A stretch of 64,000 nt of DNA from positions 31,181 to 95,180 of the IMG/VR virus record IMGVR_UViG_3300045971_000277. One strand, written 5' to 3'. A program made the translations under genes and the position numbers. Source of the stretch: a virus. The stretch's first letter is position 1. The number at the start of each line of letters is the position of its first letter. Below, piece after piece: positions 1 through 64,000 of this stretch. The notes under the pieces are model-generated. The model made no database searches. It saw only the letters and a program-made list of their open reading frames with translations, and had not been told where the DNA came from.

Positions 1-1
1 C

Positions 2-262
2 CTCGCCGGTTACGTCGGCAACGTCCTCAATGCTCAGATCATCACCGCCGCAGGCACTGGCGTGGAAGAGGTTGTTCCGGCCGGTACCGTGTACGCTGCG
101 ACCGATTCTGAGTACATGGGCGAGATGGGCGTCCGCGTTGAACTGTTCTCCGAGCCGTTCAACATGTTCTCTCAACGACGGTTGGTTAAGGGCTGGGCTT
201 TTGGTGAAATCATTGGTTTCGCCATTCCTAACTCGCGTGCCGTGGCTAAGGGTACCAAATAG
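2..262 (+). CDS. Major capsid protein, C-terminal fragment (gene starts before the window)
   Basis: Frame is open from base 2: LAGYVGNVLNAQIITAAGTGVEEVVPAGTVYAATDSEYMGEMGVRVELFSEPF...GWAFGEIIGFAIPNSRAVAKGTK*. This matches the end of HK97-fold capsid proteins of large myoviruses. Codon usage looks high-expression and a hairpin follows. Confidence 0.75.
   Translation, partial: LAGYVGNVLNAQIITAAGTGVEEVVPAGTVYAATDSEYMGEMGVRVELFSEPFNMFSQRRLVKGWAFGEIIGFAIPNSRAVAKGTK
253..262 (+). repeat. 10-bp direct repeat TACCAAATAG, copy 1 (copy 2 at 2055-2064), flanking the endonuclease/Mom gene
   Basis: Identical TACCAAATAG forms the last codons and stop of the capsid gene and of ORF 364-2064. Confidence 0.8.
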
Positions 263-290
263 CTGCACGTTTGTTCAGTAATCGAGTATC

Positions 291-317
291 GGACCCCGGG
301 GCGGTTGACCGGGGTCC
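291..317 (+). terminator. GC-rich hairpin after the capsid gene, probable intrinsic terminator
   Basis: GGACCCCGG-(9 nt)-CCGGGGTCC followed by ATTCTT. Confidence 0.6.
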
Positions 318-363
318 ATTCTTATATGGTTTACGCTGTGAATCGGTGGGCGCATAATAGTGC

Positions 364-2064
364 ATGAAAAAGCCGTTCCCGATTACGATAGAGCGATTCT
401 GTCAGTTGCAGGCCGATGGCGTGTCGATGTCTAAAATGGCGTCCCAGTACGGCATTAGCGTGGCTTGGGTGTCGACATGGGCCAAGCGGAATGGACTAGG
501 CTCAGCTATCAAGCCTACTGCGAATAAACAAGTAACAAAGGACGCGGTTGAGCAGGCGTGTGCAGAAGGCCTGTCGACACGACAAATGGCAGATAAGTTT
601 GGGATTAGTAAGGCGCTTGTTAGCGCGAAGCTAAAGCAATATGGAATCAAAACGCAGCACGAGGCGCTATATATGGCAGATGTAACGCCATACAAAGCAC
701 CCAAACCACCACAAAACCAGTACGTGGCGACTGCAGCGACGGATGCTGTGTATTGTGCCGCCATGTCTGAGTCGTCCAAAGCTTTATGGAATACCCCTGA
801 ATACCGCGCCCGCATGGGAGCCGCACAGGCGACGCCAGAATATAAGGCAAAAGTAGGAGAAGCAGCTAAACGTATGTGGGCGGATCAAGCGTTTAAGGCC
901 TATATGGTTGATGTAGTACTAAAGCCACGTGCGCGTGACCAAGCATTTAAGGTAAAGATGCAAGATATACGTGGTCGACGGCAATACCGCGATACTATAT
1001 CACGCAATTCTAAGCAGCTATGGATGGACCCAGAATTTAGAGCCAAGATGGTTCAGATTTGGATGGATCCGGCATACCGCGAGAAGATGTCGGAGTCATC
1101 TAAGAAAGTGTGGGAGCGCGACGGTTACGCAGACCAGATGGCAGTTGTCAGGTCGCAAATGCCGCGTGAGTATACAAAGCCACAAATGAAAGTGGTAGAT
1201 ATACTAACCACGTTAGGTATTGCACATCATACAGAACATGCAATAGGGCCATACTGCTTTGATATCTATATACCTCAGCACAATATACTGATTGAAGTGC
1301 AAGGCACGTATTGGCACGGCATCAAAAACGTTGAGCGTAATGATCGGGCTAAATCTACATATATAGAGCAATATAGACCTGAGTTAAAACTACATTACGT
1401 ATGGGAGCACGATTGTCTACAACCAGATAAAGTAATGGAGCAGATTAAATACTGGCTTGGGATAACTGAAATCGAGCTAGTCCAATACGAACTGACCGAT
1501 GTCGACGTCACTGTATCACAAGAGTCTAAGTTAATCGATAATTTCTTATATACATGGCATTATCAGCATCACGGACGCCATGGCTTAGACGTAGTTGCAA
1601 CGAGCAAAGGAGAAACAATAGCGGTTGCACGTTTCGCCTCGCCGTCGCGACAAGAGATTGCTACGTCGATCGAGTATAAGTTTAGCGAGACGTTAGAGTT
1701 AACCCGACTGTGTGTACATCCAAGGTATCAGAAGAAAAATCTACTAAGCTGGTTTTTGTCTAAGGCGGAGAAGCTGGTCAGACAAGCCCGGCCAGACGTC
1801 AAATGCTTGGTGTCGTTTGCCGACACCAGCTACGGACATACCGGGGCCGTATATAAGGCGTCGAACTGGGGATTGCACGCGACCGTTAAACCTAATTATT
1901 TTTACGTGGACTCGACCGGCTGGGTGATGCATAAGAAGACCCTATGGAACCATTCAAAGAAGATGGGAATGACGGAGACGGAGTACGCGGCTCAATATGG
2001 TTATCGTAAGCAGTGGGGGCGGGAGAAGCTTAAGTTTATTCGTCGGTTAGTTACTACCAAATAG
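364..2064 (+). CDS. Homing-endonuclease-like fusion: HTH repeats + NUMOD3-like repeats + Vsr/DUF559 nuclease + Mom-like GNAT domain
   Basis: Two N-terminal HTH-like segments (SMSKMASQYGIS, STRQMADKFGISK); W-x-DP-x-(F/Y)R-x-KM repeats; FDIYIP...IEVQGTYWH...NDRAK...VWEHD (DUF559/Vsr-like); C-terminal LELTRLC...VSFADTSYGHTGAVYKASNW (Mom-like). Confidence 0.75.
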   Translation: MKKPFPITIERFCQLQADGVSMSKMASQYGISVAWVSTWAKRNGLGSAIKPTANKQVTKDAVEQACAEGLSTRQMADKFGISKALVSAKLKQYGIKTQHEALYMADVTPYKAPKPPQNQYVATAATDAVYCAAMSESSKALWNTPEYRARMGAAQATPEYKAKVGEAAKRMWADQAFKAYMVDVVLKPRARDQAFKVKMQDIRGRRQYRDTISRNSKQLWMDPEFRAKMVQIWMDPAYREKMSESSKKVWERDGYADQMAVVRSQMPREYTKPQMKVVDILTTLGIAHHTEHAIGPYCFDIYIPQHNILIEVQGTYWHGIKNVERNDRAKSTYIEQYRPELKLHYVWEHDCLQPDKVMEQIKYWLGITEIELVQYELTDVDVTVSQESKLIDNFLYTWHYQHHGRHGLDVVATSKGETIAVARFASPSRQEIATSIEYKFSETLELTRLCVHPRYQKKNLLSWFLSKAEKLVRQARPDVKCLVSFADTSYGHTGAVYKASNWGLHATVKPNYFYVDSTGWVMHKKTLWNHSKKMGMTETEYAAQYGYRKQWGREKLKFIRRLVTTK

Positions 2065-2125
2065 GACAGCGCTATAATTCAGTCGGGCATGACGCCCACG
2101 GGCAAGACGCCCAAGAGGATATCAA

Positions 2126-2785
2126 ATGTTACTTAAGGTTACCAATATTAGTTCGTACGTAGTTTCGACCCCCGTGGGCGTGCTGAACCCCGGCGCAGTT
2201 TTCCCCAAGACCGGCGTGGCCGCATTCTACACGACTGCCGCGACTGAAAAGATGGCGGCTGACCTCGACGCCCTAGTCGCGCGTGGCGTCATCACATACC
2301 AGCTGGTTGATGAAACCAACCCGACCCCCGCGATTGCAGCCGTGCAGGCCAATGAAGTTCTAACGGCAGTCCTGACGGTGTCGAATGCTCAGGCCAAGGC
2401 GCTCAAGGCGACCGGTTTGACGTTGGTCCCGGCTCCCGGCGCTGGCCGTATCCTAGTTCCGATTGAGGCTACCGTGTATCTCAAGTACGGCGGCACCAAT
2501 GCATTTACCGCTCCTGCGTCGGAATCGCTTGTCGTTAAGCGCGTCGGCGGCGCTAACCTGCTGATCGGTGGCGCACAGGCGTTCCTGCAGGCTACTGCGT
2601 CGTCTGCAAACCGCATGACGTCGGCCAACGCGGCTCAGGCCTCCGTGACCGACTCCAAGACGCTATCGGACAACGTTGCTCTACAGTTCATCAACGTTGG
2701 CGCGGCTGAAATCGCGGGCAACGCCGGGGCCGATAACACCCTCGTGGTTGTTGCCTCTTACCGCATCGATCAGATCAGCTGGTAA
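2126..2785 (+). CDS. Putative capsid decoration/accessory virion protein
   Basis: Follows the capsid gene once the endonuclease insert is removed; good RBS (AGAGGA); high-expression codons; first ~60 aa homologous to the N-terminus of ORF 27733. Confidence 0.6.
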   Translation: MLLKVTNISSYVVSTPVGVLNPGAVFPKTGVAAFYTTAATEKMAADLDALVARGVITYQLVDETNPTPAIAAVQANEVLTAVLTVSNAQAKALKATGLTLVPAPGAGRILVPIEATVYLKYGGTNAFTAPASESLVVKRVGGANLLIGGAQAFLQATASSANRMTSANAAQASVTDSKTLSDNVALQFINVGAAEIAGNAGADNTLVVVASYRIDQISW

Positions 2786-2803
2786 CGAGTAAGTGAGTCG
2801 TGG

Positions 2804-2834
2804 TAGGCCCGTCGGTGAATATCCGACGGGCCTA
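2804..2834 (+). terminator. Perfect 12-bp-stem hairpin, probable terminator
   Basis: TAGGCCCGTCGG-TGAATAT-CCGACGGGCCTA just after the 2126-2785 stop. Confidence 0.65.
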
Positions 2835-2852
2835 TCTGTATTATAATTTAGC

Positions 2853-3272
2853 ATGCGAAACATTGACAATCTGACATTTTTCATTTTTGTCGCGTTCTGG
2901 CCCGTTTATCTCATATGGGAGATCGCGCTGTTTGTAATGCGCGGCAAGGGCATGAATGTTGATCTGATTAGCATGGAAGCACGCGATCGTGGATACCAAT
3001 TCAACACACTAGTCGTGCTTTGGTTCGCCCTGCCTGTCCATTTCTGGGTTAACTGGTATCGACCAGCTATGCCTAATATGCTGTGGGCCACCATCGTCTT
3101 CTGGGTCTTCATCGCCGCCACCCTAACATTCGACCTTATCCTACTCAACCGTGGTATTATGTACGACCAGCTGCCACAGGCACTACAGATCTATCGGTGG
3201 CCATTAACACAGGCCGTGCTGGGCGTACTGGCCGCGTATTTCCTGTTTCCCCAGAGAGGCGTGCTACCGTAG
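2853..3272 (+). CDS. Small multi-pass membrane protein of unknown function
   Basis: 139 aa with about four hydrophobic helices; TATAAT directly upstream (2842-2847). Confidence 0.65.
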   Translation: MRNIDNLTFFIFVAFWPVYLIWEIALFVMRGKGMNVDLISMEARDRGYQFNTLVVLWFALPVHFWVNWYRPAMPNMLWATIVFWVFIAATLTFDLILLNRGIMYDQLPQALQIYRWPLTQAVLGVLAAYFLFPQRGVLP

Positions 3273-3967
3273 TGGAACGTGAAGCTAGGTTGATCATATG
3301 TGACGGGTGTGGCGAAGAAAAGCCGCACGCCGGTAAAGGCCTATGTCGGGGTTGCTACTCCGAAGCCAGTGGTAAGGTGCGCGCAATGGAAGGCGCGTCC
3401 CAGCATAAAATTAAGCGGGACGTCGACAGTGGGCGTCCACTATGCCGGTGGTGTAAGCAGCCAGTGCCGAGACGCAAGCGGACGTTCTGTGGTGAAGATT
3501 GCATCCATGAATGGCGAATCCGGACGAGTCCACAGTACGTACGGATGAAGGTATTCGAACGCGACGGCGGCGTCTGTCTCAAGTGCGGCATCAGCACGCC
3601 CAAGATGGAACTCGTATTATCCGACTTATTCTACCATCAGCGTGATGCGTGGGAACTGATGTGGGGCATGCTACATGCGAACGGCTATAGCCAAAATCGC
3701 AAGAACGGGCTATGGGACGCCGACCATATCCAAGCTGTAACGGAGGGCGGAGGCGCATGCGGCCTAGATAACTACCGCACCCTCTGTATCCCATGCCACA
3801 AAGATGAGACACGAAAGCTGCATAAGCGAATGGCGGCGGCCCGCCGCGCCGGTCAAGACCCACACAGCGTCCCGCACGGTGTTGAATGGTCTGCGGATGA
3901 AGTTGAGGTAGCTAAGCAACGCATGTCAAAAATCGTTGCGGCACTCGGCTCAGGCTATTCCGGTTAA
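3272..3967 (+). CDS. HNH endonuclease with N-terminal zinc fingers
   Basis: Start reassigned to GTG 3272, overlapping the upstream TAG. CDGC...CRGC and CRWC...C zinc motifs; VFERDGGVCLKCG...WDADHIQAVTEGGGACGLDNYRTLCIPCH HNH core. Confidence 0.85.
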   Translation: MEREARLIICDGCGEEKPHAGKGLCRGCYSEASGKVRAMEGASQHKIKRDVDSGRPLCRWCKQPVPRRKRTFCGEDCIHEWRIRTSPQYVRMKVFERDGGVCLKCGISTPKMELVLSDLFYHQRDAWELMWGMLHANGYSQNRKNGLWDADHIQAVTEGGGACGLDNYRTLCIPCHKDETRKLHKRMAAARRAGQDPHSVPHGVEWSADEVEVAKQRMSKIVAALGSGYSG

Positions 3968-4012
3968 CGCAGTCTGTTACGCCCGGTATTAGTCGGCACG
4001 AATGGAGTCACT

Positions 4013-5257
4013 ATGGCAATGAAGGTAACGAAGTGGACCCCGCATCGTATAGAAGAGTTGACGAAGGTTCTGAGCGAAACCGGATCTCTCACAGAGACAG
4101 CCAAGCGGGTCGGTGAGTCACAGTCGGCCGTTCGTAGCGCGCTGACTAACAACGGCGTTAATATCAAGGCCATTATCCAGGCAAAGTCGATTGACACCGG
4201 GGCAATTGACCGTGAGAACAAGATCATCGAATTAGAGGATACAGTAAAGCAGCTGCGGGCCAAGTTAGCCGGGGCCGAAGAAGACGGATGGGACGAGAAG
4301 CGTGTGATTGAGCGCATCATGGACCTATCAAGTGACGCTCCGGAGCCACCCGGCTGGACCCTAAAGAACCGCGCATCCAAGCATAGTGCAGGCGTACCAT
4401 CGCTATTTGCCTCCGATTGGCACTGGGGCGAAGTGGTCGACCCAAATCAGGTCGCCGGGCTCAATCAGTATAATCTATCAATTGCGCATGAGCGGTCAAA
4501 GCTATTCGTCGCCAATACGATCGACATCCTGACGAACCATGTTGTCAACTACGATCGCAAGGGCCTAGTCATGCCGGTCGGCGGTGACATGTTCAGCGGC
4601 GACATTCATGAAGAGTTGATGGCGACGAACGAGACCGAACTAGGTCCGGCCTTCGTCGACCTAGAAGGCGTTTTCATCTGGATGATCGAGGAGTTGCTCA
4701 AGAATGTAGAGCAGCTATTCATCCCGTGGGTCACAGGCAACCACGGGCGGTGGACCCACAAGATCCGCGCAAAGGGTCGCGCCTTCACCAGCTTCGACTG
4801 GCTACTGGGTCAGGTCCTACGCAAGCATTTCGAGAAGGACCCACGCGTTACCTTTATGATCGGTAGCGGCAGCGACGTCCGCTTCAAGATCTTTGATTAT
4901 CGATACATGCTGAGCCACGGTGACCAGTTCCGTGGCGGCGACGGTATGGTAGGTGCGCTTGGTCCGATCATCCGTGGCGACCACCGTAAGCGTGGCCGGG
5001 CCAGTCAGGTTGGTCAGGACTATGATACCCTTATTATCGGCCACTGGCACCAGCTGATTCAGTTACGCCGCGTCATCGTCAATGGATCGGCTAAGGGATA
5101 CTGTGAGTACGCTTACTCCAATAACTTCCCATTTGAGCGACCGCAGCAGGCCTTATACTTTACACATCCTCAGCATGGTATAACGATTTCAATGCCTGTC
5201 ATCTTGGATCGTGGCGGGCCGAAGGAGGCTGAAAAGTGGGTCAGTTGGAATAAATAA
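4013..5257 (+). CDS. Calcineurin-like metallophosphoesterase with N-terminal HTH and coiled coil
   Basis: Ordered motifs SDWHWG, GGDMFSG, TGNHGR, SHGD, IGHWH; N-terminal HTH-like SLTETAKRVGESQSAVRSAL. Confidence 0.85.
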   Translation: MAMKVTKWTPHRIEELTKVLSETGSLTETAKRVGESQSAVRSALTNNGVNIKAIIQAKSIDTGAIDRENKIIELEDTVKQLRAKLAGAEEDGWDEKRVIERIMDLSSDAPEPPGWTLKNRASKHSAGVPSLFASDWHWGEVVDPNQVAGLNQYNLSIAHERSKLFVANTIDILTNHVVNYDRKGLVMPVGGDMFSGDIHEELMATNETELGPAFVDLEGVFIWMIEELLKNVEQLFIPWVTGNHGRWTHKIRAKGRAFTSFDWLLGQVLRKHFEKDPRVTFMIGSGSDVRFKIFDYRYMLSHGDQFRGGDGMVGALGPIIRGDHRKRGRASQVGQDYDTLIIGHWHQLIQLRRVIVNGSAKGYCEYAYSNNFPFERPQQALYFTHPQHGITISMPVILDRGGPKEAEKWVSWNK

Positions 5258-5285
5258 TTGCTACGACGCTGTTCCGCGCTGTTAT

Positions 5286-5350
5286 TTCGGTCGCACCACC
5301 ACAGTCTTCGGACTAGGCCCGACGTCACCGAAGGTATCATGGGGATACTT
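5286..5350 (+). ncRNA. Candidate structured RNA leader upstream of the PLMP-domain gene
   Basis: AGTC-TTCG-GACT cUUCGg hairpin (5303-5314) enclosed by TTCGGT/ACCGAA (5286-5291/5327-5332), then GTATC-ATGGG-GATAC hairpin (5334-5348), in a 128-nt intergenic gap. Confidence 0.4.
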
Positions 5351-5385
5351 AGGAGATTAGGGGTTTACAGGGTAGGCGGCGTTGA

Positions 5386-6315
5386 GTGCCCCGGCCAATT
5401 TCAGATCAGAACGTCACGGTTCTTGATGATCAACAAAGATTTCTCGAATATACCCACCCAGCAGTTGCGCGTAAGCTCCTAAAGGAAGGCGCAGCCGTTG
5501 TATGGTCCCGTGTACCGTTCGCTATTAAGTTGACCAGATCAGTCCCGCATCCATCCTATCAACGGAGAGCAGAAATGGAAGTTACAAGCTATACACAGTA
5601 TTTCCGCGAAGAGAAGGAAATCTACGTCCAGAACGTGTCGAACGCACAGGTGTCGGTTGCATTCGAAGTCGCCACCGGACACGTCGAGTCGCTGCTGTTC
5701 CCGAACAAGCGTGACCCGCTTAACCTGACCCAGTACTTCCCATTCGGCGTTATCAAGAACTCCATGGACTTCCGCAAGATGCTGACGCGGCGTCCGGCGG
5801 CGCTCACGCTGCTGAGCGAGGCTGAGTATCAGGCGTTCTATTCGAATAAGGCGAAGGAAGAGGGGCTATTCGTCAAGGACGGCAAGAAGCAGGTGCCGGA
5901 CGTCGAGGCCGCTATCAATCTGGCAGAAGAGGAGCGTCGGGCGTACCAGAATAAGGCCCCACTGCCCAATGCCCGTCCGTCTGAGCCCCTCCATGACGTG
6001 GTCCAGGATGACCCGCACTTCGGTGGCAAGAAGGAAGTCCGGGCGCACGAGCAGCTGCAGGTTGAGGACGTCGTCAACCCCCGCATCCTTCACCTCTGCA
6101 ATCAGGTTAAGTCCGAACTGACTGATCAGGAGAAGATGTCGGCGAATGAGCTACTGGGTGAGCTTAAGTCGCTCCGTGCCGACCTCAAGATGGATGACTT
6201 CGAATACATCAGGGCTCATGGCTGGTACCAGTCGGTCAAGAAGTGGGCTAAGGCCGCCATGGCCGATGTAGCCGAAAAGGAAGGCGTGGACGACGTAGCT
6301 GACTCCCGCCTATAG
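5386..6315 (+). CDS. Phage protein with N-terminal RRXRR/PLMP-like domain; probable second in-frame start at ATG 5575
   Basis: VTVLDDQQRFLEYTHPAVARKLLKEGAAVVWSRVPFAIKLT parallels the IscB PLMP consensus (VFVLD...PLMP.HPARARKLLK.GKA.V....PFTI.L). GGAG precedes ATG 5575 and codon usage changes there. Confidence 0.75.
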   Translation: MPRPISDQNVTVLDDQQRFLEYTHPAVARKLLKEGAAVVWSRVPFAIKLTRSVPHPSYQRRAEMEVTSYTQYFREEKEIYVQNVSNAQVSVAFEVATGHVESLLFPNKRDPLNLTQYFPFGVIKNSMDFRKMLTRRPAALTLLSEAEYQAFYSNKAKEEGLFVKDGKKQVPDVEAAINLAEEERRAYQNKAPLPNARPSEPLHDVVQDDPHFGGKKEVRAHEQLQVEDVVNPRILHLCNQVKSELTDQEKMSANELLGELKSLRADLKMDDFEYIRAHGWYQSVKKWAKAAMADVAEKEGVDDVADSRL

Positions 6316-6344
6316 TTTCTACCGAATCCCGGCAGTACATTATT

Positions 6345-6374
6345 GGGCGGGGCACCACCATGGTGACCCCGCCC
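6345..6374 (+). terminator. GC-rich hairpin, terminator or processing site
   Basis: GGGCGGGG-CACCA-CCA-TGGTG-A-CCCCGCCC in the intergenic gap. Confidence 0.5.
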
Positions 6375-6393
6375 TAATTGTATTGGAGATATT

Positions 6394-6744
6394 ATGTCGG
6401 GTCGATACCATACGCAGGAGTCTAGCTTCACGTTGGCAGCGGCAGCGTCGACTACGTTTGTATTCGGCCACGAGTCGTGTCCGTTCCAAGACGTTACATT
6501 ATGGCTGCGCGGCGCCACCAGCATTGGTTGGTCTATTGATTTTATGGACGAGACCAATTCGTATGCGATTGGGGCAGCTGGCGATACCGGTCTGACAGCG
6601 GCGACCACACCAAGCCCGACATGGTTCCTTACGGGTGTTCTGCCGCCCACCGTACGTCCCCGCGTTACATTGACCAACAATGGCGCTACAACCGTCATCG
6701 TGACGGCAACTTGGCTTGCACTGTCGCACCAGCCGAACGGATAA
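6394..6744 (+). CDS. Small beta-rich hypothetical (virion-associated) protein
   Basis: 116 aa, RBS GGAG, Thr/Ala-rich beta pattern, no signal peptide. Confidence 0.6.
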   Translation: MSGRYHTQESSFTLAAAASTTFVFGHESCPFQDVTLWLRGATSIGWSIDFMDETNSYAIGAAGDTGLTAATTPSPTWFLTGVLPPTVRPRVTLTNNGATTVIVTATWLALSHQPNG

Positions 6745-6747
6745 ATT

Positions 6748-7170
6748 ATGCGTAAACTACTTTGGTTAGTTCTTCTATTACCCGTCGTTGCATCAGCCCA
6801 ACAGGTGGCGAATCAAGGTCAAGGTAGCCCATCGACTGTCGCGCCATGGCGTGTCACCGTTACGTCCCCCGGCGGTGTTGCTACGGCCAGCGGCGCTATC
6901 TTGGCTCCGGGCGTACCGACCAACGTGGCTGTTAGCACGTCGTCGGCCGCCATTACTGGTCTGACGGCTAAGTCGACCCTACGTCTGATCTGCACCGTCG
7001 ACGTTCAGTATCGGGTCGGCACGGGTGCCATTACGGCAGTGACGACCGACAATGACCTACCGGGCCGTGTTATTGAGTATATTGCGTTGCCAACCGGCAT
7101 GACGTCGATTGCATTCGTCACGACGTCCGGGTCAGGCACGTGTAAAGTAGCCGTGATTCCGTCGGCCTAA
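6748..7170 (+). CDS. Small secreted beta-sandwich protein (Sec signal peptide)
   Basis: MRKLLWLVLLLPVVASA|QQ with A-S-A cleavage motif; two Cys in the mature domain. Confidence 0.7.
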   Translation: MRKLLWLVLLLPVVASAQQVANQGQGSPSTVAPWRVTVTSPGGVATASGAILAPGVPTNVAVSTSSAAITGLTAKSTLRLICTVDVQYRVGTGAITAVTTDNDLPGRVIEYIALPTGMTSIAFVTTSGSGTCKVAVIPSA

Positions 7171-7180
7171 AGGAGTTCAG

Positions 7181-10100
7181 ATGCGGCGTTTAGCCTTACT
7201 TATACTGCTGGTCGGTACGGCAGCGGCACAGACGTCACCGGAGTCGAACGCGCATCAGGGTGCGACGACGATGTCGAGCTACCCGGGCGGTCTGGGCCCG
7301 ATATTTGAAGACGTGCCGGATCTAAATCAGCACACGCCCGGCCTGATCACGCCCGATGCCAACGCTGTCGTCCATCTGGTGTGGGACGGTACTGCGCTTG
7401 TTAACCGCATCGGACCCGCCTTCACGATGAACGGGACGGTGCCGCAGGTTCCGGCGCAGTGGTGGGGGCCGCCCGGGGCTGGGCCGTACAGCAATCTCAA
7501 CTATTATTCGGTAACCAGCGGGCTCCCGTCTTCTGGAGACTTCTCCGTTTGCGCAGTCTATTCGTGCCCCACCGCGATCCAGATCGACGCCTATGTAGTG
7601 GCGGTGAACGACAGCGCACTGCAAAACGGCTGGGGGCTGGATATCCGCTGCGGTAGGCCCACGCCCGGCTCTGGTTTCTATACGTTTAACGCGGGTGCTG
7701 GTGCTGGTAGTGCCCCGCTTGGGAGCGGCCCCACTCTCGGTGCAGCGCATGTTACCTGTGCAGGTAAGTCTGGTGCGGCTGTGTATATCAAAGAGGACAA
7801 CGGCGTAACCGTTACTGGAGCGGCTAGCACTTACGGCACCCCCGTCACACCGGTTAGAGTGGTCGGCAACCAGTCGAATAACATGCTGCCGTTCCTTGGC
7901 ACCATCCACGAAGTCTACGCCACCACCACACCCTTCAACGAGACCACCGTCGCCGCGCTGCAAGCCTCGGTGATGGCGAAGATCAACCAGCCCGCCACCG
8001 TACTGCACTGGACTGCTGAAGACTGGAACATGATCAGGTACGGGGAGCAGTTTGAGAATGCGGCGTGGGCGAACACCGGCCTTAATATGGGGCTCGCAGT
8101 TGATACTCAGACTGCCCCTGACGGTACGTTCACCGCTGACTACCTTTACAAGGCAACCAGCGCAGGTTCGACCTCGTTGGTGCAATTTGTCGGGGCGGTC
8201 CAGCCCGCTAACACCCCGCTGACCGTTTCCATCTACGCTCGCGCTTCAGTGACCAGCAGCCAGTTTGACCTCGGCCTATCTTGCGGCGGCTGGGTTGCTG
8301 GTGGTACCGGAAAAGTCGTGTCAGGCCCCGGTATCGTTACGATGGCGGCTGGTACGCTGGGTAGAGTTACCGGTCTGAGCCAGACGCAGTGGACTCGTAT
8401 CGCTGTCAGCGCCCTCGCCCCCGGAGCACAGGCTTGCCAGTTTTACCTGTACCCGGATACGGCAGGCTCATCCACCGTAGGCGCAGGCGTCTACGTCTGG
8501 GGCGCCAGCATGACCCGCTCCACGGTCCCGCTGCCATACAAGAAGCCCAGCACGACCGGCGACACCTTCGTGATGCAGGGCGTGGTTCCGTACTCCAAGG
8601 TGTCTCCGATGATGCCGAACGGGTCGGGCGCGGGGCGCAGGGGTGTGGGCACGTTTACGACGGGGATCTACTTCGATGCTCCTAACAGTACGTTAGGTGA
8701 GTGGGCTGGCGACTGGAACGTGAGCGTAGCCTTCGTTCCGACCAGCTTTGCCGCCACACAGCTACTAGTTGGTAAGCCAAACAATTTGACGAGCGCAGGC
8801 TGGAAAATGTACGTGGACACATCAGGCCGGTTGGTGTGTCAGCGCCACAATGGCGCATGGACCGGCGCTACCACTACCTCTGGCCCGGTGGTTATTGGGT
8901 CCGTCAACGTAGGGACTTGCGGCCTTGCGTCAGGCGTACTGAACGCCAAGCTAAATGGCGGTGCTACAGTTACCGCAGCGTCTACCGGTGCGACAACATC
9001 GGCAGCTTCTTTTGCCTTTAAGGTTGGGGCGTCCGTTGACGGCAACGCTGGCACCACCACCAAGATCTACGAAGTCTGGGCCACCTCGACACCCTTCAAC
9101 GAAGCCAACGTCGCCGCCATCCAAGACGCGGCCATGCGGAACGGCGACCCGACTCGGGCGCTGTTCCCAGACGACGCCAACACGGTCCTGCATCTTGTAG
9201 GAAACAGCTACGACGGCACGACTTGGCGGGCGCCGCAGGCCACGATGACGACGGTCGGCACCGTAGGTTATTCGGATGCCTTCGTGCCCAGCCCTGAGTT
9301 GCCGCGTGACAGCTATGGGCCTTGGTCGGATACGAACTACCTGTCGCTGGGTTCTGGATCAGACGTTCTCGACACCACCGGGGATCGGTACGGGTGCGCG
9401 TTGTTCACGCCGACGAGTCTAAGCGCCGCAGGGTTTATTTTTATCGACGGACAGCCCAGCATCGCTGGACAAAATCTAAAGTTACAGATTGGTGGCGCGA
9501 TCTCGTACTCCTCTTCAGTACCAACAGAGAAGGCCATCAACACTGGCAATTTGGCTCTATCCAATTCACCAAACGTGGCCTGTTACTGGAGATCGGGGAA
9601 TACGATTGCGGCTAAGTTGAACGGGGGAACTTCGACAACGTTAGACGCCACCGCCCTAGAAGTTTCTGGGGTCTCTTATTTTGCAAAGCTGGGCAAGTAC
9701 GAATCGGCTAGCTTCTCCTTCCCCGGCCAGATCCACGAATTCATCGCGGGCAACGGAGCGTGTCCGAACAACAACTGTGAGGCGTGGGCGACGGCTACGC
9801 AGCGCCGCGTGCTGGGTATGCTGACGGCACAGGGGCAAACGGTTGCAGTCACCCGAACGACTCCAGAAACCTACGAGATCCCGGGTACTGGTCAGACGCT
9901 CTGGACGGCACCCGCAGGTACGCCCGCCATCTCTGCTGATGGTATCGGGATCTTCAGGGCCACGACCAACTATGCGTTGCAGAGTGAGGCTTCGTGCGTA
10001 GGAAATCTGGTTCAGGCTCCTTGGGCCCTGACGGGAGTACCCGTACCGACCTGCACGACGGATACAGGTGTCGCGCCTAACGGGACGACCACGATGGACC

Positions 10101-11059
10101 TGTGGGACAACACCGCTAATGCCTCTTCCCGCCTAGGGTATACCGCCCCAACAGCGAACACCACCACGGGAACTGTAAGTACGTGGGCCCAGACAATGAC
10201 TGGAACGGGCCCAACGCTGATCATTGATATGACGGCAGGCACCGCGTCTGGTTGCTCTTGTGGAGGGTCCGTTTGCATCCCCACCCCAGCCTCCACGTAC
10301 TGCTCTGCTGCTTTTAGTGGGGTGGCTGTGCCAACACGCCTGTGGATTTCGGCAAGCACGAACGCCACTGTAACGGGCATCAGCGCCCAGTTTGTTCCGG
10401 GGCAATGGGGGACCTCCACGGGGTCAACCCGCTTCTGGGGCGTTCAGGTCGAGTCCTCCTCTCGCCCCACCCCCTACACGGGCGCGACCACGACAGCAGC
10501 AGTCACCCGCAACGCCGACAACATCACGATCCCGATCCAGATCACGCCCAGCAACACTCGCTGGTGCGCTGGCGGGACCTACACGCCCTACATGCGCGGG
10601 TGGGCGAACCCGGAAGGCACCATCAACACGCTCTGGGCCGCAGGCGCTTTTGATGCTGCCAACTCGGGTCGGCTTGAGATCGGAGGTACGAAGCTGGCGT
10701 ACACGCTGGTGGATTACCTCGGCACTCCCAAGCGACTGGAGTACGACGCCACCGCGATCACAACGGGCTCGCACAAGGTTCAGTCCTGTGTTGCAGACGG
10801 AAGAATGGCGCTCTACGTCGATGATGTGCTGGTGGGGGCTGGCTACACCTTCGCGGCTCCTGACTGGCAGACGATCCGGCCCGGGGTCTGGCTCACACCT
10901 CCTACGACGGTGACTCTGGGAGCGCGTGTGAACCAGACCAACCACTTCGATGGTTATGTCAGGGACTTCAACTTCAAGCGCGACACGTTCTCGTCGGGCA
11001 TGATCATGCAACTCGATGCGGCGCTTGCGGTCTGGGCTCCATTCAACGGGGTAAACTAA
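7181..11059 (+). CDS. Large secreted multi-domain LamG/concanavalin-like and CBM-like fibre/adhesin protein (paralogue 1)
   Basis: MRRLALLILLVGTAAA|QT signal peptide; repeated LamG-like units (FSVCAVY, HVTCAG, IHEVYAT); head-fibre-like CBM units (W...A.APDGT.TA...VYVWGA, FWGVQVE..PTPY); many Cys. Confidence 0.7.
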   Translation: MRRLALLILLVGTAAAQTSPESNAHQGATTMSSYPGGLGPIFEDVPDLNQHTPGLITPDANAVVHLVWDGTALVNRIGPAFTMNGTVPQVPAQWWGPPGAGPYSNLNYYSVTSGLPSSGDFSVCAVYSCPTAIQIDAYVVAVNDSALQNGWGLDIRCGRPTPGSGFYTFNAGAGAGSAPLGSGPTLGAAHVTCAGKSGAAVYIKEDNGVTVTGAASTYGTPVTPVRVVGNQSNNMLPFLGTIHEVYATTTPFNETTVAALQASVMAKINQPATVLHWTAEDWNMIRYGEQFENAAWANTGLNMGLAVDTQTAPDGTFTADYLYKATSAGSTSLVQFVGAVQPANTPLTVSIYARASVTSSQFDLGLSCGGWVAGGTGKVVSGPGIVTMAAGTLGRVTGLSQTQWTRIAVSALAPGAQACQFYLYPDTAGSSTVGAGVYVWGASMTRSTVPLPYKKPSTTGDTFVMQGVVPYSKVSPMMPNGSGAGRRGVGTFTTGIYFDAPNSTLGEWAGDWNVSVAFVPTSFAATQLLVGKPNNLTSAGWKMYVDTSGRLVCQRHNGAWTGATTTSGPVVIGSVNVGTCGLASGVLNAKLNGGATVTAASTGATTSAASFAFKVGASVDGNAGTTTKIYEVWATSTPFNEANVAAIQDAAMRNGDPTRALFPDDANTVLHLVGNSYDGTTWRAPQATMTTVGTVGYSDAFVPSPELPRDSYGPWSDTNYLSLGSGSDVLDTTGDRYGCALFTPTSLSAAGFIFIDGQPSIAGQNLKLQIGGAISYSSSVPTEKAINTGNLALSNSPNVACYWRSGNTIAAKLNGGTSTTLDATALEVSGVSYFAKLGKYESASFSFPGQIHEFIAGNGACPNNNCEAWATATQRRVLGMLTAQGQTVAVTRTTPETYEIPGTGQTLWTAPAGTPAISADGIGIFRATTNYALQSEASCVGNLVQAPWALTGVPVPTCTTDTGVAPNGTTTMDLWDNTANASSRLGYTAPTANTTTGTVSTWAQTMTGTGPTLIIDMTAGTASGCSCGGSVCIPTPASTYCSAAFSGVAVPTRLWISASTNATVTGISAQFVPGQWGTSTGSTRFWGVQVESSSRPTPYTGATTTAAVTRNADNITIPIQITPSNTRWCAGGTYTPYMRGWANPEGTINTLWAAGAFDAANSGRLEIGGTKLAYTLVDYLGTPKRLEYDATAITTGSHKVQSCVADGRMALYVDDVLVGAGYTFAAPDWQTIRPGVWLTPPTTVTLGARVNQTNHFDGYVRDFNFKRDTFSSGMIMQLDAALAVWAPFNGVN

Positions 11060-11060
11060 C

Positions 11061-14000
11061 ATGAAGAAGCTACTGCTACTGGCTCTGCTGATCCCCGTGC
11101 AATCAATTGCGGACGGCGTCTTCACGGAAGATGCAAACGTGGTCCTGCATTGGGTGGCGGACGAGTGGAACATGATCAGGTTCCCTGAGGCGTTCACGGC
11201 TGGACAGTGGCCCAGTGGGACGGTTTCTGCGACGGTGACCGACAACTTCGCGGCGGCCCCGAACGGGACGATGACTGCCGCGAGGGTTGTCTGGGCTGCC
11301 GGTGCGCCTCGCTACGTGGTATCCGCCGCAGTAGTTGAGGGCTCCACGGTACACACGGCATCTATGTGGCTGAAGTCCAACACCGGAGCCAACCAAGTCT
11401 TGAGGCTGTTTTCCTGTGGGGCGCTGCCTCTGGTCGATACCACCGTCACCACAACTTGGCAGCGTTTCTCGGTTACTTGCACCACCACAGCTACCACCGG
11501 ACTGAAGCAGGTGGTTGGGGTCTACTCGGCCACCACCAACGTCGCGGCCGACATTCTGATCTGGGGCGCTCAACTGGTCCGTGGCGACCGTGCGCTACCG
11601 TACAAGAGCCCTCCGGTGGCGAACCTGCTGGCAAGCCCGAAGGCAATTGGAACTTCTCCTTGGCTCTCTTCCGGGTGCGCTTTTGGTAACTGGAGCGCCT
11701 TGGTGGCTACGCAGAATTCGGTGGCGTCCCCAGACGGTGTTGTCACGGCCACCAAGTTGGCTTTGGGCGTTACAGGGAATAGTTCTAACTCGGTGTGCCA
11801 AGTTCTTTCGGCCACCCCATCGGCTATCTACAAGTTAGGCGTGTGGCTGAAGGGCGATGGCACTCTCTCGTCCGTACAGATGGGGTTTAACACCGGTAAC
11901 TCTGGGGTCTTGGTGTTAAACAACAGGCAGACGAAGACTTGTCCCCTCACGACTGCGTGGAGTTACTGCGAAGGCATCGGCTACACGTTCCCCGCCAGCG
12001 GGTCAAACCAGATCGAGCCATACATCCAGGTCGATTCCATCCAGCCGTCTGGGGCCGCCTTCTACGCTTGGGGAGCGACACTCACCCGCGCCGACCAGCA
12101 AGGCGACACGCTGGTGATGAACGGCACGGTGCCTGTCTCCAACTCCACGCTGTTCCCCAGCGGGTACGGTACTGGACGTAGGGGGGTGGGGCCATATGCT
12201 GCGGGCGCACCCCTTTTTAATTCAGACATCCCGGTTGCCACCAATACGGCCGCCTTTACCGTATGTGTGGCTTACTACCCACAAAGAGATATTGCAAATA
12301 ACGAATTACTAATAACCACTGGGCAATACAACGTCAGTGGTTTTCAACTGTGGCATCGACCTGACCCTGCCGGGTATCAGGGGGTTTTCAACACCTCGAC
12401 GGCGGGTCTAATAACGCAATCTATGGCAGCTATACCCTCTATGCGGGGACTGTCGGTGCTCTGTGGGGGCGTGAACGGCAGCAACCAGTACGTTAAAAGC
12501 AACAGCGGGTTGACTTACACTACAGCTTCACCAAAAACAACTCCCGGAACTCTCACCAAGATTGGCATCGATGCCGGAGTCGGTAGTGGTGGTAGCACCC
12601 TCATTTACGAAGTCTACGTCACCAACTCCGCGTGGAACGAAGCCACCGTGACGGCCCTGCAATCGGCTGCACTCGCACAGGGCGATCCCACGAAGCCGCT
12701 GTTCACGCCTGACGCCAACACCGTCCTGCACCTGAAGGGGAACGACTACACGGGCGGCAGTGTTTGGGCGGGCGACTACGGCAGCGTCACGAAAGTCGGA
12801 ACCGTGGGGTACAGCGACAGCTTCGTACCTCCGATCCAGAACCGTCTTGCCCGCCAAGCGTATGGTCCGTTGTCTTCATCGAATTACCTCTCTCTAGGTG
12901 CTGGTGCCGACGTTCTCGACTTTGCTGGCGACTTCACGGTGTGCGCCGTGGCTACGTCCCCAGTGGGACTTACCGCCCCTATTGTCGGATCTGGAAACTT
13001 TGGGGCTTCAGGTGCTGGGTGGGACATGGGCGTTACTTCGTCTTCCGGTTACATCAACACCTTTGCGACGGGGTCCACCATCACTGGTACGACCACCAAC
13101 GCTCTGACTGTGCCGGGAGGCGGGCCTACCGTAGTTTGTGCAGGCCGGGCTGGTAGCACGCAGTACGTTAAGGCAAACGGTGGAACAACCGTATCGTCAG
13201 CGGGGGCAAAGACTACCCCAGATACTACCACCCCCTCTTACATAGGTAAGCGTGGCGATGCTGGCGGTGGTTTCTTCTCTGGACAAGTTCTAGAAGTCTA
13301 CGCCACCACCTCCGCATGGAACGAAACGACCGTCAGCAACCTCCAGAAGAAGGCCCTCGGCATGATCCTGCCCACGGGTCAGACTCTTTCAGTCACCCGT
13401 GCTGGCCCGCAAACGGTTGCAGTCCCGACCGCTACTGGCCCTGCTGTCGTTACGGTTCCTGCGGGCGCTCCTGCCTTGGGTCCTGACGGGATCGAGGTGT
13501 ACGGGACGAGGGTGAATTCGATCCTGCAAAGCCAGACCATCGCTTCGGGTACCAACTACATCGCACCGTGGACAGCAAACCTGACCACCGTCACCGAAAT
13601 CGCCGGGGGTCCAAGCGGATCTGGTTCATGGGCGGAAGTCACCTCCACTAACGTACAAGGCGGGACCGACGCAGGGACAGTCACCATCCCGTCCAACGCC
13701 GTCTACACGTTCTCTATCTGGGCGTCGAAGTCGTCTGGCACCGGGTACGCCGGGTTGATGGGTATGACTTCCAACAACATAGCAGCATCGTCATGCTCTT
13801 GCGGGCGCAGCGATGGGGGTGCGTGTACGGCCCAGAACACGGGGCCTGCTGGTACTTCATACTGCTACTTCACCCTCCCAGACCTAGGGACCACTCCGAT
13901 CCGTATGTGGCTTACGGTAACTGGGCCGTCGGCTGCTACGGCCCCCAGACTGCTCCTTCTGCCGGGGCAGTATCCGACCGCTGTCGGCACCACCCGTTTC

Positions 14001-15068
14001 TGGGGCGCACAAGTAGAAGCAGGCGTCACCACACCCGGCCCGTATTGTCCTACTACGACGGGTACTTGTACGACGCCCGCCACGGTAGCGACGGTTCCAC
14101 TACCGGTGCTGGGGTATGCGAACCTGTATTTCCAGAGCGAGACTCCCGCGTCATGGTCTCGTAAGTTCGGGGTGGTGAACACCGACAACCAAATTCTATC
14201 CCCGGTAGGCACCATGACCGGCGGGCAGATTACGGAAGACGGCACGACGGCAGTCCATTACACAGACACGACCGTGACGACGGCCAACGCCCCCCACGCT
14301 TACTCGATATCACTCAAGGCTGGAACGAGGACTTGGGCCACCATCAACAAGGCGGGAGGGACGGCTGAGTATTGCTACATCAATCTGATGACCGGGGCGC
14401 TAGGGTCTTGTTCCCCGTCCTTTACCGGAAACGTGACCGTAACGGCGCAGCCCAACGGCTGGTGGAGGGTCAACGTGACCTACACACCTCCTGCTGGCGG
14501 GGTGTTCTGGGGCGTCGGTCTTGCCTCCTCAGATGGGGTGAATAGCTACACAGGCGACCCCAGCAAGTACATCTACGTCTGGGGTGCTCAACTCACCGCT
14601 ACCCCCACCGTCCAGCCCTATGTCCCCACTACGTCCGCGATTGCATACGGCGGGAACAAGTGGTGCGTGGGGGTGACGGGGCAGCCGCCTGCTGGGATCT
14701 GGCCGGGAAGCGTTGGCGGAAACTATTTGATCAGCATCGGTGTCGCGGGTTTGGCTAACTCGTTTGGGCTTTACAGAGCAGCCGCCTCCGGGGCGGTGTG
14801 GGCGTACCTTTGGGACTCCGGAGCGGTGCTCCGAAACACAGGGACAACGGCGACTATGAGTACCGGACCTCATCGGTTCGTCGCCCACAACTCTGCCGGT
14901 ACCTTGACGCTCTACGCGGACGGGATAGCTACCACCTCGTCGGCTGCTGGGACAGCGTTGTTCAGCGCCACCTCCGCCACCCTATCGATGGGTTCCGGCG
15001 AGGGAGAAAAGATCATCTCCAACCTCAAGATCGTCAACAACCCCAAGTCATGGCGTGAGTGTTTTTAG
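11061..15068 (+). CDS. Large secreted multi-domain LamG/CBM-like fibre/adhesin protein (paralogue 2)
   Basis: MKKLLLLALLIPVQSIA|DG signal peptide; same scaffold motifs as 7181 (LHW...WNMIR, GRRGVG, EVY.T...NE.TV..LQ, DANTVLHL, VGTVGYSD.FVP, NYLSLG.G.DVLD). Confidence 0.7.
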   Translation: MKKLLLLALLIPVQSIADGVFTEDANVVLHWVADEWNMIRFPEAFTAGQWPSGTVSATVTDNFAAAPNGTMTAARVVWAAGAPRYVVSAAVVEGSTVHTASMWLKSNTGANQVLRLFSCGALPLVDTTVTTTWQRFSVTCTTTATTGLKQVVGVYSATTNVAADILIWGAQLVRGDRALPYKSPPVANLLASPKAIGTSPWLSSGCAFGNWSALVATQNSVASPDGVVTATKLALGVTGNSSNSVCQVLSATPSAIYKLGVWLKGDGTLSSVQMGFNTGNSGVLVLNNRQTKTCPLTTAWSYCEGIGYTFPASGSNQIEPYIQVDSIQPSGAAFYAWGATLTRADQQGDTLVMNGTVPVSNSTLFPSGYGTGRRGVGPYAAGAPLFNSDIPVATNTAAFTVCVAYYPQRDIANNELLITTGQYNVSGFQLWHRPDPAGYQGVFNTSTAGLITQSMAAIPSMRGLSVLCGGVNGSNQYVKSNSGLTYTTASPKTTPGTLTKIGIDAGVGSGGSTLIYEVYVTNSAWNEATVTALQSAALAQGDPTKPLFTPDANTVLHLKGNDYTGGSVWAGDYGSVTKVGTVGYSDSFVPPIQNRLARQAYGPLSSSNYLSLGAGADVLDFAGDFTVCAVATSPVGLTAPIVGSGNFGASGAGWDMGVTSSSGYINTFATGSTITGTTTNALTVPGGGPTVVCAGRAGSTQYVKANGGTTVSSAGAKTTPDTTTPSYIGKRGDAGGGFFSGQVLEVYATTSAWNETTVSNLQKKALGMILPTGQTLSVTRAGPQTVAVPTATGPAVVTVPAGAPALGPDGIEVYGTRVNSILQSQTIASGTNYIAPWTANLTTVTEIAGGPSGSGSWAEVTSTNVQGGTDAGTVTIPSNAVYTFSIWASKSSGTGYAGLMGMTSNNIAASSCSCGRSDGGACTAQNTGPAGTSYCYFTLPDLGTTPIRMWLTVTGPSAATAPRLLLLPGQYPTAVGTTRFWGAQVEAGVTTPGPYCPTTTGTCTTPATVATVPLPVLGYANLYFQSETPASWSRKFGVVNTDNQILSPVGTMTGGQITEDGTTAVHYTDTTVTTANAPHAYSISLKAGTRTWATINKAGGTAEYCYINLMTGALGSCSPSFTGNVTVTAQPNGWWRVNVTYTPPAGGVFWGVGLASSDGVNSYTGDPSKYIYVWGAQLTATPTVQPYVPTTSAIAYGGNKWCVGVTGQPPAGIWPGSVGGNYLISIGVAGLANSFGLYRAAASGAVWAYLWDSGAVLRNTGTTATMSTGPHRFVAHNSAGTLTLYADGIATTSSAAGTALFSATSATLSMGSGEGEKIISNLKIVNNPKSWRECF

Positions 15069-15070
15069 CC

Positions 15071-15499
15071 ATGAAGAAACTTCTCGGCATCCTCGTAGTG
15101 CTGCAACTCGCGTGTCTCCACCCGCCGCATGGATACAGCGTGTGGGGTGGCACGCCGGAACAGCAAGCCGCTGCGAACGACATGTGGGTGGTGGCGAAGG
15201 CCGTCACGGGCGACACCTCCGGGGCCTTGTCAGGCGACCTCGGCGTCCGCTTCTCGCCCAACCAGTACGACCTGATCCAGTTTTGCCTTTACGACTTCAA
15301 CACGGTCGCGGGCTGTACGTATCGAAGTGGCGATGGCTTCGCCGTCATCGTGGAGATCCATCCGGATCAGTTGGTTACTGATACCGCTCTGGCCCACGAA
15401 CTCTGCCATGTGGGCTATGTGACAACTAACGAAGACCAAGTTAAAGCTTGTGCGGCTGAAGTTATAGCTGAATATGAGGCCCAATATGTCACTCCTTAG
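15071..15499 (+). CDS. Putative lipoprotein zinc metallopeptidase
   Basis: Start set at ATG 15071; MKKLLGILVVLQLA|C (imperfect lipobox); ALAHELCHVG HExxH motif. Confidence 0.6.
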   Translation: MKKLLGILVVLQLACLHPPHGYSVWGGTPEQQAAANDMWVVAKAVTGDTSGALSGDLGVRFSPNQYDLIQFCLYDFNTVAGCTYRSGDGFAVIVEIHPDQLVTDTALAHELCHVGYVTTNEDQVKACAAEVIAEYEAQYVTP

Positions 15500-15800
15500 C
15501 GATATCAAGCGTAACTGGGCCGCTCTAGGCGCCATTGGCGTCATCGTCGGCGGCACCTTCTATGCCCTAGACGCCCTCGATGCCCGTGCAGCCGAAGTAG
15601 CCAAAAAGGAGGTCCAAGCTACCATTAATGTTGAAATGGTGGCGGGGGCCAAGAAGGCTGCCCGGGAAGCCGTACAGGAAGCCATGGCGGAGCAGAAGGC
15701 CGCGATGAGCGCTATCGTCAAGGAAGCCGCCCGCGAAGTCGCCAAGGAAGTCGTCCGGGCGCAGCGGGCTGAAGATAAGGCCGCGAAAGCCAAGCCGTAA
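15486..15800 (+). CDS. Membrane-anchored coiled-coil protein
   Basis: Start set at ATG 15486; one N-terminal TM (WAALGAIGVIVGGTFYAL) then an Ala/Glu/Lys helical coil. Confidence 0.65.
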   Translation: MSLLSDIKRNWAALGAIGVIVGGTFYALDALDARAAEVAKKEVQATINVEMVAGAKKAAREAVQEAMAEQKAAMSAIVKEAAREVAKEVVRAQRAEDKAAKAKP

Positions 15801-15807
15801 AGGAGAT

Positions 15808-16149
15808 ATGATGGAACCTAAACTCTCAGATGACCATCTCGTAGATTCTAATGACTCTGGCTGGCGCAAGCTTGGATTGACGGCGGCCGGGCTAGCCCTA
15901 ATCGCGTGGGGATACTGGATCACCCAATTCTCATCTATCTTACAGGGTCTCTATACGGTTTATATCGGTGCCGTTATCAGTCTCGTTACAATATTTATGG
16001 GCCTGCACATTGCCGATAAGGTCCAAGGTGGCATTATAAATCTGAAGGCATACCCGCTGACTAACGGTGATACGCCTCCAGTCGTCACCCCACCTCCAGC
16101 CCCGGGAGCCGCCGATGTCGTTCCTCCTCCGCCTCCTCCCGCTGCTTAA
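15808..16149 (+). CDS. Two-TM holin-like membrane protein with Pro-rich tail
   Basis: RBS AAGGAG; GWRKLGL start, two TM helices, F...HIADK motif, poly-Pro C-terminus. Confidence 0.55.
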   Translation: MMEPKLSDDHLVDSNDSGWRKLGLTAAGLALIAWGYWITQFSSILQGLYTVYIGAVISLVTIFMGLHIADKVQGGIINLKAYPLTNGDTPPVVTPPPAPGAADVVPPPPPPAA

Positions 16150-16510
16150 GTCCGGATTGACCCCACTCAAGGCTTGGTGGATCAGGCTTAACTGGAACGA
16201 TAAGATTACGATCGTCATCATTGTGGCGGTTGGCTGCATCGTCGGATTCCAGTACCTTAGTCTACGCCAACACAATCGAGAGATTGTTGAGCTTAAGGCT
16301 AAAGTGGCTGAGTTGGCCACCAAGGCTGATTTGGCTCGCATTGATGGGCGGATTGACGCAACTCACGGGCAGATTGAGTCGGTCAATACTTCAATTGGCA
16401 AGCTTGAAACCGACCTAGACAAGGTCCGTGGCGGCATAAAGCCACCGACGATTACTGGCATGTCGGAATCCGCTATTGTTGACGCGTTCAAGAAACTGGG
16501 TGCGCCATGA
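16115..16510 (+). CDS. Inner-membrane spanin-like protein (N-terminal TM + coiled coil)
   Basis: Start set at ATG 16115 (GGGAG upstream), overlapping the previous gene by 35 nt; TM ITIVIIVAVGCIVGFQYL followed by a heptad coil. Confidence 0.5.
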   Translation: MSFLLRLLPLLKSGLTPLKAWWIRLNWNDKITIVIIVAVGCIVGFQYLSLRQHNREIVELKAKVAELATKADLARIDGRIDATHGQIESVNTSIGKLETDLDKVRGGIKPPTITGMSESAIVDAFKKLGAP

Positions 16511-16962
16511 AACGCCTCGTCGCTCTTCTTTTGCTTTTGCCGATGGCTTCGCTCGCCCAGACCCCATATGTAACACTAATACCGGAACTGAAGCTCCGGA
16601 CGCAGTTCGCGCCCCAGGCTGTACAGGTCCTGGGCCGCCCCGGCGTATGGTTTCCAAATGATGACGCCGAGTATCTACTCAAGCTGCGTGTCGACACCGT
16701 GCCGTCCTTGTACAACACCGTGGTAGCGCAAGATGCACTGATTCAACAGTATCAGGAACGCGTACGGCTCTCTGATAATCTATTTAATCTAGAGCATCAG
16801 CGTGGGTTGAACCTAGAGAAGGCCAATCACGACCTCAATGGCTCGCTCCAGAAGTGTTTGGGTGAGCGTCCATGGTATCAGTCCACCACCTTTATGGTCG
16901 GCGTAGGCTTCGTCGCCGGAATGCTCGTCATGGGTGGCGCGGTCTGGCTAGGACGGAAGTAA
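16507..16962 (+). CDS. Secreted coiled-coil protein with C-terminal TM anchor (spanin-like partner?)
   Basis: ATGA overlap with 16115; MKRLVALLLLLPMASLA|QT signal; C-terminal FMVGVGFVAGMLVMGGAVWL TM. Confidence 0.55.
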   Translation: MKRLVALLLLLPMASLAQTPYVTLIPELKLRTQFAPQAVQVLGRPGVWFPNDDAEYLLKLRVDTVPSLYNTVVAQDALIQQYQERVRLSDNLFNLEHQRGLNLEKANHDLNGSLQKCLGERPWYQSTTFMVGVGFVAGMLVMGGAVWLGRK

Positions 16963-17192
16963 TGGACCCGATTATTACAAAGATGTTAGAGGTGTGGGGC
17001 CTACCCAGCGCATTCGTTATTGCGCTCGCGGTTGGTATTAAGGTCCTATATGACCGTAACAATGAGATTCAAGATGCGCGACTAGAAGAAGCCAAAGAAT
17101 ACGCGAAGGACCTGTCGGAAATCATCACCAACCTACGTGCTACTTTGGATAGCCTAACTCAGGCCATTCATGCGTTAATGGCGAGGAAGTAG
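16962..17192 (+). CDS. Single-TM holin-like (BhlA-like) protein
   Basis: Start set at ATG 16962 (TAATG overlap); WGLPSAFVIALAVGIKVLY TM then coiled coil. Confidence 0.5.
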   Translation: MDPIITKMLEVWGLPSAFVIALAVGIKVLYDRNNEIQDARLEEAKEYAKDLSEIITNLRATLDSLTQAIHALMARK

Positions 17193-17193
17193 T

Positions 17194-17394
17194 ATGGGGA
17201 TACTACGGCGATTATTTGGATCTAATCGGAAAGACCTCCGCGAAGAGCGTATTATAGAAGTTAAGAATATACGGAGTGCGTCGATGGACGACGTCCGTGC
17301 CAGTATCCTTAGGATGCAGAGCGAGTTAGAGCAGATACGGGAGGCTGCCGAACAGATTATCGAGACTACCAATACGCTGGCGAAGCCTAAATAG
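17194..17394 (+). CDS. Small coiled-coil hypothetical protein
   Basis: 66 aa, starts 1 nt after the previous stop, helical amphipathic pattern. Confidence 0.55.
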   Translation: MGILRRLFGSNRKDLREERIIEVKNIRSASMDDVRASILRMQSELEQIREAAEQIIETTNTLAKPK

Positions 17395-17441
17395 TATCTA
17401 TAGTAGCGTGTGATACTACTATCGGGTAGGAGTTTATCGGA

Positions 17442-20400
17442 ATGGCCATATCACACGTTAAGTCCGTCACGATCGCTGACGGGACCAACACCAATATTGT
17501 CAGGCCAAGTGACTGGAATAGTCATCACAATCAGTACTACACTCTAGGCGGCAATACAGCGGGTGCGTCGACCGTCAGCGGGACCAATGTGGTCCTACAC
17601 GGCGGCAATAACGTCACATTATCGGGGACCGGTGATACCATTTTGGTGTCGGCCGGTGGTGTTGCCGTATCGGCTTTCGGTGGTGGCCAAAACAGCGGCA
17701 CGATCCAGTTTGTCAATTCCAACGGCGTTAGTTTCGGATATAGTGCGGGCAGCATTACCGCCACCGTTATTCCGGGTGCCGCTGCCGGTATCGGCGCGAT
17801 CCAAGCTGGTGGTAGCACTATAACGTCTGGCACGTTTAGCCTGGGCAATGCAAATGGCATGTCATTCGTCGGGTCCAACGGCAGCGTCGTTGGTTCTTAT
17901 ACGGTGCCGGGCGCGACACAGTTTGCTAACTCCAATAACGTCACGTTTGGACTAGCTGGCTCCACCATAACGGCCTCTGCTAGCTTCCCGGCACAAACGG
18001 TACAGCCGGTCGCGTACGCTGCTGGCGGAACAACCAATAACTTCTCAACTCTGGCATTCGTCAACACCAATGGAGTTAGCTGGTCAACATCAACCGATGG
18101 AATCCGCGCCAGCGTCGATACGAACTACCAGAGTCAGGGTGCGTACCTCACGACGGCAGCACAGTCTGGGCATTCGCATGGCAACCCAACGCTTGCGCTG
18201 ACAAACCTGACCGGCACGACTGCATCAAACTCAGCCGGTCTTACTCTATCGCTGTCAGCCGCAGCCCAATCAGCACAGCCCGTCGCATACGCCGTTGGTG
18301 GAACCACCAACAACTTCAGCACCATTAACTTTGTTAATACAAATGGCGTAAGCTGGTCGACCTCGACTGACGGTGTCCGTGCGAGTGTGGCGACGAACTA
18401 CCAAAGTCAGGGCGCCTATCTCACGACTGCGCGCGCCTCCAATGACGCTGTCGGCCTTAATGTGGCCATTACGAATGGCACGTGGACCGTCAATAGCTCA
18501 GGCGTCAGTCTTAACCTGAGCAACCATCTAACGACGCAGACGGTGCAGCCTGTGGCTTATGCGGCTGGCGGCACCACCAACGCATTCTCTACCATCAATT
18601 TTGTTAATACTAATGGTGTGAGTTGGTCGACGTCAACCGATGGGGTCCGTGCGAGCGTCGCCACAAACTACCAATCAGCTGGGGCTTATCTCACGACCGC
18701 CGCCCAAGTCAGCCACAGCCACGGCAACCCCACGTTAGCCCTGACGAACTTGACTGGTACGACGGCATCAAACTCAGCCGGGTTCACCCTAAGCCTATCG
18801 GCCAATGCTCCCGGAGCGGGAGCGTTTAGTGCGGGTAACTCTACTGATGGCGTCGGCACGACTGGGTTGGTTGGAGGTCAGCTTGTATTCTTTGAAGGCG
18901 CCAACATTACGCTATCGCAGTCTATCAATGGCGCATCGGCCTCGCTTTCTATCATAGGTGGGGCTGGCGGAGCCGGTGGTGTCAACGTTGCCGGTGGTGG
19001 CGTCACACAAGGCACCGGCACCGTCAACTTTGCTAACTCAAACAACGTCACGTTTGGTCTGTCCAATAACGGCACCATCACGGCGTCGGCTAGCTTTGCC
19101 CAATCCACGCAGCCCGTCGCCTACGCCGTTGGTGGTACTACCAACAACTTTAGCACTATCAATTTCGTTAACACCAATGGGGTTAGTTGGTCGACTTCGA
19201 CTGACGGGATCCGTGCGACGGTAGCGACGAATTACCAAAGTCAGGGTGCATATTTAACAACGGCCCGCGCGTCTAATGACGGCGTCGGACTGAACTCGGC
19301 CATCACGAATGGCGCGATGACGTTGAATAGCAGTGGGCTCAGCCTTAACCTGAGCAACCACCTAACAACGCAGACGGTACAGCCGGTCGCGTATGCTGTG
19401 GGCGGGACCACTAACAACTTCAGCACCATTGCTTTCGTCAACACCAACGGCGTAAGCTGGTCGACTTCAACCGATGGCGTCCGCGCCAGCGTCGCTACTA
19501 ATTATCAATCAGCTGGAGCATACCTCACGACTGCGCGCGCCTCAAACGATGCAGTTGGTCTCAATGCAGCCATTACGAATGGTACATGGACCGTCAATAG
19601 CAGTGGGATTAGCTTAAACCTAAGTAACCATTTGACAACACAGTCGGTGCAACCCGTGGCTTATGCCGTGGGCGGGACCACCAATGTATTCTCCACCATA
19701 GCTTTCGTTAATACGAACGGCGTAAGCTGGTCGACTTCAACTGATGGCGTTCGTGCAAGTGTGGCGACGAACTACCAAAGTCAGGGCGCTTATTTAACAA
19801 CGGCTCGTGCGTCTAACGATGCTGTTGGGCTTAATGCGGCCATCACAAATGGCGCGTGGACCGTCAACAGCAGCGGCATTAGCCTTAACCTAAGCAACCA
19901 TTTAACGACACAATCGGTACAACCCGTCGCGTACGCTGTGGGCGGAACTACCAACGCATTCTCCACTATCAACTTTGTCAACACCAATGGTGTAAGCTGG
20001 AGTACCTCAACTGATGGCGTCCGTGCGACGGTCAAGACTGATTATCAGAGCAGCAACGCTAATTATTTGACGATCCAGTCGGCCCAGCCAGTGGCGGCCT
20101 CGGCCTCCAATGGTAGCTTCAATTTCTCTACCCTGAAGTTTGTTGAAGGCTCTGGCGTAACATGGGCGACGCAGGCCAATGGTATACAGGCGTCGGTCAA
20201 GACCGATTATCAAAGCTCTAACGCAAACTACCTGACGTCCCAGAGCGTAGCCCCAGCTGGTATCGCGATTCCTGGCACCACCATCACAAACGGCACGGTC
20301 CAGTTTGTCAACTCTAACGGCGTCACGTTCGGGTTCGGGGCCGGTGCCTCGGCCAGCCAGATCACCATTACGGTACAGCCGGGTGCCGCCGCTGGCGTTG

Positions 20401-22766
20401 CGGCTTTCGCCGCCAGCAACTCGACCCAGACTTCTGGCACGGTCCAGTTTGCTAATTCCAATGGCGTCTCTTGGTCTTCTGGCACCCAAGGCATCTTCGC
20501 CACGGTCAAGACAGACTACCAAAGCAGTAACGCTAACTACCTAACGGTCCAGTCGGCCCAGCCCGTCGCGTATGCTGCTGGTGGCACTACCAACGCGTTC
20601 TCCACTATCAACTTTGTTAATACGAACGGCGTAAGTTGGTCAACGTCGACTGATGGCGTCCGCGCGAGTGTGGCGACGAACTACCAAAGTCAGGGTGCGT
20701 ATCTAACGACGGCACGAGCTTCAAACGATGGCATTGGCCTCAACACAGCTATTACAAACGGGACTTGGACGGTAAACTCTTCCGGCATCAGTCTTAATCT
20801 GAGCAACCACCTAACAACACAATCAGTACAACCCGTCGCGTACGCCGTTGGTGGCACTACCAACGCGTTCTCAACTATCAACTTCGTCAACACAAATGGA
20901 GTTAGCTGGTCGACGTCTACCGACGGGGTTCGGGCGACGGTAGCAACAAACTACCAAAGTCAGGGTGCGTATCTAACGACAGCTAGGGCGTCAAACGACG
21001 CGGTTGGTCTCAACGCTGCCATCACGAATGGACTTTGGACGGTCAATTCGTCCGGTATCAGCTTAAACCTAAGCAATCACTTGACGTCGCAGACAGTACA
21101 ACCTGCGGTTGGGGCCATTGCGGTTGCTGGATCAACAGCGACCAGCGGCACCATTGTGTTTGCTAACTCAAATGGTCTGACGTTCTCTTCTGGAACCCAA
21201 GGTATCTTCGGCAGCTACACTGTACCGGTTACAGTCGCCCAATCGGTTCAACCCGTCGCCTACGCTGTTGGTGGCACCACCAACAACTTCAGCACCTTGG
21301 CCTTCGTCAACACGAACGGCGTAAGCTGGAGCACTTCAACCGATGGGGTTCGCGCGACGGTCAAGACAGACTATCAAAGCAGTAACGCTAACTATCTGAC
21401 GTCCCAGAGTAACCAAGCTTTCTCGGGTTCCAACGGGTCCTCCACCTTCCAGACCGTCACGTTCGGTAGCTCCAACGGGCTACACTTCTACCTGACCAAC
21501 GGCTCAGTGGTAGGGTCTTACACCGTGCCAGCTGGCGGCGGCGGGGGCGTAGCAATTTCGGCTGGTTCTAATGGTGGCACTGCTGCAGCTTCACAGTCCA
21601 CCGGTACCGTGGTGTTCTCAAACTCCAATGGCGTTACGTTCGGGTTGTCCAACAACGGCGTCATGACGGCCTCAGTCGCGGCCGGTGCTGCTGCTGGCAT
21701 CGCCGCCATCGCTGTCCCCGGCACGACCCAGACGAGCGGCACGCTGGTGCTGGCCAATTCTAACGGCATTACTTGGTCGTCCGGCACACAAGGCGTATTC
21801 GGCACGGTCCAGACCGATTATGCAGTGAGCAGCCACAGCCACGGCAACCCCACGTTAGCCCTGACGAACTTGACTGGTACGACGGCATCAAACTCAGCCG
21901 GGTTCACCCTATCGTTGTCGGCGGGTGCTGGCGGCGGTGGCGGCGCGCTTACCATTAGTGCCAATAACGGCTCTTATGCTTCTGGCGTCCTTAACTTCCC
22001 CGCCACACTTGGACACACTTGGTCGACGGATACCAACGGTGTCTACTTAGCTAGCGATGCAGATCCGTGGGGCTACACCGCACTAACGTACCAGAATCGC
22101 CAGCTAGGCGCTTCGTCGGCTTGGGCCCCAACGACAGCTAACCAAATGTGGCTGCTGCCAATGCGCATGGGCGCTCCTGTGTCTGGATCTACGTTAATGC
22201 AGATTATGTCATTTACCGGGTCAGTCACATCCAACCAGACCAACACGGTCGGTGCGACGATGGACTTGGCCCTGTATAAGGTCACACAGACAACTGCCCC
22301 GACTCGATTCGATTCTATATGGTCAACCCGGGCATTGTTCACTTGGTTCAATGGTGGCACCACCACCATGTCGTTCGCCTATGGCCATGGCGGCACCACC
22401 TATACGACGGGCGGCGGCGCTAGCTCGGCCAGCTTCATGTCATCCGTATTCGGCCTGCGCTTCCTCACGTACACATTGAACTCAGTCTTTGATACCGGGC
22501 TATACGCGTACGGCCTGCGTATTTCTACGTCTTCTGCAGGCGGGTCGTCGGTTATGCGCTCATTCTGCCCGATTTTCGATGCCCCCATCTTCACCGTAGG
22601 TAACCTTGGATTCGGCGGGCTCAACAATACCGCAGCTTCATCCATCGGGTTCGTTGACGCTGGTATATTGACCGCTACGACCGCGTCTCCAGTAGCTTCC
22701 TTCGCGTTTACCGACGTCAGACAGTCTAACAACCTTGTGCCGTACGTTAAAATCGGCGCGGTGTAA
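17442..22766 (+). CDS. Giant Ser/Thr/Asn/Gly-rich repeat fibre protein (1774 aa) with C-terminal globular tip domain
   Basis: RBS AGGAG; N-terminal MAISHVKSVTIADG...RPSDWN; ten TNGVSWSTSTDG-containing repeats; three HSHG motifs; no signal peptide and only one Cys. Confidence 0.75.
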   Translation: MAISHVKSVTIADGTNTNIVRPSDWNSHHNQYYTLGGNTAGASTVSGTNVVLHGGNNVTLSGTGDTILVSAGGVAVSAFGGGQNSGTIQFVNSNGVSFGYSAGSITATVIPGAAAGIGAIQAGGSTITSGTFSLGNANGMSFVGSNGSVVGSYTVPGATQFANSNNVTFGLAGSTITASASFPAQTVQPVAYAAGGTTNNFSTLAFVNTNGVSWSTSTDGIRASVDTNYQSQGAYLTTAAQSGHSHGNPTLALTNLTGTTASNSAGLTLSLSAAAQSAQPVAYAVGGTTNNFSTINFVNTNGVSWSTSTDGVRASVATNYQSQGAYLTTARASNDAVGLNVAITNGTWTVNSSGVSLNLSNHLTTQTVQPVAYAAGGTTNAFSTINFVNTNGVSWSTSTDGVRASVATNYQSAGAYLTTAAQVSHSHGNPTLALTNLTGTTASNSAGFTLSLSANAPGAGAFSAGNSTDGVGTTGLVGGQLVFFEGANITLSQSINGASASLSIIGGAGGAGGVNVAGGGVTQGTGTVNFANSNNVTFGLSNNGTITASASFAQSTQPVAYAVGGTTNNFSTINFVNTNGVSWSTSTDGIRATVATNYQSQGAYLTTARASNDGVGLNSAITNGAMTLNSSGLSLNLSNHLTTQTVQPVAYAVGGTTNNFSTIAFVNTNGVSWSTSTDGVRASVATNYQSAGAYLTTARASNDAVGLNAAITNGTWTVNSSGISLNLSNHLTTQSVQPVAYAVGGTTNVFSTIAFVNTNGVSWSTSTDGVRASVATNYQSQGAYLTTARASNDAVGLNAAITNGAWTVNSSGISLNLSNHLTTQSVQPVAYAVGGTTNAFSTINFVNTNGVSWSTSTDGVRATVKTDYQSSNANYLTIQSAQPVAASASNGSFNFSTLKFVEGSGVTWATQANGIQASVKTDYQSSNANYLTSQSVAPAGIAIPGTTITNGTVQFVNSNGVTFGFGAGASASQITITVQPGAAAGVAAFAASNSTQTSGTVQFANSNGVSWSSGTQGIFATVKTDYQSSNANYLTVQSAQPVAYAAGGTTNAFSTINFVNTNGVSWSTSTDGVRASVATNYQSQGAYLTTARASNDGIGLNTAITNGTWTVNSSGISLNLSNHLTTQSVQPVAYAVGGTTNAFSTINFVNTNGVSWSTSTDGVRATVATNYQSQGAYLTTARASNDAVGLNAAITNGLWTVNSSGISLNLSNHLTSQTVQPAVGAIAVAGSTATSGTIVFANSNGLTFSSGTQGIFGSYTVPVTVAQSVQPVAYAVGGTTNNFSTLAFVNTNGVSWSTSTDGVRATVKTDYQSSNANYLTSQSNQAFSGSNGSSTFQTVTFGSSNGLHFYLTNGSVVGSYTVPAGGGGGVAISAGSNGGTAAASQSTGTVVFSNSNGVTFGLSNNGVMTASVAAGAAAGIAAIAVPGTTQTSGTLVLANSNGITWSSGTQGVFGTVQTDYAVSSHSHGNPTLALTNLTGTTASNSAGFTLSLSAGAGGGGGALTISANNGSYASGVLNFPATLGHTWSTDTNGVYLASDADPWGYTALTYQNRQLGASSAWAPTTANQMWLLPMRMGAPVSGSTLMQIMSFTGSVTSNQTNTVGATMDLALYKVTQTTAPTRFDSIWSTRALFTWFNGGTTTMSFAYGHGGTTYTTGGGASSASFMSSVFGLRFLTYTLNSVFDTGLYAYGLRISTSSAGGSSVMRSFCPIFDAPIFTVGNLGFGGLNNTAASSIGFVDAGILTATTASPVASFAFTDVRQSNNLVPYVKIGAV
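18003..21390 (+). repeat. Intragenic tandem repeat region, full unit 270 nt / 90 aa
   Basis: QPVAYAVGGTTN.FST..FVNTNGVSWSTSTDGVRA.VATNYQS.GAYLTTARASND.VGLN.AITNG.WTVNSSGISLNLSNHLTTQ.V; consecutive units at 19381 and 19651 are 270 nt apart. Confidence 0.9.
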
Positions 22767-22832
22767 GGCCATTACTGAGCGCAGCAGTATATTTATAATT
22801 TACAACACCCCTTACGATAGGTAGACACGTGC

Positions 22833-23537
22833 ATGACTGCGATTACGGAAAACGATGCTGGGTTTCACAATCAAGATTTAGAGCGAACGCGGACTAGGTT
22901 GGTTGAGGGTGGTAGCTGGAAGAAACAGCGGATCGTGATGGTGCTGCCGTCGGCCAACCTGATCCACGCCAAGGTTGCCCTATCATTGATGAATCTGGCG
23001 TTCCCACCAAACCAAGGTGTGTATCGATATCTCGTACTGGGTGAGGAAGTCGGCGTAGCCTACTCTAATGCGGTTCGCGACATACTGGCAAACCCGCAGC
23101 TAAATCAATACGAGTACTTCCTAACGGTCGAGCACGATAACATGCCGCCATGGTTTGGCGTGCTAAAGCTCCTCGAGGACATGGAAAAGTACCCCGAATA
23201 CAGTGCTATCGGTGGCCTTTATTTCACTAAGGGCGAGGGCGGGGTCGCACAGATCTGGGGTGACCCTAAGGATCCGGTACAAAACTACCGTCCACAGATC
23301 CCGATACCAAATACGATTCAGGAATGCGTCGGCACCGCTATGGGGTTTACCTTATACAGGATGTCGATGTTAAAGGATCTGGCGGAGAAGGAAGGCCATC
23401 CTTTGTTTAAGACGGTACCGCAAGGCACGCAGGACTTACAGTTCTGGAACACAGCGCGCAAGCATGGGTATAAGTGCGCTATCGATACTGGGGTCCAAGT
23501 CGGCCACATTGATCCATCAACTGGGTTTGTTTGGTAG
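22833..23537 (+). CDS. GT-A fold (GT2-like) glycosyltransferase
   Basis: VMVLPS...; YFLTVEHDNMPP (EHD in the DxD position); IGGLYFTK; VGTAMGFTLYR; CAIDTGVQVGHID. Confidence 0.7.
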   Translation: MTAITENDAGFHNQDLERTRTRLVEGGSWKKQRIVMVLPSANLIHAKVALSLMNLAFPPNQGVYRYLVLGEEVGVAYSNAVRDILANPQLNQYEYFLTVEHDNMPPWFGVLKLLEDMEKYPEYSAIGGLYFTKGEGGVAQIWGDPKDPVQNYRPQIPIPNTIQECVGTAMGFTLYRMSMLKDLAEKEGHPLFKTVPQGTQDLQFWNTARKHGYKCAIDTGVQVGHIDPSTGFVW

Positions 23538-23547
23538 AAAGGGTACG

Positions 23548-24114
23548 ATGAAGCTTGATCTAGGCTGTGGGACACAAAAGCGTGGCGTTGATTGGGTTGG
23601 GTGCGACTCAGTTGCATTCCCCGGGGTCGACAAGGTATTTGACTTGGGCACAGATATCTGGCCGTTTGATGATAACTCGGTCGACGAGGCGTACTGCAGT
23701 CATGTGCTTGAGCACCTGACGAATCATAATGGCCGGTGGGAGCGCGTGCATTTCTTCAATGAGTTATCGCGCGTCCTAAAGCCAGAAGCCAAGTGCCAAG
23801 TTATCATACCGTATTGGAACTCGACCCGATACTACGGCGACCCCACCCACAAGGAGCCGTTCAGTGAGTTTGCTTGGTACTACCTGGATCGCGGCTGGCG
23901 TCGTGCCAACGCTCCACATTGCGACGCTGAGCAAGTGCCGGGTCCACAGTCGTACAATTGTGACCTAGGCTGCACGTGGGGCTACAATATCGCGGAATGG
24001 CTCCTTGTACGGCATGAGGAGTTCCGCCAGTTTGCGATGCAGAACTATAAGGATGCCATAACCGATATGTTGGCGACGGTCCAGAAGCGGCCAGCGCCGA
24101 AGGCTTTGCCATAA
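23548..24114 (+). CDS. Class I SAM-dependent methyltransferase
   Basis: Start set at ATG 23548; KLDLGCG motif I, WPFDDNSVDEAYCSHVLEHL, RVLKP, DPTH. Confidence 0.85.
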   Translation: MKLDLGCGTQKRGVDWVGCDSVAFPGVDKVFDLGTDIWPFDDNSVDEAYCSHVLEHLTNHNGRWERVHFFNELSRVLKPEAKCQVIIPYWNSTRYYGDPTHKEPFSEFAWYYLDRGWRRANAPHCDAEQVPGPQSYNCDLGCTWGYNIAEWLLVRHEEFRQFAMQNYKDAITDMLATVQKRPAPKALP

Positions 24115-24115
24115 G

Positions 24116-24394
24116 ATGTTCCAGGCCGACGCATTCCAGAACGACGCGTTCCAAGTCGACTCTGTCTATATCCGGGCCGTCCGGATATTCGGGAATGACG
24201 GCGATAGCATAGCGAGAGCCCAACTAAGCGCGGCAGGTCGCGGTGATGCAACGAAGCCCGGGACGACCGCAGATAACAATGACATAACGCGAGCCCAATT
24301 GGGTCCACGGGGCCGTGGTGACGTTATAGGCCCCGGTTCGTCCCCGGGTGTTTCTGGTGATGGTCGAATCCCTATTATTATCATCAGGGATTAA
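24116..24394 (+). CDS. Small hypothetical virion-associated protein with AFQ-x-D-AFQ N-terminal motif
   Basis: MFQADAFQNDAFQVD start; internal duplicate I.RAQL....RGD; tightly coupled to its neighbours. Confidence 0.55.
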   Translation: MFQADAFQNDAFQVDSVYIRAVRIFGNDGDSIARAQLSAAGRGDATKPGTTADNNDITRAQLGPRGRGDVIGPGSSPGVSGDGRIPIIIIRD

Positions 24395-24397
24395 ACT

Positions 24398-25252
24398 ATG
24401 GCTAGCAGTCTTCCAAGTATCAAAGTCGCCTTATACGGATCGGTTGAGCCGTGCGATATCCAAGTTACGGATTCGACCGGGGCTCAGGTCGATGCGACTA
24501 CACTTACGCTGAATGTATTGGACTTGGGCGGCAACACGCTCTTGACCGATACATTTGGCGGGGTTGGCTCCAACATTGTCAAGCCGGTCGGCACTACCGG
24601 CTACTACTACTATAACTTCGGTGCGACCAACCTAACGGTTCCGTTGACAACCCAGCTGAATGACTTTATCATTCAATGGGTGATTGAGACGACCGGCGCG
24701 ATGATGCCTGCGACGGTCATGCAGAACGTCAAGGTGGTATCGCCACTGGTGATCCAGAATATACCATATCTGAAGCTGTTGATTGATAAGTCGCGCAAGA
24801 TGGTGGATCCGGCCAATGATGTATATCTAGGATATACGGACCAGCAGCTTATCATGTATATGGAAGATGGAATCAACATTATCAACGGGTACCAGCCCGA
24901 GACCGTGTCGGGCTTCACCCTCGGCAACTTCCCGTGGACCACGTTCCGTCATCTGGCGAACGAGACTGCGTTGATGGCTGGTGTATTGTCACAACAACTG
25001 TTCGCGATTGATACGGATCTGCCGAACTACTCGGACCAAGGCATTTCGTTCGTTATCGCCCACCAACCGCAATTGGCGTCGTTGTTCAATACGATCGCGC
25101 AGCGGCTCGACAAGATGATCCCGATGATGAAGCAGCAGTTTGTGTCGACCGGGTCGATCCATCTCGAAATGGGACCCAACTTCCGCCTTGCTACGCTCGT
25201 CAACGCTGCACCCAATGGTGCGCTCTTTAGGAACCTTCTAATGAAATCCTAG
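24398..25252 (+). CDS. Head-tail connector / neck (adaptor) protein
   Basis: Position before neck/tail genes; C-terminal helical adaptor-like segment LIDKSRK...YTDQQL..Y...GINIINGYQP...NFP. Confidence 0.55.
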   Translation: MASSLPSIKVALYGSVEPCDIQVTDSTGAQVDATTLTLNVLDLGGNTLLTDTFGGVGSNIVKPVGTTGYYYYNFGATNLTVPLTTQLNDFIIQWVIETTGAMMPATVMQNVKVVSPLVIQNIPYLKLLIDKSRKMVDPANDVYLGYTDQQLIMYMEDGINIINGYQPETVSGFTLGNFPWTTFRHLANETALMAGVLSQQLFAIDTDLPNYSDQGISFVIAHQPQLASLFNTIAQRLDKMIPMMKQQFVSTGSIHLEMGPNFRLATLVNAAPNGALFRNLLMKS

Positions 25253-25294
25253 AAATCTGTATTTCTAGTACGCACATGATAATCAATATTAGGA

Positions 25295-25927
25295 ATGACA
25301 AAGCAATGCAGAATATGCCACAAAGATAAAGACATAACCGATTTTTACAAAAGTAAGATAACGCGTGACAAGCTGATGCACGAGTGCAAGATATGTACTA
25401 GCGAGGCTAGGAAATTAAATTATAGGTCAAATCCAGAGATTAAAAAGGCAGCGGCACTCAAGTGGTATTATGAAAACCACGAAGAAGCGAAAAAGCGTAA
25501 TAACGACTATCGATGGAAGAATCGCGATGTGGCGGTAAAGCGGACTAAAGACTGGTGTGACGCGAATCGTGACTATAAGAATCAGTATGATCGTGAATAC
25601 TATCAGCGCAATAAGCTAGCGTATTATTTAAGGAACGAGAATCGAAGAGCGGCTAAGATTGCACAGTCAGACCCGCCCGGATGGAAGGCAACAGTACCGT
25701 GGTGGCGAGAGGTGATGGAACGCAACAAAAATCGTTGTTCGTACTGTAATAAAGAGTTTGGTAAGGAACGCTTAGATAGACCAACAATGGAACATAAGAT
25801 ACCACTATCACGAGGCGGCAAGCATTCTGTCGACAATATCGTACCGGCATGCCGTGCCTGTAACGATTCAAAGTCAGTCAAGACGCCAGACGAATGGCGT
25901 CAACCGGTTTATTTCATGAAGTCATAA
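25295..25927 (+). CDS. HNH homing endonuclease
   Basis: KQCRIC...DFY...ECKIC N-terminal Zn motif; CSYC...PTMEHKIPLSRGGKHSVDNIVPACRACNDSK; AT-richer than flanking genes. Confidence 0.9.
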   Translation: MTKQCRICHKDKDITDFYKSKITRDKLMHECKICTSEARKLNYRSNPEIKKAAALKWYYENHEEAKKRNNDYRWKNRDVAVKRTKDWCDANRDYKNQYDREYYQRNKLAYYLRNENRRAAKIAQSDPPGWKATVPWWREVMERNKNRCSYCNKEFGKERLDRPTMEHKIPLSRGGKHSVDNIVPACRACNDSKSVKTPDEWRQPVYFMKS

Positions 25928-25930
25928 CGT

Positions 25931-27010
25931 ATGGCAGAGCTTAAAGTCAAACCAGCGTGGATGGCGACCGGATCGTGGGCTCGTGACCTTTCGAGCCACA
26001 TCGCGGCGCTCCATACGGCTGAACGTGTCCTTGCGTTGAACCTCGACAAGATTCGTGCGATGGGCCTGCCGTTCCGTGTGTGGCGCCGCGTCGATGAGCG
26101 GCTCGCGCTGACTCTACCCAGGTCGCAGAAGTGCAGCTGCTTCCAAGACTCGACGCAGCAGTCGGATGCTCCCTGCCTATCCTGCTACGGCCAGCGCATT
26201 ATACCCGGCTATCTCCGGTGGGGCTACACGACCGAATTCTACGCTAGCATCGACACTGGTCTAACATTGTCGAATCTTGAGTTGAACCGGGCCGTTACGC
26301 CGTTCCGCTTACAGCTGACGGCGGGCTCCATCACCGGCAGCCTCATCACTCCTCTCTACACCATTACTGATATCCCGGTCGGCCCATGGCAGCATAAGGT
26401 CGATGGCTATCCACGGGATTCGTCCGGCACCATCACGACCGAAATGAGTGTCGATGGTGGGGCTTATCAGCCTGTTGCGAATCTTGGTGTGACGGTTAAC
26501 CCAGGCCAAGGTCAATCTATACGATTCCGAGTAACACTGGCGCGGCCCACGGCCGCAGGTAAGTCTCCCCTGTTTGAGATCCTACGGGTCCGATATCCTG
26601 TGGTTCCGTCGTTCCGCAGCCATAATCCGGCTGGCCCCCTCAATGGCTTCGCCCACCAAGATACGACGGAGCCGGGTGAGATTCTACTGCTAAAGACTTG
26701 GGATCAAGAGCGATTTGCACGTGAGGCCGCTGGCACCAACACGGCCACGGACGGACAACGGTATTGGACCGTTCCGCTTTCGTTCTTCGACCCGCGAATC
26801 GATCGGGAGAGCCCGGAGGCCACTCTGGGCCGCGACCATTTCGTCGAAGAAGCGAGAGGGCCAGAGGACGGCGCTCGCTATGTCGGCACGCGCCACGCGT
26901 ACTCCCGCACATTCAAGATCTTCACCCAGCAAACCATCAGCTTACGTAGGATCATCGGCGACATTGGTGATCGAACCGGCGGTGAAGGTACAATCCAGAG
27001 GGTATTTTAG
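25931..27010 (+). CDS. Putative head-closure/neck protein
   Basis: Structural-operon context; Cys cluster KCSC...CLSCYG near the N-terminus. Confidence 0.5.
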   Translation: MAELKVKPAWMATGSWARDLSSHIAALHTAERVLALNLDKIRAMGLPFRVWRRVDERLALTLPRSQKCSCFQDSTQQSDAPCLSCYGQRIIPGYLRWGYTTEFYASIDTGLTLSNLELNRAVTPFRLQLTAGSITGSLITPLYTITDIPVGPWQHKVDGYPRDSSGTITTEMSVDGGAYQPVANLGVTVNPGQGQSIRFRVTLARPTAAGKSPLFEILRVRYPVVPSFRSHNPAGPLNGFAHQDTTEPGEILLLKTWDQERFAREAAGTNTATDGQRYWTVPLSFFDPRIDRESPEATLGRDHFVEEARGPEDGARYVGTRHAYSRTFKIFTQQTISLRRIIGDIGDRTGGEGTIQRVF

Positions 27011-27733
27011 ATGATCAAAATCACCCTACTAGCACATAAGGCATGCGTAAAGTGCAATAAAAGTAAGCCGGTTAGCGAATTCCCACGACGCTACACTGGA
27101 TACCGCAATGATTGTAAAGTATGCAATCGAAATGGTGCGAGACAACGTTATGTAGATAACGCTGATAGATATTTACAAACCAAAAAGTTGCGCTATACTG
27201 GAGATCAAGAATACAAACAGCGGCGTAATGCTATGACTAACTCGTGGTATGCTAACAATAAGGATCAAGTTTCCGCCGCTAGCAAGAAATACTATCAAGA
27301 GAACAGAGAGCAGATTTTGGCTCATAGTAAGGTGTATTATCAAGACAATAAGCTACAGATTCTATCTAGAGATAGAGCGTATCAGGCAGGTAATCGTGAT
27401 AAAATAAACAAACGTCGTAAAAATAAGCTTAAGACTGATGTTAATTTTAGGCTTGGCATGAATCTACGACATAGGGTGAAAAATAGTTTACGATCTGGAT
27501 CAGCCGTGCGCGATCTGGGTTGTACCATAGATGAACTGCGGCAACATTTGGAGTCTAAGTTTCAGCCCGGTATGACGTGGGACAATTATGGGCTACACGG
27601 ATGGCATATCGATCACATCCGGCCGCTGGCTAATTTTAGTTTGGAGAACAGGGAAGAGTTCTTAAAGGCTGCGCATTACACTAATTTGCAACCGTTGTGG
27701 GCCAAGGATAACTTGGTTAAGGGTAATAGGTAA
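27011..27733 (+). CDS. HNH-type homing endonuclease
   Basis: KACVKCNKSKPVSEF...CKVC; Tyr/Lys-rich helical middle; GMTWDNYG..GWHIDHIRPL...HYTNLQPLWAKDNLVKG; AT-rich. Confidence 0.88.
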   Translation: MIKITLLAHKACVKCNKSKPVSEFPRRYTGYRNDCKVCNRNGARQRYVDNADRYLQTKKLRYTGDQEYKQRRNAMTNSWYANNKDQVSAASKKYYQENREQILAHSKVYYQDNKLQILSRDRAYQAGNRDKINKRRKNKLKTDVNFRLGMNLRHRVKNSLRSGSAVRDLGCTIDELRQHLESKFQPGMTWDNYGLHGWHIDHIRPLANFSLENREEFLKAAHYTNLQPLWAKDNLVKGNR

Positions 27734-29277
27734 TGAAATTAACGGTAACCAATATCAGTGGCTCAGTCGTTTCGTCTCCCGTCGGAGTTCTACAGCCGCG
27801 TGAGTCATACCCCAGGACCGGCACAGCTGACATCACTAAGCAGAAATTTGATCGGATTCAGCCAGAGTTGGAGACGCTTCGTCAGCGTGGAGCACTAACG
27901 TACTCTATATCAGCTGGCCGCGCTGATATTGATCCAATGACGACTGATTATATTGCCTACATTGATTCGGTCAATGGAAGTGATAATAACGATGGTCTTA
28001 CGCAGAATACGGCGTGGGCCACTATTGATAAGGCACTCAATAGTGCTCCGCTGTCGTGGACCGGCAAGTGTCGGATCTATGCTAAGGCAGGCACGTATAA
28101 GTTGGCCGCTAACTGTATTAGCACCGGTATTCCAATAGGGAGCACAGCCGAACCGTTCGCGTTTATTGGAGAGATGATAGATTCCGGCGTCGGTGTAGCC
28201 ACATGTTCTGCCGGGTCTACCACAACTGTTATTAATACTAGTGCTGTCTTAGTATCAGACGCCCACTATGGGAGACGTGTAAGATTCTTAACTGGTGCAT
28301 TAGCTGGTAAAACCTCACATGTTGTAGCCAACACTACATCTTCAGTGACAGTATTAGTACCACTTAGTTCTGCTCCACTTACTAGTGATACATTTGTAAT
28401 TGAGATGCCTGGTACTATAATCCAGCTACCTGATCTTAATTGCTTAATATCATCTGGCGGCATTGCTGCAAGTTTCATATCTACAGTTCCAATGTCTGCT
28501 ACATTTAACAGTGTAAAGTGGAAACTTGGGACTATAACATGGTTAATAGTCAGCGGTGGTACTACTCATATTAATTTTGATTCAAATGAGTTTATATTAG
28601 GTACTGCTACTAATAGTAAGTTGACCTGTGAGGCTGGGGCATCAATTAGTTCTAGAAGATTGTCTACTGAAGTAGGCCCTGATAACAGTTTAGTAGCCAG
28701 TGTCATCGTGTCCAATTCAGGATCATCTAGCTTAGTTGTCAGAGGTCTATATCCTACTAGTCAATCTTGTGCATTGTACGTACAATTTGCTGGATTCTTA
28801 TCTGGATTTACTAATTTAATAACAGATAATGCATCCTTTAGTTTGTCTGCTTACAACTCATCTGTAAGCTACGCGTATATGCGAGCTGGGTCATTATATG
28901 TTAATGATAATGCATCGTTATGGACCCCATTCCCGATTGTCATAGATGGTAAAAATCTAACATCAGTAGGAGTTAAGATAGAGCAGGGATCAATTATGGT
29001 AAATGGGTCACCTTCAGTATCTGTTTCAAATGTAAATGGCGATGCCGTACAGTTGTCTGAAAGTAGCAGATTTAGAACAGCATCGTTGACTGGTACTGGC
29101 AATACTGGTTATGGAGTTAAATTAGGGGATGGATGCATGGCTGTTGTCAGTGCATCATCTGTTACCGGCGCGGCAGGTGATATTATCGTGGGCGACACCG
29201 TGACGACGCATGCCGCGTTGACCACAGCTGGGTTCGTTACAAACGCTAATTATTTGGCACGAATCAGTAGGACATAA
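27733..29277 (+). CDS. Virion appendage protein: docking N-terminus shared with ORF 2126 + pectin-lyase-like beta-helix
   Basis: MKLTVTNISGSVVSSPVGVLQP homologous to 2126; YIDSVNGSDNNDGLT...AWATIDKA beta-helix cap motif; beta-helix-like C-terminus. Confidence 0.65.
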   Translation: MKLTVTNISGSVVSSPVGVLQPRESYPRTGTADITKQKFDRIQPELETLRQRGALTYSISAGRADIDPMTTDYIAYIDSVNGSDNNDGLTQNTAWATIDKALNSAPLSWTGKCRIYAKAGTYKLAANCISTGIPIGSTAEPFAFIGEMIDSGVGVATCSAGSTTTVINTSAVLVSDAHYGRRVRFLTGALAGKTSHVVANTTSSVTVLVPLSSAPLTSDTFVIEMPGTIIQLPDLNCLISSGGIAASFISTVPMSATFNSVKWKLGTITWLIVSGGTTHINFDSNEFILGTATNSKLTCEAGASISSRRLSTEVGPDNSLVASVIVSNSGSSSLVVRGLYPTSQSCALYVQFAGFLSGFTNLITDNASFSLSAYNSSVSYAYMRAGSLYVNDNASLWTPFPIVIDGKNLTSVGVKIEQGSIMVNGSPSVSVSNVNGDAVQLSESSRFRTASLTGTGNTGYGVKLGDGCMAVVSASSVTGAAGDIIVGDTVTTHAALTTAGFVTNANYLARISRT

Positions 29278-29278
29278 C

Positions 29279-30475
29279 GTGGCGATTTCGGAAGACCTAA
29301 GCTTACGCACGAACATACCGACCAACCCGGATCAGCCGGGTCGGTTGCCGGGTCAACTTGGTCGGATGACCGAATTGGTCAAGAATGTGTTTGTGTACGA
29401 ACTCCGTCATTATTTCGATAGTCAGACAAGCCCGGACCGGCTCGCTATGGTGCCGGTTATTCAGAAGTTCGCTTCAGATCTTCCCGCGCCCGACCGTGAA
29501 CTTGATCCGCTCGAAACTATTGTACGCGTTATCCGGAGCCATCCTGACATTACGGAACGCCTGCCCTATATCGGCATCGCCGCATCGGCTGGCAAGAACA
29601 TGAAGCTGGCGATGAGTGGTAAGTACGTCGACGCGGTTCGCCATCTGCCACGTTTGGTCGCCGGTACCGGCGCATACGCGCCACCGGTTGGCACGCCTGC
29701 CGTGGTGCCGTCAGCGCTAGACCTAACACAGTTTGATGACAACGGCCAGCCGGGCGTGCCTGTAGATTGGCCTGCCCCGCTCGGTATGGCCCAGTATGGA
29801 TTAGTTGGAGCCGATTATGTTGAGTTCACGACGTCATTTGACGGCGCGGTGTATACTGATCATATTAGCTTCAACGATATATATCTTGGGGTGTCTCCGC
29901 AAACCCCACGGATGATTGCGGACGCCATTAACAATCAGGCCCTATATTGTCAAGCTCATGTGGTGTTCTACAATAATGTACCAACGCTCGTAATCGAGCC
30001 CGGTGGCCCTTGTGGTCGTGGCACGTACGTGACGATTCAAAAGACGGCTGCGACGGCCAACTTTGACGCTTATATTAATCTGCCGATCCTACAGAAGTCC
30101 GCGCCATCTGATGAGTTTCCGACGTCTAACCGCTACCTTAACAGCATGTCGATGACGATCAGCATGGTTTTGGGTACGGACGGTGAGAACATCCGGGCGG
30201 AACTGACCGACTTGGTCCAGAACTTCTTCTGCTTTGTCATGGAAGACCGTCACTTCACCTTCTACGGTCGCTCATTCTTCCATGCCGACATTCCTGACGA
30301 GACCTACCAGATCCTAATTCGTGATAATGAGATCACCCCAGTGGGCGAACAGGAAGTAGCACGGCAGGACGATCCGATGCGTAAGGTATATATCAATAAA
30401 GTTGATGTGCCGGTGCATCTACTTTATTATGTCGACCGTAACGTGCAGGTCGGTGCGTATATGGGAGAACTATAA
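29279..30475 (+). CDS. Putative tail terminator/completion protein
   Basis: GTG start; position between neck and sheath genes; contains an IADAIN insertion module like the sheath. Confidence 0.5.
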   Translation: MAISEDLSLRTNIPTNPDQPGRLPGQLGRMTELVKNVFVYELRHYFDSQTSPDRLAMVPVIQKFASDLPAPDRELDPLETIVRVIRSHPDITERLPYIGIAASAGKNMKLAMSGKYVDAVRHLPRLVAGTGAYAPPVGTPAVVPSALDLTQFDDNGQPGVPVDWPAPLGMAQYGLVGADYVEFTTSFDGAVYTDHISFNDIYLGVSPQTPRMIADAINNQALYCQAHVVFYNNVPTLVIEPGGPCGRGTYVTIQKTAATANFDAYINLPILQKSAPSDEFPTSNRYLNSMSMTISMVLGTDGENIRAELTDLVQNFFCFVMEDRHFTFYGRSFFHADIPDETYQILIRDNEITPVGEQEVARQDDPMRKVYINKVDVPVHLLYYVDRNVQVGAYMGEL

Positions 30476-30960
30476 TGGCTGTCACAACACCCATAACATT
30501 ACCGACAACACGCACGGACCTACCCGGACGTAGTCTGCCTGATACCTCTACCCGTTGGGCCGCGGTCGAATGCAACGCTACGATTGGAGCGATTCGCGAG
30601 CGTATGTGCTGGCGCGGCCCGTGGGTTATCACACCGCAGTATGCGAGTAACGACGTCGTGACGTATAATAATAAGATATACGTCGCTTTTATGGCCAATG
30701 TCGGCAACGTTCCACCCGGCACTGCGTGGGACTTGCTCGCAGCTACGTCGGCTCCAGTCGACAATGAGGTTCCGGTCGGAACCGTAGACGGCGTCAATCC
30801 GACGTTCACATTGGCAGCCGTGCCGGCGACTGGCTCACTTCATTTATACTTGAACGGCGTTCGATTACGTCCGACTACCGACTATACTGCAACAGGATCT
30901 ACCATTACGATGTTGATGATACCACAGGTCGGGGATTGGCTTTATGCGGATTATCGTTAG
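30475..30960 (+). CDS. Small virion protein with CBM5/12-like motif and C-terminal beta module
   Basis: W....QYASNDVVTYNNKIYVA; NEVPVGTVDGVNPTFTL...LYLNGVRL...DYT...TITM. Confidence 0.6.
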   Translation: MAVTTPITLPTTRTDLPGRSLPDTSTRWAAVECNATIGAIRERMCWRGPWVITPQYASNDVVTYNNKIYVAFMANVGNVPPGTAWDLLAATSAPVDNEVPVGTVDGVNPTFTLAAVPATGSLHLYLNGVRLRPTTDYTATGSTITMLMIPQVGDWLYADYR

Positions 30961-32146
30961 TATCATTATAGCGTTAGTCTGGTCCACTGCGATGGCGGCT
31001 CCGACTGGCATTGGAGCGAACCAGATTCGTACGGCGCAGCCTAATGCGGTAGACATGAGTGGAGTCGCAGTGGCGGAAGGTAACTCACTGTCGGCTTCAC
31101 GCGCGGATCACACGCACCCAATCACCGGCATTCTGCAGCCTGCCCATGGTGGCACAGGTGTGAGCAACCTCAATTGTCCAGCTGGACAAGTGCTGACGTC
31201 AAATGGCTCAGTGTTTTCGTGTGTGGCTGCCGCAATATCCGCATACGCTAGGGCGTCAGTACCTGCGTGTGATGCAACTACGGCTGCACAAGAGATCCGT
31301 GTACACGATGCTGGCCAGTCTGATGAAACGTGGGTATGCATAAGGCGGGATACGACCTACGCTTGGTCGACGTATTCGATGGCTGCAAATTCAAATGCTG
31401 CTGTAATGGCTGACGGTACGTTGATAGCTACGGTAGGTGTAGTATGGACCTCTGCTCCATCAGGAGATGCCTGCGTTAACCAGCTCACGAGCGTAAGTAC
31501 ATTAGGCGCAGCTCACTCAGGTGAGTGCGTTAATCCACGTACTGACGTTTATGGCACTTACACGTGGCGTAGCACCGCTATGTGGATGGCTGTGGGAGCT
31601 ACAAATAAGTTTTACGGCGCTGAGATCAGACTAACAGGGTCAATCCCAGTTACATTTGGGCCAGCCTCTACGCCTGATAACTATCAGTGCGGCGCTGGCG
31701 GCGGTGAAGATGTATGCAATTATGACACACCGTATGATGTGGTGGGATACAGCAGAATGTATCCGTGCGCACTAAACTCTACTACATGTTGGATTGGTGC
31801 CACTACTTACACTGGATGGCGTCACTATAGCGCGGTCAATACTGTATCGTCTAGAAAACTAATCATAAAGAGTAGCCCTATGACTGCTAGCGGGACGGTA
31901 ATTTGGTCCAGTGCGGCAGGCGTTAACGCTATCACCTGGAATAAGGGCTGGAACTTGATACGTGCTGATAACGTTAATCCACCGGCAGGTATTAACGCCG
32001 ACGACTACTATTGGGTGGTGATTAAGCGCTTCGATTTCGGTCCTTGGTATAGCTGCACTGGACCGATATGCTTACCTGCTAATAATGACAGTGAAGCATT
32101 GGTGAGCCATCCAGCCTCATGGGTAGTGACAAAGGTTCTTAGGTGA
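30944..32146 (+). CDS. Secreted fibre-like protein, paralogue A
   Basis: MRIIVSIIIALVWSTAMA|APTG; fibre motifs AEGNSLSASRADHTH and HGGTG; 12 Cys. Confidence 0.7.
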   Translation: MRIIVSIIIALVWSTAMAAPTGIGANQIRTAQPNAVDMSGVAVAEGNSLSASRADHTHPITGILQPAHGGTGVSNLNCPAGQVLTSNGSVFSCVAAAISAYARASVPACDATTAAQEIRVHDAGQSDETWVCIRRDTTYAWSTYSMAANSNAAVMADGTLIATVGVVWTSAPSGDACVNQLTSVSTLGAAHSGECVNPRTDVYGTYTWRSTAMWMAVGATNKFYGAEIRLTGSIPVTFGPASTPDNYQCGAGGGEDVCNYDTPYDVVGYSRMYPCALNSTTCWIGATTYTGWRHYSAVNTVSSRKLIIKSSPMTASGTVIWSSAAGVNAITWNKGWNLIRADNVNPPAGINADDYYWVVIKRFDFGPWYSCTGPICLPANNDSEALVSHPASWVVTKVLR

Positions 32147-32150
32147 AAAC

Positions 32151-33380
32151 GTGAAAAAACTTACCTTAGGTTTGCTATTAATCAGCGTAGCATTAGCCGC
32201 ACCAACTGGTATCAACACTAACCAGATCAGGACGGCTCAGCCTAACGCGATCGACTTGGCCGCACCTTCAGTAGCCGAGGGTAACTCGCTAGGAGTGGCA
32301 CGTTCCGATCATACCCACTCTATTACAGGCGTACTCCCACAGTTGCATGGCGGTACAGGTAGCGCTAGCGTAGCATGTGGAGCAGGTCAGGTACTGACGT
32401 CGGATGGAACGACTTACACATGTGTTAGCGCTGGATTGACGACGTATGCCAGAGCTTCCGTACCAGCATGCGACGGGTCAAAGATATCCAGCGAGATAGT
32501 TGTGCATGATGCAGGTCAGCCTGACGAGACTTGGGTGTGCGAGTTAACTGCAGCCGCTGCGTATATGTGGACGGTGTACGCTCAGGTGCCTAACTCTACA
32601 GTTCAAGTTATGAGCGGCAGCGGCATGCAGTTCGTTACTGTTGGAGGTACATTTACTCCTGCATATATGAATGGGCAGGTGTTCTGCAGCGTGTCGCTGA
32701 CCTCGACACAGGCGGGCCCAGCTACTAGTTCTGGATGCCGTAGGGACACACCGGACTACTGCGGCGCAGGATGTACAGGATCCTTTAAGATAGGGGCGAT
32801 GTATTTAGCTGTAGGCGCGACCTCACGCTTCACTCGCGTTAGACTGGAGTTGAGTGGCACGCCTTGGCCTATGCTTCAACCGTGTGTCGGGTCAACTCCA
32901 GCTAGCTGCACGGCTAACATAACTAGCGGGCAAAGGGTGATGCAGTACGGCTCGCCTTACGCGTATGCTTCATGGCCCGTTGCATGGTCTAGTGGCGGGT
33001 CAGGCGCATCGCTTCAGATAGGAGTGCTGTGGGATACATACGGGAGCGTTTATAGCGTGCAGGTGGCTTCTCCCTACAATAAAGTATTCCAAACTAACCA
33101 ATTCGTACGGTCAGGCGATTTGAAGATATCGCTTGATGCGGCTGCTAGGAATGCGTGGCTTCCTGGCTGGAATGCTTCACTCGGACCTGCCCCAACTGGC
33201 GTTAATGCGGCTAGCTACTATTGGATGGTATACACTTGGGATGGCGCCTATGGTACCCCATGGACGAGCACTGTTAACGCGCCGTGGACTTACGGTGCAG
33301 GCTGGGGCGCTTGGGAAGCTGAGGCTCAGGCTCCTGTTACTAATTACACAGTCAGAGCTGCGGGAGTCTGGGATGATTAA
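32151..33380 (+). CDS. Secreted fibre-like protein, paralogue B
   Basis: GTG start; MKKLTLGLLLISVALA|APTG; same N-terminal ~150 aa as A and C; 10 Cys. Confidence 0.7.
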   Translation: MKKLTLGLLLISVALAAPTGINTNQIRTAQPNAIDLAAPSVAEGNSLGVARSDHTHSITGVLPQLHGGTGSASVACGAGQVLTSDGTTYTCVSAGLTTYARASVPACDGSKISSEIVVHDAGQPDETWVCELTAAAAYMWTVYAQVPNSTVQVMSGSGMQFVTVGGTFTPAYMNGQVFCSVSLTSTQAGPATSSGCRRDTPDYCGAGCTGSFKIGAMYLAVGATSRFTRVRLELSGTPWPMLQPCVGSTPASCTANITSGQRVMQYGSPYAYASWPVAWSSGGSGASLQIGVLWDTYGSVYSVQVASPYNKVFQTNQFVRSGDLKISLDAAARNAWLPGWNASLGPAPTGVNAASYYWMVYTWDGAYGTPWTSTVNAPWTYGAGWGAWEAEAQAPVTNYTVRAAGVWDD

Positions 33381-34581
33381 ACTGGCCTTAGCGCTACTCC
33401 TCACAGCGCCTACCGGCATCAATACGAACCAGATCAGGACGGCTCAGCCAAACGTATTAGATGTAACGGGAGTAACGGCAGCTGACGGTAACGTTTTAGA
33501 TGTGGCGAGAGCCGACCATGGTCACGCTGTGACGGGTACTCTACAACAGTCACACGGTGGTACGGGCGCTGGCAGCGTAGTTTGCCCAGCAGGTCAAGTG
33601 CTGACGTCAAGCGCAGGTGTAGTGTCATGCGTGAGTGCCGGTATCAGTGCATACGCTCGCGCCTCAGCCCCCACGTGTGATGCGTCGCAGGTGTCAAAAG
33701 AGATAAGGGTGCACGACACAGGCCAAGCGGATGAGACATGGGTATGTGAGTTGCGCGATACGACTTACGCGTGGACCGTATACTCACAAGCACCTAATTC
33801 GACTGCTCAAGTAATGGCTGATGGTACAGGCTTAGTCACAGTTGGCGGGGTCGTAGCCAGTGTAGGCGATAGGTTTCTTAGCAGCGCAGTACCTGCCTAC
33901 GGTGCACCAACTGCTACGGTATTAGTAGATGCGCAGTATGGCTCACGTATGGCTTCATATTTCGCGGTAGGCTCAACTAAGAAGTTTTCGCGTATCTATT
34001 TAAACGTACGCAACCCGCCTAAGGACTCTACTTATTTATGCACAGGCGCTTCATATACGCATTTTAAGTACTTAGATGGTGGCTGGACACAGGGTGGACT
34101 TAATTGGACGCCTAGCACATTAGAAGCGAGCAATGGTTGGTTTAATTACGGTGTTCCTGCGCTTCTGCAGCAAAGCGGTACCGTTCCTACATGCGGCAAT
34201 GTGACTGTTACTAAAGCCACTACGGGTACATTTGGCTCTTCTACAGGTACTCCATGGGGTGCGGATACAGGTGTTACACAGTTTTTAACTTGGCGACCGT
34301 TCGGTGTTGATGGCTATATCGAGTTCACAGGCGCTAACGTAAACTGGACTAAGGGATGGAGCTGTCTTGGTTACGGTAGCGGTTACGGTACTGCCGCACC
34401 CACAGGCATCAACGCAAACGATTATTACTGGGTCGTATTTAGCGTACTCACTGACTGGACTGTACACTCATGCTCAACCGACCCCACTGCAGGTACATGC
34501 GGTAGTTTTTTGGGTGGTAATGTGTACCGACGGGGTGACAACTACTCACCATTAGTAATCTACGCAACAAGTGTGGAATAG
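33373..34581 (+). CDS. Secreted fibre-like protein, paralogue C
   Basis: Start set at ATG 33373 (GGGAG upstream; overlaps previous stop); short hydrophobic leader MIKLALALLLT then APTGINTNQIRTAQPN; 9 Cys. Confidence 0.68.
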   Translation: MIKLALALLLTAPTGINTNQIRTAQPNVLDVTGVTAADGNVLDVARADHGHAVTGTLQQSHGGTGAGSVVCPAGQVLTSSAGVVSCVSAGISAYARASAPTCDASQVSKEIRVHDTGQADETWVCELRDTTYAWTVYSQAPNSTAQVMADGTGLVTVGGVVASVGDRFLSSAVPAYGAPTATVLVDAQYGSRMASYFAVGSTKKFSRIYLNVRNPPKDSTYLCTGASYTHFKYLDGGWTQGGLNWTPSTLEASNGWFNYGVPALLQQSGTVPTCGNVTVTKATTGTFGSSTGTPWGADTGVTQFLTWRPFGVDGYIEFTGANVNWTKGWSCLGYGSGYGTAAPTGINANDYYWVVFSVLTDWTVHSCSTDPTAGTCGSFLGGNVYRRGDNYSPLVIYATSVE

Positions 34582-34589
34582 GGGATAGG

Positions 34590-35786
34590 ATGAGTAAACT
34601 TATTTTAATTGTGCTTCTTTTCGGTATCGCGCTGGCCGATCAAGGGCCGCCCGTATACCAAGCCACTGGAACCGTACCGGGTACCGGCATTGCCTGCGAC
34701 GGTAATCGGGTTCAGTTTGAAACTGCGACGGGTATTGGATGGGGTTGCGTTAGCGGAGCGTGGAAGAAGCTGAACGACCCCACCGCTAGCTTCTTACTAA
34801 ACTACTCCAATCCAGCGTATCCTAATGCTACGGCTGTATCTAGTTTAGCTACCGGGTTGCTACTGAATACTCAGTACATTGGCATAAGCAGCACTGTCGC
34901 ATTACCACTATCAGTAGCCAACGGTGGTACGGGCTCGACAACCGCAGGCGCTACGACTCAGGTATTGTTCAACGACGTTGGTGTGATTAACGGCGACGCG
35001 GGTCTTACTTACGACAAGACCAACGATACGCTAACCTTCGGGACCGCAAACGGCACGGACGCTGTAAAATTCACCACGGCTGGGGCCCGTCTTCGGCTGT
35101 CCTCGGGCGGCACAAGTGACTACCTGTACGGTGATGGAGCGTTTCGCCTCCTGACTCCTGGCATCCTCAAGCCGGCTCAGATTGAGTCCAATGCCGGGAC
35201 AGCCACCTTCCTGTTTCACGGGCTCTACGCCACTACGCCTTTCGTAACTCCCGTGTGGCAGTTCGACAATTCCTACTACGGGAGTGGAGTGTTATTCTCC
35301 ATCCTCGACGGCCCAAGCGGAAGTGGGACTACGAAGGTGGCCTATGAAATCAACACCAGCCGCACCGGGCCGGGCCCGATCCAACATACGTTTGGAGTCA
35401 CAAACAGCACTGCATCTATTCAAGCTAACGCTATTATAACTCAAGGTAGCACGGCGGGGACGGCCAAACTAACGCTAGACGAGGTGTTCTCGGGTCGACT
35501 TGAGGGTCGTGATGGTACCATAAACTACGCGCCTCTTATCGGTACCAGTTCAACAGCTGCGACATCCACTAGTCTCGTTACGCAGTTTTACAGGAGTGGC
35601 GACCTAAAGGTGTCAGTTTGCGCGGTATTCGCCGATGGACATACTTCATGTTCTGGGCCACTCGCTGCTGTGCCCAGCACAGCAACTACAGCGTGCACTG
35701 CTGGACAGATTGCTGCCGACGTGACTTATTTATATATCTGCTACGCTACCAACACATGGCGTCGTGTGGCTACCGCTACGTGGTAG
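34590..35786 (+). CDS. Secreted tail-fibre-like protein
   Basis: MSKLILIVLLFGIALA|DQG; LPLSVANGGTG and QVLFND.G...GDAGLTYDK fibre motifs; C-terminal AGQIAAD..YLYIC.ATNTWRRVA..TW motif; 6 Cys. Confidence 0.7.
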   Translation: MSKLILIVLLFGIALADQGPPVYQATGTVPGTGIACDGNRVQFETATGIGWGCVSGAWKKLNDPTASFLLNYSNPAYPNATAVSSLATGLLLNTQYIGISSTVALPLSVANGGTGSTTAGATTQVLFNDVGVINGDAGLTYDKTNDTLTFGTANGTDAVKFTTAGARLRLSSGGTSDYLYGDGAFRLLTPGILKPAQIESNAGTATFLFHGLYATTPFVTPVWQFDNSYYGSGVLFSILDGPSGSGTTKVAYEINTSRTGPGPIQHTFGVTNSTASIQANAIITQGSTAGTAKLTLDEVFSGRLEGRDGTINYAPLIGTSSTAATSTSLVTQFYRSGDLKVSVCAVFADGHTSCSGPLAAVPSTATTACTAGQIAADVTYLYICYATNTWRRVATATW

Positions 35787-35823
35787 GCGTGATTGGTATT
35801 ACTGATTCATGCCGTGTGTCTAT

Positions 35824-35864
35824 TATTATATAGCTTGAGTTATACCTATAGTTCTTACTATAGA
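35824..35864 (+). promoter_or_regulatory. Candidate late-promoter region for the sheath operon
   Basis: AT-rich gap with TATTATATA and ACCTATAG; both motifs recur upstream of the tail fibre gene (53714-53734). Confidence 0.35.
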
Positions 35865-35897
35865 GCCACGAAGACTTAATGTAAGGACGGAGACACC

Positions 35898-38471
35898 ATG
35901 GCATTTTCCATTGATTCGTATGTAGACCCGGGCACATATCAGCAAGAAGTGCTGGTCCCGGGGGCTGGTGCCATCACCAGTATCCCGTTCACCGCATGCT
36001 ATATCGGTGTAGCTAACCGTAATAAGCGTGTGCTGAACGAGGCTGTCATGCGCGGCCAGATTTCGGCCGAAGATGTCGTATTTGCCGGTACTCCTAAGGT
36101 CGACTATCTAGCCAGCTTGGCTCTTCGTCGATACAGCTTGGTGTCAGTAACCCAAGACGGCACTGCTCTAGTAGGTGGAACCGACTGGACCTTCGTGGCC
36201 CCGTTTGTTTCGTCCACCTACACTACGGGCGACCTAGCCACACTTAACGCTATCACGCTTTCGCTCGATGGTAAGCTTCCCATCACGGCTAAGCTATCGA
36301 ACAATGTAGCTGGTTCTGGCTACACCGTGTCGCTCGTCGCTGGCCACACCAACCGATTCAGCGTTGTAATCAACGGCACAGCCAACATGACCGCCATCAC
36401 TGGGGTCCAGCTGGCTGGCGCGATCAATGCAATGTTGAATTTTGCTGATGCTACTGCGCTCAGCACTACGGCTGCACTTGCTTACGGCCCCACCTATAAC
36501 TCGGCCGCAGCCTATGCCAGCACGACTCTTACGATCACCTCGGTTGAGCAGACTGGGTCGGAAGACGTTGTGATCCTCGATGGCCCGCTCTCGACCGAAG
36601 ACATGGTATTTGCTGGCGTACCGAAGCTGGTGTTCACTTCAACCGTGCTGGCCGATTCTTATGGCGCCCTGCATGCTAGGACTCAGCTTAAGCTGAACTC
36701 GACATACTTGGCCACTGCCGCATACAAGGCCACGTATGTAGCAACAAACTCATCTACCGACGCGTTAGTTAACGCCACAATCCAACGCTTCATCCGTGTT
36801 GGTAGCTACGCTGGCGTGACTTCATTTACTAGCGGCGTTGACTATACTAACGGCAGCACCAATATCGCGTGGTCTGGCGCGTGGACTTCTGCTGTCGTGA
36901 CTGGCGTCGCTGGCATGGAAGTTGGTGCCACTTTCAACGTTAGTGTTAATAATACGCTGCAGGTGGCGGTCGACGGCAAGGCAGCGATTGCTGTCACCCT
37001 ATCTGGTATGGCTAACCCGCCCGTTGGCGGGCCGAACCCGGCCACACCGGCTTTGGCTACGGCGACTGAAATCGCCGCCATCATCAATGGCACGCTAGCA
37101 GCGAGCCAGACGTATGGTCCGAAGTATAACGGTGTCGCCACGGTATCGTCAGGCAAGATCGTCCTGACGAGCCCGACCGGCGGTGCAGCTGGACAGGTTG
37201 AGCTAACTGCCCCGACTTCTCTGTCGGCCGTTCTGACCGTGTTCGGTCTGACTTCGACTCAGCTGCCGTACACGGTGCGCGGCGTTGGTACTGCCCCGGC
37301 TGCTGCCTCCTTGTACTACGCCACGTACGAATACACCCGTCCGTTAACCGATTACAACACCCCGAAGCAGTACTTCAGCGTCGATGCGGCCCGTACCGAC
37401 CTTGGCTACGAGACTGCGACGAACCAGCTGATGCTGGCGGCCAGCTTAGCCTTCAAGAACGGCGCCCCGTCGATCTTCACGATTCAGGTTAACGACGCTA
37501 CTGCAACTGGGTCGGCGACACTGACTGAAATGGAGACTGCGTTGTCGCATGCAGGTGACAAGTCTGCCATTACTGAAGTCGTTTGCCTCGACACCCGCAC
37601 ACAGATTGCGGTTGACGTCGTCTCGCACGTGACCGCTCAGTGTGGCCCCGTAATCCAGCAGCCGCGCCGTGGATGGTTCGGCATGGCTCGTGGTACTGCG
37701 GTTGGTGACAAGGATACCGCCGGTACCCTACGCTACATGGCCGCTCATACCCTACAGGTTCCGGCTGACTCTCCGGCCCGTGGCCGTAGCTTCCTGATGG
37801 GCCCGACTACGGCGAGCGTCACCGTGACGCTGGAAGATGGTACGTCGACCCGCGTCCTCCTCGATGGCTCCTACATCGCGGCTGCAGCTGCCGCGATGTT
37901 TACAGCCCGCCCGTCCGTCGCGGCTTCTATGATGACGGTCGCGATGACCGGCTTCAACATCGACGACTTCGGTACTTACCTGCCGGTCGAGCGGCGTTTG
38001 CTGGCCGACGGCGGCGTTTGCGTCGTGACGAACGATGGCGGGCGTCTGGTCCTCCTCGATCCGATCTCGACTGAGCGTGCCGGTGGTCGTCTGCCGCAGT
38101 TCGAAGAGCCTTCTTCGTCCTCGCAGAAGGACAACATTAGCGCCAACGTTACGGCCCAGCTGAATTCTGGCGCCCGTGGCATCGTCCCGTCCGATCTGTC
38201 GGACTTCATCTTCACCTTGAAGGCCATCATTGGTGGCGTGCTTGAGCAGGCAGTTGCATCCGGCTCAATCGGTCCGTTCCGTGATGCTACCGGCCGTACT
38301 CGTGCTATCAACTACGCCACTGATATCCAGGTGTTCCAGAGCAAGTCGGATCCACGTAAGTACACGTTCCGCTACTTCTTCATGCTCCGCTACCCGGCCA
38401 AATGGTTCTTTGGCGAGTGGTCCGTAGATAACCCTTTCTTCTCATCTAAGTCGTCTAGCCTCATCGCTTAA
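35898..38471 (+). CDS. Contractile tail sheath protein
   Basis: N-terminal YVDPGTYQQEV (sheath PG.Y motif); 857 aa with insertion domains; typical sheath C-terminus; followed by the tube gene. Confidence 0.88.
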   Translation: MAFSIDSYVDPGTYQQEVLVPGAGAITSIPFTACYIGVANRNKRVLNEAVMRGQISAEDVVFAGTPKVDYLASLALRRYSLVSVTQDGTALVGGTDWTFVAPFVSSTYTTGDLATLNAITLSLDGKLPITAKLSNNVAGSGYTVSLVAGHTNRFSVVINGTANMTAITGVQLAGAINAMLNFADATALSTTAALAYGPTYNSAAAYASTTLTITSVEQTGSEDVVILDGPLSTEDMVFAGVPKLVFTSTVLADSYGALHARTQLKLNSTYLATAAYKATYVATNSSTDALVNATIQRFIRVGSYAGVTSFTSGVDYTNGSTNIAWSGAWTSAVVTGVAGMEVGATFNVSVNNTLQVAVDGKAAIAVTLSGMANPPVGGPNPATPALATATEIAAIINGTLAASQTYGPKYNGVATVSSGKIVLTSPTGGAAGQVELTAPTSLSAVLTVFGLTSTQLPYTVRGVGTAPAAASLYYATYEYTRPLTDYNTPKQYFSVDAARTDLGYETATNQLMLAASLAFKNGAPSIFTIQVNDATATGSATLTEMETALSHAGDKSAITEVVCLDTRTQIAVDVVSHVTAQCGPVIQQPRRGWFGMARGTAVGDKDTAGTLRYMAAHTLQVPADSPARGRSFLMGPTTASVTVTLEDGTSTRVLLDGSYIAAAAAAMFTARPSVAASMMTVAMTGFNIDDFGTYLPVERRLLADGGVCVVTNDGGRLVLLDPISTERAGGRLPQFEEPSSSSQKDNISANVTAQLNSGARGIVPSDLSDFIFTLKAIIGGVLEQAVASGSIGPFRDATGRTRAINYATDIQVFQSKSDPRKYTFRYFFMLRYPAKWFFGEWSVDNPFFSSKSSSLIA

Positions 38472-38482
38472 TAGGAGCTAAT

Positions 38483-38938
38483 ATGGCTACTAACCCGCCC
38501 ATCACTACAGCTAGGACTTCACACGCCATTACGATCAAGACCGATAAGGGCATCACGATCGGTCTGGTCAAGCAGTGGAATCCGAGCCAGAACCGCGCGA
38601 TCACGCCGATCTATGAGCTAAACGTCGAGACGTCCGGTGATCCGCTCGAGAACATCCCGGGTAACGTGCAGAACCTTAAGATTAAGGTGACGCGGTACGA
38701 CCTGTTTACGACCAAAATGGAAGAGGCGTTTGGCACAGCAGAACTCGTCTTCCTATCGGATCAGGACCGCCCATTTTCTGTCCAAGAGACTTGGCGGAAG
38801 CCGGACGGGACGACTGAAGGTTGGCAGTACACTGGCTGCTGGTTTGAGTCGATTGGCCGTAACCTCCAGTCCGATGACACCCGCATGGTATTGGTCGACG
38901 CCTCACTCGCCTACGTACGTCGGATTAAGCTGAGCTAG
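38483..38938 (+). CDS. Tail tube protein
   Basis: 151 aa after the sheath; IG.VKQWNP...I.PIYEL...IPG, F.VQETW...W.YTGCWFES pattern of myovirus tube proteins. Confidence 0.85.
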   Translation: MATNPPITTARTSHAITIKTDKGITIGLVKQWNPSQNRAITPIYELNVETSGDPLENIPGNVQNLKIKVTRYDLFTTKMEEAFGTAELVFLSDQDRPFSVQETWRKPDGTTEGWQYTGCWFESIGRNLQSDDTRMVLVDASLAYVRRIKLS

Positions 38939-38970
38939 TGTAGAAGTAGTGTAGTTGCAACTCTAACCCG

Positions 38971-38982
38971 GGGCTTCGGCCC
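38971..38982 (+). promoter_or_regulatory. cUUCGg tetraloop hairpin abutting the RBS of the tail chaperone gene
   Basis: GGGC-TTCG-GCCC immediately followed by AGGAGG (38983-38988). Confidence 0.55.
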
Positions 38983-38994
38983 AGGAGGCAAATC

Positions 38995-39477
38995 ATGGCT
39001 GACACGAAACCCGCAGATCTGCGTGCGAAGCGGCATAAGTTACTCGCGGACTTTACGGATGAAGTTAAGGTTGGGTTCATCGAAGATACATATGAAGTGC
39101 GTGGGCATAAGTGGCTAATCCGCACCCCAACCGAAGATGAAACCTGTTGGGCCGACCGATACATCCAGAGTTCGTCCCCGATTGCCTTCGTAAGCTCCCG
39201 TAGGGCTCCGAAGCTGGCCGTTGGCATTAAGGCCCTCGATGGCGTCCCAACGTCCGAATTGTTCCAGTATCCGACCGATATGGAAGATTCGGTCCGCACT
39301 GCATTGGACCAAGATAAGGCCCAGAAGCAGTACTGGCTCTACAGCCAGATGCTGACGTATCTGGTCGAGTCCGTGCCGACTCCGGTCGTTGAAGAGCTAT
39401 ATGCGAAGTACGAGGAGCTAGTCAAGCGGCAGTATAAGGCGCTTGAAGAGGCGGCTCGACCCGGCCCAAACTCCTAG
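38995..39477 (+). CDS. Tail assembly chaperone (G-like)
   Basis: Between tube and tape measure; ends with a slippery heptamer. Confidence 0.75.
   Translation: MADTKPADLRAKRHKLLADFTDEVKVGFIEDTYEVRGHKWLIRTPTEDETCWADRYIQSSSPIAFVSSRRAPKLAVGIKALDGVPTSELFQYPTDMEDSVRTALDQDKAQKQYWLYSQMLTYLVESVPTPVVEELYAKYEELVKRQYKALEEAARPGPNS
39465..39471 (+). other. Programmed -1 ribosomal frameshift site C CCA AAC
   Basis: Codons ggc-CCA-AAC-tcc-tag; the -1 frame CCC AAA CTC CTA GAC... is open and continuous with ORF 39498-40016. Confidence 0.75.
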
Positions 39478-39497
39478 ACGAGGACCCGAAATGGGAT

Positions 39498-40016
39498 ATG
39501 CGGGCGTTTATCGCGGCTCGCAAGGGGCTCCTCGTTTCCGATCCCAGCTTACTCAACCTGACTCGTTCACAGCTGTGGATGGAGTATATGGTTGAGCGTA
39601 GGCTGGAGAAGAGTGAGCGTGAGTTCCACGTAAAGTCGCTCCGCGTCACCCTGATCGATATACTAGGGTTGGACCTAAAGGAGCGGTACGAGGCCAATCG
39701 GGACGACCGCAAGGTTGACCCCGAAGCCTATGTCCCATTTATTCTGGTTGGTGGCAACCACCACCTGATGCAGGCGTACCTCAAGGACATACAGGGTGAG
39801 TCCGAGGATAAGACGGGCGAGTCCAAGGTGGCGGATTCCGACTTCGAAGAACAAGCTCAACGTCTGCTGGCCGACATGGAGCCGATCGAAGGCAATCCAT
39901 TCGTCAGTATGTCACCGACCGACATCATTAATGCCAAGCAGGCTGAGGCCCTAGGCGTACGGGATTCGGATGAATTCCCGATACCCGGCGACCACGTTAT
40001 TATTGAACCGGGATAA
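39498..40016 (+). CDS. Tail assembly chaperone T segment (probably expressed as a G-T frameshift fusion)
   Basis: -1 frame relative to 38995, open from the slippery site; lies directly before the tape measure gene. Confidence 0.65.
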   Translation: MRAFIAARKGLLVSDPSLLNLTRSQLWMEYMVERRLEKSEREFHVKSLRVTLIDILGLDLKERYEANRDDRKVDPEAYVPFILVGGNHHLMQAYLKDIQGESEDKTGESKVADSDFEEQAQRLLADMEPIEGNPFVSMSPTDIINAKQAEALGVRDSDEFPIPGDHVIIEPG

Positions 40017-40019
40017 ACT

Positions 40020-42197
40020 ATGGCGGATCCGACAGCCGGACAAAGTATTCATGACGCGACGCAATCTGCGATCGACCTTGATGGCCTCATGGAGGAAATT
40101 GAGGCATCAACGAAGAGTATTGCGGAAACGTTCAAGTCAATTGACCTGAGTAATATCAAGACGTTTACGCAAGAAATTAATGCGGCCACTAAAGAATGGG
40201 TCGATAACGTAAAGCAGATTAGCTCTGAATTCCGCAAAGAACTCGAGACCTTATCCCTACTGAGCCAAGACCAGCAGCAGCTGCAGATCGCCGGTTTGCT
40301 GGCAAACCAGCAAAAGTCCGTATATTCGCATTATTCTAAACAAGAAGTTGAAAATCTTGAGCATGAGCTTAGGCTATCTGAATCTTTATTCACTTCAATG
40401 CAGAAGCGAATGGAGCACTGGAACCAGCAGCTAGACTCGATTGCACCGAAGACTCGTGCCGCATACAAGACGATGGACGAGGGTGCTCGCCATCTATCGA
40501 CGCCTGCAGCGGTCCCGGGCCAGTTACTCAACGCGATGCCGGGCGCAGGTATTCTGTCGTTCCTCATCATGGGCATGTCAGCGAACGAGAAGTGGCGTTC
40601 GATGACGGAGCAGGCCGTCCAGCAGTTTGACCGGGTCGGCGGCGGTGGCAAGAAGTTCTTTGGCGAGATGCAGGGTCACATTGAGCGCCTATCGAACGAC
40701 CTGACGGGCGGTGCACAGACGCTGGTGGCAATCAACTCAGCGTTCGCCGCGACCGGCGTCTCGGCCAAGCAAGCATGGGGCCGCGAAGGCCTGACTGGAG
40801 ACATCGGACGGGTTGGGCGCAGCCTAGCTGAAGTATCGATGAAGTTTGACTTCCTCACGGAACAGGCGCCGGGTACCACGGCACACCTCATCGGAACCGC
40901 GTACGGCCAGCTCGGCAGCTCTATGGAGTCTGCTACATCTGCCATTGTCACCTATGGTATGGCGGCGCGGTCGGCTGGCTTAGATCAGGTCGGGTTTGTC
41001 AACTCGGTCGTCCAGAACGCACAGGCGCTGAAGCTATATGGGATCCAGATCGACGCGGTAGCCGCTGCTACGCTGCGTGTCGTTGACGCTAACAAAGCTG
41101 CTGGTATGGGCAGCGCATACGCACTTGAGGTCGGCAAGGCTGGCATCGGGCAGGTTACGAGCGGGCTGGCCGGGATCACACCGGGCTTCGCCGCCGTCAT
41201 TGGTCAGCAAGTTGCGGGCGCACTAGACGCTAAGGGCGCGCTGTCGTCCAATAATGAGTATAATAAGTGGACCGCCAACGGTTCTAGCTTTGGTATTATG
41301 ATGGAAATGCGCCAAGGATTCCGTAACGCGCCAGAAAATGAGCGCGGCGGATTCATGGGCGAATCCATATCGGCCATATACAAGCAAGCGATGCAGGCTG
41401 CAGGCAACTCGCTACCAGAAGCCCAGTTCTTCCTTGAAAAGATGGGATTTGGCATGGAAGGGTCCCGTACGATTCTTCAGATCGGTAACGATATGAAGCG
41501 AGATGGCCGTAGCCAGATGACTAAGGAGGAGCAGAAGACACTAGATTCCGCAACAGCGTCTGAAGCACAAAAGACCAGCAGCATGGACCGCTCGCTCCAG
41601 TACCTCGTCACCGCCGTCGGCCAAGTCGCAGTTGGCCTACTTGGTATGATCCTATCTGGCATCAAGATCATGATCGATATATTGCGGATTAGCGTGAGCG
41701 CCTTGACCGGCGAATCCGTTACTGGCCCCGGTGGGCTGCTAGACTCGCTTAGGAATGACTTTAAGGTAATGGGCAGGAGTGGTGACTTCGTTAATCGTGG
41801 ATTCAGCAACCTTAAGACTTCTGGCGAAAACTTTATCGACGCTGTCCCGTTTACCGATTTGTGGCGGCGCGGCATTAATGAACGTGAGTCATCTGGTGGT
41901 CCGAATGCCACGCCATTCTCTACCGTCACGCAGAAACAGCTAGCTGTATTGAAGGCTCAAGCGAAGCGTGACAAAGAAGACATCGGCCAGCATTTACGTA
42001 ATATGTCTGAATCAGACGCTGATGCCGCCGGAATCAGTCTTGGTCAACGGTGGAACTACAAAGAACTATTGGGCAGACAGAGTAACCAAGACATAGCAGC
42101 TGAGCAGAACCGCGATGGTACCTATACGCTGAAGATTGTACTTAAGCCAAAGACTGGGTCGGCACACGCCAACGCCAGGACCAAAAAGAGCCCATAA
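40020..42197 (+). CDS. Tape measure protein
   Basis: 725 aa Ala/Gly-rich helical protein after the chaperone pair. Confidence 0.75.
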   Translation: MADPTAGQSIHDATQSAIDLDGLMEEIEASTKSIAETFKSIDLSNIKTFTQEINAATKEWVDNVKQISSEFRKELETLSLLSQDQQQLQIAGLLANQQKSVYSHYSKQEVENLEHELRLSESLFTSMQKRMEHWNQQLDSIAPKTRAAYKTMDEGARHLSTPAAVPGQLLNAMPGAGILSFLIMGMSANEKWRSMTEQAVQQFDRVGGGGKKFFGEMQGHIERLSNDLTGGAQTLVAINSAFAATGVSAKQAWGREGLTGDIGRVGRSLAEVSMKFDFLTEQAPGTTAHLIGTAYGQLGSSMESATSAIVTYGMAARSAGLDQVGFVNSVVQNAQALKLYGIQIDAVAAATLRVVDANKAAGMGSAYALEVGKAGIGQVTSGLAGITPGFAAVIGQQVAGALDAKGALSSNNEYNKWTANGSSFGIMMEMRQGFRNAPENERGGFMGESISAIYKQAMQAAGNSLPEAQFFLEKMGFGMEGSRTILQIGNDMKRDGRSQMTKEEQKTLDSATASEAQKTSSMDRSLQYLVTAVGQVAVGLLGMILSGIKIMIDILRISVSALTGESVTGPGGLLDSLRNDFKVMGRSGDFVNRGFSNLKTSGENFIDAVPFTDLWRRGINERESSGGPNATPFSTVTQKQLAVLKAQAKRDKEDIGQHLRNMSESDADAAGISLGQRWNYKELLGRQSNQDIAAEQNRDGTYTLKIVLKPKTGSAHANARTKKSP

Positions 42198-42877
42198 TGG
42201 CAGACATTAATATCAGCGATGCCATCTATGGCAAATTATTCGGGCCAGAGTTCGACACGAGCGGAGTCGTTCAACGTAGAGGCCGTCCGTTCGTGTTCAC
42301 TAGCGATTACATGATGCAGCAAGCGCTTGGCGGGCCTGCACAAGGTGTGGTCGACGCCATAGTGGATCAGGGCACGGTTGATACACCAACGTCGGTTAAG
42401 ACTGCCGTGATATCGATGGCGGTAAACCCCAATAGTATTAAGTGGTCTCAGGCTAAGCGTATTACAAGGAAGGACACGATACAGGGCGCAACATTCTTCC
42501 ATTTCTCCGACCGCAACGGCCAGAACAACGATATCCTGACGTTGGACTTTAGTGGTCAAACCGGCAGCATCTGGGGCCGCGATCCGGCTAATAAGCAAAA
42601 GCTGGTTATTTGGCATATGCTGTATCGTATGTCACGTGAACCAATGCACTATAGTGTTGTTAACGATGCTGGTGTTACTACACGGTACGCAAATAAGCAG
42701 TACATTTACTATCAAACCACCCTATTTCCAACCCAGATACAATTCACTGGCTTCTTTAGCCGGGTATTAGAGTTTGAGGAGACTGCAGACGATCCATTTA
42801 ATCGTCGCTACACGATGGGGTTTACTGTGACCGGTGTTAATCCTCCGCTCGATGATATTGTCAGTACACTATTATAA
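42197..42877 (+). CDS. Baseplate/tube initiator protein
   Basis: M.VNP.SI..SQ.KRI...T..G....H.....LT..FSG.TG...F.GFF...F.E.A..PF...Y...FTV tube-fold-like pattern; TAATG coupling. Confidence 0.6.
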   Translation: MADINISDAIYGKLFGPEFDTSGVVQRRGRPFVFTSDYMMQQALGGPAQGVVDAIVDQGTVDTPTSVKTAVISMAVNPNSIKWSQAKRITRKDTIQGATFFHFSDRNGQNNDILTLDFSGQTGSIWGRDPANKQKLVIWHMLYRMSREPMHYSVVNDAGVTTRYANKQYIYYQTTLFPTQIQFTGFFSRVLEFEETADDPFNRRYTMGFTVTGVNPPLDDIVSTLL

Positions 42878-44937
42878 TGGCGACGAATGACTCAAACTAT
42901 GTAATCAAACAGGCGTTCCCTGCCTATCGCGTTTTTATATTCGGCAAGGAAGTGACAGACGATGTTATCTCGGTCGATACTAGCTGGCATGACGGCCCGA
43001 CGCCGAGCACCTGTACCATTACACTGGTGTCACCAGAAGATAAGTATACGATCACGCATGAAGACATCGTACGAATTGTAACGCAGCGCAGTGGTACAGA
43101 TGGGGCGGCTTCGACGGTTGATAAATCTCTAAAGTCAGCCGTTAACTCAATCTCGACCGGCGCCGCAGCGCTTGATGTAGAAAATACTAAGTGGGATAAG
43201 TCAACCGGCGTCATCGCGGCTAAGCTAGCCTGTCCAATGGTGTCGATGCCGCCAGATAGTATTAACCAATTAGCTAATGGCGCGCCGCAATCAGAAGATT
43301 TTATCGACCGCTTCCCATTTCAATCTGGCAAGCCTATATTCCATCCAATGGACCCGGTTCGCGTGGCCTTCCGCGACCCATTTGATCCAGCTACATGGTA
43401 TTGGATGTTCTCTGGCTTCGTGAGCGATTTTAATAACTCATTTGGCGCAAACCAAGATAAGACGTTGATGATTGTGGCGGAGAGCCCGGCTAAGTTACTA
43501 CGCTACGCTAGATTTACCGCTAACTCTGGTATTGTTGATATAAGTAAGTTACTGGTACGCACTGCGATTGTGGCTGACATCGCGACTAAGTCAGCCTATG
43601 CCAACCTGTTCGTTGATATGTCACTGCAACAGGTATTCTACGCCCTAATATTTGGTGTCGAGGCGCTTAGCAAAGATCAGATCCAAAAAGCAGGGCTTAA
43701 TTTGGACCTAAGCCAGTCTACCGTTACTGAACTCTTGTCGTGCGCTAACGGCTCAGCCTACGTAACAAAGCCAGTCGGCGGTGTCGGCCACCCCGATATG
43801 GCTGGAAGCCGTATATTCATCTATGGGCCACAGGATGAGATTAATAACGCGCTGTCGGAAGGTGAAGCGTTCCCGCCGAATATTCCGATCAATAGAGCCC
43901 CGATTACACTAGACCAATATCAAAGTATTATCAGCCATAAAGTCGTCTATTCGGATGTAGACGACATGAAGAACAGCGAGGCCAGTAGCATATCTGGCGC
44001 GCAACCTCAACCAGCATTTACCATCGATGATGTTATTACAATCGTTGGAAGCAGACCCGACCTGTACCCGGTCGACGGTGGCCGCTTGTTTATCATGCTG
44101 CCGTCGAGCATCGGTACGAATCAGCGGGCCGTAATTACGCGTGATTTTATGAGCGGAAGCTTTGCGCTCAATACAGAATGGGGCACGCGGTCTGAAGTTT
44201 TACATGAAATCGTGCAGCGGGCCGAATTCGTATTCTATGTGTCGCCGCGTGGCGACTGGATTGTTGAATTCCCAATGTATGACTTCTCGCCATCCGACTA
44301 CGGCAGCCATGAAGCTGACTTCACCGTGCTACTAGAAGACACCTGCAGCGTAAACGATTCGTTTAGTGACTCTAAAGTATATACACAAGCTGTAACGTCA
44401 GTGACACCGATTTCAGGGTATGATTCATTTACTAATGTCGGCCGCGAAATCGGACAGCAGGGTGTCGTCACTCTGTGGCATCTTATACCATTCTATGGCG
44501 TCCGTAACGCACCAATAACGGCGCGCGGCTACATATCAACAAAGGAAGCCTCAGTACTGTATTCGCACATTGCTCTTAACCGACTCAACGCGGATGCTCA
44601 TACGCAAGGTGTTAGTATGAACCCACGCGCGCAGGCGTGGCTAAACCGCCCGATGCTAATGCACGCATGCGATCACATCGGTACGGTTAAGAGTATCACG
44701 AACAATATAACATGGGGCGCAAGCGGCACATGTGATACTAGTGTTACGCTAAATGCACTACGTGGGTGGGACGGCGAGACTGAAACCGTAGGTAATGTAG
44801 TACAGAAGGTATACACGACGATTGGCGGGCGCGGGTCTAGGCCACTCAACTACAAAATGCTATTAGATCCACCGCCAAAGCTATCGCCACCAATTAAGGG
44901 CAAGTTGTTATCTAGCGGGCTTAGGAGTAGCCACTAA
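42877..44937 (+). CDS. Baseplate hub protein (gp27-like)
   Basis: 686 aa in the hub position; YRVFIFG.EV, PMD.VR, FSGFV, EFYV..RGD..VEFP segments. Confidence 0.6.
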   Translation: MATNDSNYVIKQAFPAYRVFIFGKEVTDDVISVDTSWHDGPTPSTCTITLVSPEDKYTITHEDIVRIVTQRSGTDGAASTVDKSLKSAVNSISTGAAALDVENTKWDKSTGVIAAKLACPMVSMPPDSINQLANGAPQSEDFIDRFPFQSGKPIFHPMDPVRVAFRDPFDPATWYWMFSGFVSDFNNSFGANQDKTLMIVAESPAKLLRYARFTANSGIVDISKLLVRTAIVADIATKSAYANLFVDMSLQQVFYALIFGVEALSKDQIQKAGLNLDLSQSTVTELLSCANGSAYVTKPVGGVGHPDMAGSRIFIYGPQDEINNALSEGEAFPPNIPINRAPITLDQYQSIISHKVVYSDVDDMKNSEASSISGAQPQPAFTIDDVITIVGSRPDLYPVDGGRLFIMLPSSIGTNQRAVITRDFMSGSFALNTEWGTRSEVLHEIVQRAEFVFYVSPRGDWIVEFPMYDFSPSDYGSHEADFTVLLEDTCSVNDSFSDSKVYTQAVTSVTPISGYDSFTNVGREIGQQGVVTLWHLIPFYGVRNAPITARGYISTKEASVLYSHIALNRLNADAHTQGVSMNPRAQAWLNRPMLMHACDHIGTVKSITNNITWGASGTCDTSVTLNALRGWDGETETVGNVVQKVYTTIGGRGSRPLNYKMLLDPPPKLSPPIKGKLLSSGLRSSH

Positions 44938-46244
44938 TGGGACGCTTCTTAAATCCAGGCGAAGAAGAATTCTCAAACATCATGGACCCTTATGGGATCC
45001 ATGATCGTACCTTGCGTGCGCGGCTCGATACCGTCAGCCTCGATGGCGGATTCACTACGTTTTCCATGCTTGGCTCGCCCTCGTCCGGCCGCTCCGCTTC
45101 GCTTCCTTGGCTTTGGGTCAGCTTTCCCGAAGGCGACCCCGGTCAGCCACCATCGGACGTCCGGAGTGGAGCGTGGGGCCGCTACATGCCATTCCAGAAC
45201 GACATCGTCAAGGTGTCGTTTGACTACGATGATACGCCACACATCGTCGGTTACGATATGCTGGCGGCGCTCGACCGTAAGCATTATGGGGCTGGCGACG
45301 GCAAATCAGGCTACATTGCGATTACGAAGGCCCGCGAATCCGGTGTTGTCCATCCGAATTTCAGAACGCTACAGCCGGGCGAGTATGACTTTATGTCAAT
45401 CGGAGGTGCCTATATCTATGGCGCGGCCGATGGTACGCTACATCTAGAATCTGGCATTACGTACTGCCACATCTCAAATGCGGCTGATGAAATCGGCATG
45501 GCGACAACGTCGCTCAGAATTGATGGCCGCACGTCAATGCTCCGGTATGGACAGGTTAGGCGCGAGTCACTGACATCGCCCGGCGATTATACTGCACTTG
45601 GCCCGTGGAATCCAACAGGTTCTGGCCAAGAATTTGATGTAAAGCTGACCAGGACCGTTACGGGCGCTGAGAAGCTTGACGTAGCACGATTCGCTATTGG
45701 CAACGTGGCAAATGACCTGATGGTTGAATTGTCGGCCAATTCTGGCCTACCGAAGCTGCTAGATCTACAGTTGTACAACCCGTCTGGCTTAGCGTCGGTT
45801 TGGTCAACTGAGGTTGACCAGCTTGGGTCAACCGAAATCGCATCACTAACCGCCCTCAGCTATCGCATTAGCGTGCCACTTGCCAGCTTCGGTGTGTCGG
45901 CTGCGTCAATGTCACTAACCGCTGCGGCTAATGCCTCAATTACCGGCGCGTCGATTGCTTTATTGGCGCAATCGATTACGATAGGCTCGACCCCAGGTAG
46001 TATCGTCGCGCTCGGGCCGAACCCCGTGCTAGGTGGGGCCGTGGGTGGCACGGCCCTATCTACGTTACTGTCGCCGGTTTCTGGTACGCTTTCTGCCGCG
46101 TTAGCTGCAGCAATAGCGATGTCAGCCATCGTCGCGCCAGTCAACGGGTCCGCAGTCGGCCCCTTATTAACGACCATTCTAACATATCTGCAGACACTTG
46201 ATCTGGCCATACCAGCATCGACGTCGACGGCGGTATCGGTTTAA
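44937..46244 (+). CDS. Baseplate central spike protein (gp5/gpV-like)
   Basis: N-terminal OB-like region (YMPFQNDIVKVSF) followed by beta repeats and a hydrophobic tip; follows the hub gene. Confidence 0.55.
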   Translation: MGRFLNPGEEEFSNIMDPYGIHDRTLRARLDTVSLDGGFTTFSMLGSPSSGRSASLPWLWVSFPEGDPGQPPSDVRSGAWGRYMPFQNDIVKVSFDYDDTPHIVGYDMLAALDRKHYGAGDGKSGYIAITKARESGVVHPNFRTLQPGEYDFMSIGGAYIYGAADGTLHLESGITYCHISNAADEIGMATTSLRIDGRTSMLRYGQVRRESLTSPGDYTALGPWNPTGSGQEFDVKLTRTVTGAEKLDVARFAIGNVANDLMVELSANSGLPKLLDLQLYNPSGLASVWSTEVDQLGSTEIASLTALSYRISVPLASFGVSAASMSLTAAANASITGASIALLAQSITIGSTPGSIVALGPNPVLGGAVGGTALSTLLSPVSGTLSAALAAAIAMSAIVAPVNGSAVGPLLTTILTYLQTLDLAIPASTSTAVSV

Positions 46245-46759
46245 TGAATACCATTACAATACCAGCGGAAGTCAGATGCGTTGCCACTGCGTTGGCACTG
46301 TTGCCCGATTCCACTCTAAGGTCAGCGTCGGCTGCACTTAATACGGTAATACAAACGTTGACGGCATACGAGGCCATATTGGCTGCGCGATTATCTTCGC
46401 TAAACCTTATACTACTTCCATTGCTAGCGAAGAAGGCCGCGATTGAGAATATAATAAAGTCGTACCAGACTACTACCAATCTATTTGCGCAGGGCGTAGT
46501 GAATCAGTGTCCCGCACTCGGTGCTACGGTCCAAATAGCCCAATCAGCCATAGACCCTTATATAGCTGGGGCGCGACGCTTGCTTAATATTATTAATATT
46601 ACAGCGCGGCTTCAGCTTGAATATGGCAAATACCGCGATGAGATAATAAAGCAGATTAATTTTCTACGCCGCGTAAAGGCACAGATAGATAATCTAATAC
46701 AGATCAGAACTAGTGTGATCATGACGGCGTCAATTAAGCCGTCCATCAAAGGCCTTTAA
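46244..46759 (+). CDS. Hypothetical helical baseplate-region protein
   Basis: Translationally coupled on both sides (TAATG). Confidence 0.55.
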   Translation: MNTITIPAEVRCVATALALLPDSTLRSASAALNTVIQTLTAYEAILAARLSSLNLILLPLLAKKAAIENIIKSYQTTTNLFAQGVVNQCPALGATVQIAQSAIDPYIAGARRLLNIINITARLQLEYGKYRDEIIKQINFLRRVKAQIDNLIQIRTSVIMTASIKPSIKGL

Positions 46760-47172
46760 TGAGTACTACGTTCAAAATACAGGACGGCGATTTCGTCGAC
46801 AATAGCGCGACCGGACGTCCTATTATGTTAATGGACCGCGACGCGGTTAAACAATCTATTGGCGAGAATCTGTCGATTAAGACACTGTCGAATGGGTTTG
46901 GCGCAGGCATACAGGGGCTAGTCGGCACGATCCCGGTCGACGATACCACGATGACGATGATGCTAGACAGCAAGATTCGTAATTCTATCACGGCAATGAT
47001 CAGCTTGCAGACGCAGAACGATGTAACGCGCACAACAACCGAAAAGTTGACTGGGATTTCATTTTTAAAGGTGGTACAGGATACATCGGACCCACGCCGG
47101 TATCTATACTACCTAGATGTTGCTACGGTGGCCGGACCCGCCATTAGGGTCAGTGGGCAGGTGGTGCGATAA
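46759..47172 (+). CDS. Baseplate wedge/sheath initiator (gp25-like)
   Basis: 137 aa immediately before baseplate J; FKIQDGD...FG pattern. Confidence 0.65.
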   Translation: MSTTFKIQDGDFVDNSATGRPIMLMDRDAVKQSIGENLSIKTLSNGFGAGIQGLVGTIPVDDTTMTMMLDSKIRNSITAMISLQTQNDVTRTTTEKLTGISFLKVVQDTSDPRRYLYYLDVATVAGPAIRVSGQVVR

Positions 47173-48620
47173 TGTCGATCGAAAAGGTGTCAGCGTCACA
47201 ATTTGCGCAGCGTATTAAAGCTGCCATCACGTCCCGCAATAAGACGTATGACGTCAATGTCGGCCCCATACCTGACGTTATTATTAATCCGATGGGCGGT
47301 GTTCTCGAGTCGCAAAACAACGCGATCGTATCACTACAGTCACTACTTTCACTTATTAATGACGGCACATATACCCACGACGACTTAGTCGCCTTTGTAA
47401 AGAATGAGGGCGTTACACCTGATACTGGGTCGGCCGCCTCAGCTACCCTCGTGTTTTCTGTAGCCGCTGTTAGCGCCTCGCTGACGGTTGGTACAGGTTA
47501 CCCAGTCGGATCACTATCAAACGAAGAAACCGGAAGTTCAATCACGTTTATAACGATTGAGTCAGCTACACTTTCGTATGCAACCCGCGCATCTTATTAT
47601 AATCCAGATACACAGCGATATGAGCTACAGGTCGCAGCGGTTGCAACATCCGGCGGGACTAAGGGTAATGTCGGCGCCAACCGTATCATTAATCCACTTA
47701 GGCCACTAATTGGGTTTGATTCAATCACAAACCCGCAGCCCGCCACAGGTGGTCGCGACTCTTCCAGTGATAGCGAGTTGATCGAGCAATACTTAATTGC
47801 CATTACGGGGTCGAATGCCTCTGGCGAAGATGGCATTCGTCGCACATCACTCGATGTATTTTCTAATGTACAAGACGTCGCGATGGTTTACGGTAGTGAC
47901 CCGCTTCTGCTACGTGCGAGCACAGACGCTGGGGCAGTTGACCAGTGGGTTCTAGGCGACGCCATGGTGTCACGCACGGACGCGTCGACTTACGTAGGCC
48001 CGTTACAGCCCATATATCTGCTGAGTCAGCCCGTCGTCGGCATCACGCGGATTACGAGCGGGGCTAATAATCTGGTTGAGGGCGTAGATTTTACGTTCGT
48101 TAAGGATGTCACTGGATACAGTGGATCTATACGTGGACGAGATTACATTAAGCTGCTTAACACATCACTATTGCTGCCAGTTGCCGGTAGCCCCATAACA
48201 GTTGTATATAATCAGAACTCTCTGATCGAATTGATGCAAAACACATATTCGCAGCCAGCGTATTATTCATACGGTAGCGACCTACTAATACGTGCGGCGA
48301 ATCAGATTAATATCGCGGTGACGGCCACGTTTAGAACGCGGCAAGGATACAATCCGACGACAGTGCAGGCGCAGGTCACAACCGCCGTTCGTGGTTTCGT
48401 TAATTCGTTGATGCTTAATGCCCGCATACCAAGTGTGTCGGATGGCGGATCTGTGCAGAAGTCCGACATTGACGCTGAGGTTCGGCGCATCAGCGGCGTC
48501 GATAACTTTACTATAACTATATTTGACGTCGTAGGCGGGACCGGCAACGCTGATATTCCGATTGGGCGTAATCAATATCCGCGTCTAGCCGCCACCGACC
48601 TTACCATCACGCCTGCCTAA
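47172..48620 (+). CDS. Baseplate J-like wedge protein
   Basis: A.A.L.F...VPTG, V.A.A..GG..GNVGAN.I...I.GFDSITNP..ATGG.D.SDSEL, G.VD.WV. Confidence 0.85.
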   Translation: MSIEKVSASQFAQRIKAAITSRNKTYDVNVGPIPDVIINPMGGVLESQNNAIVSLQSLLSLINDGTYTHDDLVAFVKNEGVTPDTGSAASATLVFSVAAVSASLTVGTGYPVGSLSNEETGSSITFITIESATLSYATRASYYNPDTQRYELQVAAVATSGGTKGNVGANRIINPLRPLIGFDSITNPQPATGGRDSSSDSELIEQYLIAITGSNASGEDGIRRTSLDVFSNVQDVAMVYGSDPLLLRASTDAGAVDQWVLGDAMVSRTDASTYVGPLQPIYLLSQPVVGITRITSGANNLVEGVDFTFVKDVTGYSGSIRGRDYIKLLNTSLLLPVAGSPITVVYNQNSLIELMQNTYSQPAYYSYGSDLLIRAANQINIAVTATFRTRQGYNPTTVQAQVTTAVRGFVNSLMLNARIPSVSDGGSVQKSDIDAEVRRISGVDNFTITIFDVVGGTGNADIPIGRNQYPRLAATDLTITPA

Positions 48621-49558
48621 TGTTATACCCGTCTAAGAGCGTCGGCTGGGTGGATGACCAGATATACATGCCAACATCTGGGTTGGCATCGACGACTGCG
48701 CGTAATACGAACTTTGTATCGTCGCCTGTGTGGACCATGACGGGTGCCGGTCAGTATAACTTTAGTGTGCTCAATGGGGTTCGTACTGTTACGGTCGGCG
48801 GCCAGCCAGGATCCACCGCATTGTTGTCCGACGCCGCCACATACGTATGTGCCGACATCTCAGTTAGAGTGAAGGTTGATGCTGACACATCGGCTGTCGA
48901 TGGTGTCGTATATGCCGCGCTCACATTAGCATTTGACGCGTCTAATTACATTATAGTTAGGCATCGCTCGTCACTAGAGTACGGTGCAGTTTGTGACGCC
49001 ATAATTGTGCAGAATGGTGAAGACATCCACTGCGGATTCGTCATCCCAGCGACACAGATATATGAGCTACGTATTATACATGCCGCACAATCCGTGGATG
49101 TGATGGTACGCGACGACGGCGGCGCGTGGGCCGTTCTTGGCTCTACGCGAACATGGACATCGTCAATAGCAGCAGTGGCGTCGGTTAGCTGCTCAAATGG
49201 TACAAATGGGTATAGGTTTAGTACTAGCCTTATAAGCTTTGTGTCTAAGCTCAACGTGTTGTATGGTCTAGAACCAGCGATAGACTCAGCCGTTACATTG
49301 TTTGGTACCACCACAAACGTACCAGACCCGCAATGGGCTCGACATGAAATTAAGTCAGTTACATTGACGTTGTTTGACCATGTCGGCGTCCGCGATACTG
49401 GTATATTTACCTACAACCGTGTGGGATATTATAGGGTTAAACAGAGTAGTCGGCTGACAGCAGACTTAATAACTAAGCCGCACAAATCAGTCAGGAAGCT
49501 ACCACTGGCCAGCAGCAACAATATCGGGCTAGCGTTCACGCTGCCGTACGCATTATAA
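48620..49558 (+). CDS. Baseplate-associated beta-sandwich protein
   Basis: Coupled to baseplate J; beta-rich composition. Confidence 0.5.
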   Translation: MLYPSKSVGWVDDQIYMPTSGLASTTARNTNFVSSPVWTMTGAGQYNFSVLNGVRTVTVGGQPGSTALLSDAATYVCADISVRVKVDADTSAVDGVVYAALTLAFDASNYIIVRHRSSLEYGAVCDAIIVQNGEDIHCGFVIPATQIYELRIIHAAQSVDVMVRDDGGAWAVLGSTRTWTSSIAAVASVSCSNGTNGYRFSTSLISFVSKLNVLYGLEPAIDSAVTLFGTTTNVPDPQWARHEIKSVTLTLFDHVGVRDTGIFTYNRVGYYRVKQSSRLTADLITKPHKSVRKLPLASSNNIGLAFTLPYAL

Positions 49559-49565
49559 GGATCTT

Positions 49566-52544
49566 ATGGATGTACTAGCGCCAAGATATGCCGACCTGCT
49601 CGCGAGCCTACCACAAGGCTCATTTTATGACGCCGACGGTGTTGTCGTGCCGTGGACTAACGCACCGTACGAATTAAGATTAACGACGGACTCGGCTGCC
49701 ACTACATATTCATTATTTGTCAATGATATCGTGGTAGGCGAAGCAACGACTGACGCAGACTCATCGGTGCTCGTAACCGTCATATTGAAACTCGGACGTA
49801 ACGTCATCACGCTCACCCGCAGTGGATATGATAGCAAAACATTAGTATACATTACAGCGCGGCACACCGCCACTTATCATGCGGCGCATGCCGACGCATT
49901 ACAGATAATCGACGATAACATAGATCAAGTTAAGCAGAATCAGTATCTGGCCACGGTTAACCCAGATAGCATAGACCAGATTTGGGCTCGACGCCTAAGA
50001 ACACAAAACACACCAAATTATCCTACCAGTACCTACCGTAGCATACTGCAGCAGCTGCAGCAGGCGTATCGGTACTACGGCGGGACTGAATCAGGACTAA
50101 TGTCGGCTGTCGCGGCGTTTACTGGAATGAGCCCCATGTTGGTCCCGTTTGCGGAGTCCAAACGGTGGCTACTTGGCGAGCAACTCATACCAAACCCTAG
50201 CTTTACCGACATGGTCTGGGACGTGACAGAAAGCCTAGCTTCACTTAACGCGTTGGGTATCGGCATATCAATAATCGACCCGCATTATTACATTGATGAC
50301 GTACTAAACGTAACTTGGAATGGAACTGGATTAGACGTTGGTGGTAGTGTATATGGGATCGACCGCAAATCTGGGCCAGCCGACATCGATGTCGAGCTAT
50401 ATGAAATAAATACTGGCGCCATACTAACCAACGTTGGGCCATACGACACTAGCGTACGTAACCTATTAACATTAGACTTAGGCCGTGGACCGATCACATT
50501 TACACTAACAAGTTCTGCCACGCTTGGCGCAGCACAATTACTGATTGATATCAATGCTGGGCTTACTGCGGACTCTAGGTACGTAAGTATACCGCCATCT
50601 ACGCTTAATCTTGGCTGTGTCACCATATATCCAATGCCAGATGAGCCGACTATCTCGATTCTTCCGTCCAGGTCAGTTAATAATGACTATAACACTGACG
50701 CTGCTATTAATATATTTAACATACCTATTGGCCGCACTACATGCGGTGCAGCCACCTTTACTGGATATACAACAGCCGTATCGGTAGCCAGCGTGACGGG
50801 GTTTAACGTGGGCGATGACGCGTTGTTATTCTCATGCGTTGTGGCTGGCCCTGCCACTAAGGCGCTAACGGTTAAAGTCACCGCAATTGGTACTACAACA
50901 TTAACTCTTGATGCGTCTGCGTATACTGGCATATGCGTGCCAACGCAGATATTAAGTGGTACGATTATATGTAATGCCACGCAGTATCCGGCTAGTTATA
51001 ACCTTAAGACGCCACGCGCAAAGTTTACTGTGCATGTGGAGCATCCTGAGTCGTTCCCCACATCCGGGCCAGCAGTAAGCGGCAGCATAACCGTATCGCC
51101 TGTAGTGAATCGTGTCGTTGGTTGGGTTGTCTCGCCGGGCCCCACAACCGGCTCATTCGGCAATTTTTGGATCAATCAAAGATCCCTTGGGCTAAACTCG
51201 GCTGTGTTAACCACAGCCACTACCATAGTGTACGGATTAGATAGGTGGGCTGGCCGAACCGCTACGTTACATGCCGTAGTAAGCCCACAGTATACTGGAA
51301 CGGCATCGTCACTCGTATTAGAAATATCGTACGACAACGTTACATGGACGTCTACGACTCCGTTCAACGTCCCATTTGCCGCGACGCCTGTTTTGTCGAC
51401 GTTGGCAACTACGATACCATACGATGCCACCATGGCCTATGTTAGACTACGAGTCGCCACGGTCGGCGCTGCCGGATCCGCTGTGTTTATCGAGCGCGTG
51501 ACATTCACCGTAGACTCACACCACGCCTTGTTCCTTGGCACTAACACAATCGTGAGGAACCAGCATCGGGCGAAGCGAGGCAGTACCCTATACGTATGGT
51601 GCCCAGATGTACTAACGGCGGCCGAGCAAGCTTTATTGGGCTTACCGCAGGGGGCACGTGGACACATCGACACGATCAGCCCAGCCCACGTTGTTGTTGA
51701 CCGTGTTGACATGTCAGGCGGGTCTAATGTGGTCGGAATAAGTGGTGCGGCTGCGCTAGCTGCTTGCACACTAGTTAACATGGAGGTTGTCGCACAATCC
51801 CCGGATCGGCTATCATATCTGCGCCCGACAACGGCGTCGCGTGTCGTGGGTGAAGTTGTATATCCCCTTACAGTATCGCCATACACGTTTGGGCTAGCCC
51901 ACCCGATTAATGTGACTAGTGCAGTTTATACCGTATATGAAAACGGCGTGCCAGTCGTAGCTAGCATGACCAGCGTGACTGATGCAACTACACTAAATCT
52001 AACGTACGCGCCAGATACAACTAAGGTGTATACGGTTGATTATGATACAGTGATACAAGCCACATCATCCGTAATTGAACTGCCAGCAGACTATGCTACG
52101 CGTCCATGGTACGGCAATTATGCTACCTATAGTGAGCTTTATGTAACTCCACAGTCGGTCCCAATCGTGGCTGGTATACAATTCGACGCAACGTACAAGG
52201 CGCTGCTAAAAGTACGATCGGATCAGGATAAAGCAACCACCACGTTGTCGCGAGACGATGGCCGATACGTAACAGTGGTACCAGAAGACCAGTGGGGATA
52301 CATCGACGCTACTACCGTATCGATCTCGCCTAACCAGTTTGACGCAAACAATCTATATACATTAACGTACGTCGGGCGTGTCGTGCATCCAGTTCCTAGG
52401 CAGTCCACGCTGGCTGAGGTGCGGCAGGCCGCTACATCGCCAAACGTTTTACTGGCACCATGGACTCAATACGAAATCAATCAACCGTTGGCGCCAATGC
52501 AGTTCTGTCAATTCCGCATCACTTTATCGAACGTGATAGGTTAA
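49566..52544 (+). CDS. Large baseplate wedge protein (gpI/P2-I-like core plus appended domains)
   Basis: ID..W..RL.T......Y....YR..L.......Y.GT.SGL..AV..FTG..P wedge motif; 992 aa. Confidence 0.6.
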   Translation: MDVLAPRYADLLASLPQGSFYDADGVVVPWTNAPYELRLTTDSAATTYSLFVNDIVVGEATTDADSSVLVTVILKLGRNVITLTRSGYDSKTLVYITARHTATYHAAHADALQIIDDNIDQVKQNQYLATVNPDSIDQIWARRLRTQNTPNYPTSTYRSILQQLQQAYRYYGGTESGLMSAVAAFTGMSPMLVPFAESKRWLLGEQLIPNPSFTDMVWDVTESLASLNALGIGISIIDPHYYIDDVLNVTWNGTGLDVGGSVYGIDRKSGPADIDVELYEINTGAILTNVGPYDTSVRNLLTLDLGRGPITFTLTSSATLGAAQLLIDINAGLTADSRYVSIPPSTLNLGCVTIYPMPDEPTISILPSRSVNNDYNTDAAINIFNIPIGRTTCGAATFTGYTTAVSVASVTGFNVGDDALLFSCVVAGPATKALTVKVTAIGTTTLTLDASAYTGICVPTQILSGTIICNATQYPASYNLKTPRAKFTVHVEHPESFPTSGPAVSGSITVSPVVNRVVGWVVSPGPTTGSFGNFWINQRSLGLNSAVLTTATTIVYGLDRWAGRTATLHAVVSPQYTGTASSLVLEISYDNVTWTSTTPFNVPFAATPVLSTLATTIPYDATMAYVRLRVATVGAAGSAVFIERVTFTVDSHHALFLGTNTIVRNQHRAKRGSTLYVWCPDVLTAAEQALLGLPQGARGHIDTISPAHVVVDRVDMSGGSNVVGISGAAALAACTLVNMEVVAQSPDRLSYLRPTTASRVVGEVVYPLTVSPYTFGLAHPINVTSAVYTVYENGVPVVASMTSVTDATTLNLTYAPDTTKVYTVDYDTVIQATSSVIELPADYATRPWYGNYATYSELYVTPQSVPIVAGIQFDATYKALLKVRSDQDKATTTLSRDDGRYVTVVPEDQWGYIDATTVSISPNQFDANNLYTLTYVGRVVHPVPRQSTLAEVRQAATSPNVLLAPWTQYEINQPLAPMQFCQFRITLSNVIG

Positions 52545-52545
52545 C

Positions 52546-53688
52546 ATGAGCCTTGATAATATCAGAGTGTTTGGCATGATGATGCGGACCACTGCGACTG
52601 GCGCGCCTCCTCCGGGAGGTGGAGGAGGTGGAGGAGGTGGTGGAGGTGGCGGTGGAGGCGTGCCGATGCCGTTCGACGTTACTGCGTTGCGAATCAATGC
52701 TGAAGTACTATCGTGGAGTCCTGGCAGTACTGCGATGACATTTGAGACGCTTCCTCTTACACTTGTTGGCACTGGACTAAATACAATAACCACTGTAACT
52801 CTTAACGGTGAAGAAGGGTGGGTCTCCATACAAGCGCAGTCGGCATCAGAAATAACATTCTATAACATACCCGTATCTCCTTTGGAAAACTATGGGATGG
52901 AAAATCATCCCCATACCCAGACACTGACAATATCGGACGGTACCAATAGTTTTGATATTACTATCGGCGTCATGTTGACGCCGAGGCCGCAAGCCAACTC
53001 TATTGATAGTAGCAACATTCTTGCCAACTGGTCTACTGAGCTATACTATAACAGTCTAGATTATTATGGTGTTTATCTACAAAACCCAGCTACAAATTCT
53101 GCCCCGGTATTATTAAGATATACAGCCAATAGAGTACCATCGTATGCAGATAAGTTACTTACTACAGCTGAGATACCCATCAACTCAGGCAGATTCGTGT
53201 ATGTAACTGGAGTTATCACGAAACAAGTCGGGATGGATTGGGTTAAGTCAGTCGAGAGCCCATTCTTAAACCAATTGTTCGTTGGGTTGGCTAATGCACC
53301 ACCGACCACGACAGATTTTGGTAGGTATACAGACGGTGGGTGGGTTTGGGAATCACAAATCGGCCAATTTGTACCTGCGGTCCAAACCGATATCATAATA
53401 CGAGGACTACGTCTAGAGACAGTTACGTGGATTGAGTTCTTAAATGGCGCCGGTACAACAATTGATGTGTGGGATCCTGCTAACCCGGCTGGTAGTGGGT
53501 ACCGGGTTGGTGCGTGGGCGGAACGTTCGTGGTCGCTCAATGCCAATCCCGGATCTCCCACGTATAACACCTGTGAAATACATATTAGGATGGACTTGGG
53601 TACGCCAATCACGAATGTTAGAAACCTTCGTCTATATAATGATGTCGGTAGTACCTTATTGCCTGCCACGATCGGGTGGGCTGTATAA
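52546..53688 (+). CDS. Virion protein with poly-Gly hinge and IPT/TIG-like domain
   Basis: PPP-G15 linker; LTLVGTGLNTITTVTLNG Ig/TIG-like motif. Confidence 0.6.
   Translation: MSLDNIRVFGMMMRTTATGAPPPGGGGGGGGGGGGGGGVPMPFDVTALRINAEVLSWSPGSTAMTFETLPLTLVGTGLNTITTVTLNGEEGWVSIQAQSASEITFYNIPVSPLENYGMENHPHTQTLTISDGTNSFDITIGVMLTPRPQANSIDSSNILANWSTELYYNSLDYYGVYLQNPATNSAPVLLRYTANRVPSYADKLLTTAEIPINSGRFVYVTGVITKQVGMDWVKSVESPFLNQLFVGLANAPPTTTDFGRYTDGGWVWESQIGQFVPAVQTDIIIRGLRLETVTWIEFLNGAGTTIDVWDPANPAGSGYRVGAWAERSWSLNANPGSPTYNTCEIHIRMDLGTPITNVRNLRLYNDVGSTLLPATIGWAV
52615..52659 (+). repeat. GGN trinucleotide tract encoding 15 Gly
   Basis: GGA GGT GGA GGA GGT GGA GGA GGT GGT GGA GGT GGC GGT GGA GGC. Confidence 0.9.
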
Positions 53689-53713
53689 TTGCCATAGTGT
53701 AGGTTTACCACAC

Positions 53714-53738
53714 TATTATATAACCAACCTATAGGTTG
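53714..53738 (+). promoter_or_regulatory. TATTATATA plus perfect 14-bp palindrome CAACCTATAGGTTG upstream of the tail fibre RBS
   Basis: Palindrome at 53725-53738, directly before GAGGAG. Confidence 0.45.
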
Positions 53739-53748
53739 AGGAGAGTCC

Positions 53749-56700
53749 ATGTCACGTTCGTTATTCCCAGATGGCGTCGAGGTTACGCAAGCCGACTTAG
53801 TTCGCGAGTCTGATGCACGCGACACGGCTTTATTAGATCGCTTTACTGACCTGACTCAGTTTGGGATCGCTAGCGGTCTAACCGTGACGGTCGCCACGAC
53901 GACGACGTGTGTCAAAATCGCAGTCGGCTCTGCTTATGCCGCGTCTGGCGAGCGCGTCGAAGTGTTGATGGAATTAGACAATAATAGCTTAGCTGATTAT
54001 TCTAATGCGGCATTAAACTACGTCACCTTAGTCTATACCGAAGTCTACGGCAGTCCGCAGGCGCATGAATCGTCTGGCCTTACCATGAACACGGCCGCGA
54101 CTGACTCGTACCGTGTGCGTGTGTTTACTGCGGCCCAGTATGCTGCACTAAACCTCTCCGACCCAAACTTTAGCAACGACGCGGCTGACCGTACCGTACT
54201 ATTGGCTATAGTCACAGCCAAGGGCGCTGGCGTTCCGCTTACTGCTGGCGATATACAGCTACCGACCACTAGTTCTTCAGTCATCTCGGTATCGCAGCCA
54301 ATCATCAGTGGCGTCGTTATAATGTCTGCTGCTCCGGTCGTACCGGTTGGAACTGGTCAAATTAGGTATACCGCTGGCGTACCTGGAACATTGGAGTGGG
54401 CTGCACCCGGCGGCACCTTCGGCACTCCGGTCTCGATCCCAACTGACGGCACATACACGTTAACGTCGAGCGCGGCTGCATACTCTATTCAGGTTAGTGT
54501 TATTGTGGCATCGCTCCCCAGCACGCTCGTCCCAGTCGTTAGCACAGTGCAGGTAACTAGTCTATACTCTACCACTATACCTCAATTTTCTGCTCGTGAT
54601 GAGGTACACCGGCATATGTTAGGCTCGGTCGCCCCGACTCGCAGCAATCCGCACGGGACGTCGATCGTCGATATCATTGGTGCCAGTGGTGGTGTCAATA
54701 CTATTTTACAGGAACACCAGGACAAGCTACACGCGAACGGAATTATAAAGAATAGCGCGTGGGGCCCATCACGGTCAACGTTAAAGCTCTCAATTCAGCA
54801 CACTGGCGGGTCGTCTGATGCCATAGCGGTTGGTGCGTTTGGAGCTGGCGACGAAGCCATTGTAAACGGGCTCAGCATCACCAGCATAACATCGGCTTCA
54901 TCGCCATTGTCATTCGCTGGCATGGTTACTGGGTGGCTTGAACTGTGGGGCATCTACTGTACTTATGATGTAATCGGAGTTGGAAGAGTTACCCGTGGCT
55001 ACGATGACACGGCACCGCTGGCCCGCGTACGGATGAACGCGACCGGGACTGGGGTGGGCGGGATTAGCCCCGACCCATTTGGTGGCCTTATCCAGGTCGT
55101 CGACGTTTCTGATGGGTTTGTAACATCAGCATATCAAGATTTTAACATCCGTTACACTCTATCAGACGACATGCTGTGGCTTGAGGACCCAACTACGACG
55201 CAATACCCGATTCGTCTGACTGCTCGCCCAGCTACCGATACTATAGTGCGGCTGTGGCACTACGATGACGTGCGCTGGGTCGATGTGTGGGTCCGTGGTA
55301 CTGGTTCATTTGTAGCCGACGCGTCTGTCAACATTCGTATATACGCACCTGCCACATCTAATTCAAGCATGCTGCTTGGGTATGTTGTGTCACACGGCAC
55401 GGCGACGACAGTGTTGGGGTATGGACTATACGGGATCCCAGGCATCACAACTAATAACGTTGTCGACCGGCGTTCGTTCGGCACACAATCTTATGATAAT
55501 TTAAGTGATGATGCGATTAGTAAGTTAACGACGGACGACCGTCATAGTAACACGTACACCCGTGGATTCGGCCTTGGCACGATAGCTGGTGGGTCGCTAC
55601 CGGTTCAAGGTGGCATTATTTACGTTGGCGGTAAGCGGTACGAAGCAGCCAATCAGTCGGTCGCGGTTAGTGATGGTGTATCATACGTCTATGCTGCGAT
55701 AGATTCAGCCGACGCGGTTGTGGTGTCTGTTAATACCAACTATGCTACCGCTGCATCACTCGGGACCGTCCTGTGGTCTATAACGGTAACAGCTGGGGTA
55801 TTAACATCGTCGAATCGGCTGATTAGGCTCGGCACACAGATAGAGGATAAACTCGCCGTCACGGTTGACCCAGATGGCATAAATGGTGCGTTTACTACGC
55901 TGGCCGACGCTGTGGCATATATCACCATTGTTGGCACTGGTACGCCATCAGAGATCGTCTGCCATCGCGGCACCTATGCAGTGTCTGCTCCCCTCGTACT
56001 GCCTGCCAATACATGGCTCCACGGCGACTCTGCCAATTCAGTTATCTTATCTAATTCTGGCTCAGCAACCGTTATAGTAACAGGCGGTGGGTGCAAGATC
56101 TCAGACCTATCAATCGTGAATGCGTCTAATACGAATACCGTTACTGGTATTCGCACGATCGGGTCTGATACGATCGAACACGTGACGTTTGATGGCGGTG
56201 CTCCTGGCGCACCAGTCAATGTTGTTGGGTTTGACATCACTAATGCTGCCAGCACCATTGTTGTGGTCTCCGACTGTATCCTAACTAAGTTTACGCTGGG
56301 CGTGCGCATAGCAGCTGGCGCTGTCAACGACGTAACAGTCCGCGATTGCGTCTTCACATTCGGGTTGGCTGTGGCTGGCACTAGCGCCATATACTCATCA
56401 GCTACTAACATCCTGACGGTATCGGATTGCTCATTTAACTGGAATACAGCGGTGGTCGGTACATACGCTAGGGCGGGTATACAGCTAAGCGGATCTGGCC
56501 AAGCCACACTAATCAACAATAATACAGCGTCGGACAATTCGGTGTTAACGGCGACACGTGATACGACGTTGGTCTACTCTGCGGCCACATCAACTGCTAT
56601 CCATGACGTTATCATCTCTAACAACGTCGTGACAGACACTCGCACGCTCTGCTCGCTGTCAACCACCACAACATCTACGTTGCGCGGCATTACAATCGAC

Positions 56701-58722
56701 TCCAATCAGTACACACGCGCAGCACAGGCTGCGTATGCGTCCGGTACTTGCGCTGTGTATCTCGCGTCGTCCGACACTACATTAAATTACCCGACCGTCG
56801 GCCTATGCGACGTGTCAGTTACAAATAATAAGTTTACTAATCCAGGCGCCACCGTTATCTCCACCATTGGTCTTGTTGGCACACTAAACGTCATCAATAA
56901 TACCATCCGTTCGGACGATGGTAAGGGTGGTATTGGCATTTCGGTTACCACTACCACGGCTGGCACCAATAACGTCGCGGTGGCTAATATAACTGGTAAT
57001 ACTATCTATAACCTACAGGGCACGTCTGGTAGCGGTGTCCACAATATTGGCGTATATGTCTATACTGCCGGACTGGTGCTGCACGCATGCAATATACTAG
57101 ACAATACACTGACGGCGATTGGCAATGCTAATGGCACTACAGGTGCTGATGGCTACGGTATACAGATATTCTGCAATAGCGGCAGCGCTGTTGGCGACAA
57201 GATTAAGATCAATCAGAATATCATTGAGTCAGTAAAAACGCATTCAATCCTATCAAATGTCGGTACGTACACAAACGCGCAAGTCTGCAGCAATACCGTA
57301 AGGGGCTACAGCGGATATGGGATTAGGCTATTAGGAACCAATATGCATGGGTCTCTGGTATGCAACAATACCATAACGACAAACGGCGCCGGAGCGTCGG
57401 TCGTTGGTATCCTAATTGGCCCGGGCATAACGGCTACCAATGTTGACCATAACGTACTATCCTATATCGGCACGACTGGCGCCACTGGCTGGCTATTAGA
57501 ACTAAGCTCAGCCACCGACTCTAGCGTCAGCTATAACACAATCGACACTTGCAATGGCAATTACGCTATCGTATGGACCGGCACATTCAGCACCTGCAAA
57601 GTTGACGGCAATCGCATGCTCAGCACGACTGCGCTTGCGCAGATCCGCTGTGCGGCGGCCACCAATACTAGCATTGATGACAATATATTATCAGAATTCT
57701 CTGCAATTGGAGTCCAGATTATCGCAGGCTGTACTGGGTCATCGATATCAAACAACAAGATGTCGGTTACAGCCGGAACCGGGCGCGGATTACAGGGCAT
57801 ATATTGTAATGCGAGCGTGACGTTCGATACGGTCAACATAAATAATAATATTATGAAGGGGCTTGGCCTAGCATTTAGTGGCACTGGCAACTTCTCGCCG
57901 ATCGATATCCAAGTCACCACAGTCTACACATGCTCATTTAGCCATAACAAAATAAAGTCTGTGGTAAACCCAACGGGCTCTGCTTCCGCCATTTACGTCG
58001 TCGGCACAGGAGTCTTTGTTGGTGCTGACGCAAGTAATAATGAAATAGACACTTTGTCTACTAAGACTGGTGCGGCGCAAAATGGCGGTGGCATAGTACT
58101 AACGTCTGGCATCGACATAAACGGCATAACAACAATTGGTAATCGTATATTCAGACATGCGGGCGCATCTGGACGCACGCATATAGCCATAATTATAACC
58201 GCTGGTGGCGCTGCCAAGACCGCGTATGACATAAACGCGTCAAATAATGTGATTGCTACCGATGGCAATTACGCGGGTGGCATATTTATTACTGCTGGGC
58301 CATCAGGACAAGGTATTGGCAACGCCATTATGTCAGGTAATGCTGTAGAGCTGGTCGGGGGCACTGGCTCCATTTACCCGCTAGCTATGCTCAGCAATAT
58401 TACCGGCAGTGGTAATGGCATATATAATACTGTTGTATCAAATAACTCACTCTATATGGTTCAGGGCGACATTGGCATGATTGTGTTGGCTACGGGAGGT
58501 GCTGTCCCGGATAAAGTGTGGGCTACGTCAATCATCGGCAACTCAATGCGTAGTGGGGTGAGGACTGCAGGAGCCGTGATTATGAACGGCGCGGCCACTA
58601 GCATCGTGAGCGGCAACACGGCTCCTAAAATACCGGGGACTGGAACCTACGTAAGCACATACGTCGTAGGCAACGCTATCGTCGGCGATGATGTCACTCT
58701 GACGCTGAACGTGGCATATTAA
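53749..58722 (+). CDS. Tail fibre/tailspike with long right-handed beta-helix (putative polysaccharide depolymerase)
   Basis: Baseplate-attachment N-terminus; HRHMLG...NPHG; GAFTTLADAV...GTYAVSAPLVLPANTWLHGD beta-helix cap; about 900 aa of I.NN.I repeats. Confidence 0.8.
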   Translation: MSRSLFPDGVEVTQADLVRESDARDTALLDRFTDLTQFGIASGLTVTVATTTTCVKIAVGSAYAASGERVEVLMELDNNSLADYSNAALNYVTLVYTEVYGSPQAHESSGLTMNTAATDSYRVRVFTAAQYAALNLSDPNFSNDAADRTVLLAIVTAKGAGVPLTAGDIQLPTTSSSVISVSQPIISGVVIMSAAPVVPVGTGQIRYTAGVPGTLEWAAPGGTFGTPVSIPTDGTYTLTSSAAAYSIQVSVIVASLPSTLVPVVSTVQVTSLYSTTIPQFSARDEVHRHMLGSVAPTRSNPHGTSIVDIIGASGGVNTILQEHQDKLHANGIIKNSAWGPSRSTLKLSIQHTGGSSDAIAVGAFGAGDEAIVNGLSITSITSASSPLSFAGMVTGWLELWGIYCTYDVIGVGRVTRGYDDTAPLARVRMNATGTGVGGISPDPFGGLIQVVDVSDGFVTSAYQDFNIRYTLSDDMLWLEDPTTTQYPIRLTARPATDTIVRLWHYDDVRWVDVWVRGTGSFVADASVNIRIYAPATSNSSMLLGYVVSHGTATTVLGYGLYGIPGITTNNVVDRRSFGTQSYDNLSDDAISKLTTDDRHSNTYTRGFGLGTIAGGSLPVQGGIIYVGGKRYEAANQSVAVSDGVSYVYAAIDSADAVVVSVNTNYATAASLGTVLWSITVTAGVLTSSNRLIRLGTQIEDKLAVTVDPDGINGAFTTLADAVAYITIVGTGTPSEIVCHRGTYAVSAPLVLPANTWLHGDSANSVILSNSGSATVIVTGGGCKISDLSIVNASNTNTVTGIRTIGSDTIEHVTFDGGAPGAPVNVVGFDITNAASTIVVVSDCILTKFTLGVRIAAGAVNDVTVRDCVFTFGLAVAGTSAIYSSATNILTVSDCSFNWNTAVVGTYARAGIQLSGSGQATLINNNTASDNSVLTATRDTTLVYSAATSTAIHDVIISNNVVTDTRTLCSLSTTTTSTLRGITIDSNQYTRAAQAAYASGTCAVYLASSDTTLNYPTVGLCDVSVTNNKFTNPGATVISTIGLVGTLNVINNTIRSDDGKGGIGISVTTTTAGTNNVAVANITGNTIYNLQGTSGSGVHNIGVYVYTAGLVLHACNILDNTLTAIGNANGTTGADGYGIQIFCNSGSAVGDKIKINQNIIESVKTHSILSNVGTYTNAQVCSNTVRGYSGYGIRLLGTNMHGSLVCNNTITTNGAGASVVGILIGPGITATNVDHNVLSYIGTTGATGWLLELSSATDSSVSYNTIDTCNGNYAIVWTGTFSTCKVDGNRMLSTTALAQIRCAAATNTSIDDNILSEFSAIGVQIIAGCTGSSISNNKMSVTAGTGRGLQGIYCNASVTFDTVNINNNIMKGLGLAFSGTGNFSPIDIQVTTVYTCSFSHNKIKSVVNPTGSASAIYVVGTGVFVGADASNNEIDTLSTKTGAAQNGGGIVLTSGIDINGITTIGNRIFRHAGASGRTHIAIIITAGGAAKTAYDINASNNVIATDGNYAGGIFITAGPSGQGIGNAIMSGNAVELVGGTGSIYPLAMLSNITGSGNGIYNTVVSNNSLYMVQGDIGMIVLATGGAVPDKVWATSIIGNSMRSGVRTAGAVIMNGAATSIVSGNTAPKIPGTGTYVSTYVVGNAIVGDDVTLTLNVAY

Positions 58723-58724
58723 TT

Positions 58725-59255
58725 ATGGAACAGCCAAAACTCACGCGATATCAGGCGAATCCTGCGACATTTGCTAAGGCGCATCGGACGGCCGAGAATA
58801 TCGACCGTCTGCTGATCCATACGATGGAAGGCACATATGACGGCACCCGGCAGTGGTTTGAGAAAGGCGCGACGGCTGCGTCCCATTATTGCATTGCTCG
58901 CGACGGCAGAATTGCTCAGTTTGTCGACGAGGCCGACATCGCGTACCACGCCGCCAATTGGGACTACAATGTGAGGTCAATCGGGATCGAGCTTGAAGCG
59001 GCATTGGACGCAAAGAGCCAGAAGCTCTATGGGTTTCCTCCGAATGACTTCCCCATTGTCATGCTGGGTAGCTTAGTCGAGCTTAGCCGATGGATCCTTG
59101 AACGGTACTCACTTATTATCCCGGATCGTCGTCATATTATTGGCCACAATGAGGTGCCGGACCCGCGTGACCCGACTAAGATGGGTGGTGCAGGTGGACA
59201 CCAGGACCCGGGACAGCACTTTAAATGGGATGAGTACATGTCATCTATACAGTAA
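58725..59255 (+). CDS. N-acetylmuramoyl-L-alanine amidase (Amidase_2), endolysin
   Basis: LLIHTMEG, ASHYCI..DG.I.QFV.E...AYHA, N..SIGIELE, IIGHNEV, H.DPG..F.W. Confidence 0.92.
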   Translation: MEQPKLTRYQANPATFAKAHRTAENIDRLLIHTMEGTYDGTRQWFEKGATAASHYCIARDGRIAQFVDEADIAYHAANWDYNVRSIGIELEAALDAKSQKLYGFPPNDFPIVMLGSLVELSRWILERYSLIIPDRRHIIGHNEVPDPRDPTKMGGAGGHQDPGQHFKWDEYMSSIQ

Positions 59256-59850
59256 GTTTAGGACATTTACCACCATTAGTGGCCCTGCCGCAGTTACAGT
59301 TCCAGCATAATACCTTTACTATCGGCGGGTAATTATTTTTACGTAGGTCTTTGTATATGCGCCCACCGGCTCCACTACTGCCTATGCGCTTCTTATGCGC
59401 AGATCCGTCATTTTGTACGTGATCTAAGGTTAGGCATTTTGGCGTAGACTCACTACACCCACATTCACAGGAGCATTTATATCCGCCGTATGCGCTAAAT
59501 ACTTCATCTCTGAGTTTTTGGTGTCTGTCTCTATTTTTAACCCTACACTTCTCGCAATGCACAGACCCAAGTATGGCCTTATCTGGACACGATAGACAAT
59601 TACCATGTGCACGCTTATTATCAAATCTTTTCTTGGCTCTTTTCTTGTGCCCGTCCATGCACTTCTTACATAAGCTACGACCCTCAGTCGCCTTATTCGT
59701 GCACTTTTGACATATCCCGTTAGCAGTTTTTATGGTTATTCTATCCTTGGCCTTTTTGCCATGGTCCATCCTGCACTGCTGGCACAGAGTCATATCGCCT
59801 GCATCATTATTGCAATAGCGACATTGATTGATAGACGGGAATCGTGTCAT
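59245..59850 (-). CDS. HNH-type endonuclease with multiple CxxC zinc ribbons
   Basis: Start set at ATG 59850; six CxxC pairs then VFSAYGG.KCSC.CG...LTLDHVQNDG...Y..L....YP...VLCWNCN. Confidence 0.8.
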   Translation of the reverse strand: MTRFPSINQCRYCNNDAGDMTLCQQCRMDHGKKAKDRITIKTANGICQKCTNKATEGRSLCKKCMDGHKKRAKKRFDNKRAHGNCLSCPDKAILGSVHCEKCRVKNRDRHQKLRDEVFSAYGGYKCSCECGCSESTPKCLTLDHVQNDGSAHKKRIGSSGAGGRIYKDLRKNNYPPIVKVLCWNCNCGRATNGGKCPKLTV

Positions 59851-59932
59851 GTAATGATATTTCCGTCTCGCGTCGCTGTGGCAATACAGCACTTCCCATG
59901 GCAGCCTTATATGGAGTCGATCCAATAAAGCT

Positions 59933-59964
59933 GAGGCGGCACCCGTCTGTCCCGGGGCCGCCTC
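59933..59964 (-). terminator. Intrinsic terminator of the minus-strand operon
   Basis: GAGGCGGC...GCCGCCTC stem followed on the minus strand by AGCTTTATT. Confidence 0.55.
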
Positions 59965-59992
59965 GCAACGGTTTCGACGCGTGGTCGGTCCG

Positions 59993-60163
59993 CTAAATCG
60001 CGATCGCTGTGTCTCCCGCTTTTTCCTTCGCACGCTCGGCGGTTTCGGCCGCCATCGTGCGCCCCAACGACTCAAAAAGCATCCGGCGTTCGTCTGACCT
60101 CAACTGCCGGATTTGGTCCAATACCACGCCGATCGTCAGCTTCTTCTGCTTTTCAGACTTCAC
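59993..60163 (-). CDS. Small hypothetical protein (56 aa)
   Basis: Start set at GTG 60163 with AGGAG RBS upstream. Confidence 0.55.
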   Translation of the reverse strand: MKSEKQKKLTIGVVLDQIRQLRSDERRMLFESLGRTMAAETAERAKEKAGDTAIAI

Positions 60164-60174
60164 GTAATCTCCTA

Positions 60175-60369
60175 TTAACGGCGCCAGCCAGCGGCTGCGT
60201 GGCTGTCTACCCTTGGACAGGATAGTATACGATATCCAGGTTCTTGGCAATCCGGACACAGGATGACGTCACCGTCCTTCGCCATCGCCTCAAACTGGTG
60301 CGAGCACTTTTTGCACTCGAAATCAAACATCTTGGCTACTTTGCCTGCCTTGGCTGCCGGTACCCTCAT
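60175..60369 (-). CDS. FmdB-family zinc-ribbon protein
   Basis: MFDFECKKCSHQFE...ILCPDC...RILS pattern; exact start uncertain. Confidence 0.75.
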   Translation of the reverse strand: MRVPAAKAGKVAKMFDFECKKCSHQFEAMAKDGDVILCPDCQEPGYRILSCPRVDSHAAAGWRR

Positions 60370-61397
60370 GTGGCCGCCTGCTCATTGTTAGCCTCAACCA
60401 TTTCATCCTTCGGCCCGGTCTTACCCTCCGGATCAGTGTCGAGTACCACAGCCTCCTTAAGGATCAGGCTGCGCATAGCATCTGCGTACTGATGCATATT
60501 GGTCAGGCTGGAGTCGCCTTCGATCCCATGGAACCGGCCCCACGCACGCCAGATCAAGTGATGGATGGTGCGCTGGGTGACCGAAGCTGAAATAACCGAC
60601 AGGATAGTGTCGCGATTTGAGTAGCCTGACTGTTTGATGAATTCGGCCTCAGACTTGAACATGCTGACGTTTCCCTGATAAAGCTCAACCGCCTTGTACT
60701 GCCGCCACGATTCAGGTAGAGGCGTCATCAGGCAGAGTTCACCCAAGTGCTGCAAGATGAGCGCCGCCACGCGCTCCTCGCGCTGATGTGTGAGGCTATC
60801 TTCGGCCTCACGCTCATACGTGGACCGCATCTGCGCCAGCGTCTCAAACCCGGCCGACACAGCGAGATCGTCATTGATCTCTGGCTGCTTGAACTCTTCC
60901 TGCTTCGACGTCAGCTTGCCATTAACGTACTGAGCAATGAGGTCGAGGTTAAGCGCCTCCATGTAAACACGGAAGAAGCGCGGGACGACGATAGCGACGT
61001 CTGGCTTCCACTTGACTTCAGGCTCAAAATAGCCCTGCGCCATAATCTCATACCGGTCCTGTACCAGCTTATACTGGACCTGTATCCACGACAGGATATC
61101 GCGGTCAACCTTGGCGGCCTTCGCTGCGTCGCGCACTACACCAAGCACGACGGGCTCGTAGAACTGTGCGGCCCCGCCCAAGACGTTGATGATGCGGACC
61201 CGCATCTCGTCCACCGGGGTGCCCTGACGGAACCCCTTGTACGCCTTGTCCAATACCGCCTTTGACAGCTTCTTGCTGGTTTCGGCCCAGTACTGGTCTA
61301 GCTTGGGCTCTAGCTCGTCCTTTGGGACTAGCGTCCTAAACTGGTACGGCGTGGCCTGCTCAAAAGCTTCAAATGACGCTGCGGTCGGTTCGGACAT
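60366..61397 (-). CDS. tig: Trigger-factor-like chaperone lacking the FKBP/PPIase domain
   Basis: Ribosome-binding signature KGFRQGTP in the N-domain; QPEINDDLAVSAGFETLAQMR (TF LPELDDEFAK..G.ETL motif) follows the N-domain directly; 343 aa. Confidence 0.7.
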   Translation of the reverse strand: MSEPTAASFEAFEQATPYQFRTLVPKDELEPKLDQYWAETSKKLSKAVLDKAYKGFRQGTPVDEMRVRIINVLGGAAQFYEPVVLGVVRDAAKAAKVDRDILSWIQVQYKLVQDRYEIMAQGYFEPEVKWKPDVAIVVPRFFRVYMEALNLDLIAQYVNGKLTSKQEEFKQPEINDDLAVSAGFETLAQMRSTYEREAEDSLTHQREERVAALILQHLGELCLMTPLPESWRQYKAVELYQGNVSMFKSEAEFIKQSGYSNRDTILSVISASVTQRTIHHLIWRAWGRFHGIEGDSSLTNMHQYADAMRSLILKEAVVLDTDPEGKTGPKDEMVEANNEQAAT

Positions 61398-63480
61398 TGC
61401 TGGTCTCTATCCTCGTGATGTGTTGGTTTTTAACTGCGGTCCATATTTGGTTATACGAAATGTGGTCGCGGATAAACGGGCTATGGGTGATAACAAAAAT
61501 GGTGCCCCAGTTAGACGCCTTGATGGATTCGATGAATCTGAGGGCAGACGCGGACGAGGCTTCGTCGAACATCCCGAAAATTTCATCCAATGCTAGCATG
61601 TTAGTGCCGCCGCCCTGCTGTACCGCTAGCTGGTTGAATGCACGGATAATGGCGAGTACGATCTGCTGGCGTTCGGCCCCGCTATATAGGGCAAGCTCGA
61701 CTTCGTCCTTGGGCCCCTCGCGGACGAAGATCTGGATCTCCGCCACGATGTCGTCGTCGGTTTTTGCGTTTGCCCGCTCTTTCCATGGGCTAAACCAGAC
61801 CTGGACTTGGCCATCCGTGAGGATCCTGATGTTGTCTGCGATTAAGTCGTTCAGCTTGGCAATGATGCTGCCGAACTTATATGCCTTGATGCCCTTATCG
61901 CCCATCCCCTTAATAACGGCTGCAAGAACGGCGACGCGGGCTTCGGCCTCGCTCAGCTTCTCTTTACCATCTGCGATGGACTTGACCAGCTGAACCCGCC
62001 TTGCCGCGACTTCTTCGTGCCGGTCTAATATATCGACGAGGCGCGCGATTTCTGCGTTTATGCTGACACAGCCGCTGTCTAGTTTATGTGCGTCTTCGCG
62101 ACAACTTTGGATACTGGCTTCGGTCGTCTTTATTACATTGGCCAGCCGCGTAATTTCGGATGAAAACCCGGCCGCTTCAGACGCTAAGCTACCAATCGTC
62201 AGCTGTACGTTATATTGCTTAGTTCTAATTTCACTGAAGGCTTCATCGCGGAGCCGCGTCGTCTCGGCCTCATCCTTGGCCCACTGCTCAGTTAATTCTA
62301 ACGTAATGTTATCGACGTCGTTCTTATATACTTCAATCTCTGCCTCTAAGCGGGCCTGATAGTCCAGACTCGTGGCGGCCGACACATGTGACCCGCACCG
62401 ATCACACTGGTCGCCGCCCCCTGGCTTTTCTACTAACTTGTGGGCCGCCTGATTCCACATCCATCTGACGCGCTCTAGATTATCGCGGATCTCTTTGGTC
62501 CGGTCGACTTTCGGGACCGTTGACGGTGCGGCCAGACTAGCATCAAGTCGCTGTAGCTCGTACTTAGCCTCTAGTATCTTTACATTGACGGCGTAGGCAG
62601 ATCCGTTAAGTTTATTTAGGTCAGCCTTCGCGCCAGCTAAGTCTGCACTGGCCGTATCAATATAGTCTTTGATCCCAGATGACCACGACCGATTCGTCTC
62701 AAGTTGCTCACTTAGCTGCATCACGCGCAGGCTGTGTTGGCCAGCCTCGTCTTCGGTGATCGCAGGTGGTGTCGCATTCAGTACGGCTTCTGCACCCTCA
62801 ACGCCAGTCTTGTGTATGCGAGCCGACGTCTCAGCCAGCGCGAATCTGGTGCGAGCCTCGACGCAGCACCGGTCCCAAACCGACATGTCGGTCAATTCGG
62901 TGATGAGTTGCATACGGTCTTTATTCTTGCCACTAATGAAGGCCAGACCGCGCTGTTGTGCCAGATATGACGTCGCCAGGAACTGGTCGTACGACATACC
63001 CAGTATGGCCAGGACCCGCTTGCGTGTGTCTAGCGTCTTGGTCCCACGTAGGTCGGTCCACTTGGCGTGGACTAGCTCTTCAAAGTATAAGTCGGTTCCG
63101 TCGAGCCGGTCGCCGTTTTCATGAATCGCACACGGTAGCGTCTCGGTCGCCTTATCCGGATACTCGCCCTTCCACCCACGTGTCATCGTCACCCGATATT
63201 CGCGCTGGTCTTGCAGGCGGAATCGGACTTGGGCCCAGCATCCACGCGACCATACTGAGTTGACGATGTCGGTGTCGCCCCGGCCCGTTGGGTTCTCGCC
63301 AAACAGTATATGCGTTATGCTATTGATCAACGACGTCTTGCCAGCCCCGTTAGCCGTTGGTGGGGTCCGGTCGTTATTGATGCCATGAATGACGACGACG
63401 CCTTGCTGGTCCAACGACAGAGTCTGAACAAGCCCGTTACTAAACAAGCCTGTTGCGTTACAACTCAATAATGTCAGCAT
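61369..63480 (-). CDS. sbcC: SbcC/Rad50-like (T4 gp46-like) recombination ATPase
   Basis: Walker A NGAGKTS, FISG..KDR, coiled coil with CDRCG zinc hook, signature YSGAE, Walker B LALDE, H-loop ITH. Confidence 0.92.
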   Translation of the reverse strand: MLTLLSCNATGLFSNGLVQTLSLDQQGVVVIHGINNDRTPPTANGAGKTSLINSITHILFGENPTGRGDTDIVNSVWSRGCWAQVRFRLQDQREYRVTMTRGWKGEYPDKATETLPCAIHENGDRLDGTDLYFEELVHAKWTDLRGTKTLDTRKRVLAILGMSYDQFLATSYLAQQRGLAFISGKNKDRMQLITELTDMSVWDRCCVEARTRFALAETSARIHKTGVEGAEAVLNATPPAITEDEAGQHSLRVMQLSEQLETNRSWSSGIKDYIDTASADLAGAKADLNKLNGSAYAVNVKILEAKYELQRLDASLAAPSTVPKVDRTKEIRDNLERVRWMWNQAAHKLVEKPGGGDQCDRCGSHVSAATSLDYQARLEAEIEVYKNDVDNITLELTEQWAKDEAETTRLRDEAFSEIRTKQYNVQLTIGSLASEAAGFSSEITRLANVIKTTEASIQSCREDAHKLDSGCVSINAEIARLVDILDRHEEVAARRVQLVKSIADGKEKLSEAEARVAVLAAVIKGMGDKGIKAYKFGSIIAKLNDLIADNIRILTDGQVQVWFSPWKERANAKTDDDIVAEIQIFVREGPKDEVELALYSGAERQQIVLAIIRAFNQLAVQQGGGTNMLALDEIFGMFDEASSASALRFIESIKASNWGTIFVITHSPFIRDHISYNQIWTAVKNQHITRIETSNVRTDRSVI

Positions 63481-63726
63481 TTACGCCTTTGCTATTATAT
63501 CGAGCATTTCAGCCGAAAGGGTAATCTCACCATTATCGACTAGTATCTGTACTATGGGTGGCCAGATTATGACATCGTCGTCAGCGAATGTTTCGATGAT
63601 CTCCATCATGATTTCGCCGTCGTCTTCTAGAATCTTATTGTCGAGCCACCGGCTAATCGCATCCATGTATTGCGGGGCAATGCCCACGATCTCTTCTACA
63701 TTATGCAGTTCTAGCGGGCGTCCCAT
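63481..63726 (-). CDS. Small highly acidic hypothetical protein
   Basis: 81 aa, 18 D/E versus 4 K/R by my count; coupled between the recombination genes. Confidence 0.6.
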   Translation of the reverse strand: MGRPLELHNVEEIVGIAPQYMDAISRWLDNKILEDDGEIMMEIIETFADDDVIIWPPIVQILVDNGEITLSAEMLDIIAKA

Positions 63727-64000
63727 TTTCTATCGTATTTATAATATCTTCGCCTTCACGCATTAATGCATCTGGATCAATGTCGGGCAGCTTGCCTGAG
63801 CTTACAAACACCTTCCAATCTTCCATCGGCGTCTTCGTCGCTTTCAACTCAGGTATCAACTCTTTAACGGCCGTGTATGGCTCCGTGATGATCTTAAGCG
63901 AACGCGCCCCCGTCTGTTCTCTAAGTGACCGCTCTAAGGTTGAAACCTTACTTATTGAACATAATTGGGCGGCGTCTCCTCTTAGTATTATCCTAACAAT
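63701..64000 (-). CDS. C-terminal fragment of a probable SbcD/Mre11-like (gp47-like) nuclease (gene starts beyond the window; not in the ORF track)
   Basis: Open frame from 64000: IVRIILRGDAAQLCSISKVSTLERSLREQTGARSLKII...EDWKVFV...EGEDIINTIENGTPARTA*; VRI.L.G pattern and position upstream of the SbcC-like gene. Confidence 0.55.
   Translation of the reverse strand: MVRIILRGDAAQLCSISKVSTLERSLREQTGARSLKIITEPYTAVKELIPELKATKTPMEDWKVFVSSGKLPDIDPDALMREGEDIINTIENGTPARTA

Follow-up and report, generated by a model that had tools for sequence, protein, structure and literature searches.

A PLMP domain outside IscB/IsrB nucleases at the start of a giant uncultured phage gene

The PLMP domain has so far been described only within the IscB, IsrB and IshB proteins, where it grips both the final guide-RNA hairpins and the RuvC core. 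Outside them, a remote likeness to the IF3 N-domain is on record. A gene in one window of viral DNA (64,000 nucleotides, positions 31,181 to 95,180 of IMG/VR record IMGVR_UViG_3300045971_000277) raised the question of what such a domain does where no nuclease follows it. A preliminary description had read the gene as an IscB-type PLMP (RRXRR) domain fused in frame to a phage morphogenesis protein, with an internal restart giving a second product that omits the domain. The analysis reported here shows that PLMP has a life outside the IscB/IsrB nucleases: the long product of this gene of a giant uncultured phage starts with a PLMP domain. No description of PLMP joined to a non-nuclease was found in a literature search (the founding OMEGA paper lay outside its scope). 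The gene offers a natural, simple system for asking what PLMP does alone.

Gene anatomy and identity of the PLMP domain

The features of the gene and of its surroundings are specified in Table 1. The open reading frame encodes 309 amino acids on the plus strand (5386-6315): its GTG start lies right after an in-frame TGA, and the frame is closed by a TAG codon (6313-6315). The difference in codon usage that had been noticed across the junction of the two parts proved real, with a step in GC3 at position 5575: GC3 was 0.43 in 5386-5574 and 0.75 in 5575-6312, with values of 0.81-0.84 just past 5575.

Table 1. Coordinates of the PLMP gene, its parts and its neighbours (window positions; the last three rows give positions in the named phage genomes)
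Feature	Position	Strand	Basis or remark
HNH endonuclease gene	3083-3967	+	PHROG match; ORF separate from the PLMP gene
Calcineurin-type exonuclease gene, 414 aa, phrog_284, N-terminal HTH	4013-5257	+	PHROG match
Leader, 128 nt, non-coding, separating the long-form start from the inserted exonuclease gene	5258..5385	+	
GTG, start of the putative long isoform	5386..5388	+	Sole canonical start covering the whole PLMP domain
PLMP domain with four strands and a helix, residues 10-59	5413..5562	+	Pfam PF14239, AF2 model, structural and phmmer matches
Basic linker, residues 51-63	5536..5574	+	pLDDT 63-65; sequence and length vary among relatives
Internal Shine-Dalgarno (SD) motif GGAGAG	5564..5569	+	Sequence read; GGAG 5564-5567 lies 7 nt before ATG 5575
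Internal ATG, start of the putative short isoform, 246 aa	5575..5577	+	Linker Met kept in relatives
C-terminal module phrog_17686, alpha/beta core and C-terminal helical bundle	5575..6315	+	PHROG match, AF2 model
Shared gene string, PaBG (L022)	112347-114233		
Shared gene string, Lu11 (L028)	102551-104874		
Shared gene string, Dickeya JA11 (L029)	176443-181123		

In the window, the HNH endonuclease and exonuclease genes (3083-5257) separate the capsid region from the PLMP gene. The same position is empty in relatives, and the pair has the appearance of a mobile element inserted within the head module. P0001, the database gene call for the window (226 aa, 100% identical), seems to take a GTG within the C-terminal module as its start and leaves out both the PLMP domain and ATG 5575. 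Automatic gene calling, with this 226-aa product as its result, overlooked the putative two-isoform gene.

For identification of the N-terminal domain, the RRXRR profile that the preliminary description had named was searched, and the match lay above its curated threshold: PF14239 (Pfam cut-off 25 bits) matched residues 10-59 with 33.7 bits when the whole ORF was used and with 36.9 bits when the 63-aa fragment was used (E 4e-8 to 4e-9). Of the 174 profile positions only 1-50 were matched; in IscB these correspond to PLMP, ahead of RuvC. The AF2 model, calculated with 70 homologues as input, had a mean pLDDT of 89 overall, and its N-terminal part was predicted as strands 10-13, 19-23, 37-41 and 46-49 with a helix at 25-34 (pLDDT 92-97), followed by a low-confidence linker.

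Solved PLMP domains of OMEGA nucleases were at the top of the structural search of this model against representatives, with matches covering model residues 7-61 only. The best VIA-align match was TbaIscB (Z 8.6, rmsd 1.4 over 50 residues, 42% identity), followed by HfmIscB (Z 8.5), OrufIscB (Z 7.9), DtIsrB (Z 7.7) and 9liq (Z 7.3); across these five domains the rmsd was 1.3-2.6 over 49-53 residues. Foldseek concurred on IscB/IsrB PLMP and placed N-domains of IF3 lower in its list, consistent with the published likeness of PLMP to IF3-N (PMC9581776). With phmmer against the PDB, the peptide quoted in the preliminary description aligned to TbaIscB residues 497-547 (E 4e-4), and the patterns T-H-P-A-x-A-R-x-L-L-K and P-F-x-I-K-L were preserved in the alignment. 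A sequence-profile search of the PDB returned only a designed repeat protein (E 0.017), and the 63-aa fragment, used as query for longer proteins, returned closest relatives only.

The domain is a true member of the PLMP family by sequence and fold, though without the name-giving motif: P-L-M-P is replaced by F-L-E-Y in the window and by FLEY, ILSY or FVGY in relatives. It shares with the PLMP of IscB and IsrB the N-terminal place, the four-strand-plus-helix fold, 26-42% identity to the solved domains and the extended pattern T-H-P-A-x-A-R-x-L-L-K-x-G-x-A ... P-F-x-I-K-L. Unlike those nucleases, the window protein has no RuvC, bridge helix, HNH or TI part, has no recognisable omega RNA or transposon context, and carries a phage protein as partner. 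Pfam and fold searches of the ORF found neither RuvC nor HNH after PLMP, and no Pfam family was found for the 246-aa C-terminal part. In the absence of RuvC, HNH and TI parts the protein is not an IscB or IsrB, and a bona fide PLMP standing in frame without a nuclease was confirmed as first described.

Joining of PLMP to something other than RuvC has a parallel in phages. The fragment was also matched by phrog_2214, annotated as 'HNH endonuclease' (E 2e-5), and IshB reportedly consists of PLMP and HNH only. IshB and the phage PLMP-HNH endonucleases of phrog_2214 likewise carry PLMP on a non-RuvC part, but they are nucleases, and the partner in the present gene has no nuclease signature.

Conservation of the fusion and of the internal start

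Homologues were collected at three scales. A word-indexed search gave a set of 70 proteins, among which PF14239 was matched in 31: about 30 were near 300 aa, carried PF14239 and extended down to 43% identity, and about 35 were near 245 aa, lacked PF14239 and began with a Met aligned with M64. Scans of viral and metagenome contigs gave 95 loci, and PLMP was present in the same open frame in 75 of their 97 C-domain ORFs; about 17 loci were truly without it, a stop codon standing 10-24 codons upstream and the whole locus being free of PLMP. When 1.84 billion cluster representatives were searched exhaustively with a profile, 297 clusters matched the C-terminal module at E<=1e-3. Among the best 150 of these 297 clusters (50% identity), 77 were PLMP-positive, 4 had a divergent PLMP-like extension and 53 were short, and no N-terminal domain other than PLMP was seen. 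Whether homologues of the 5575-6315 protein carry the domain is answered by these figures: about 80 of the best 150 clusters do. For the closest relatives (P0002-P0004, ~70% identity), a back-translated pattern scan of viral contigs found no DNA.

For 48 distinct fused genes, the PLMP part was at least as conserved as the C-terminal part (mean pairwise identity 48.5% versus 42.2%), and pN/pS was 0.33 for PLMP versus 0.42 for the C-domain, pS being saturated. These comparisons of related sequences show that purifying selection acts on the PLMP part; the segment 5386-5574 is conserved in related phages, with an intact frame.

The same data bear on an alternative in which 5386-5574 is a decaying 5' remnant of an IscB, an IshB or an HNH homing endonuclease, in frame by chance and either untranslated or without function. 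HNH and homing endonuclease genes are inserted nearby, phrog_2214 matches the fragment (E 2e-5) and the GC3 of the segment is low, all of which would suit a remnant. Such an origin is nevertheless extremely improbable, given the intact frame, the domain kept by purifying selection across some 80 clusters whose whole-protein identity falls as low as 27%, and the confident AF2 model. It was rejected on the PLMP conservation data across fused relatives.

The linker of the fused relatives contained an ATG in all 56 distinct proteins (linker ~17 aa, background Met frequency 2.35%). At 5-13 nt upstream of it, 46 of 50 relatives had an SD motif of at least 4 nt; the background rate in the same genes was 21.9% over all codons and 18.4% for the remaining internal Mets. 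These counts come from related sequences, so that their independence is overstated. The motif was written by differing residues (RRAE, IRRRIV, IRRKT, DPREAN, DPREDK and NGDT, with the pairs RR, RE, GD and GE), which argues that the SD is maintained at the nucleotide level. The comparison shows a conserved site with the sequence features of an internal ribosome-binding site, and PLMP-less relatives begin at the position aligned with the internal Met of the window.

Evidence on the upstream start points the same way. About 15 of 55 relatives, the window among them, have only GTG or TTG as upstream start, often with a weak SD. The regression of GC3 on genome GC had a slope of 2.42 (r 0.96) in the C-part versus 1.28 in PLMP, and mean GC3 in GC-rich phages was 0.82 in the C-part versus 0.63 in PLMP. 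The behaviour of GC3 and the weaker upstream start are compatible with, and do not prove, a heavily translated short form with a rarely translated extension. As far as sequence can tell, the long and short isoforms are very likely both made, and the internal restart proposed at the outset, yielding forms with and without PLMP, is strongly supported by an SD and ATG conserved well above background.

An arrangement in which only the long fused protein is made was also weighed; the linker Met and the SD-like purines would then be by-products of an Arg/Glu-rich linker or a relic of the time before the fusion. The AGR and GAR codons of a basic/acidic linker do naturally yield GGAG-like strings. We nonetheless consider this quite improbable, given that the SD-ATG spacing is kept despite differing residues, that the motif is found in 92% of relatives against a background of 22%, that the ATG is present in 56/56 while synonymous sites are saturated, and that codon bias steps at the junction.

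Nested in-frame genes with internal initiation are familiar in phages: lambda C/Nu3, T7 gene 4A/4B and phiX174 A/A*. The present gene resembles them in having one frame, two putative starts, the internal one with a conserved SD and ATG, and a shared C-terminus. What sets it apart is the nature of the added N-terminal segment, a domain of RNA-binding type that comes from a nuclease of mobile elements. The family provides a clean comparative case of a conserved internal start that would give two isoforms in uncultured phages.

The C-terminal module and its neighbourhood

The preliminary description had called the C-terminal protein a phage morphogenesis protein. The module matched phrog_17686 (E 8.6e-6, positions 21-221 of 225), a PHROG of unknown function, the profile of which matched PaBG gp154 at 2.7e-80. 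The AF2 model of the module had a mean pLDDT of 88, and Foldseek against BFVD retrieved uncharacterised proteins of PaBG, Motura and BcepSaruman (E 5e-9 to 1e-4, with the PaBG protein at E 5e-9). When the C-part was searched alone, no PDB fold was retrieved by Foldseek at E<=0.001, the matches from VIA-align were all generic helical bundles (Z<=7) at residues 162-246 that scarcely covered the alpha/beta core, and the ESM Atlas gave unnamed viral clusters only. Sub-threshold matches to PF24408 (wHTH-Calcineurin_assc) fell on the C-terminal helices in 11 of 70 members (best E 0.0016; for example 14.6 bits versus a cut-off of 27, at the helices encoded by window 6050-6300 and in homologues). These scores were too low for the family to be assigned; the C-terminal helical bundle may contain a winged-helix-like unit.

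The position of the gene depends on the clade. In the clade of the window, the PLMP gene of relatives lies directly 3' of the major head protein gene and connector-like genes come next. The C-terminal 246 aa have homologues, by profile and predicted fold, in three cultured jumbo phages: PaBG gp154, Lu11 gp139 and Dickeya JA11 gp207. None of the three carries PLMP, and their genes belong to a resolvase/primase cluster and do not follow the capsid gene. In these three phages, the PLMP-less homologue belongs to an operon in the order RuvC-like resolvase (phrog_18317), phrog_19006, phrog_17686 (the shared gene strings of Table 1), which adjoins a primase and a Cas4-type exonuclease. Foldseek also hinted at a partial resemblance of fold between phrog_17686 and both the phrog_19006-type proteins and JA11 gp206.

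No structural-protein match for the C-terminal module was found in Pfam, PHROG or the PDB, and no virion data on gp154 were found in the PaBG paper. The name 'morphogenesis protein' was not supported: it is only a positional guess, for a phrog_17686 protein without a solved-fold match whose homologue sits in the resolvase/primase cluster in PaBG, Lu11 and JA11.

The RuvC neighbourhood is intriguing, since PLMP docks on RuvC in IscB. PLMP could accordingly serve as a protein-docking module through which a nuclease, or some other partner acting in trans, is brought to the C-terminal module, for example for branch resolution during DNA packaging. The extensive contacts of IsrB PLMP with RuvC I and TI (PMC9581776) would fit such a role, as would the operon shared by the PLMP-less homologue with phrog_18317 and phrog_19006 in PaBG, Lu11 and JA11. 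Searches with PF02075, phrog_18317, phrog_159 and phrog_19006, however, found none of them in G001 and G002, which are complete, or in the window's own genome (G000), which is half-complete; Rctr197k alone has a distant RuvC-like ORF, ~110 kb away. With the RuvC-touching motif of PLMP also not retained, and with the covarying leader RNA described below left unexplained, docking in trans is judged improbable.

Leaders of the relatives, the proposed role of PLMP and two individual loci

When the 100 nt preceding the long-form start were aligned among relatives, tandem hairpins with obvious compensatory changes were found. The leader of relatives is ~110-130 nt long with up to six helices. In one large subclade (group A), RNAalifold predicted 26 pairs, 19 of them with compensatory double changes, and one stem encloses the AUG. 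A covariance model of the proximal part (R1) matched 25 loci, once in each and always directly upstream of the PLMP ORF (e.g. L006:5852-5994), and exactly one copy was found in each of the complete genomes G001 and G003. In the model-fitted R1 alignment, 88.2% of cells pair versus 71.7% after shuffling, with double changes in 11 of 14 pairs; the covariation score was 0.482, whereas shuffles reached 0.198 and slid controls did not exceed 0.144.

A second model (R2) matched L009:5312-5376 and 11 further loci. Neither R1 nor R2 had a match in the 11 PLMP-less loci searched. Group B differs in sequence and has a similar layout, supported by covariation: its first hairpin, whose 3' strand reads GGGAGG, precedes a short one with 3-4 nt in the loop. 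By eye, groups C and D are arranged alike, the short hairpin lying between an SD-like motif and the start. Against shuffles, leaders of fused genes were the more stably folded, with a median z of -1.27, those of short forms having 0.16 (Mann-Whitney p 0.0014, ignoring kinship). A diverse phage family (~80 clusters at 50% identity) uses PLMP without a nuclease, and many of its members have covarying RNA before the gene.

The leader of the window itself (5258-5385) folded no better than shuffles (z 0.03 and -0.29 in two folds) and was matched by neither R1 nor R2, even without filters. Its upstream neighbour is the inserted exonuclease gene, not a capsid gene, and the ancestral leader may have been displaced, or have diverged past recognition. 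No Rfam family matched the window leader or the leaders of 7 relatives' loci. As regards an omega RNA, what relatives have are covarying leaders with neither an Rfam match nor a recognisable omega RNA.

The PLMP of IsrB binds SL7/SL8, the tandem hairpins at the end of the omega RNA, within which the SD of isrB itself lies (PMC9581776). OgeuIscB likewise uses PLMP to recognise terminal hairpins, for the most part independently of their sequence (PMC9640706). The relatives of the window share with IscB/IsrB tandem hairpins just upstream of the ORF; this same geometry (hairpins, ribosome-binding site, ORF with PLMP first) is the main ground for favouring binding of an RNA in cis.

The reading towards which we lean, with a confidence just short of even, is that of a two-isoform gene carrying a domesticated PLMP on its long form, with PLMP presumed to bind the leader of its own mRNA. 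One gene would give two nested in-frame proteins. The short product, initiated at the SD and ATG of position 5575, would be the ancestral and probably more abundant phrog_17686 protein, and the long product, initiated at the weaker GTG, would add the domesticated PLMP through a flexible basic linker. PLMP would retain its job in IscB/IsrB, namely clamping tandem RNA hairpins just upstream of its own coding sequence, so that the long isoform would bind the structured leader of its own mRNA. Such binding would limit synthesis of the long form and set the long-to-short ratio, or would tether that RNA. In the window, the conserved leader would have been displaced, or would have diverged, after insertion of the upstream endonuclease genes.

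The proposed logic is that of T4 RegA, gp32 and gp43, phage RNA-binding proteins with translational autoregulation: by analogy, a protein would act on a structured operator at its own ribosome-binding site, although the folds are unrelated. The earlier idea of RNA binding or autoregulation gains indirect support: the covarying leader RNA of relatives makes it plausible by analogy, but the element is undetectable in the window.

Several observations count against binding of the leader. The window leader has no conserved element and is not unusually stable; the P-L-M-P motif, which touches both RuvC and the omega RNA in OgeuIscB, is F-L-E-Y here; and leader sequence differs between subclades, with R1 and R2 together covering only part of the PLMP-positive loci. 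The leader could also be a plain 5' UTR structure whose brake on translation involves no protein.

PLMP might instead bind another nucleic acid (phage DNA, another phage transcript or host RNA) and bring some of the C-terminal module to it. Recognition of hairpins by IscB PLMP mainly without sequence specificity (PMC9640706) would allow this, and the window, without a conserved leader, has an intact PLMP with 61-63% identity to the nearest fetched relatives. There is no candidate target, and in relatives the leader present as one copy per genome beside the gene points to a partner in cis; binding elsewhere therefore seems unlikely.

A broader proposal goes beyond binding of the leader by the long isoform, and we rate it as rather unlikely: PLMP and a cognate structured RNA would form a self-contained module outside OMEGA nucleases, which in a large giant-phage clade would serve the mRNA of a two-isoform gene as translational operator or tether. 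Either the module would be part of an IscB/IsrB locus that was domesticated (the 3' omega RNA hairpins together with the first domain), or it would be a still extant relative of whatever gave IscB its PLMP. The family could reveal the origin of the contact between protein and RNA at the 3' end of omega RNAs.

Two individual loci were distinguished by the state of their PLMP. In L065 (3990-4300 of a 188-kb contig), PLMP is a separate 66-aa ORF ending in TAG, and the C-terminal module follows 13 codons after this TAG, in the same frame and with its own SD and ATG; the locus may be either a natural split or a case of TAG read-through or recoding. In L047 (45-270), the PLMP coding part has decayed through an internal deletion and a stop codon, and the locus retains the R1 leader (57.8 bits) and the internal SD and ATG. 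That the leader and the internal start are still intact suggests a recent loss of PLMP in L047. The natural short forms, the split L065 and the decayed PLMP of L047 show that the C-terminal module works alone.

Follow-up and report, generated by a model that had tools for sequence, protein, structure and literature searches.

Tailed phages are taught as assembling entirely in the reducing cytoplasm. The exported proteins that they are known to encode (e.g., the spanins, Lom and Bor of lambda, and Llp of T5) also carry Sec or lipoprotein signals, in some cases from within late operons, but these proteins are small and nonfibrous, and none is a trimeric fibre or giant lectin whose stalk is constant and whose heads vary. 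Signal-peptide genes in Porphyromonas phages have been interpreted as modifying the envelope and as fitted to the signal peptidase of the host (Matrishin et al. 2023, PMC10367356). A parallel from outside the phages is offered by the MAT (mosaic adhesive trimer) fibres of Bdellovibrio bacteriovorus (Caulton et al. 2024, PMC10769870), in which a signal peptide is followed immediately by a conserved beta-rich N-domain of ~130 aa; these trimers have swappable, disulfide-bearing C-terminal tips and many paralogues, and they are encoded by chromosomal genes of a predatory bacterium that displays them on its own surface. Another is the head-spike fibre Rcc01080 (GhsB) of RcGTA (PDB 6TB9; Bardy et al. 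2020, PMC7296036), whose gene adjoins capsid genes and whose residues 2-10 (IALGLGLGL) plug the pentameric spike base. Finally, classical leaderless tail fibres (P0006, P0088, P0094, P0113 and others) share the motifs (A/S)RADHxH...GGTG, which they carry behind an N-terminal domain of 80-400 aa, and have few cysteines (median 0.6%).

The window analysed here is a 64,000-nt stretch of a 102-kb pond phage, to which all positions refer. Between its capsid and sheath modules, nine late-operon genes on the + strand have Sec-type leaders, and none was seen on any late gene beyond the nine. A sequence-only reading had regarded these genes as one new system of fibres and lectins. They fall instead into three unrelated blocks: a GC-rich cassette (6748, 7181, 11061), a membrane or lysis-like cluster in which 15071 and 16507 stand with transmembrane (TM) proteins, and a four-fibre panel (30944, 32151, 33373, 34590). 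Seven of the nine products are indeed Cys-rich and fibre- or lectin-like; those of 15071 and 16507 are neither fibres nor lectins. The features are as follows, with leaders given from the translation and a slash at the predicted mature end.

6748..7170, + strand: 140-aa protein with a Sec-type leader (MRKLLWLVLLLPVVASA/QQ, predicted cut after VASA), an all-beta domain and two invariant Cys
7181..11059, + strand: 1292-aa multidomain lectin-like protein with leader (MRRLALLILLVGTAAA/QT) and 20 Cys; paralogue of 11061
11061..15068, + strand: 1335-aa lectin-like protein with leader (MKKLLLLALLIPVQSIA/DG), 20 Cys and an RcGTA-type domain at residues 1029-1194
15071..15499, + strand: 142-aa protein with leader (MKKLLGILVVLQLA/C, ending LQLA/C) and a HELCH (HExxH) motif; belongs with the membrane cluster rather than the fibres
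15474..17394, + strand: small membrane and coiled-coil proteins, namely 15474 (TM and coiled coil), 15808 (two TM and a Pro-rich tail), 16115 (TM and coiled coil; weak DUF2730 match), 16507 (Sec leader MKRLVALLLLLPMASLA/QT, coiled coil and C-terminal TM), 16962 (TM) and 17194
30475..30960, + strand: 161-aa leaderless protein, directly 5' of the fibre triplet
30944..32146, + strand: fibre paralogue 1, with leader (MRIIVSIIIALVWSTAMA/AP), N-terminal stalk of ~150 aa, variable head and 12 Cys
32151..33380, + strand: fibre paralogue 2, with GTG start, leader (MKKLTLGLLLISVALA/AP) and 10 Cys
33373..34581, + strand: fibre paralogue 3, with short leader (MIKLALALLLT/AP) and 9 Cys
34590..35786, + strand: 398-aa fibre-like protein with leader (MSKLILIVLLFGIALA/DQ), N-module of ~100 aa (DQGPPVY..C..C), GGTG, a swapped C-terminal part and 6 Cys

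Leaders were called with our own n/h/c rule and by inspection, not with SignalP. Of the 77 genes the rule picks out 8, compared with 9 hits among 417 spurious ORFs (2.2%; binomial P = 2.6e-4). Seven of these genes belong to the nine, and the remaining one, outside the window, encodes a small membrane protein; 15071 and 33373 are missed. Translation and this enrichment together uphold the leaders that had been proposed. The grammar of Sec/signal peptidase I substrates (a positive n-region, an h-region of ~7-15 residues, a polar c-region and small residues at -3/-1) is satisfied by 6748, 7181, 11061, 16507, 30944, 32151 and 34590, and a K/R n-region, a Pro or Gly helix breaker and an AxA site are found in seven of the nine leaders. 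At 11-18 residues they are strongly hydrophobic, with Leu-rich cores of 9-13 residues that are too short for a membrane span; the core of 33373 has only 7, with T at -1, and this protein and several relatives have leaders of just 11-13 residues that were classed as uncharged. The same leader style is common to five unrelated protein families, the membrane protein 16507 among them. A Tat signal was considered and rejected: RR occurs in 7181 only, and the leaders are short and strongly hydrophobic rather than long, weakly hydrophobic and headed by S/T-R-R-x-F-L-K.

The sheath, tube, tape measure, baseplate, 1774-aa and 1657-aa proteins are leaderless, as the sequence-only reading had it, and the phage already owns a full leaderless fibre set (17442, 49566, 53749). 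Also as stated there are the cysteine counts of the smaller fibre/lectin proteins (2, 12, 10, 9 and 6, with 20 in each of the two giant ones) and the ARADHxH-like, GGTG and YICYATNTWRR motifs, all of which were found. Within the genome, median Cys content is 1.6% for leader-bearing and 0.76% for leaderless proteins (P = 5e-4). The LamG/CBM lectin domains that had been assigned were not recovered: none of the nine proteins has a Pfam LamG or CBM match at E <= 0.01 or, indeed, a match to any Pfam family, the curated fibre families included.

The GC-rich cassette (GC 0.599 vs 0.537 for the genome) places 7181 and 11061 directly 3' of the capsid genes. These two share 32% identity across ~850 aa, with internal repeats, and both match PHROG “tail protein” families (phrog_5939 for 7181); 7181 has no direct PDB match. 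Residues 1029-1194 of 11061 are homologous to the jellyroll glycan-binding domain of the RcGTA head-spike fibre (PDB 6TB9 chain F3, E = 8.3e-20), and 11061 is 34% identical to the RcapMu tail protein. The domain-level homologues of 11061 are leaderless, Cys-poor and tail-fibre-like, and since 2 of 20 (P0009, P0023) carry PF02018 (CBM_4_9), a CBM-like jellyroll is plausible in these lectin-like proteins. As for 6748, all four of its homologues (60-85% identity) retain a leader, variable in both length and sequence, ahead of a conserved mature part with both Cys. On contig L048 such a homologue lies immediately 5' of a leader-bearing orthologue of 7181 (836 aa, leader MRRAFVAIVAAFLAAGASA/Q, 14 Cys). 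Look-alikes of 6748 in the Atlas are viral only, and its structure model (pLDDT 48) is too poor to compare with the RcGTA jellyroll base.

In the membrane cluster, 15071 has neither a Pfam nor a PHROG match. Its candidacy as a lipoprotein (signal peptidase II substrate) was rejected, as its site, Q-L-A-C against the lipobox [LVI][ASTVI][GAS]C, is noncanonical because of the Q at -3. Homologues of 16507 are present in L018 and L021, and at least nine related contigs have, 3' of the capsid gene, an analogous pair in which a leader-bearing protein of 140-180 aa accompanies a TM protein. Compared with spanin/holin systems, 15071-17394 offers the TM and coiled-coil proteins, but a canonical lipobox is missing and the amidase gene is 42 kb off, at 58725. 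The genes at 15474..17394 are probably a lysis or egress module.

The fibre panel is preceded by 30475, which is 61% identical to the syntenic gene of contig L001 and has weak CBM_5_12 and phrog_5073 tail-fibre matches; we infer that it may be an adaptor. The stalk of 30944, which has an orthologue in L001, reads APTGI..NQIRTAQPN..ARADHTH..GGTG and contains four invariant Cys. Residues 17-175 of 32151 are predicted to form a homotrimer, with an ipSAE of 0.77 against 0.00 for the best control; the mark set for this score is reached by 20 of 30 solved pairs and 1 of 23 single chains. Runs agree to 76% or more, the partner has a pLDDT of 79 or higher, and same-residue (on-axis) contacts fall at positions 50, 62, 68 and 82, near the HxH (H54, H56). 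The start of 33373 is backed by a GGGAG ribosome-binding site and by its L001 orthologue (MTNLILTLLLT/APTGIN). With its own L001 orthologue, 34590 shares 69% identity over the first 100 aa only (8 of 15 leader residues and 44 of 60 at the mature end), and its N-module recurs in two distant relatives that also have leaders, P0037 and P0125; its last 40 aa match phrog_17312 (“tail protein”). The MAT architecture of signal peptide, conserved N-domain (here ~150 aa) and variable trimeric tips is matched by the phage fibres, which are likewise present as many paralogues, are predicted to be trimers and would also have disulfides in their tips. Unlike MAT genes, theirs lie in late structural operons. 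A PDB profile search returned no similarity between the two, although tip fragments are all that the PDB has of MAT.

Across relatives the leaders drift freely while retaining the n/h/c grammar, and the mature N-terminus stays fixed, as seen in both the L001 orthologues (2-8 of 10-17 leader residues identical vs 42-44 of the first 60 mature residues) and the homologues of 6748. Among 65 representatives (<=50% identity) with the fibre N-domain near the start, 62 have it straight after a hydrophobic leader (58 with K/R, 4 uncharged), and three start at or within 4 residues of the predicted mature end; P0051, a leaderless and Cys-free member, starts within 4 residues of it. Median Cys content is 1.9% in relatives with K/R leaders, 2.7% in those with uncharged leaders and 0.6% in leaderless ones (Mann-Whitney P = 9e-6, leader-bearing vs leaderless). 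Even counts outnumber odd ones 69 to 10 in the first class (n = 79; P = 3e-12), 21 to 7 in the second and 18 to 8 in the third, although these parity figures overstate independence because the sequences are related. In some distant fibre relatives a lipobox-like Cys ends the hydrophobic core, but an AxA site follows.

Because of these secretion signals, folding in the host periplasm is most likely, and we consider it highly probable that the leader-bearing proteins are exported to an oxidising compartment. Export for oxidative folding had been suggested from the sequence alone; the conserved leaders of orthologues and distant relatives, and the high and even Cys counts that accompany a leader, support it. 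We propose that the leaders would be genuine Sec signals of the signal peptidase I type and that, during late expression, the phage would send an accessory set of proteins across the inner membrane, comprising the small beta protein 6748, the two giant multi-jellyroll lectins 7181 and 11061, and the four trimeric fibres of 30944-35786, whose stalk is constant and whose heads vary. These would fold in the periplasm with their disulfides paired, and 15071 and 16507 would take the same route as part of a separate membrane or lysis-like module. The fibres and lectins would be optional virion appendages, as head fibres (behind the capsid gene) and neck/collar fibres (before the sheath gene), meeting the cytoplasmic particles only once holin lesions or lysis merge the compartments. 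Virion kinship is indicated by the RcGTA head-fibre domain, the PHROG tail families shared with classical tail fibres, the trimer model and the placement in structural operons. That the exported fibre/lectin proteins join particles at lysis has, in our view, a little under an even chance. To the full proposal, that several uncultured tailed-phage lineages, this one included, build host-recognition parts outside the cytoplasm as Sec-exported, signal peptidase I-cut, disulfide-bonded proteins that dock onto finished particles only within seconds of the holin lesions or in the lysate, we give a probability of roughly 0.35. We found no published description of Sec-exported phage fibre/lectin sets.

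One serious, if tentative, alternative is that these proteins are exported and never enter the particle, acting in the envelope or as soluble lectins freed at lysis. They could possibly mask the receptors or glycans of dying cells and cell debris, exclude other phages, mediate adhesion or bind envelope glycans for egress. Lom and Bor of lambda and Llp of T5 are precedents for exported proteins of phage origin, and the MAT fibres are exported fibre-like trimers that work as cell adhesins. Such a role avoids the topological problem, and neither a virion-docking element nor a virion partner is evident for the leader-bearing proteins. The leader-bearing fibre and lectin genes occur in 0 of 34 capsid-related phage contigs; therefore virions form without them, and they are accessory cargo in two variable slots rather than core parts. 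In the same slot Rctr197k carries nonhomologous leader-bearing, Cys-rich genes, and the GC-rich cassette is found elsewhere too. The signal stands where leaderless relatives have their N-terminal domain before the same motifs, and the heads have nothing in common with the leaderless fibres that the phage also encodes. However, masking would be a costly use of ~13 kb of late-operon coding sequence, and a tandem set of paralogues that vary in the head but not in the stalk usually marks receptor binders carried on the particle. Further, leaderless members begin at or near the mature end, which would be incompatible with a role confined to the periplasm, and the fibre family is always found in structural operons, in L044 among the baseplate genes.

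It is improbable that the hydrophobic N-termini are instead docking peptides plugging the fibres into hydrophobic pockets of a symmetric particle base, as in RcGTA, an alternative that the sequence-only reading had not raised. That docking mode has been solved (PMC7296036), 11061 has a domain of the RcGTA fibre itself, and 7181 and 11061 lie directly behind capsid genes. The short, uncharged, Leu-rich N-termini of 33373, the L001 paralogues, L007 and ~28 representatives are poor textbook signals and would suit a plug. The RcGTA N-terminus, although likewise hydrophobic and Leu-rich, is an uncharged LGLGLGL plug without AxA on a protein assembled in the cytoplasm, whereas the phage leaders have full n/h/c structure, and a plug has no use for K/R in the n-region of seven of the nine, for their helix breakers or for their AxA sites. 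Cores so hydrophobic after K/R would go to SRP or Sec. The free drift of the leaders under a retained grammar, the same style in the membrane protein 16507, the lipobox-like Cys of some relatives, and the Cys richness and even counts that track the leader, even in the uncharged class, also argue against a plug. RcapMu58, a phage relative of the RcGTA fibre, has 2 Cys in 326 aa, against 20 Cys each in window proteins four times as long, and no homologue of the RcGTA base protein was recognised in the phage. That the N-termini are hydrophobic by chance, or that start codons were miscalled, is a very remote prospect: the starts of 6748, 15071 and 16507 lack a strong ribosome-binding site and the rule also flags some spurious ORFs, but the enrichment over these is significant, every start is the first possible or the same as the orthologue's, and the leaders are kept on other contigs.

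If export is real, fibre-like late proteins that mature in the periplasm and acquire disulfides there would form a sizeable and widespread class. More than 60 clusters (<=50% identity) have the fibre N-domain right after a hydrophobic leader. With export, receptor-binding-protein prediction, host-range engineering and heterologous expression would then need to allow for periplasmic expression. Should the exported fibres stay off virions, phages would carry large arsenals of secreted adhesins, like the prey-recognition fibres of Bdellovibrio. Should they join virions, the timing of lysis would itself be an assembly step, and, if the proposal is true, there would be a two-compartment assembly route that is absent from the textbook model.

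Translation of the window bears out a hydrophobic, Sec-type leader at the start of all nine genes for which the sequence-only reading had claimed one (6748, 7181, 11061, 15071, 16507, 30944, 32151, 33373, and 34590, named by their window start), along with the reported cysteine counts and motifs. Seven of the nine leaders have a textbook form, with M-[K/R/S]-[K/R]-L, a Leu-rich core of 9 to 13 residues, small residues at -3 and -1, and often a Pro or Gly breaker. The 33373 leader consists of MIKLALALLLT alone, followed by a conserved APTGIN, and the end of the 15071 leader (LQLA followed by C at the cut) is not a canonical lipobox. An n/h/c rule of our own, used in place of SignalP, picks out 8 of the 77 genes, compared with 2.2% of spurious ORFs (P = 2.6e-4), and seven of these eight belong to the nine. 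None of the capsid, neck, sheath, tube, tape-measure, baseplate, 1,774-aa, and 1,657-aa proteins is flagged, in agreement with their earlier description as leaderless. The start codons of the leader genes are either the earliest possible or in line with the starts of orthologues, and a Pfam search of the nine proteins returned no match.

The grouping of these genes into one set does not survive closer comparison, as the nine fall into three distinct groups:

Block A: 6748, 7181, 11061, + strand, GC-rich cassette
Block B: 15071-17394, + strand, cluster of small transmembrane and coiled-coil proteins
Block C: 30944, 32151, 33373, 34590, + strand, fiber panel

Block A has a GC content of 0.599, against 0.537 genome-wide. 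Within it, 7181 and 11061 are paralogs made of repeated modules, and residues 1029-1194 of 11061 match the head-spike fiber of RcGTA, Rcc01080 (E = 8e-20), and also an RcapMu tail protein. The model of 6748 (pLDDT 48) was too poor for a structural search. The pairing of a small beta protein with a giant lectin, leaders being present on both, is found again in the unrelated high-GC contig L048 (1113-4080). The high GC content of the cassette, taken together with its recurrence in this other lineage, suggests that the module has moved horizontally. In Block B, the leader of 16507 is accompanied by a coiled coil and, at the C-terminus, a membrane anchor, and 15071 (15071-15499) is a small leader-bearing protein with a HELCH (HExxH) motif and four to five cysteines, which may be an exported mini-metalloprotease within the membrane-protein cluster. 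In at least nine related contigs, a leader-bearing protein is similarly paired with a transmembrane protein 3' of the capsid gene. We infer that Block B is a membrane or lysis module and not, as 15071 and 16507 had been counted, a set of fibers. In Block C, a stalk of some 150 aa, with four invariant cysteines, is constant across the paralogous triplet 30944, 32151, and 33373 (40 to 44% identity), and the heads are divergent; the first 100 aa of 34590 are 69% identical to its ortholog in the related contig L001, the remainder having been swapped. Residues 17-175 of 32151 are predicted by modeling, not measurement, to form a homotrimer (score 0.77 versus 0.00 for the best control; the mark was reached by 20 of the 30 solved pairs, as compared with 1 of the 23 single chains), with runs agreeing in at least 76% of contacts, a partner pLDDT of at least 79, and same-residue contacts close to the HxH motif. 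A Foldseek search of the PDB with the AlphaFold2 model of 32151 (pLDDT 64) gave no match at E <= 0.001.

These blocks lie in a single viral contig of 101,896 bp from pond metagenomes, of which bases 31181-95180 form the window. Genes for the large terminase, the portal, and a protease fusion lie 5' of the window, and the major capsid gene, with about 67% identity to its counterpart in Virus Rctr197k, spans the window start. Thereafter the window contains:

After the capsid gene, + strand: mosaic of nuclease and modification genes, then the region under study
After the region under study, + strand: sheath, tube, tape measure, baseplate, and 1,657-aa fiber
After the 1,657-aa fiber, + strand: Amidase_2 endolysin

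HNH- or RRXRR-type endonuclease genes are dotted across the structural operon (5386-6315, 25295-25927, and 27011-27733; L001 6337-6912; L008 18006-18893), in slots that differ between relatives, the L001 copy lying between fiber and sheath genes and the Rctr197k copy before the sheath gene. A 276-aa protein with 23 cysteines and no Pfam match (59245-60075, - strand) is 42% identical over its C-terminal 95 aa to the HNH-like gene of L001. The proteins of 2126-2785 and 27733-29277 are 45% identical over their first 60 residues and otherwise unrelated, and hence have a common N-terminal module; close to its N-terminus, a 380-aa protein (52546-53688) carries some 15 glycines in a row. At locus L002, a 352-aa phage protein encoded 5' of the terminase gene (12386-13444) contains a DUF192 domain (E = 1e-24). 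One capsid relative was found in a MAG labeled Actinomycetes, a label probably due to binning. A tblastn search of 50,697 GenBank phage records with 30944 and two representatives from the triplet profile search (P0048 and P0035) returned nothing useful, no cultured relative being known, and a triplet-profile scan of metagenome contigs yielded zero confirmed loci.

We predict, with a probability of roughly 0.8, that the leaders are export signals. Between orthologs, 2 to 8 of 10 to 17 leader residues are identical, as against 42 to 44 of the first 60 mature residues, the conservation boundary coinciding exactly with the predicted cut; the 6748 family shows the same drift against a conserved mature part, plus indels in the leader. 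Leaders of this style also occur on proteins unrelated to one another, the membrane protein 16507 among them. The triplet profile, run against 1.84 billion cluster representatives, recovered 65 proteins with the N-domain (TG.xT.Q..TAAP ... ARADHxH ... GGTG) close to the start, encoded in phage structural modules, in one case between baseplate genes. It lies directly behind a K/R-type leader in 58 and behind an uncharged hydrophobic N-terminus in 4; the other three begin at the predicted mature end or no more than four residues from it. The presence of a leader predicts cysteine content:

Cysteines in the hits, by type of N-terminus
K/R-type leader: median Cys 1.9%, even/odd 69/10
Uncharged leader: median Cys 2.7%, even/odd 21/7
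Leaderless: median Cys 0.6%, even/odd 18/8

Leader-bearing and leaderless hits differ in cysteine content (P = 9e-6), the even/odd ratio of the K/R-leader hits has a P of 3e-12, and in this genome itself the proteins have a median of 1.6% with and 0.76% without a leader (P = 5e-4), all of these P values overstating independence because the sequences are related. Domain-level homologs of 11061 are leaderless, with 0.1 to 1.1% cysteine. A Dsb protein, signal peptidase, or Sec factor of phage origin was also sought, and the proteins scanned yielded none. A "trigger factor" (60366-61397, - strand) was considered as a link to export control and rejected, the label being unsupported: it has no Pfam match, and its Trigger_C structural look-alikes in the Atlas reach only TM 0.2.

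The 69% GC myophage contig L044 carries three consecutive leader-bearing, Cys-rich genes of 906, 429, and 331 aa (10001-15011), flanked by hub-region genes and by gp25-like and Baseplate_J genes; PHROG annotation of this baseplate neighborhood left them without identification. In another widespread group of phage proteins (P0030, P0033, P0105, P0120, P0135, P0138, P0147, P0152, and P0154), an uncharged "M..LLLALLLAQ" N-terminus of 9 to 12 residues precedes an "RDEG...V.C.G.GVTC" module and numerous cysteines.

That a hydrophobic N-terminus can instead be a docking peptide follows from the solved structure of the RcGTA head fiber, whose residues 2-10 (IALGLGLGL) insert into the pentameric spike base, plugging its hydrophobic pockets (PMC7296036). 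Docking of this kind is possible for the short uncharged leaders, but improbable as an account of the leaders at large, since it leaves unexplained their K/R n-regions and AxA sites, their free drift, and the correlation with cysteine content.

The backbone common to 34 capsid-related IMG/VR contigs comprises the portal, protease, and capsid genes, 5386-, 24398-, 25931-, and 29279-like genes, and the sheath gene; homologs of the leader-bearing fiber/lectin genes are present in none of the 34. These genes are accessory cargo and occupy two slots of variable content, the first following the 5386-like gene and the second lying between the 29279-like and sheath genes. The first slot of Rctr197k holds other genes, likewise with leaders and many cysteines; they have no sequence similarity to those of the window and are analogous, not homologous.

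A full-text literature search found no account of Sec-exported fibers in tailed phages. Porphyromonas phage genes with signal peptides have been interpreted as envelope modifiers (PMC10367356). Of the systems described, the MAT fibers of Bdellovibrio come closest, with their signal peptide, conserved N-domain, and exchangeable tips that carry disulfides (PMC10769870); however, these are cellular and displayed on the Bdellovibrio surface, whereas the window proteins are phage encoded. As to where the exported proteins would go, a role outside the virion is a serious possibility, though short of even odds: the leader-bearing genes are dispensable in relatives, the genome already has a full set of leaderless fibers, the signal takes the place of the usual N-terminal domain, and the leader-bearing proteins have no tip in common with the virion fibers. 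Tentatively, we slightly favor attachment to the virion at lysis: the proteins are kin to true virion fibers and pair a constant stalk with heads that vary, their genes follow those of the capsid and precede that of the sheath, and the mature end of leaderless family members is nearly identical.
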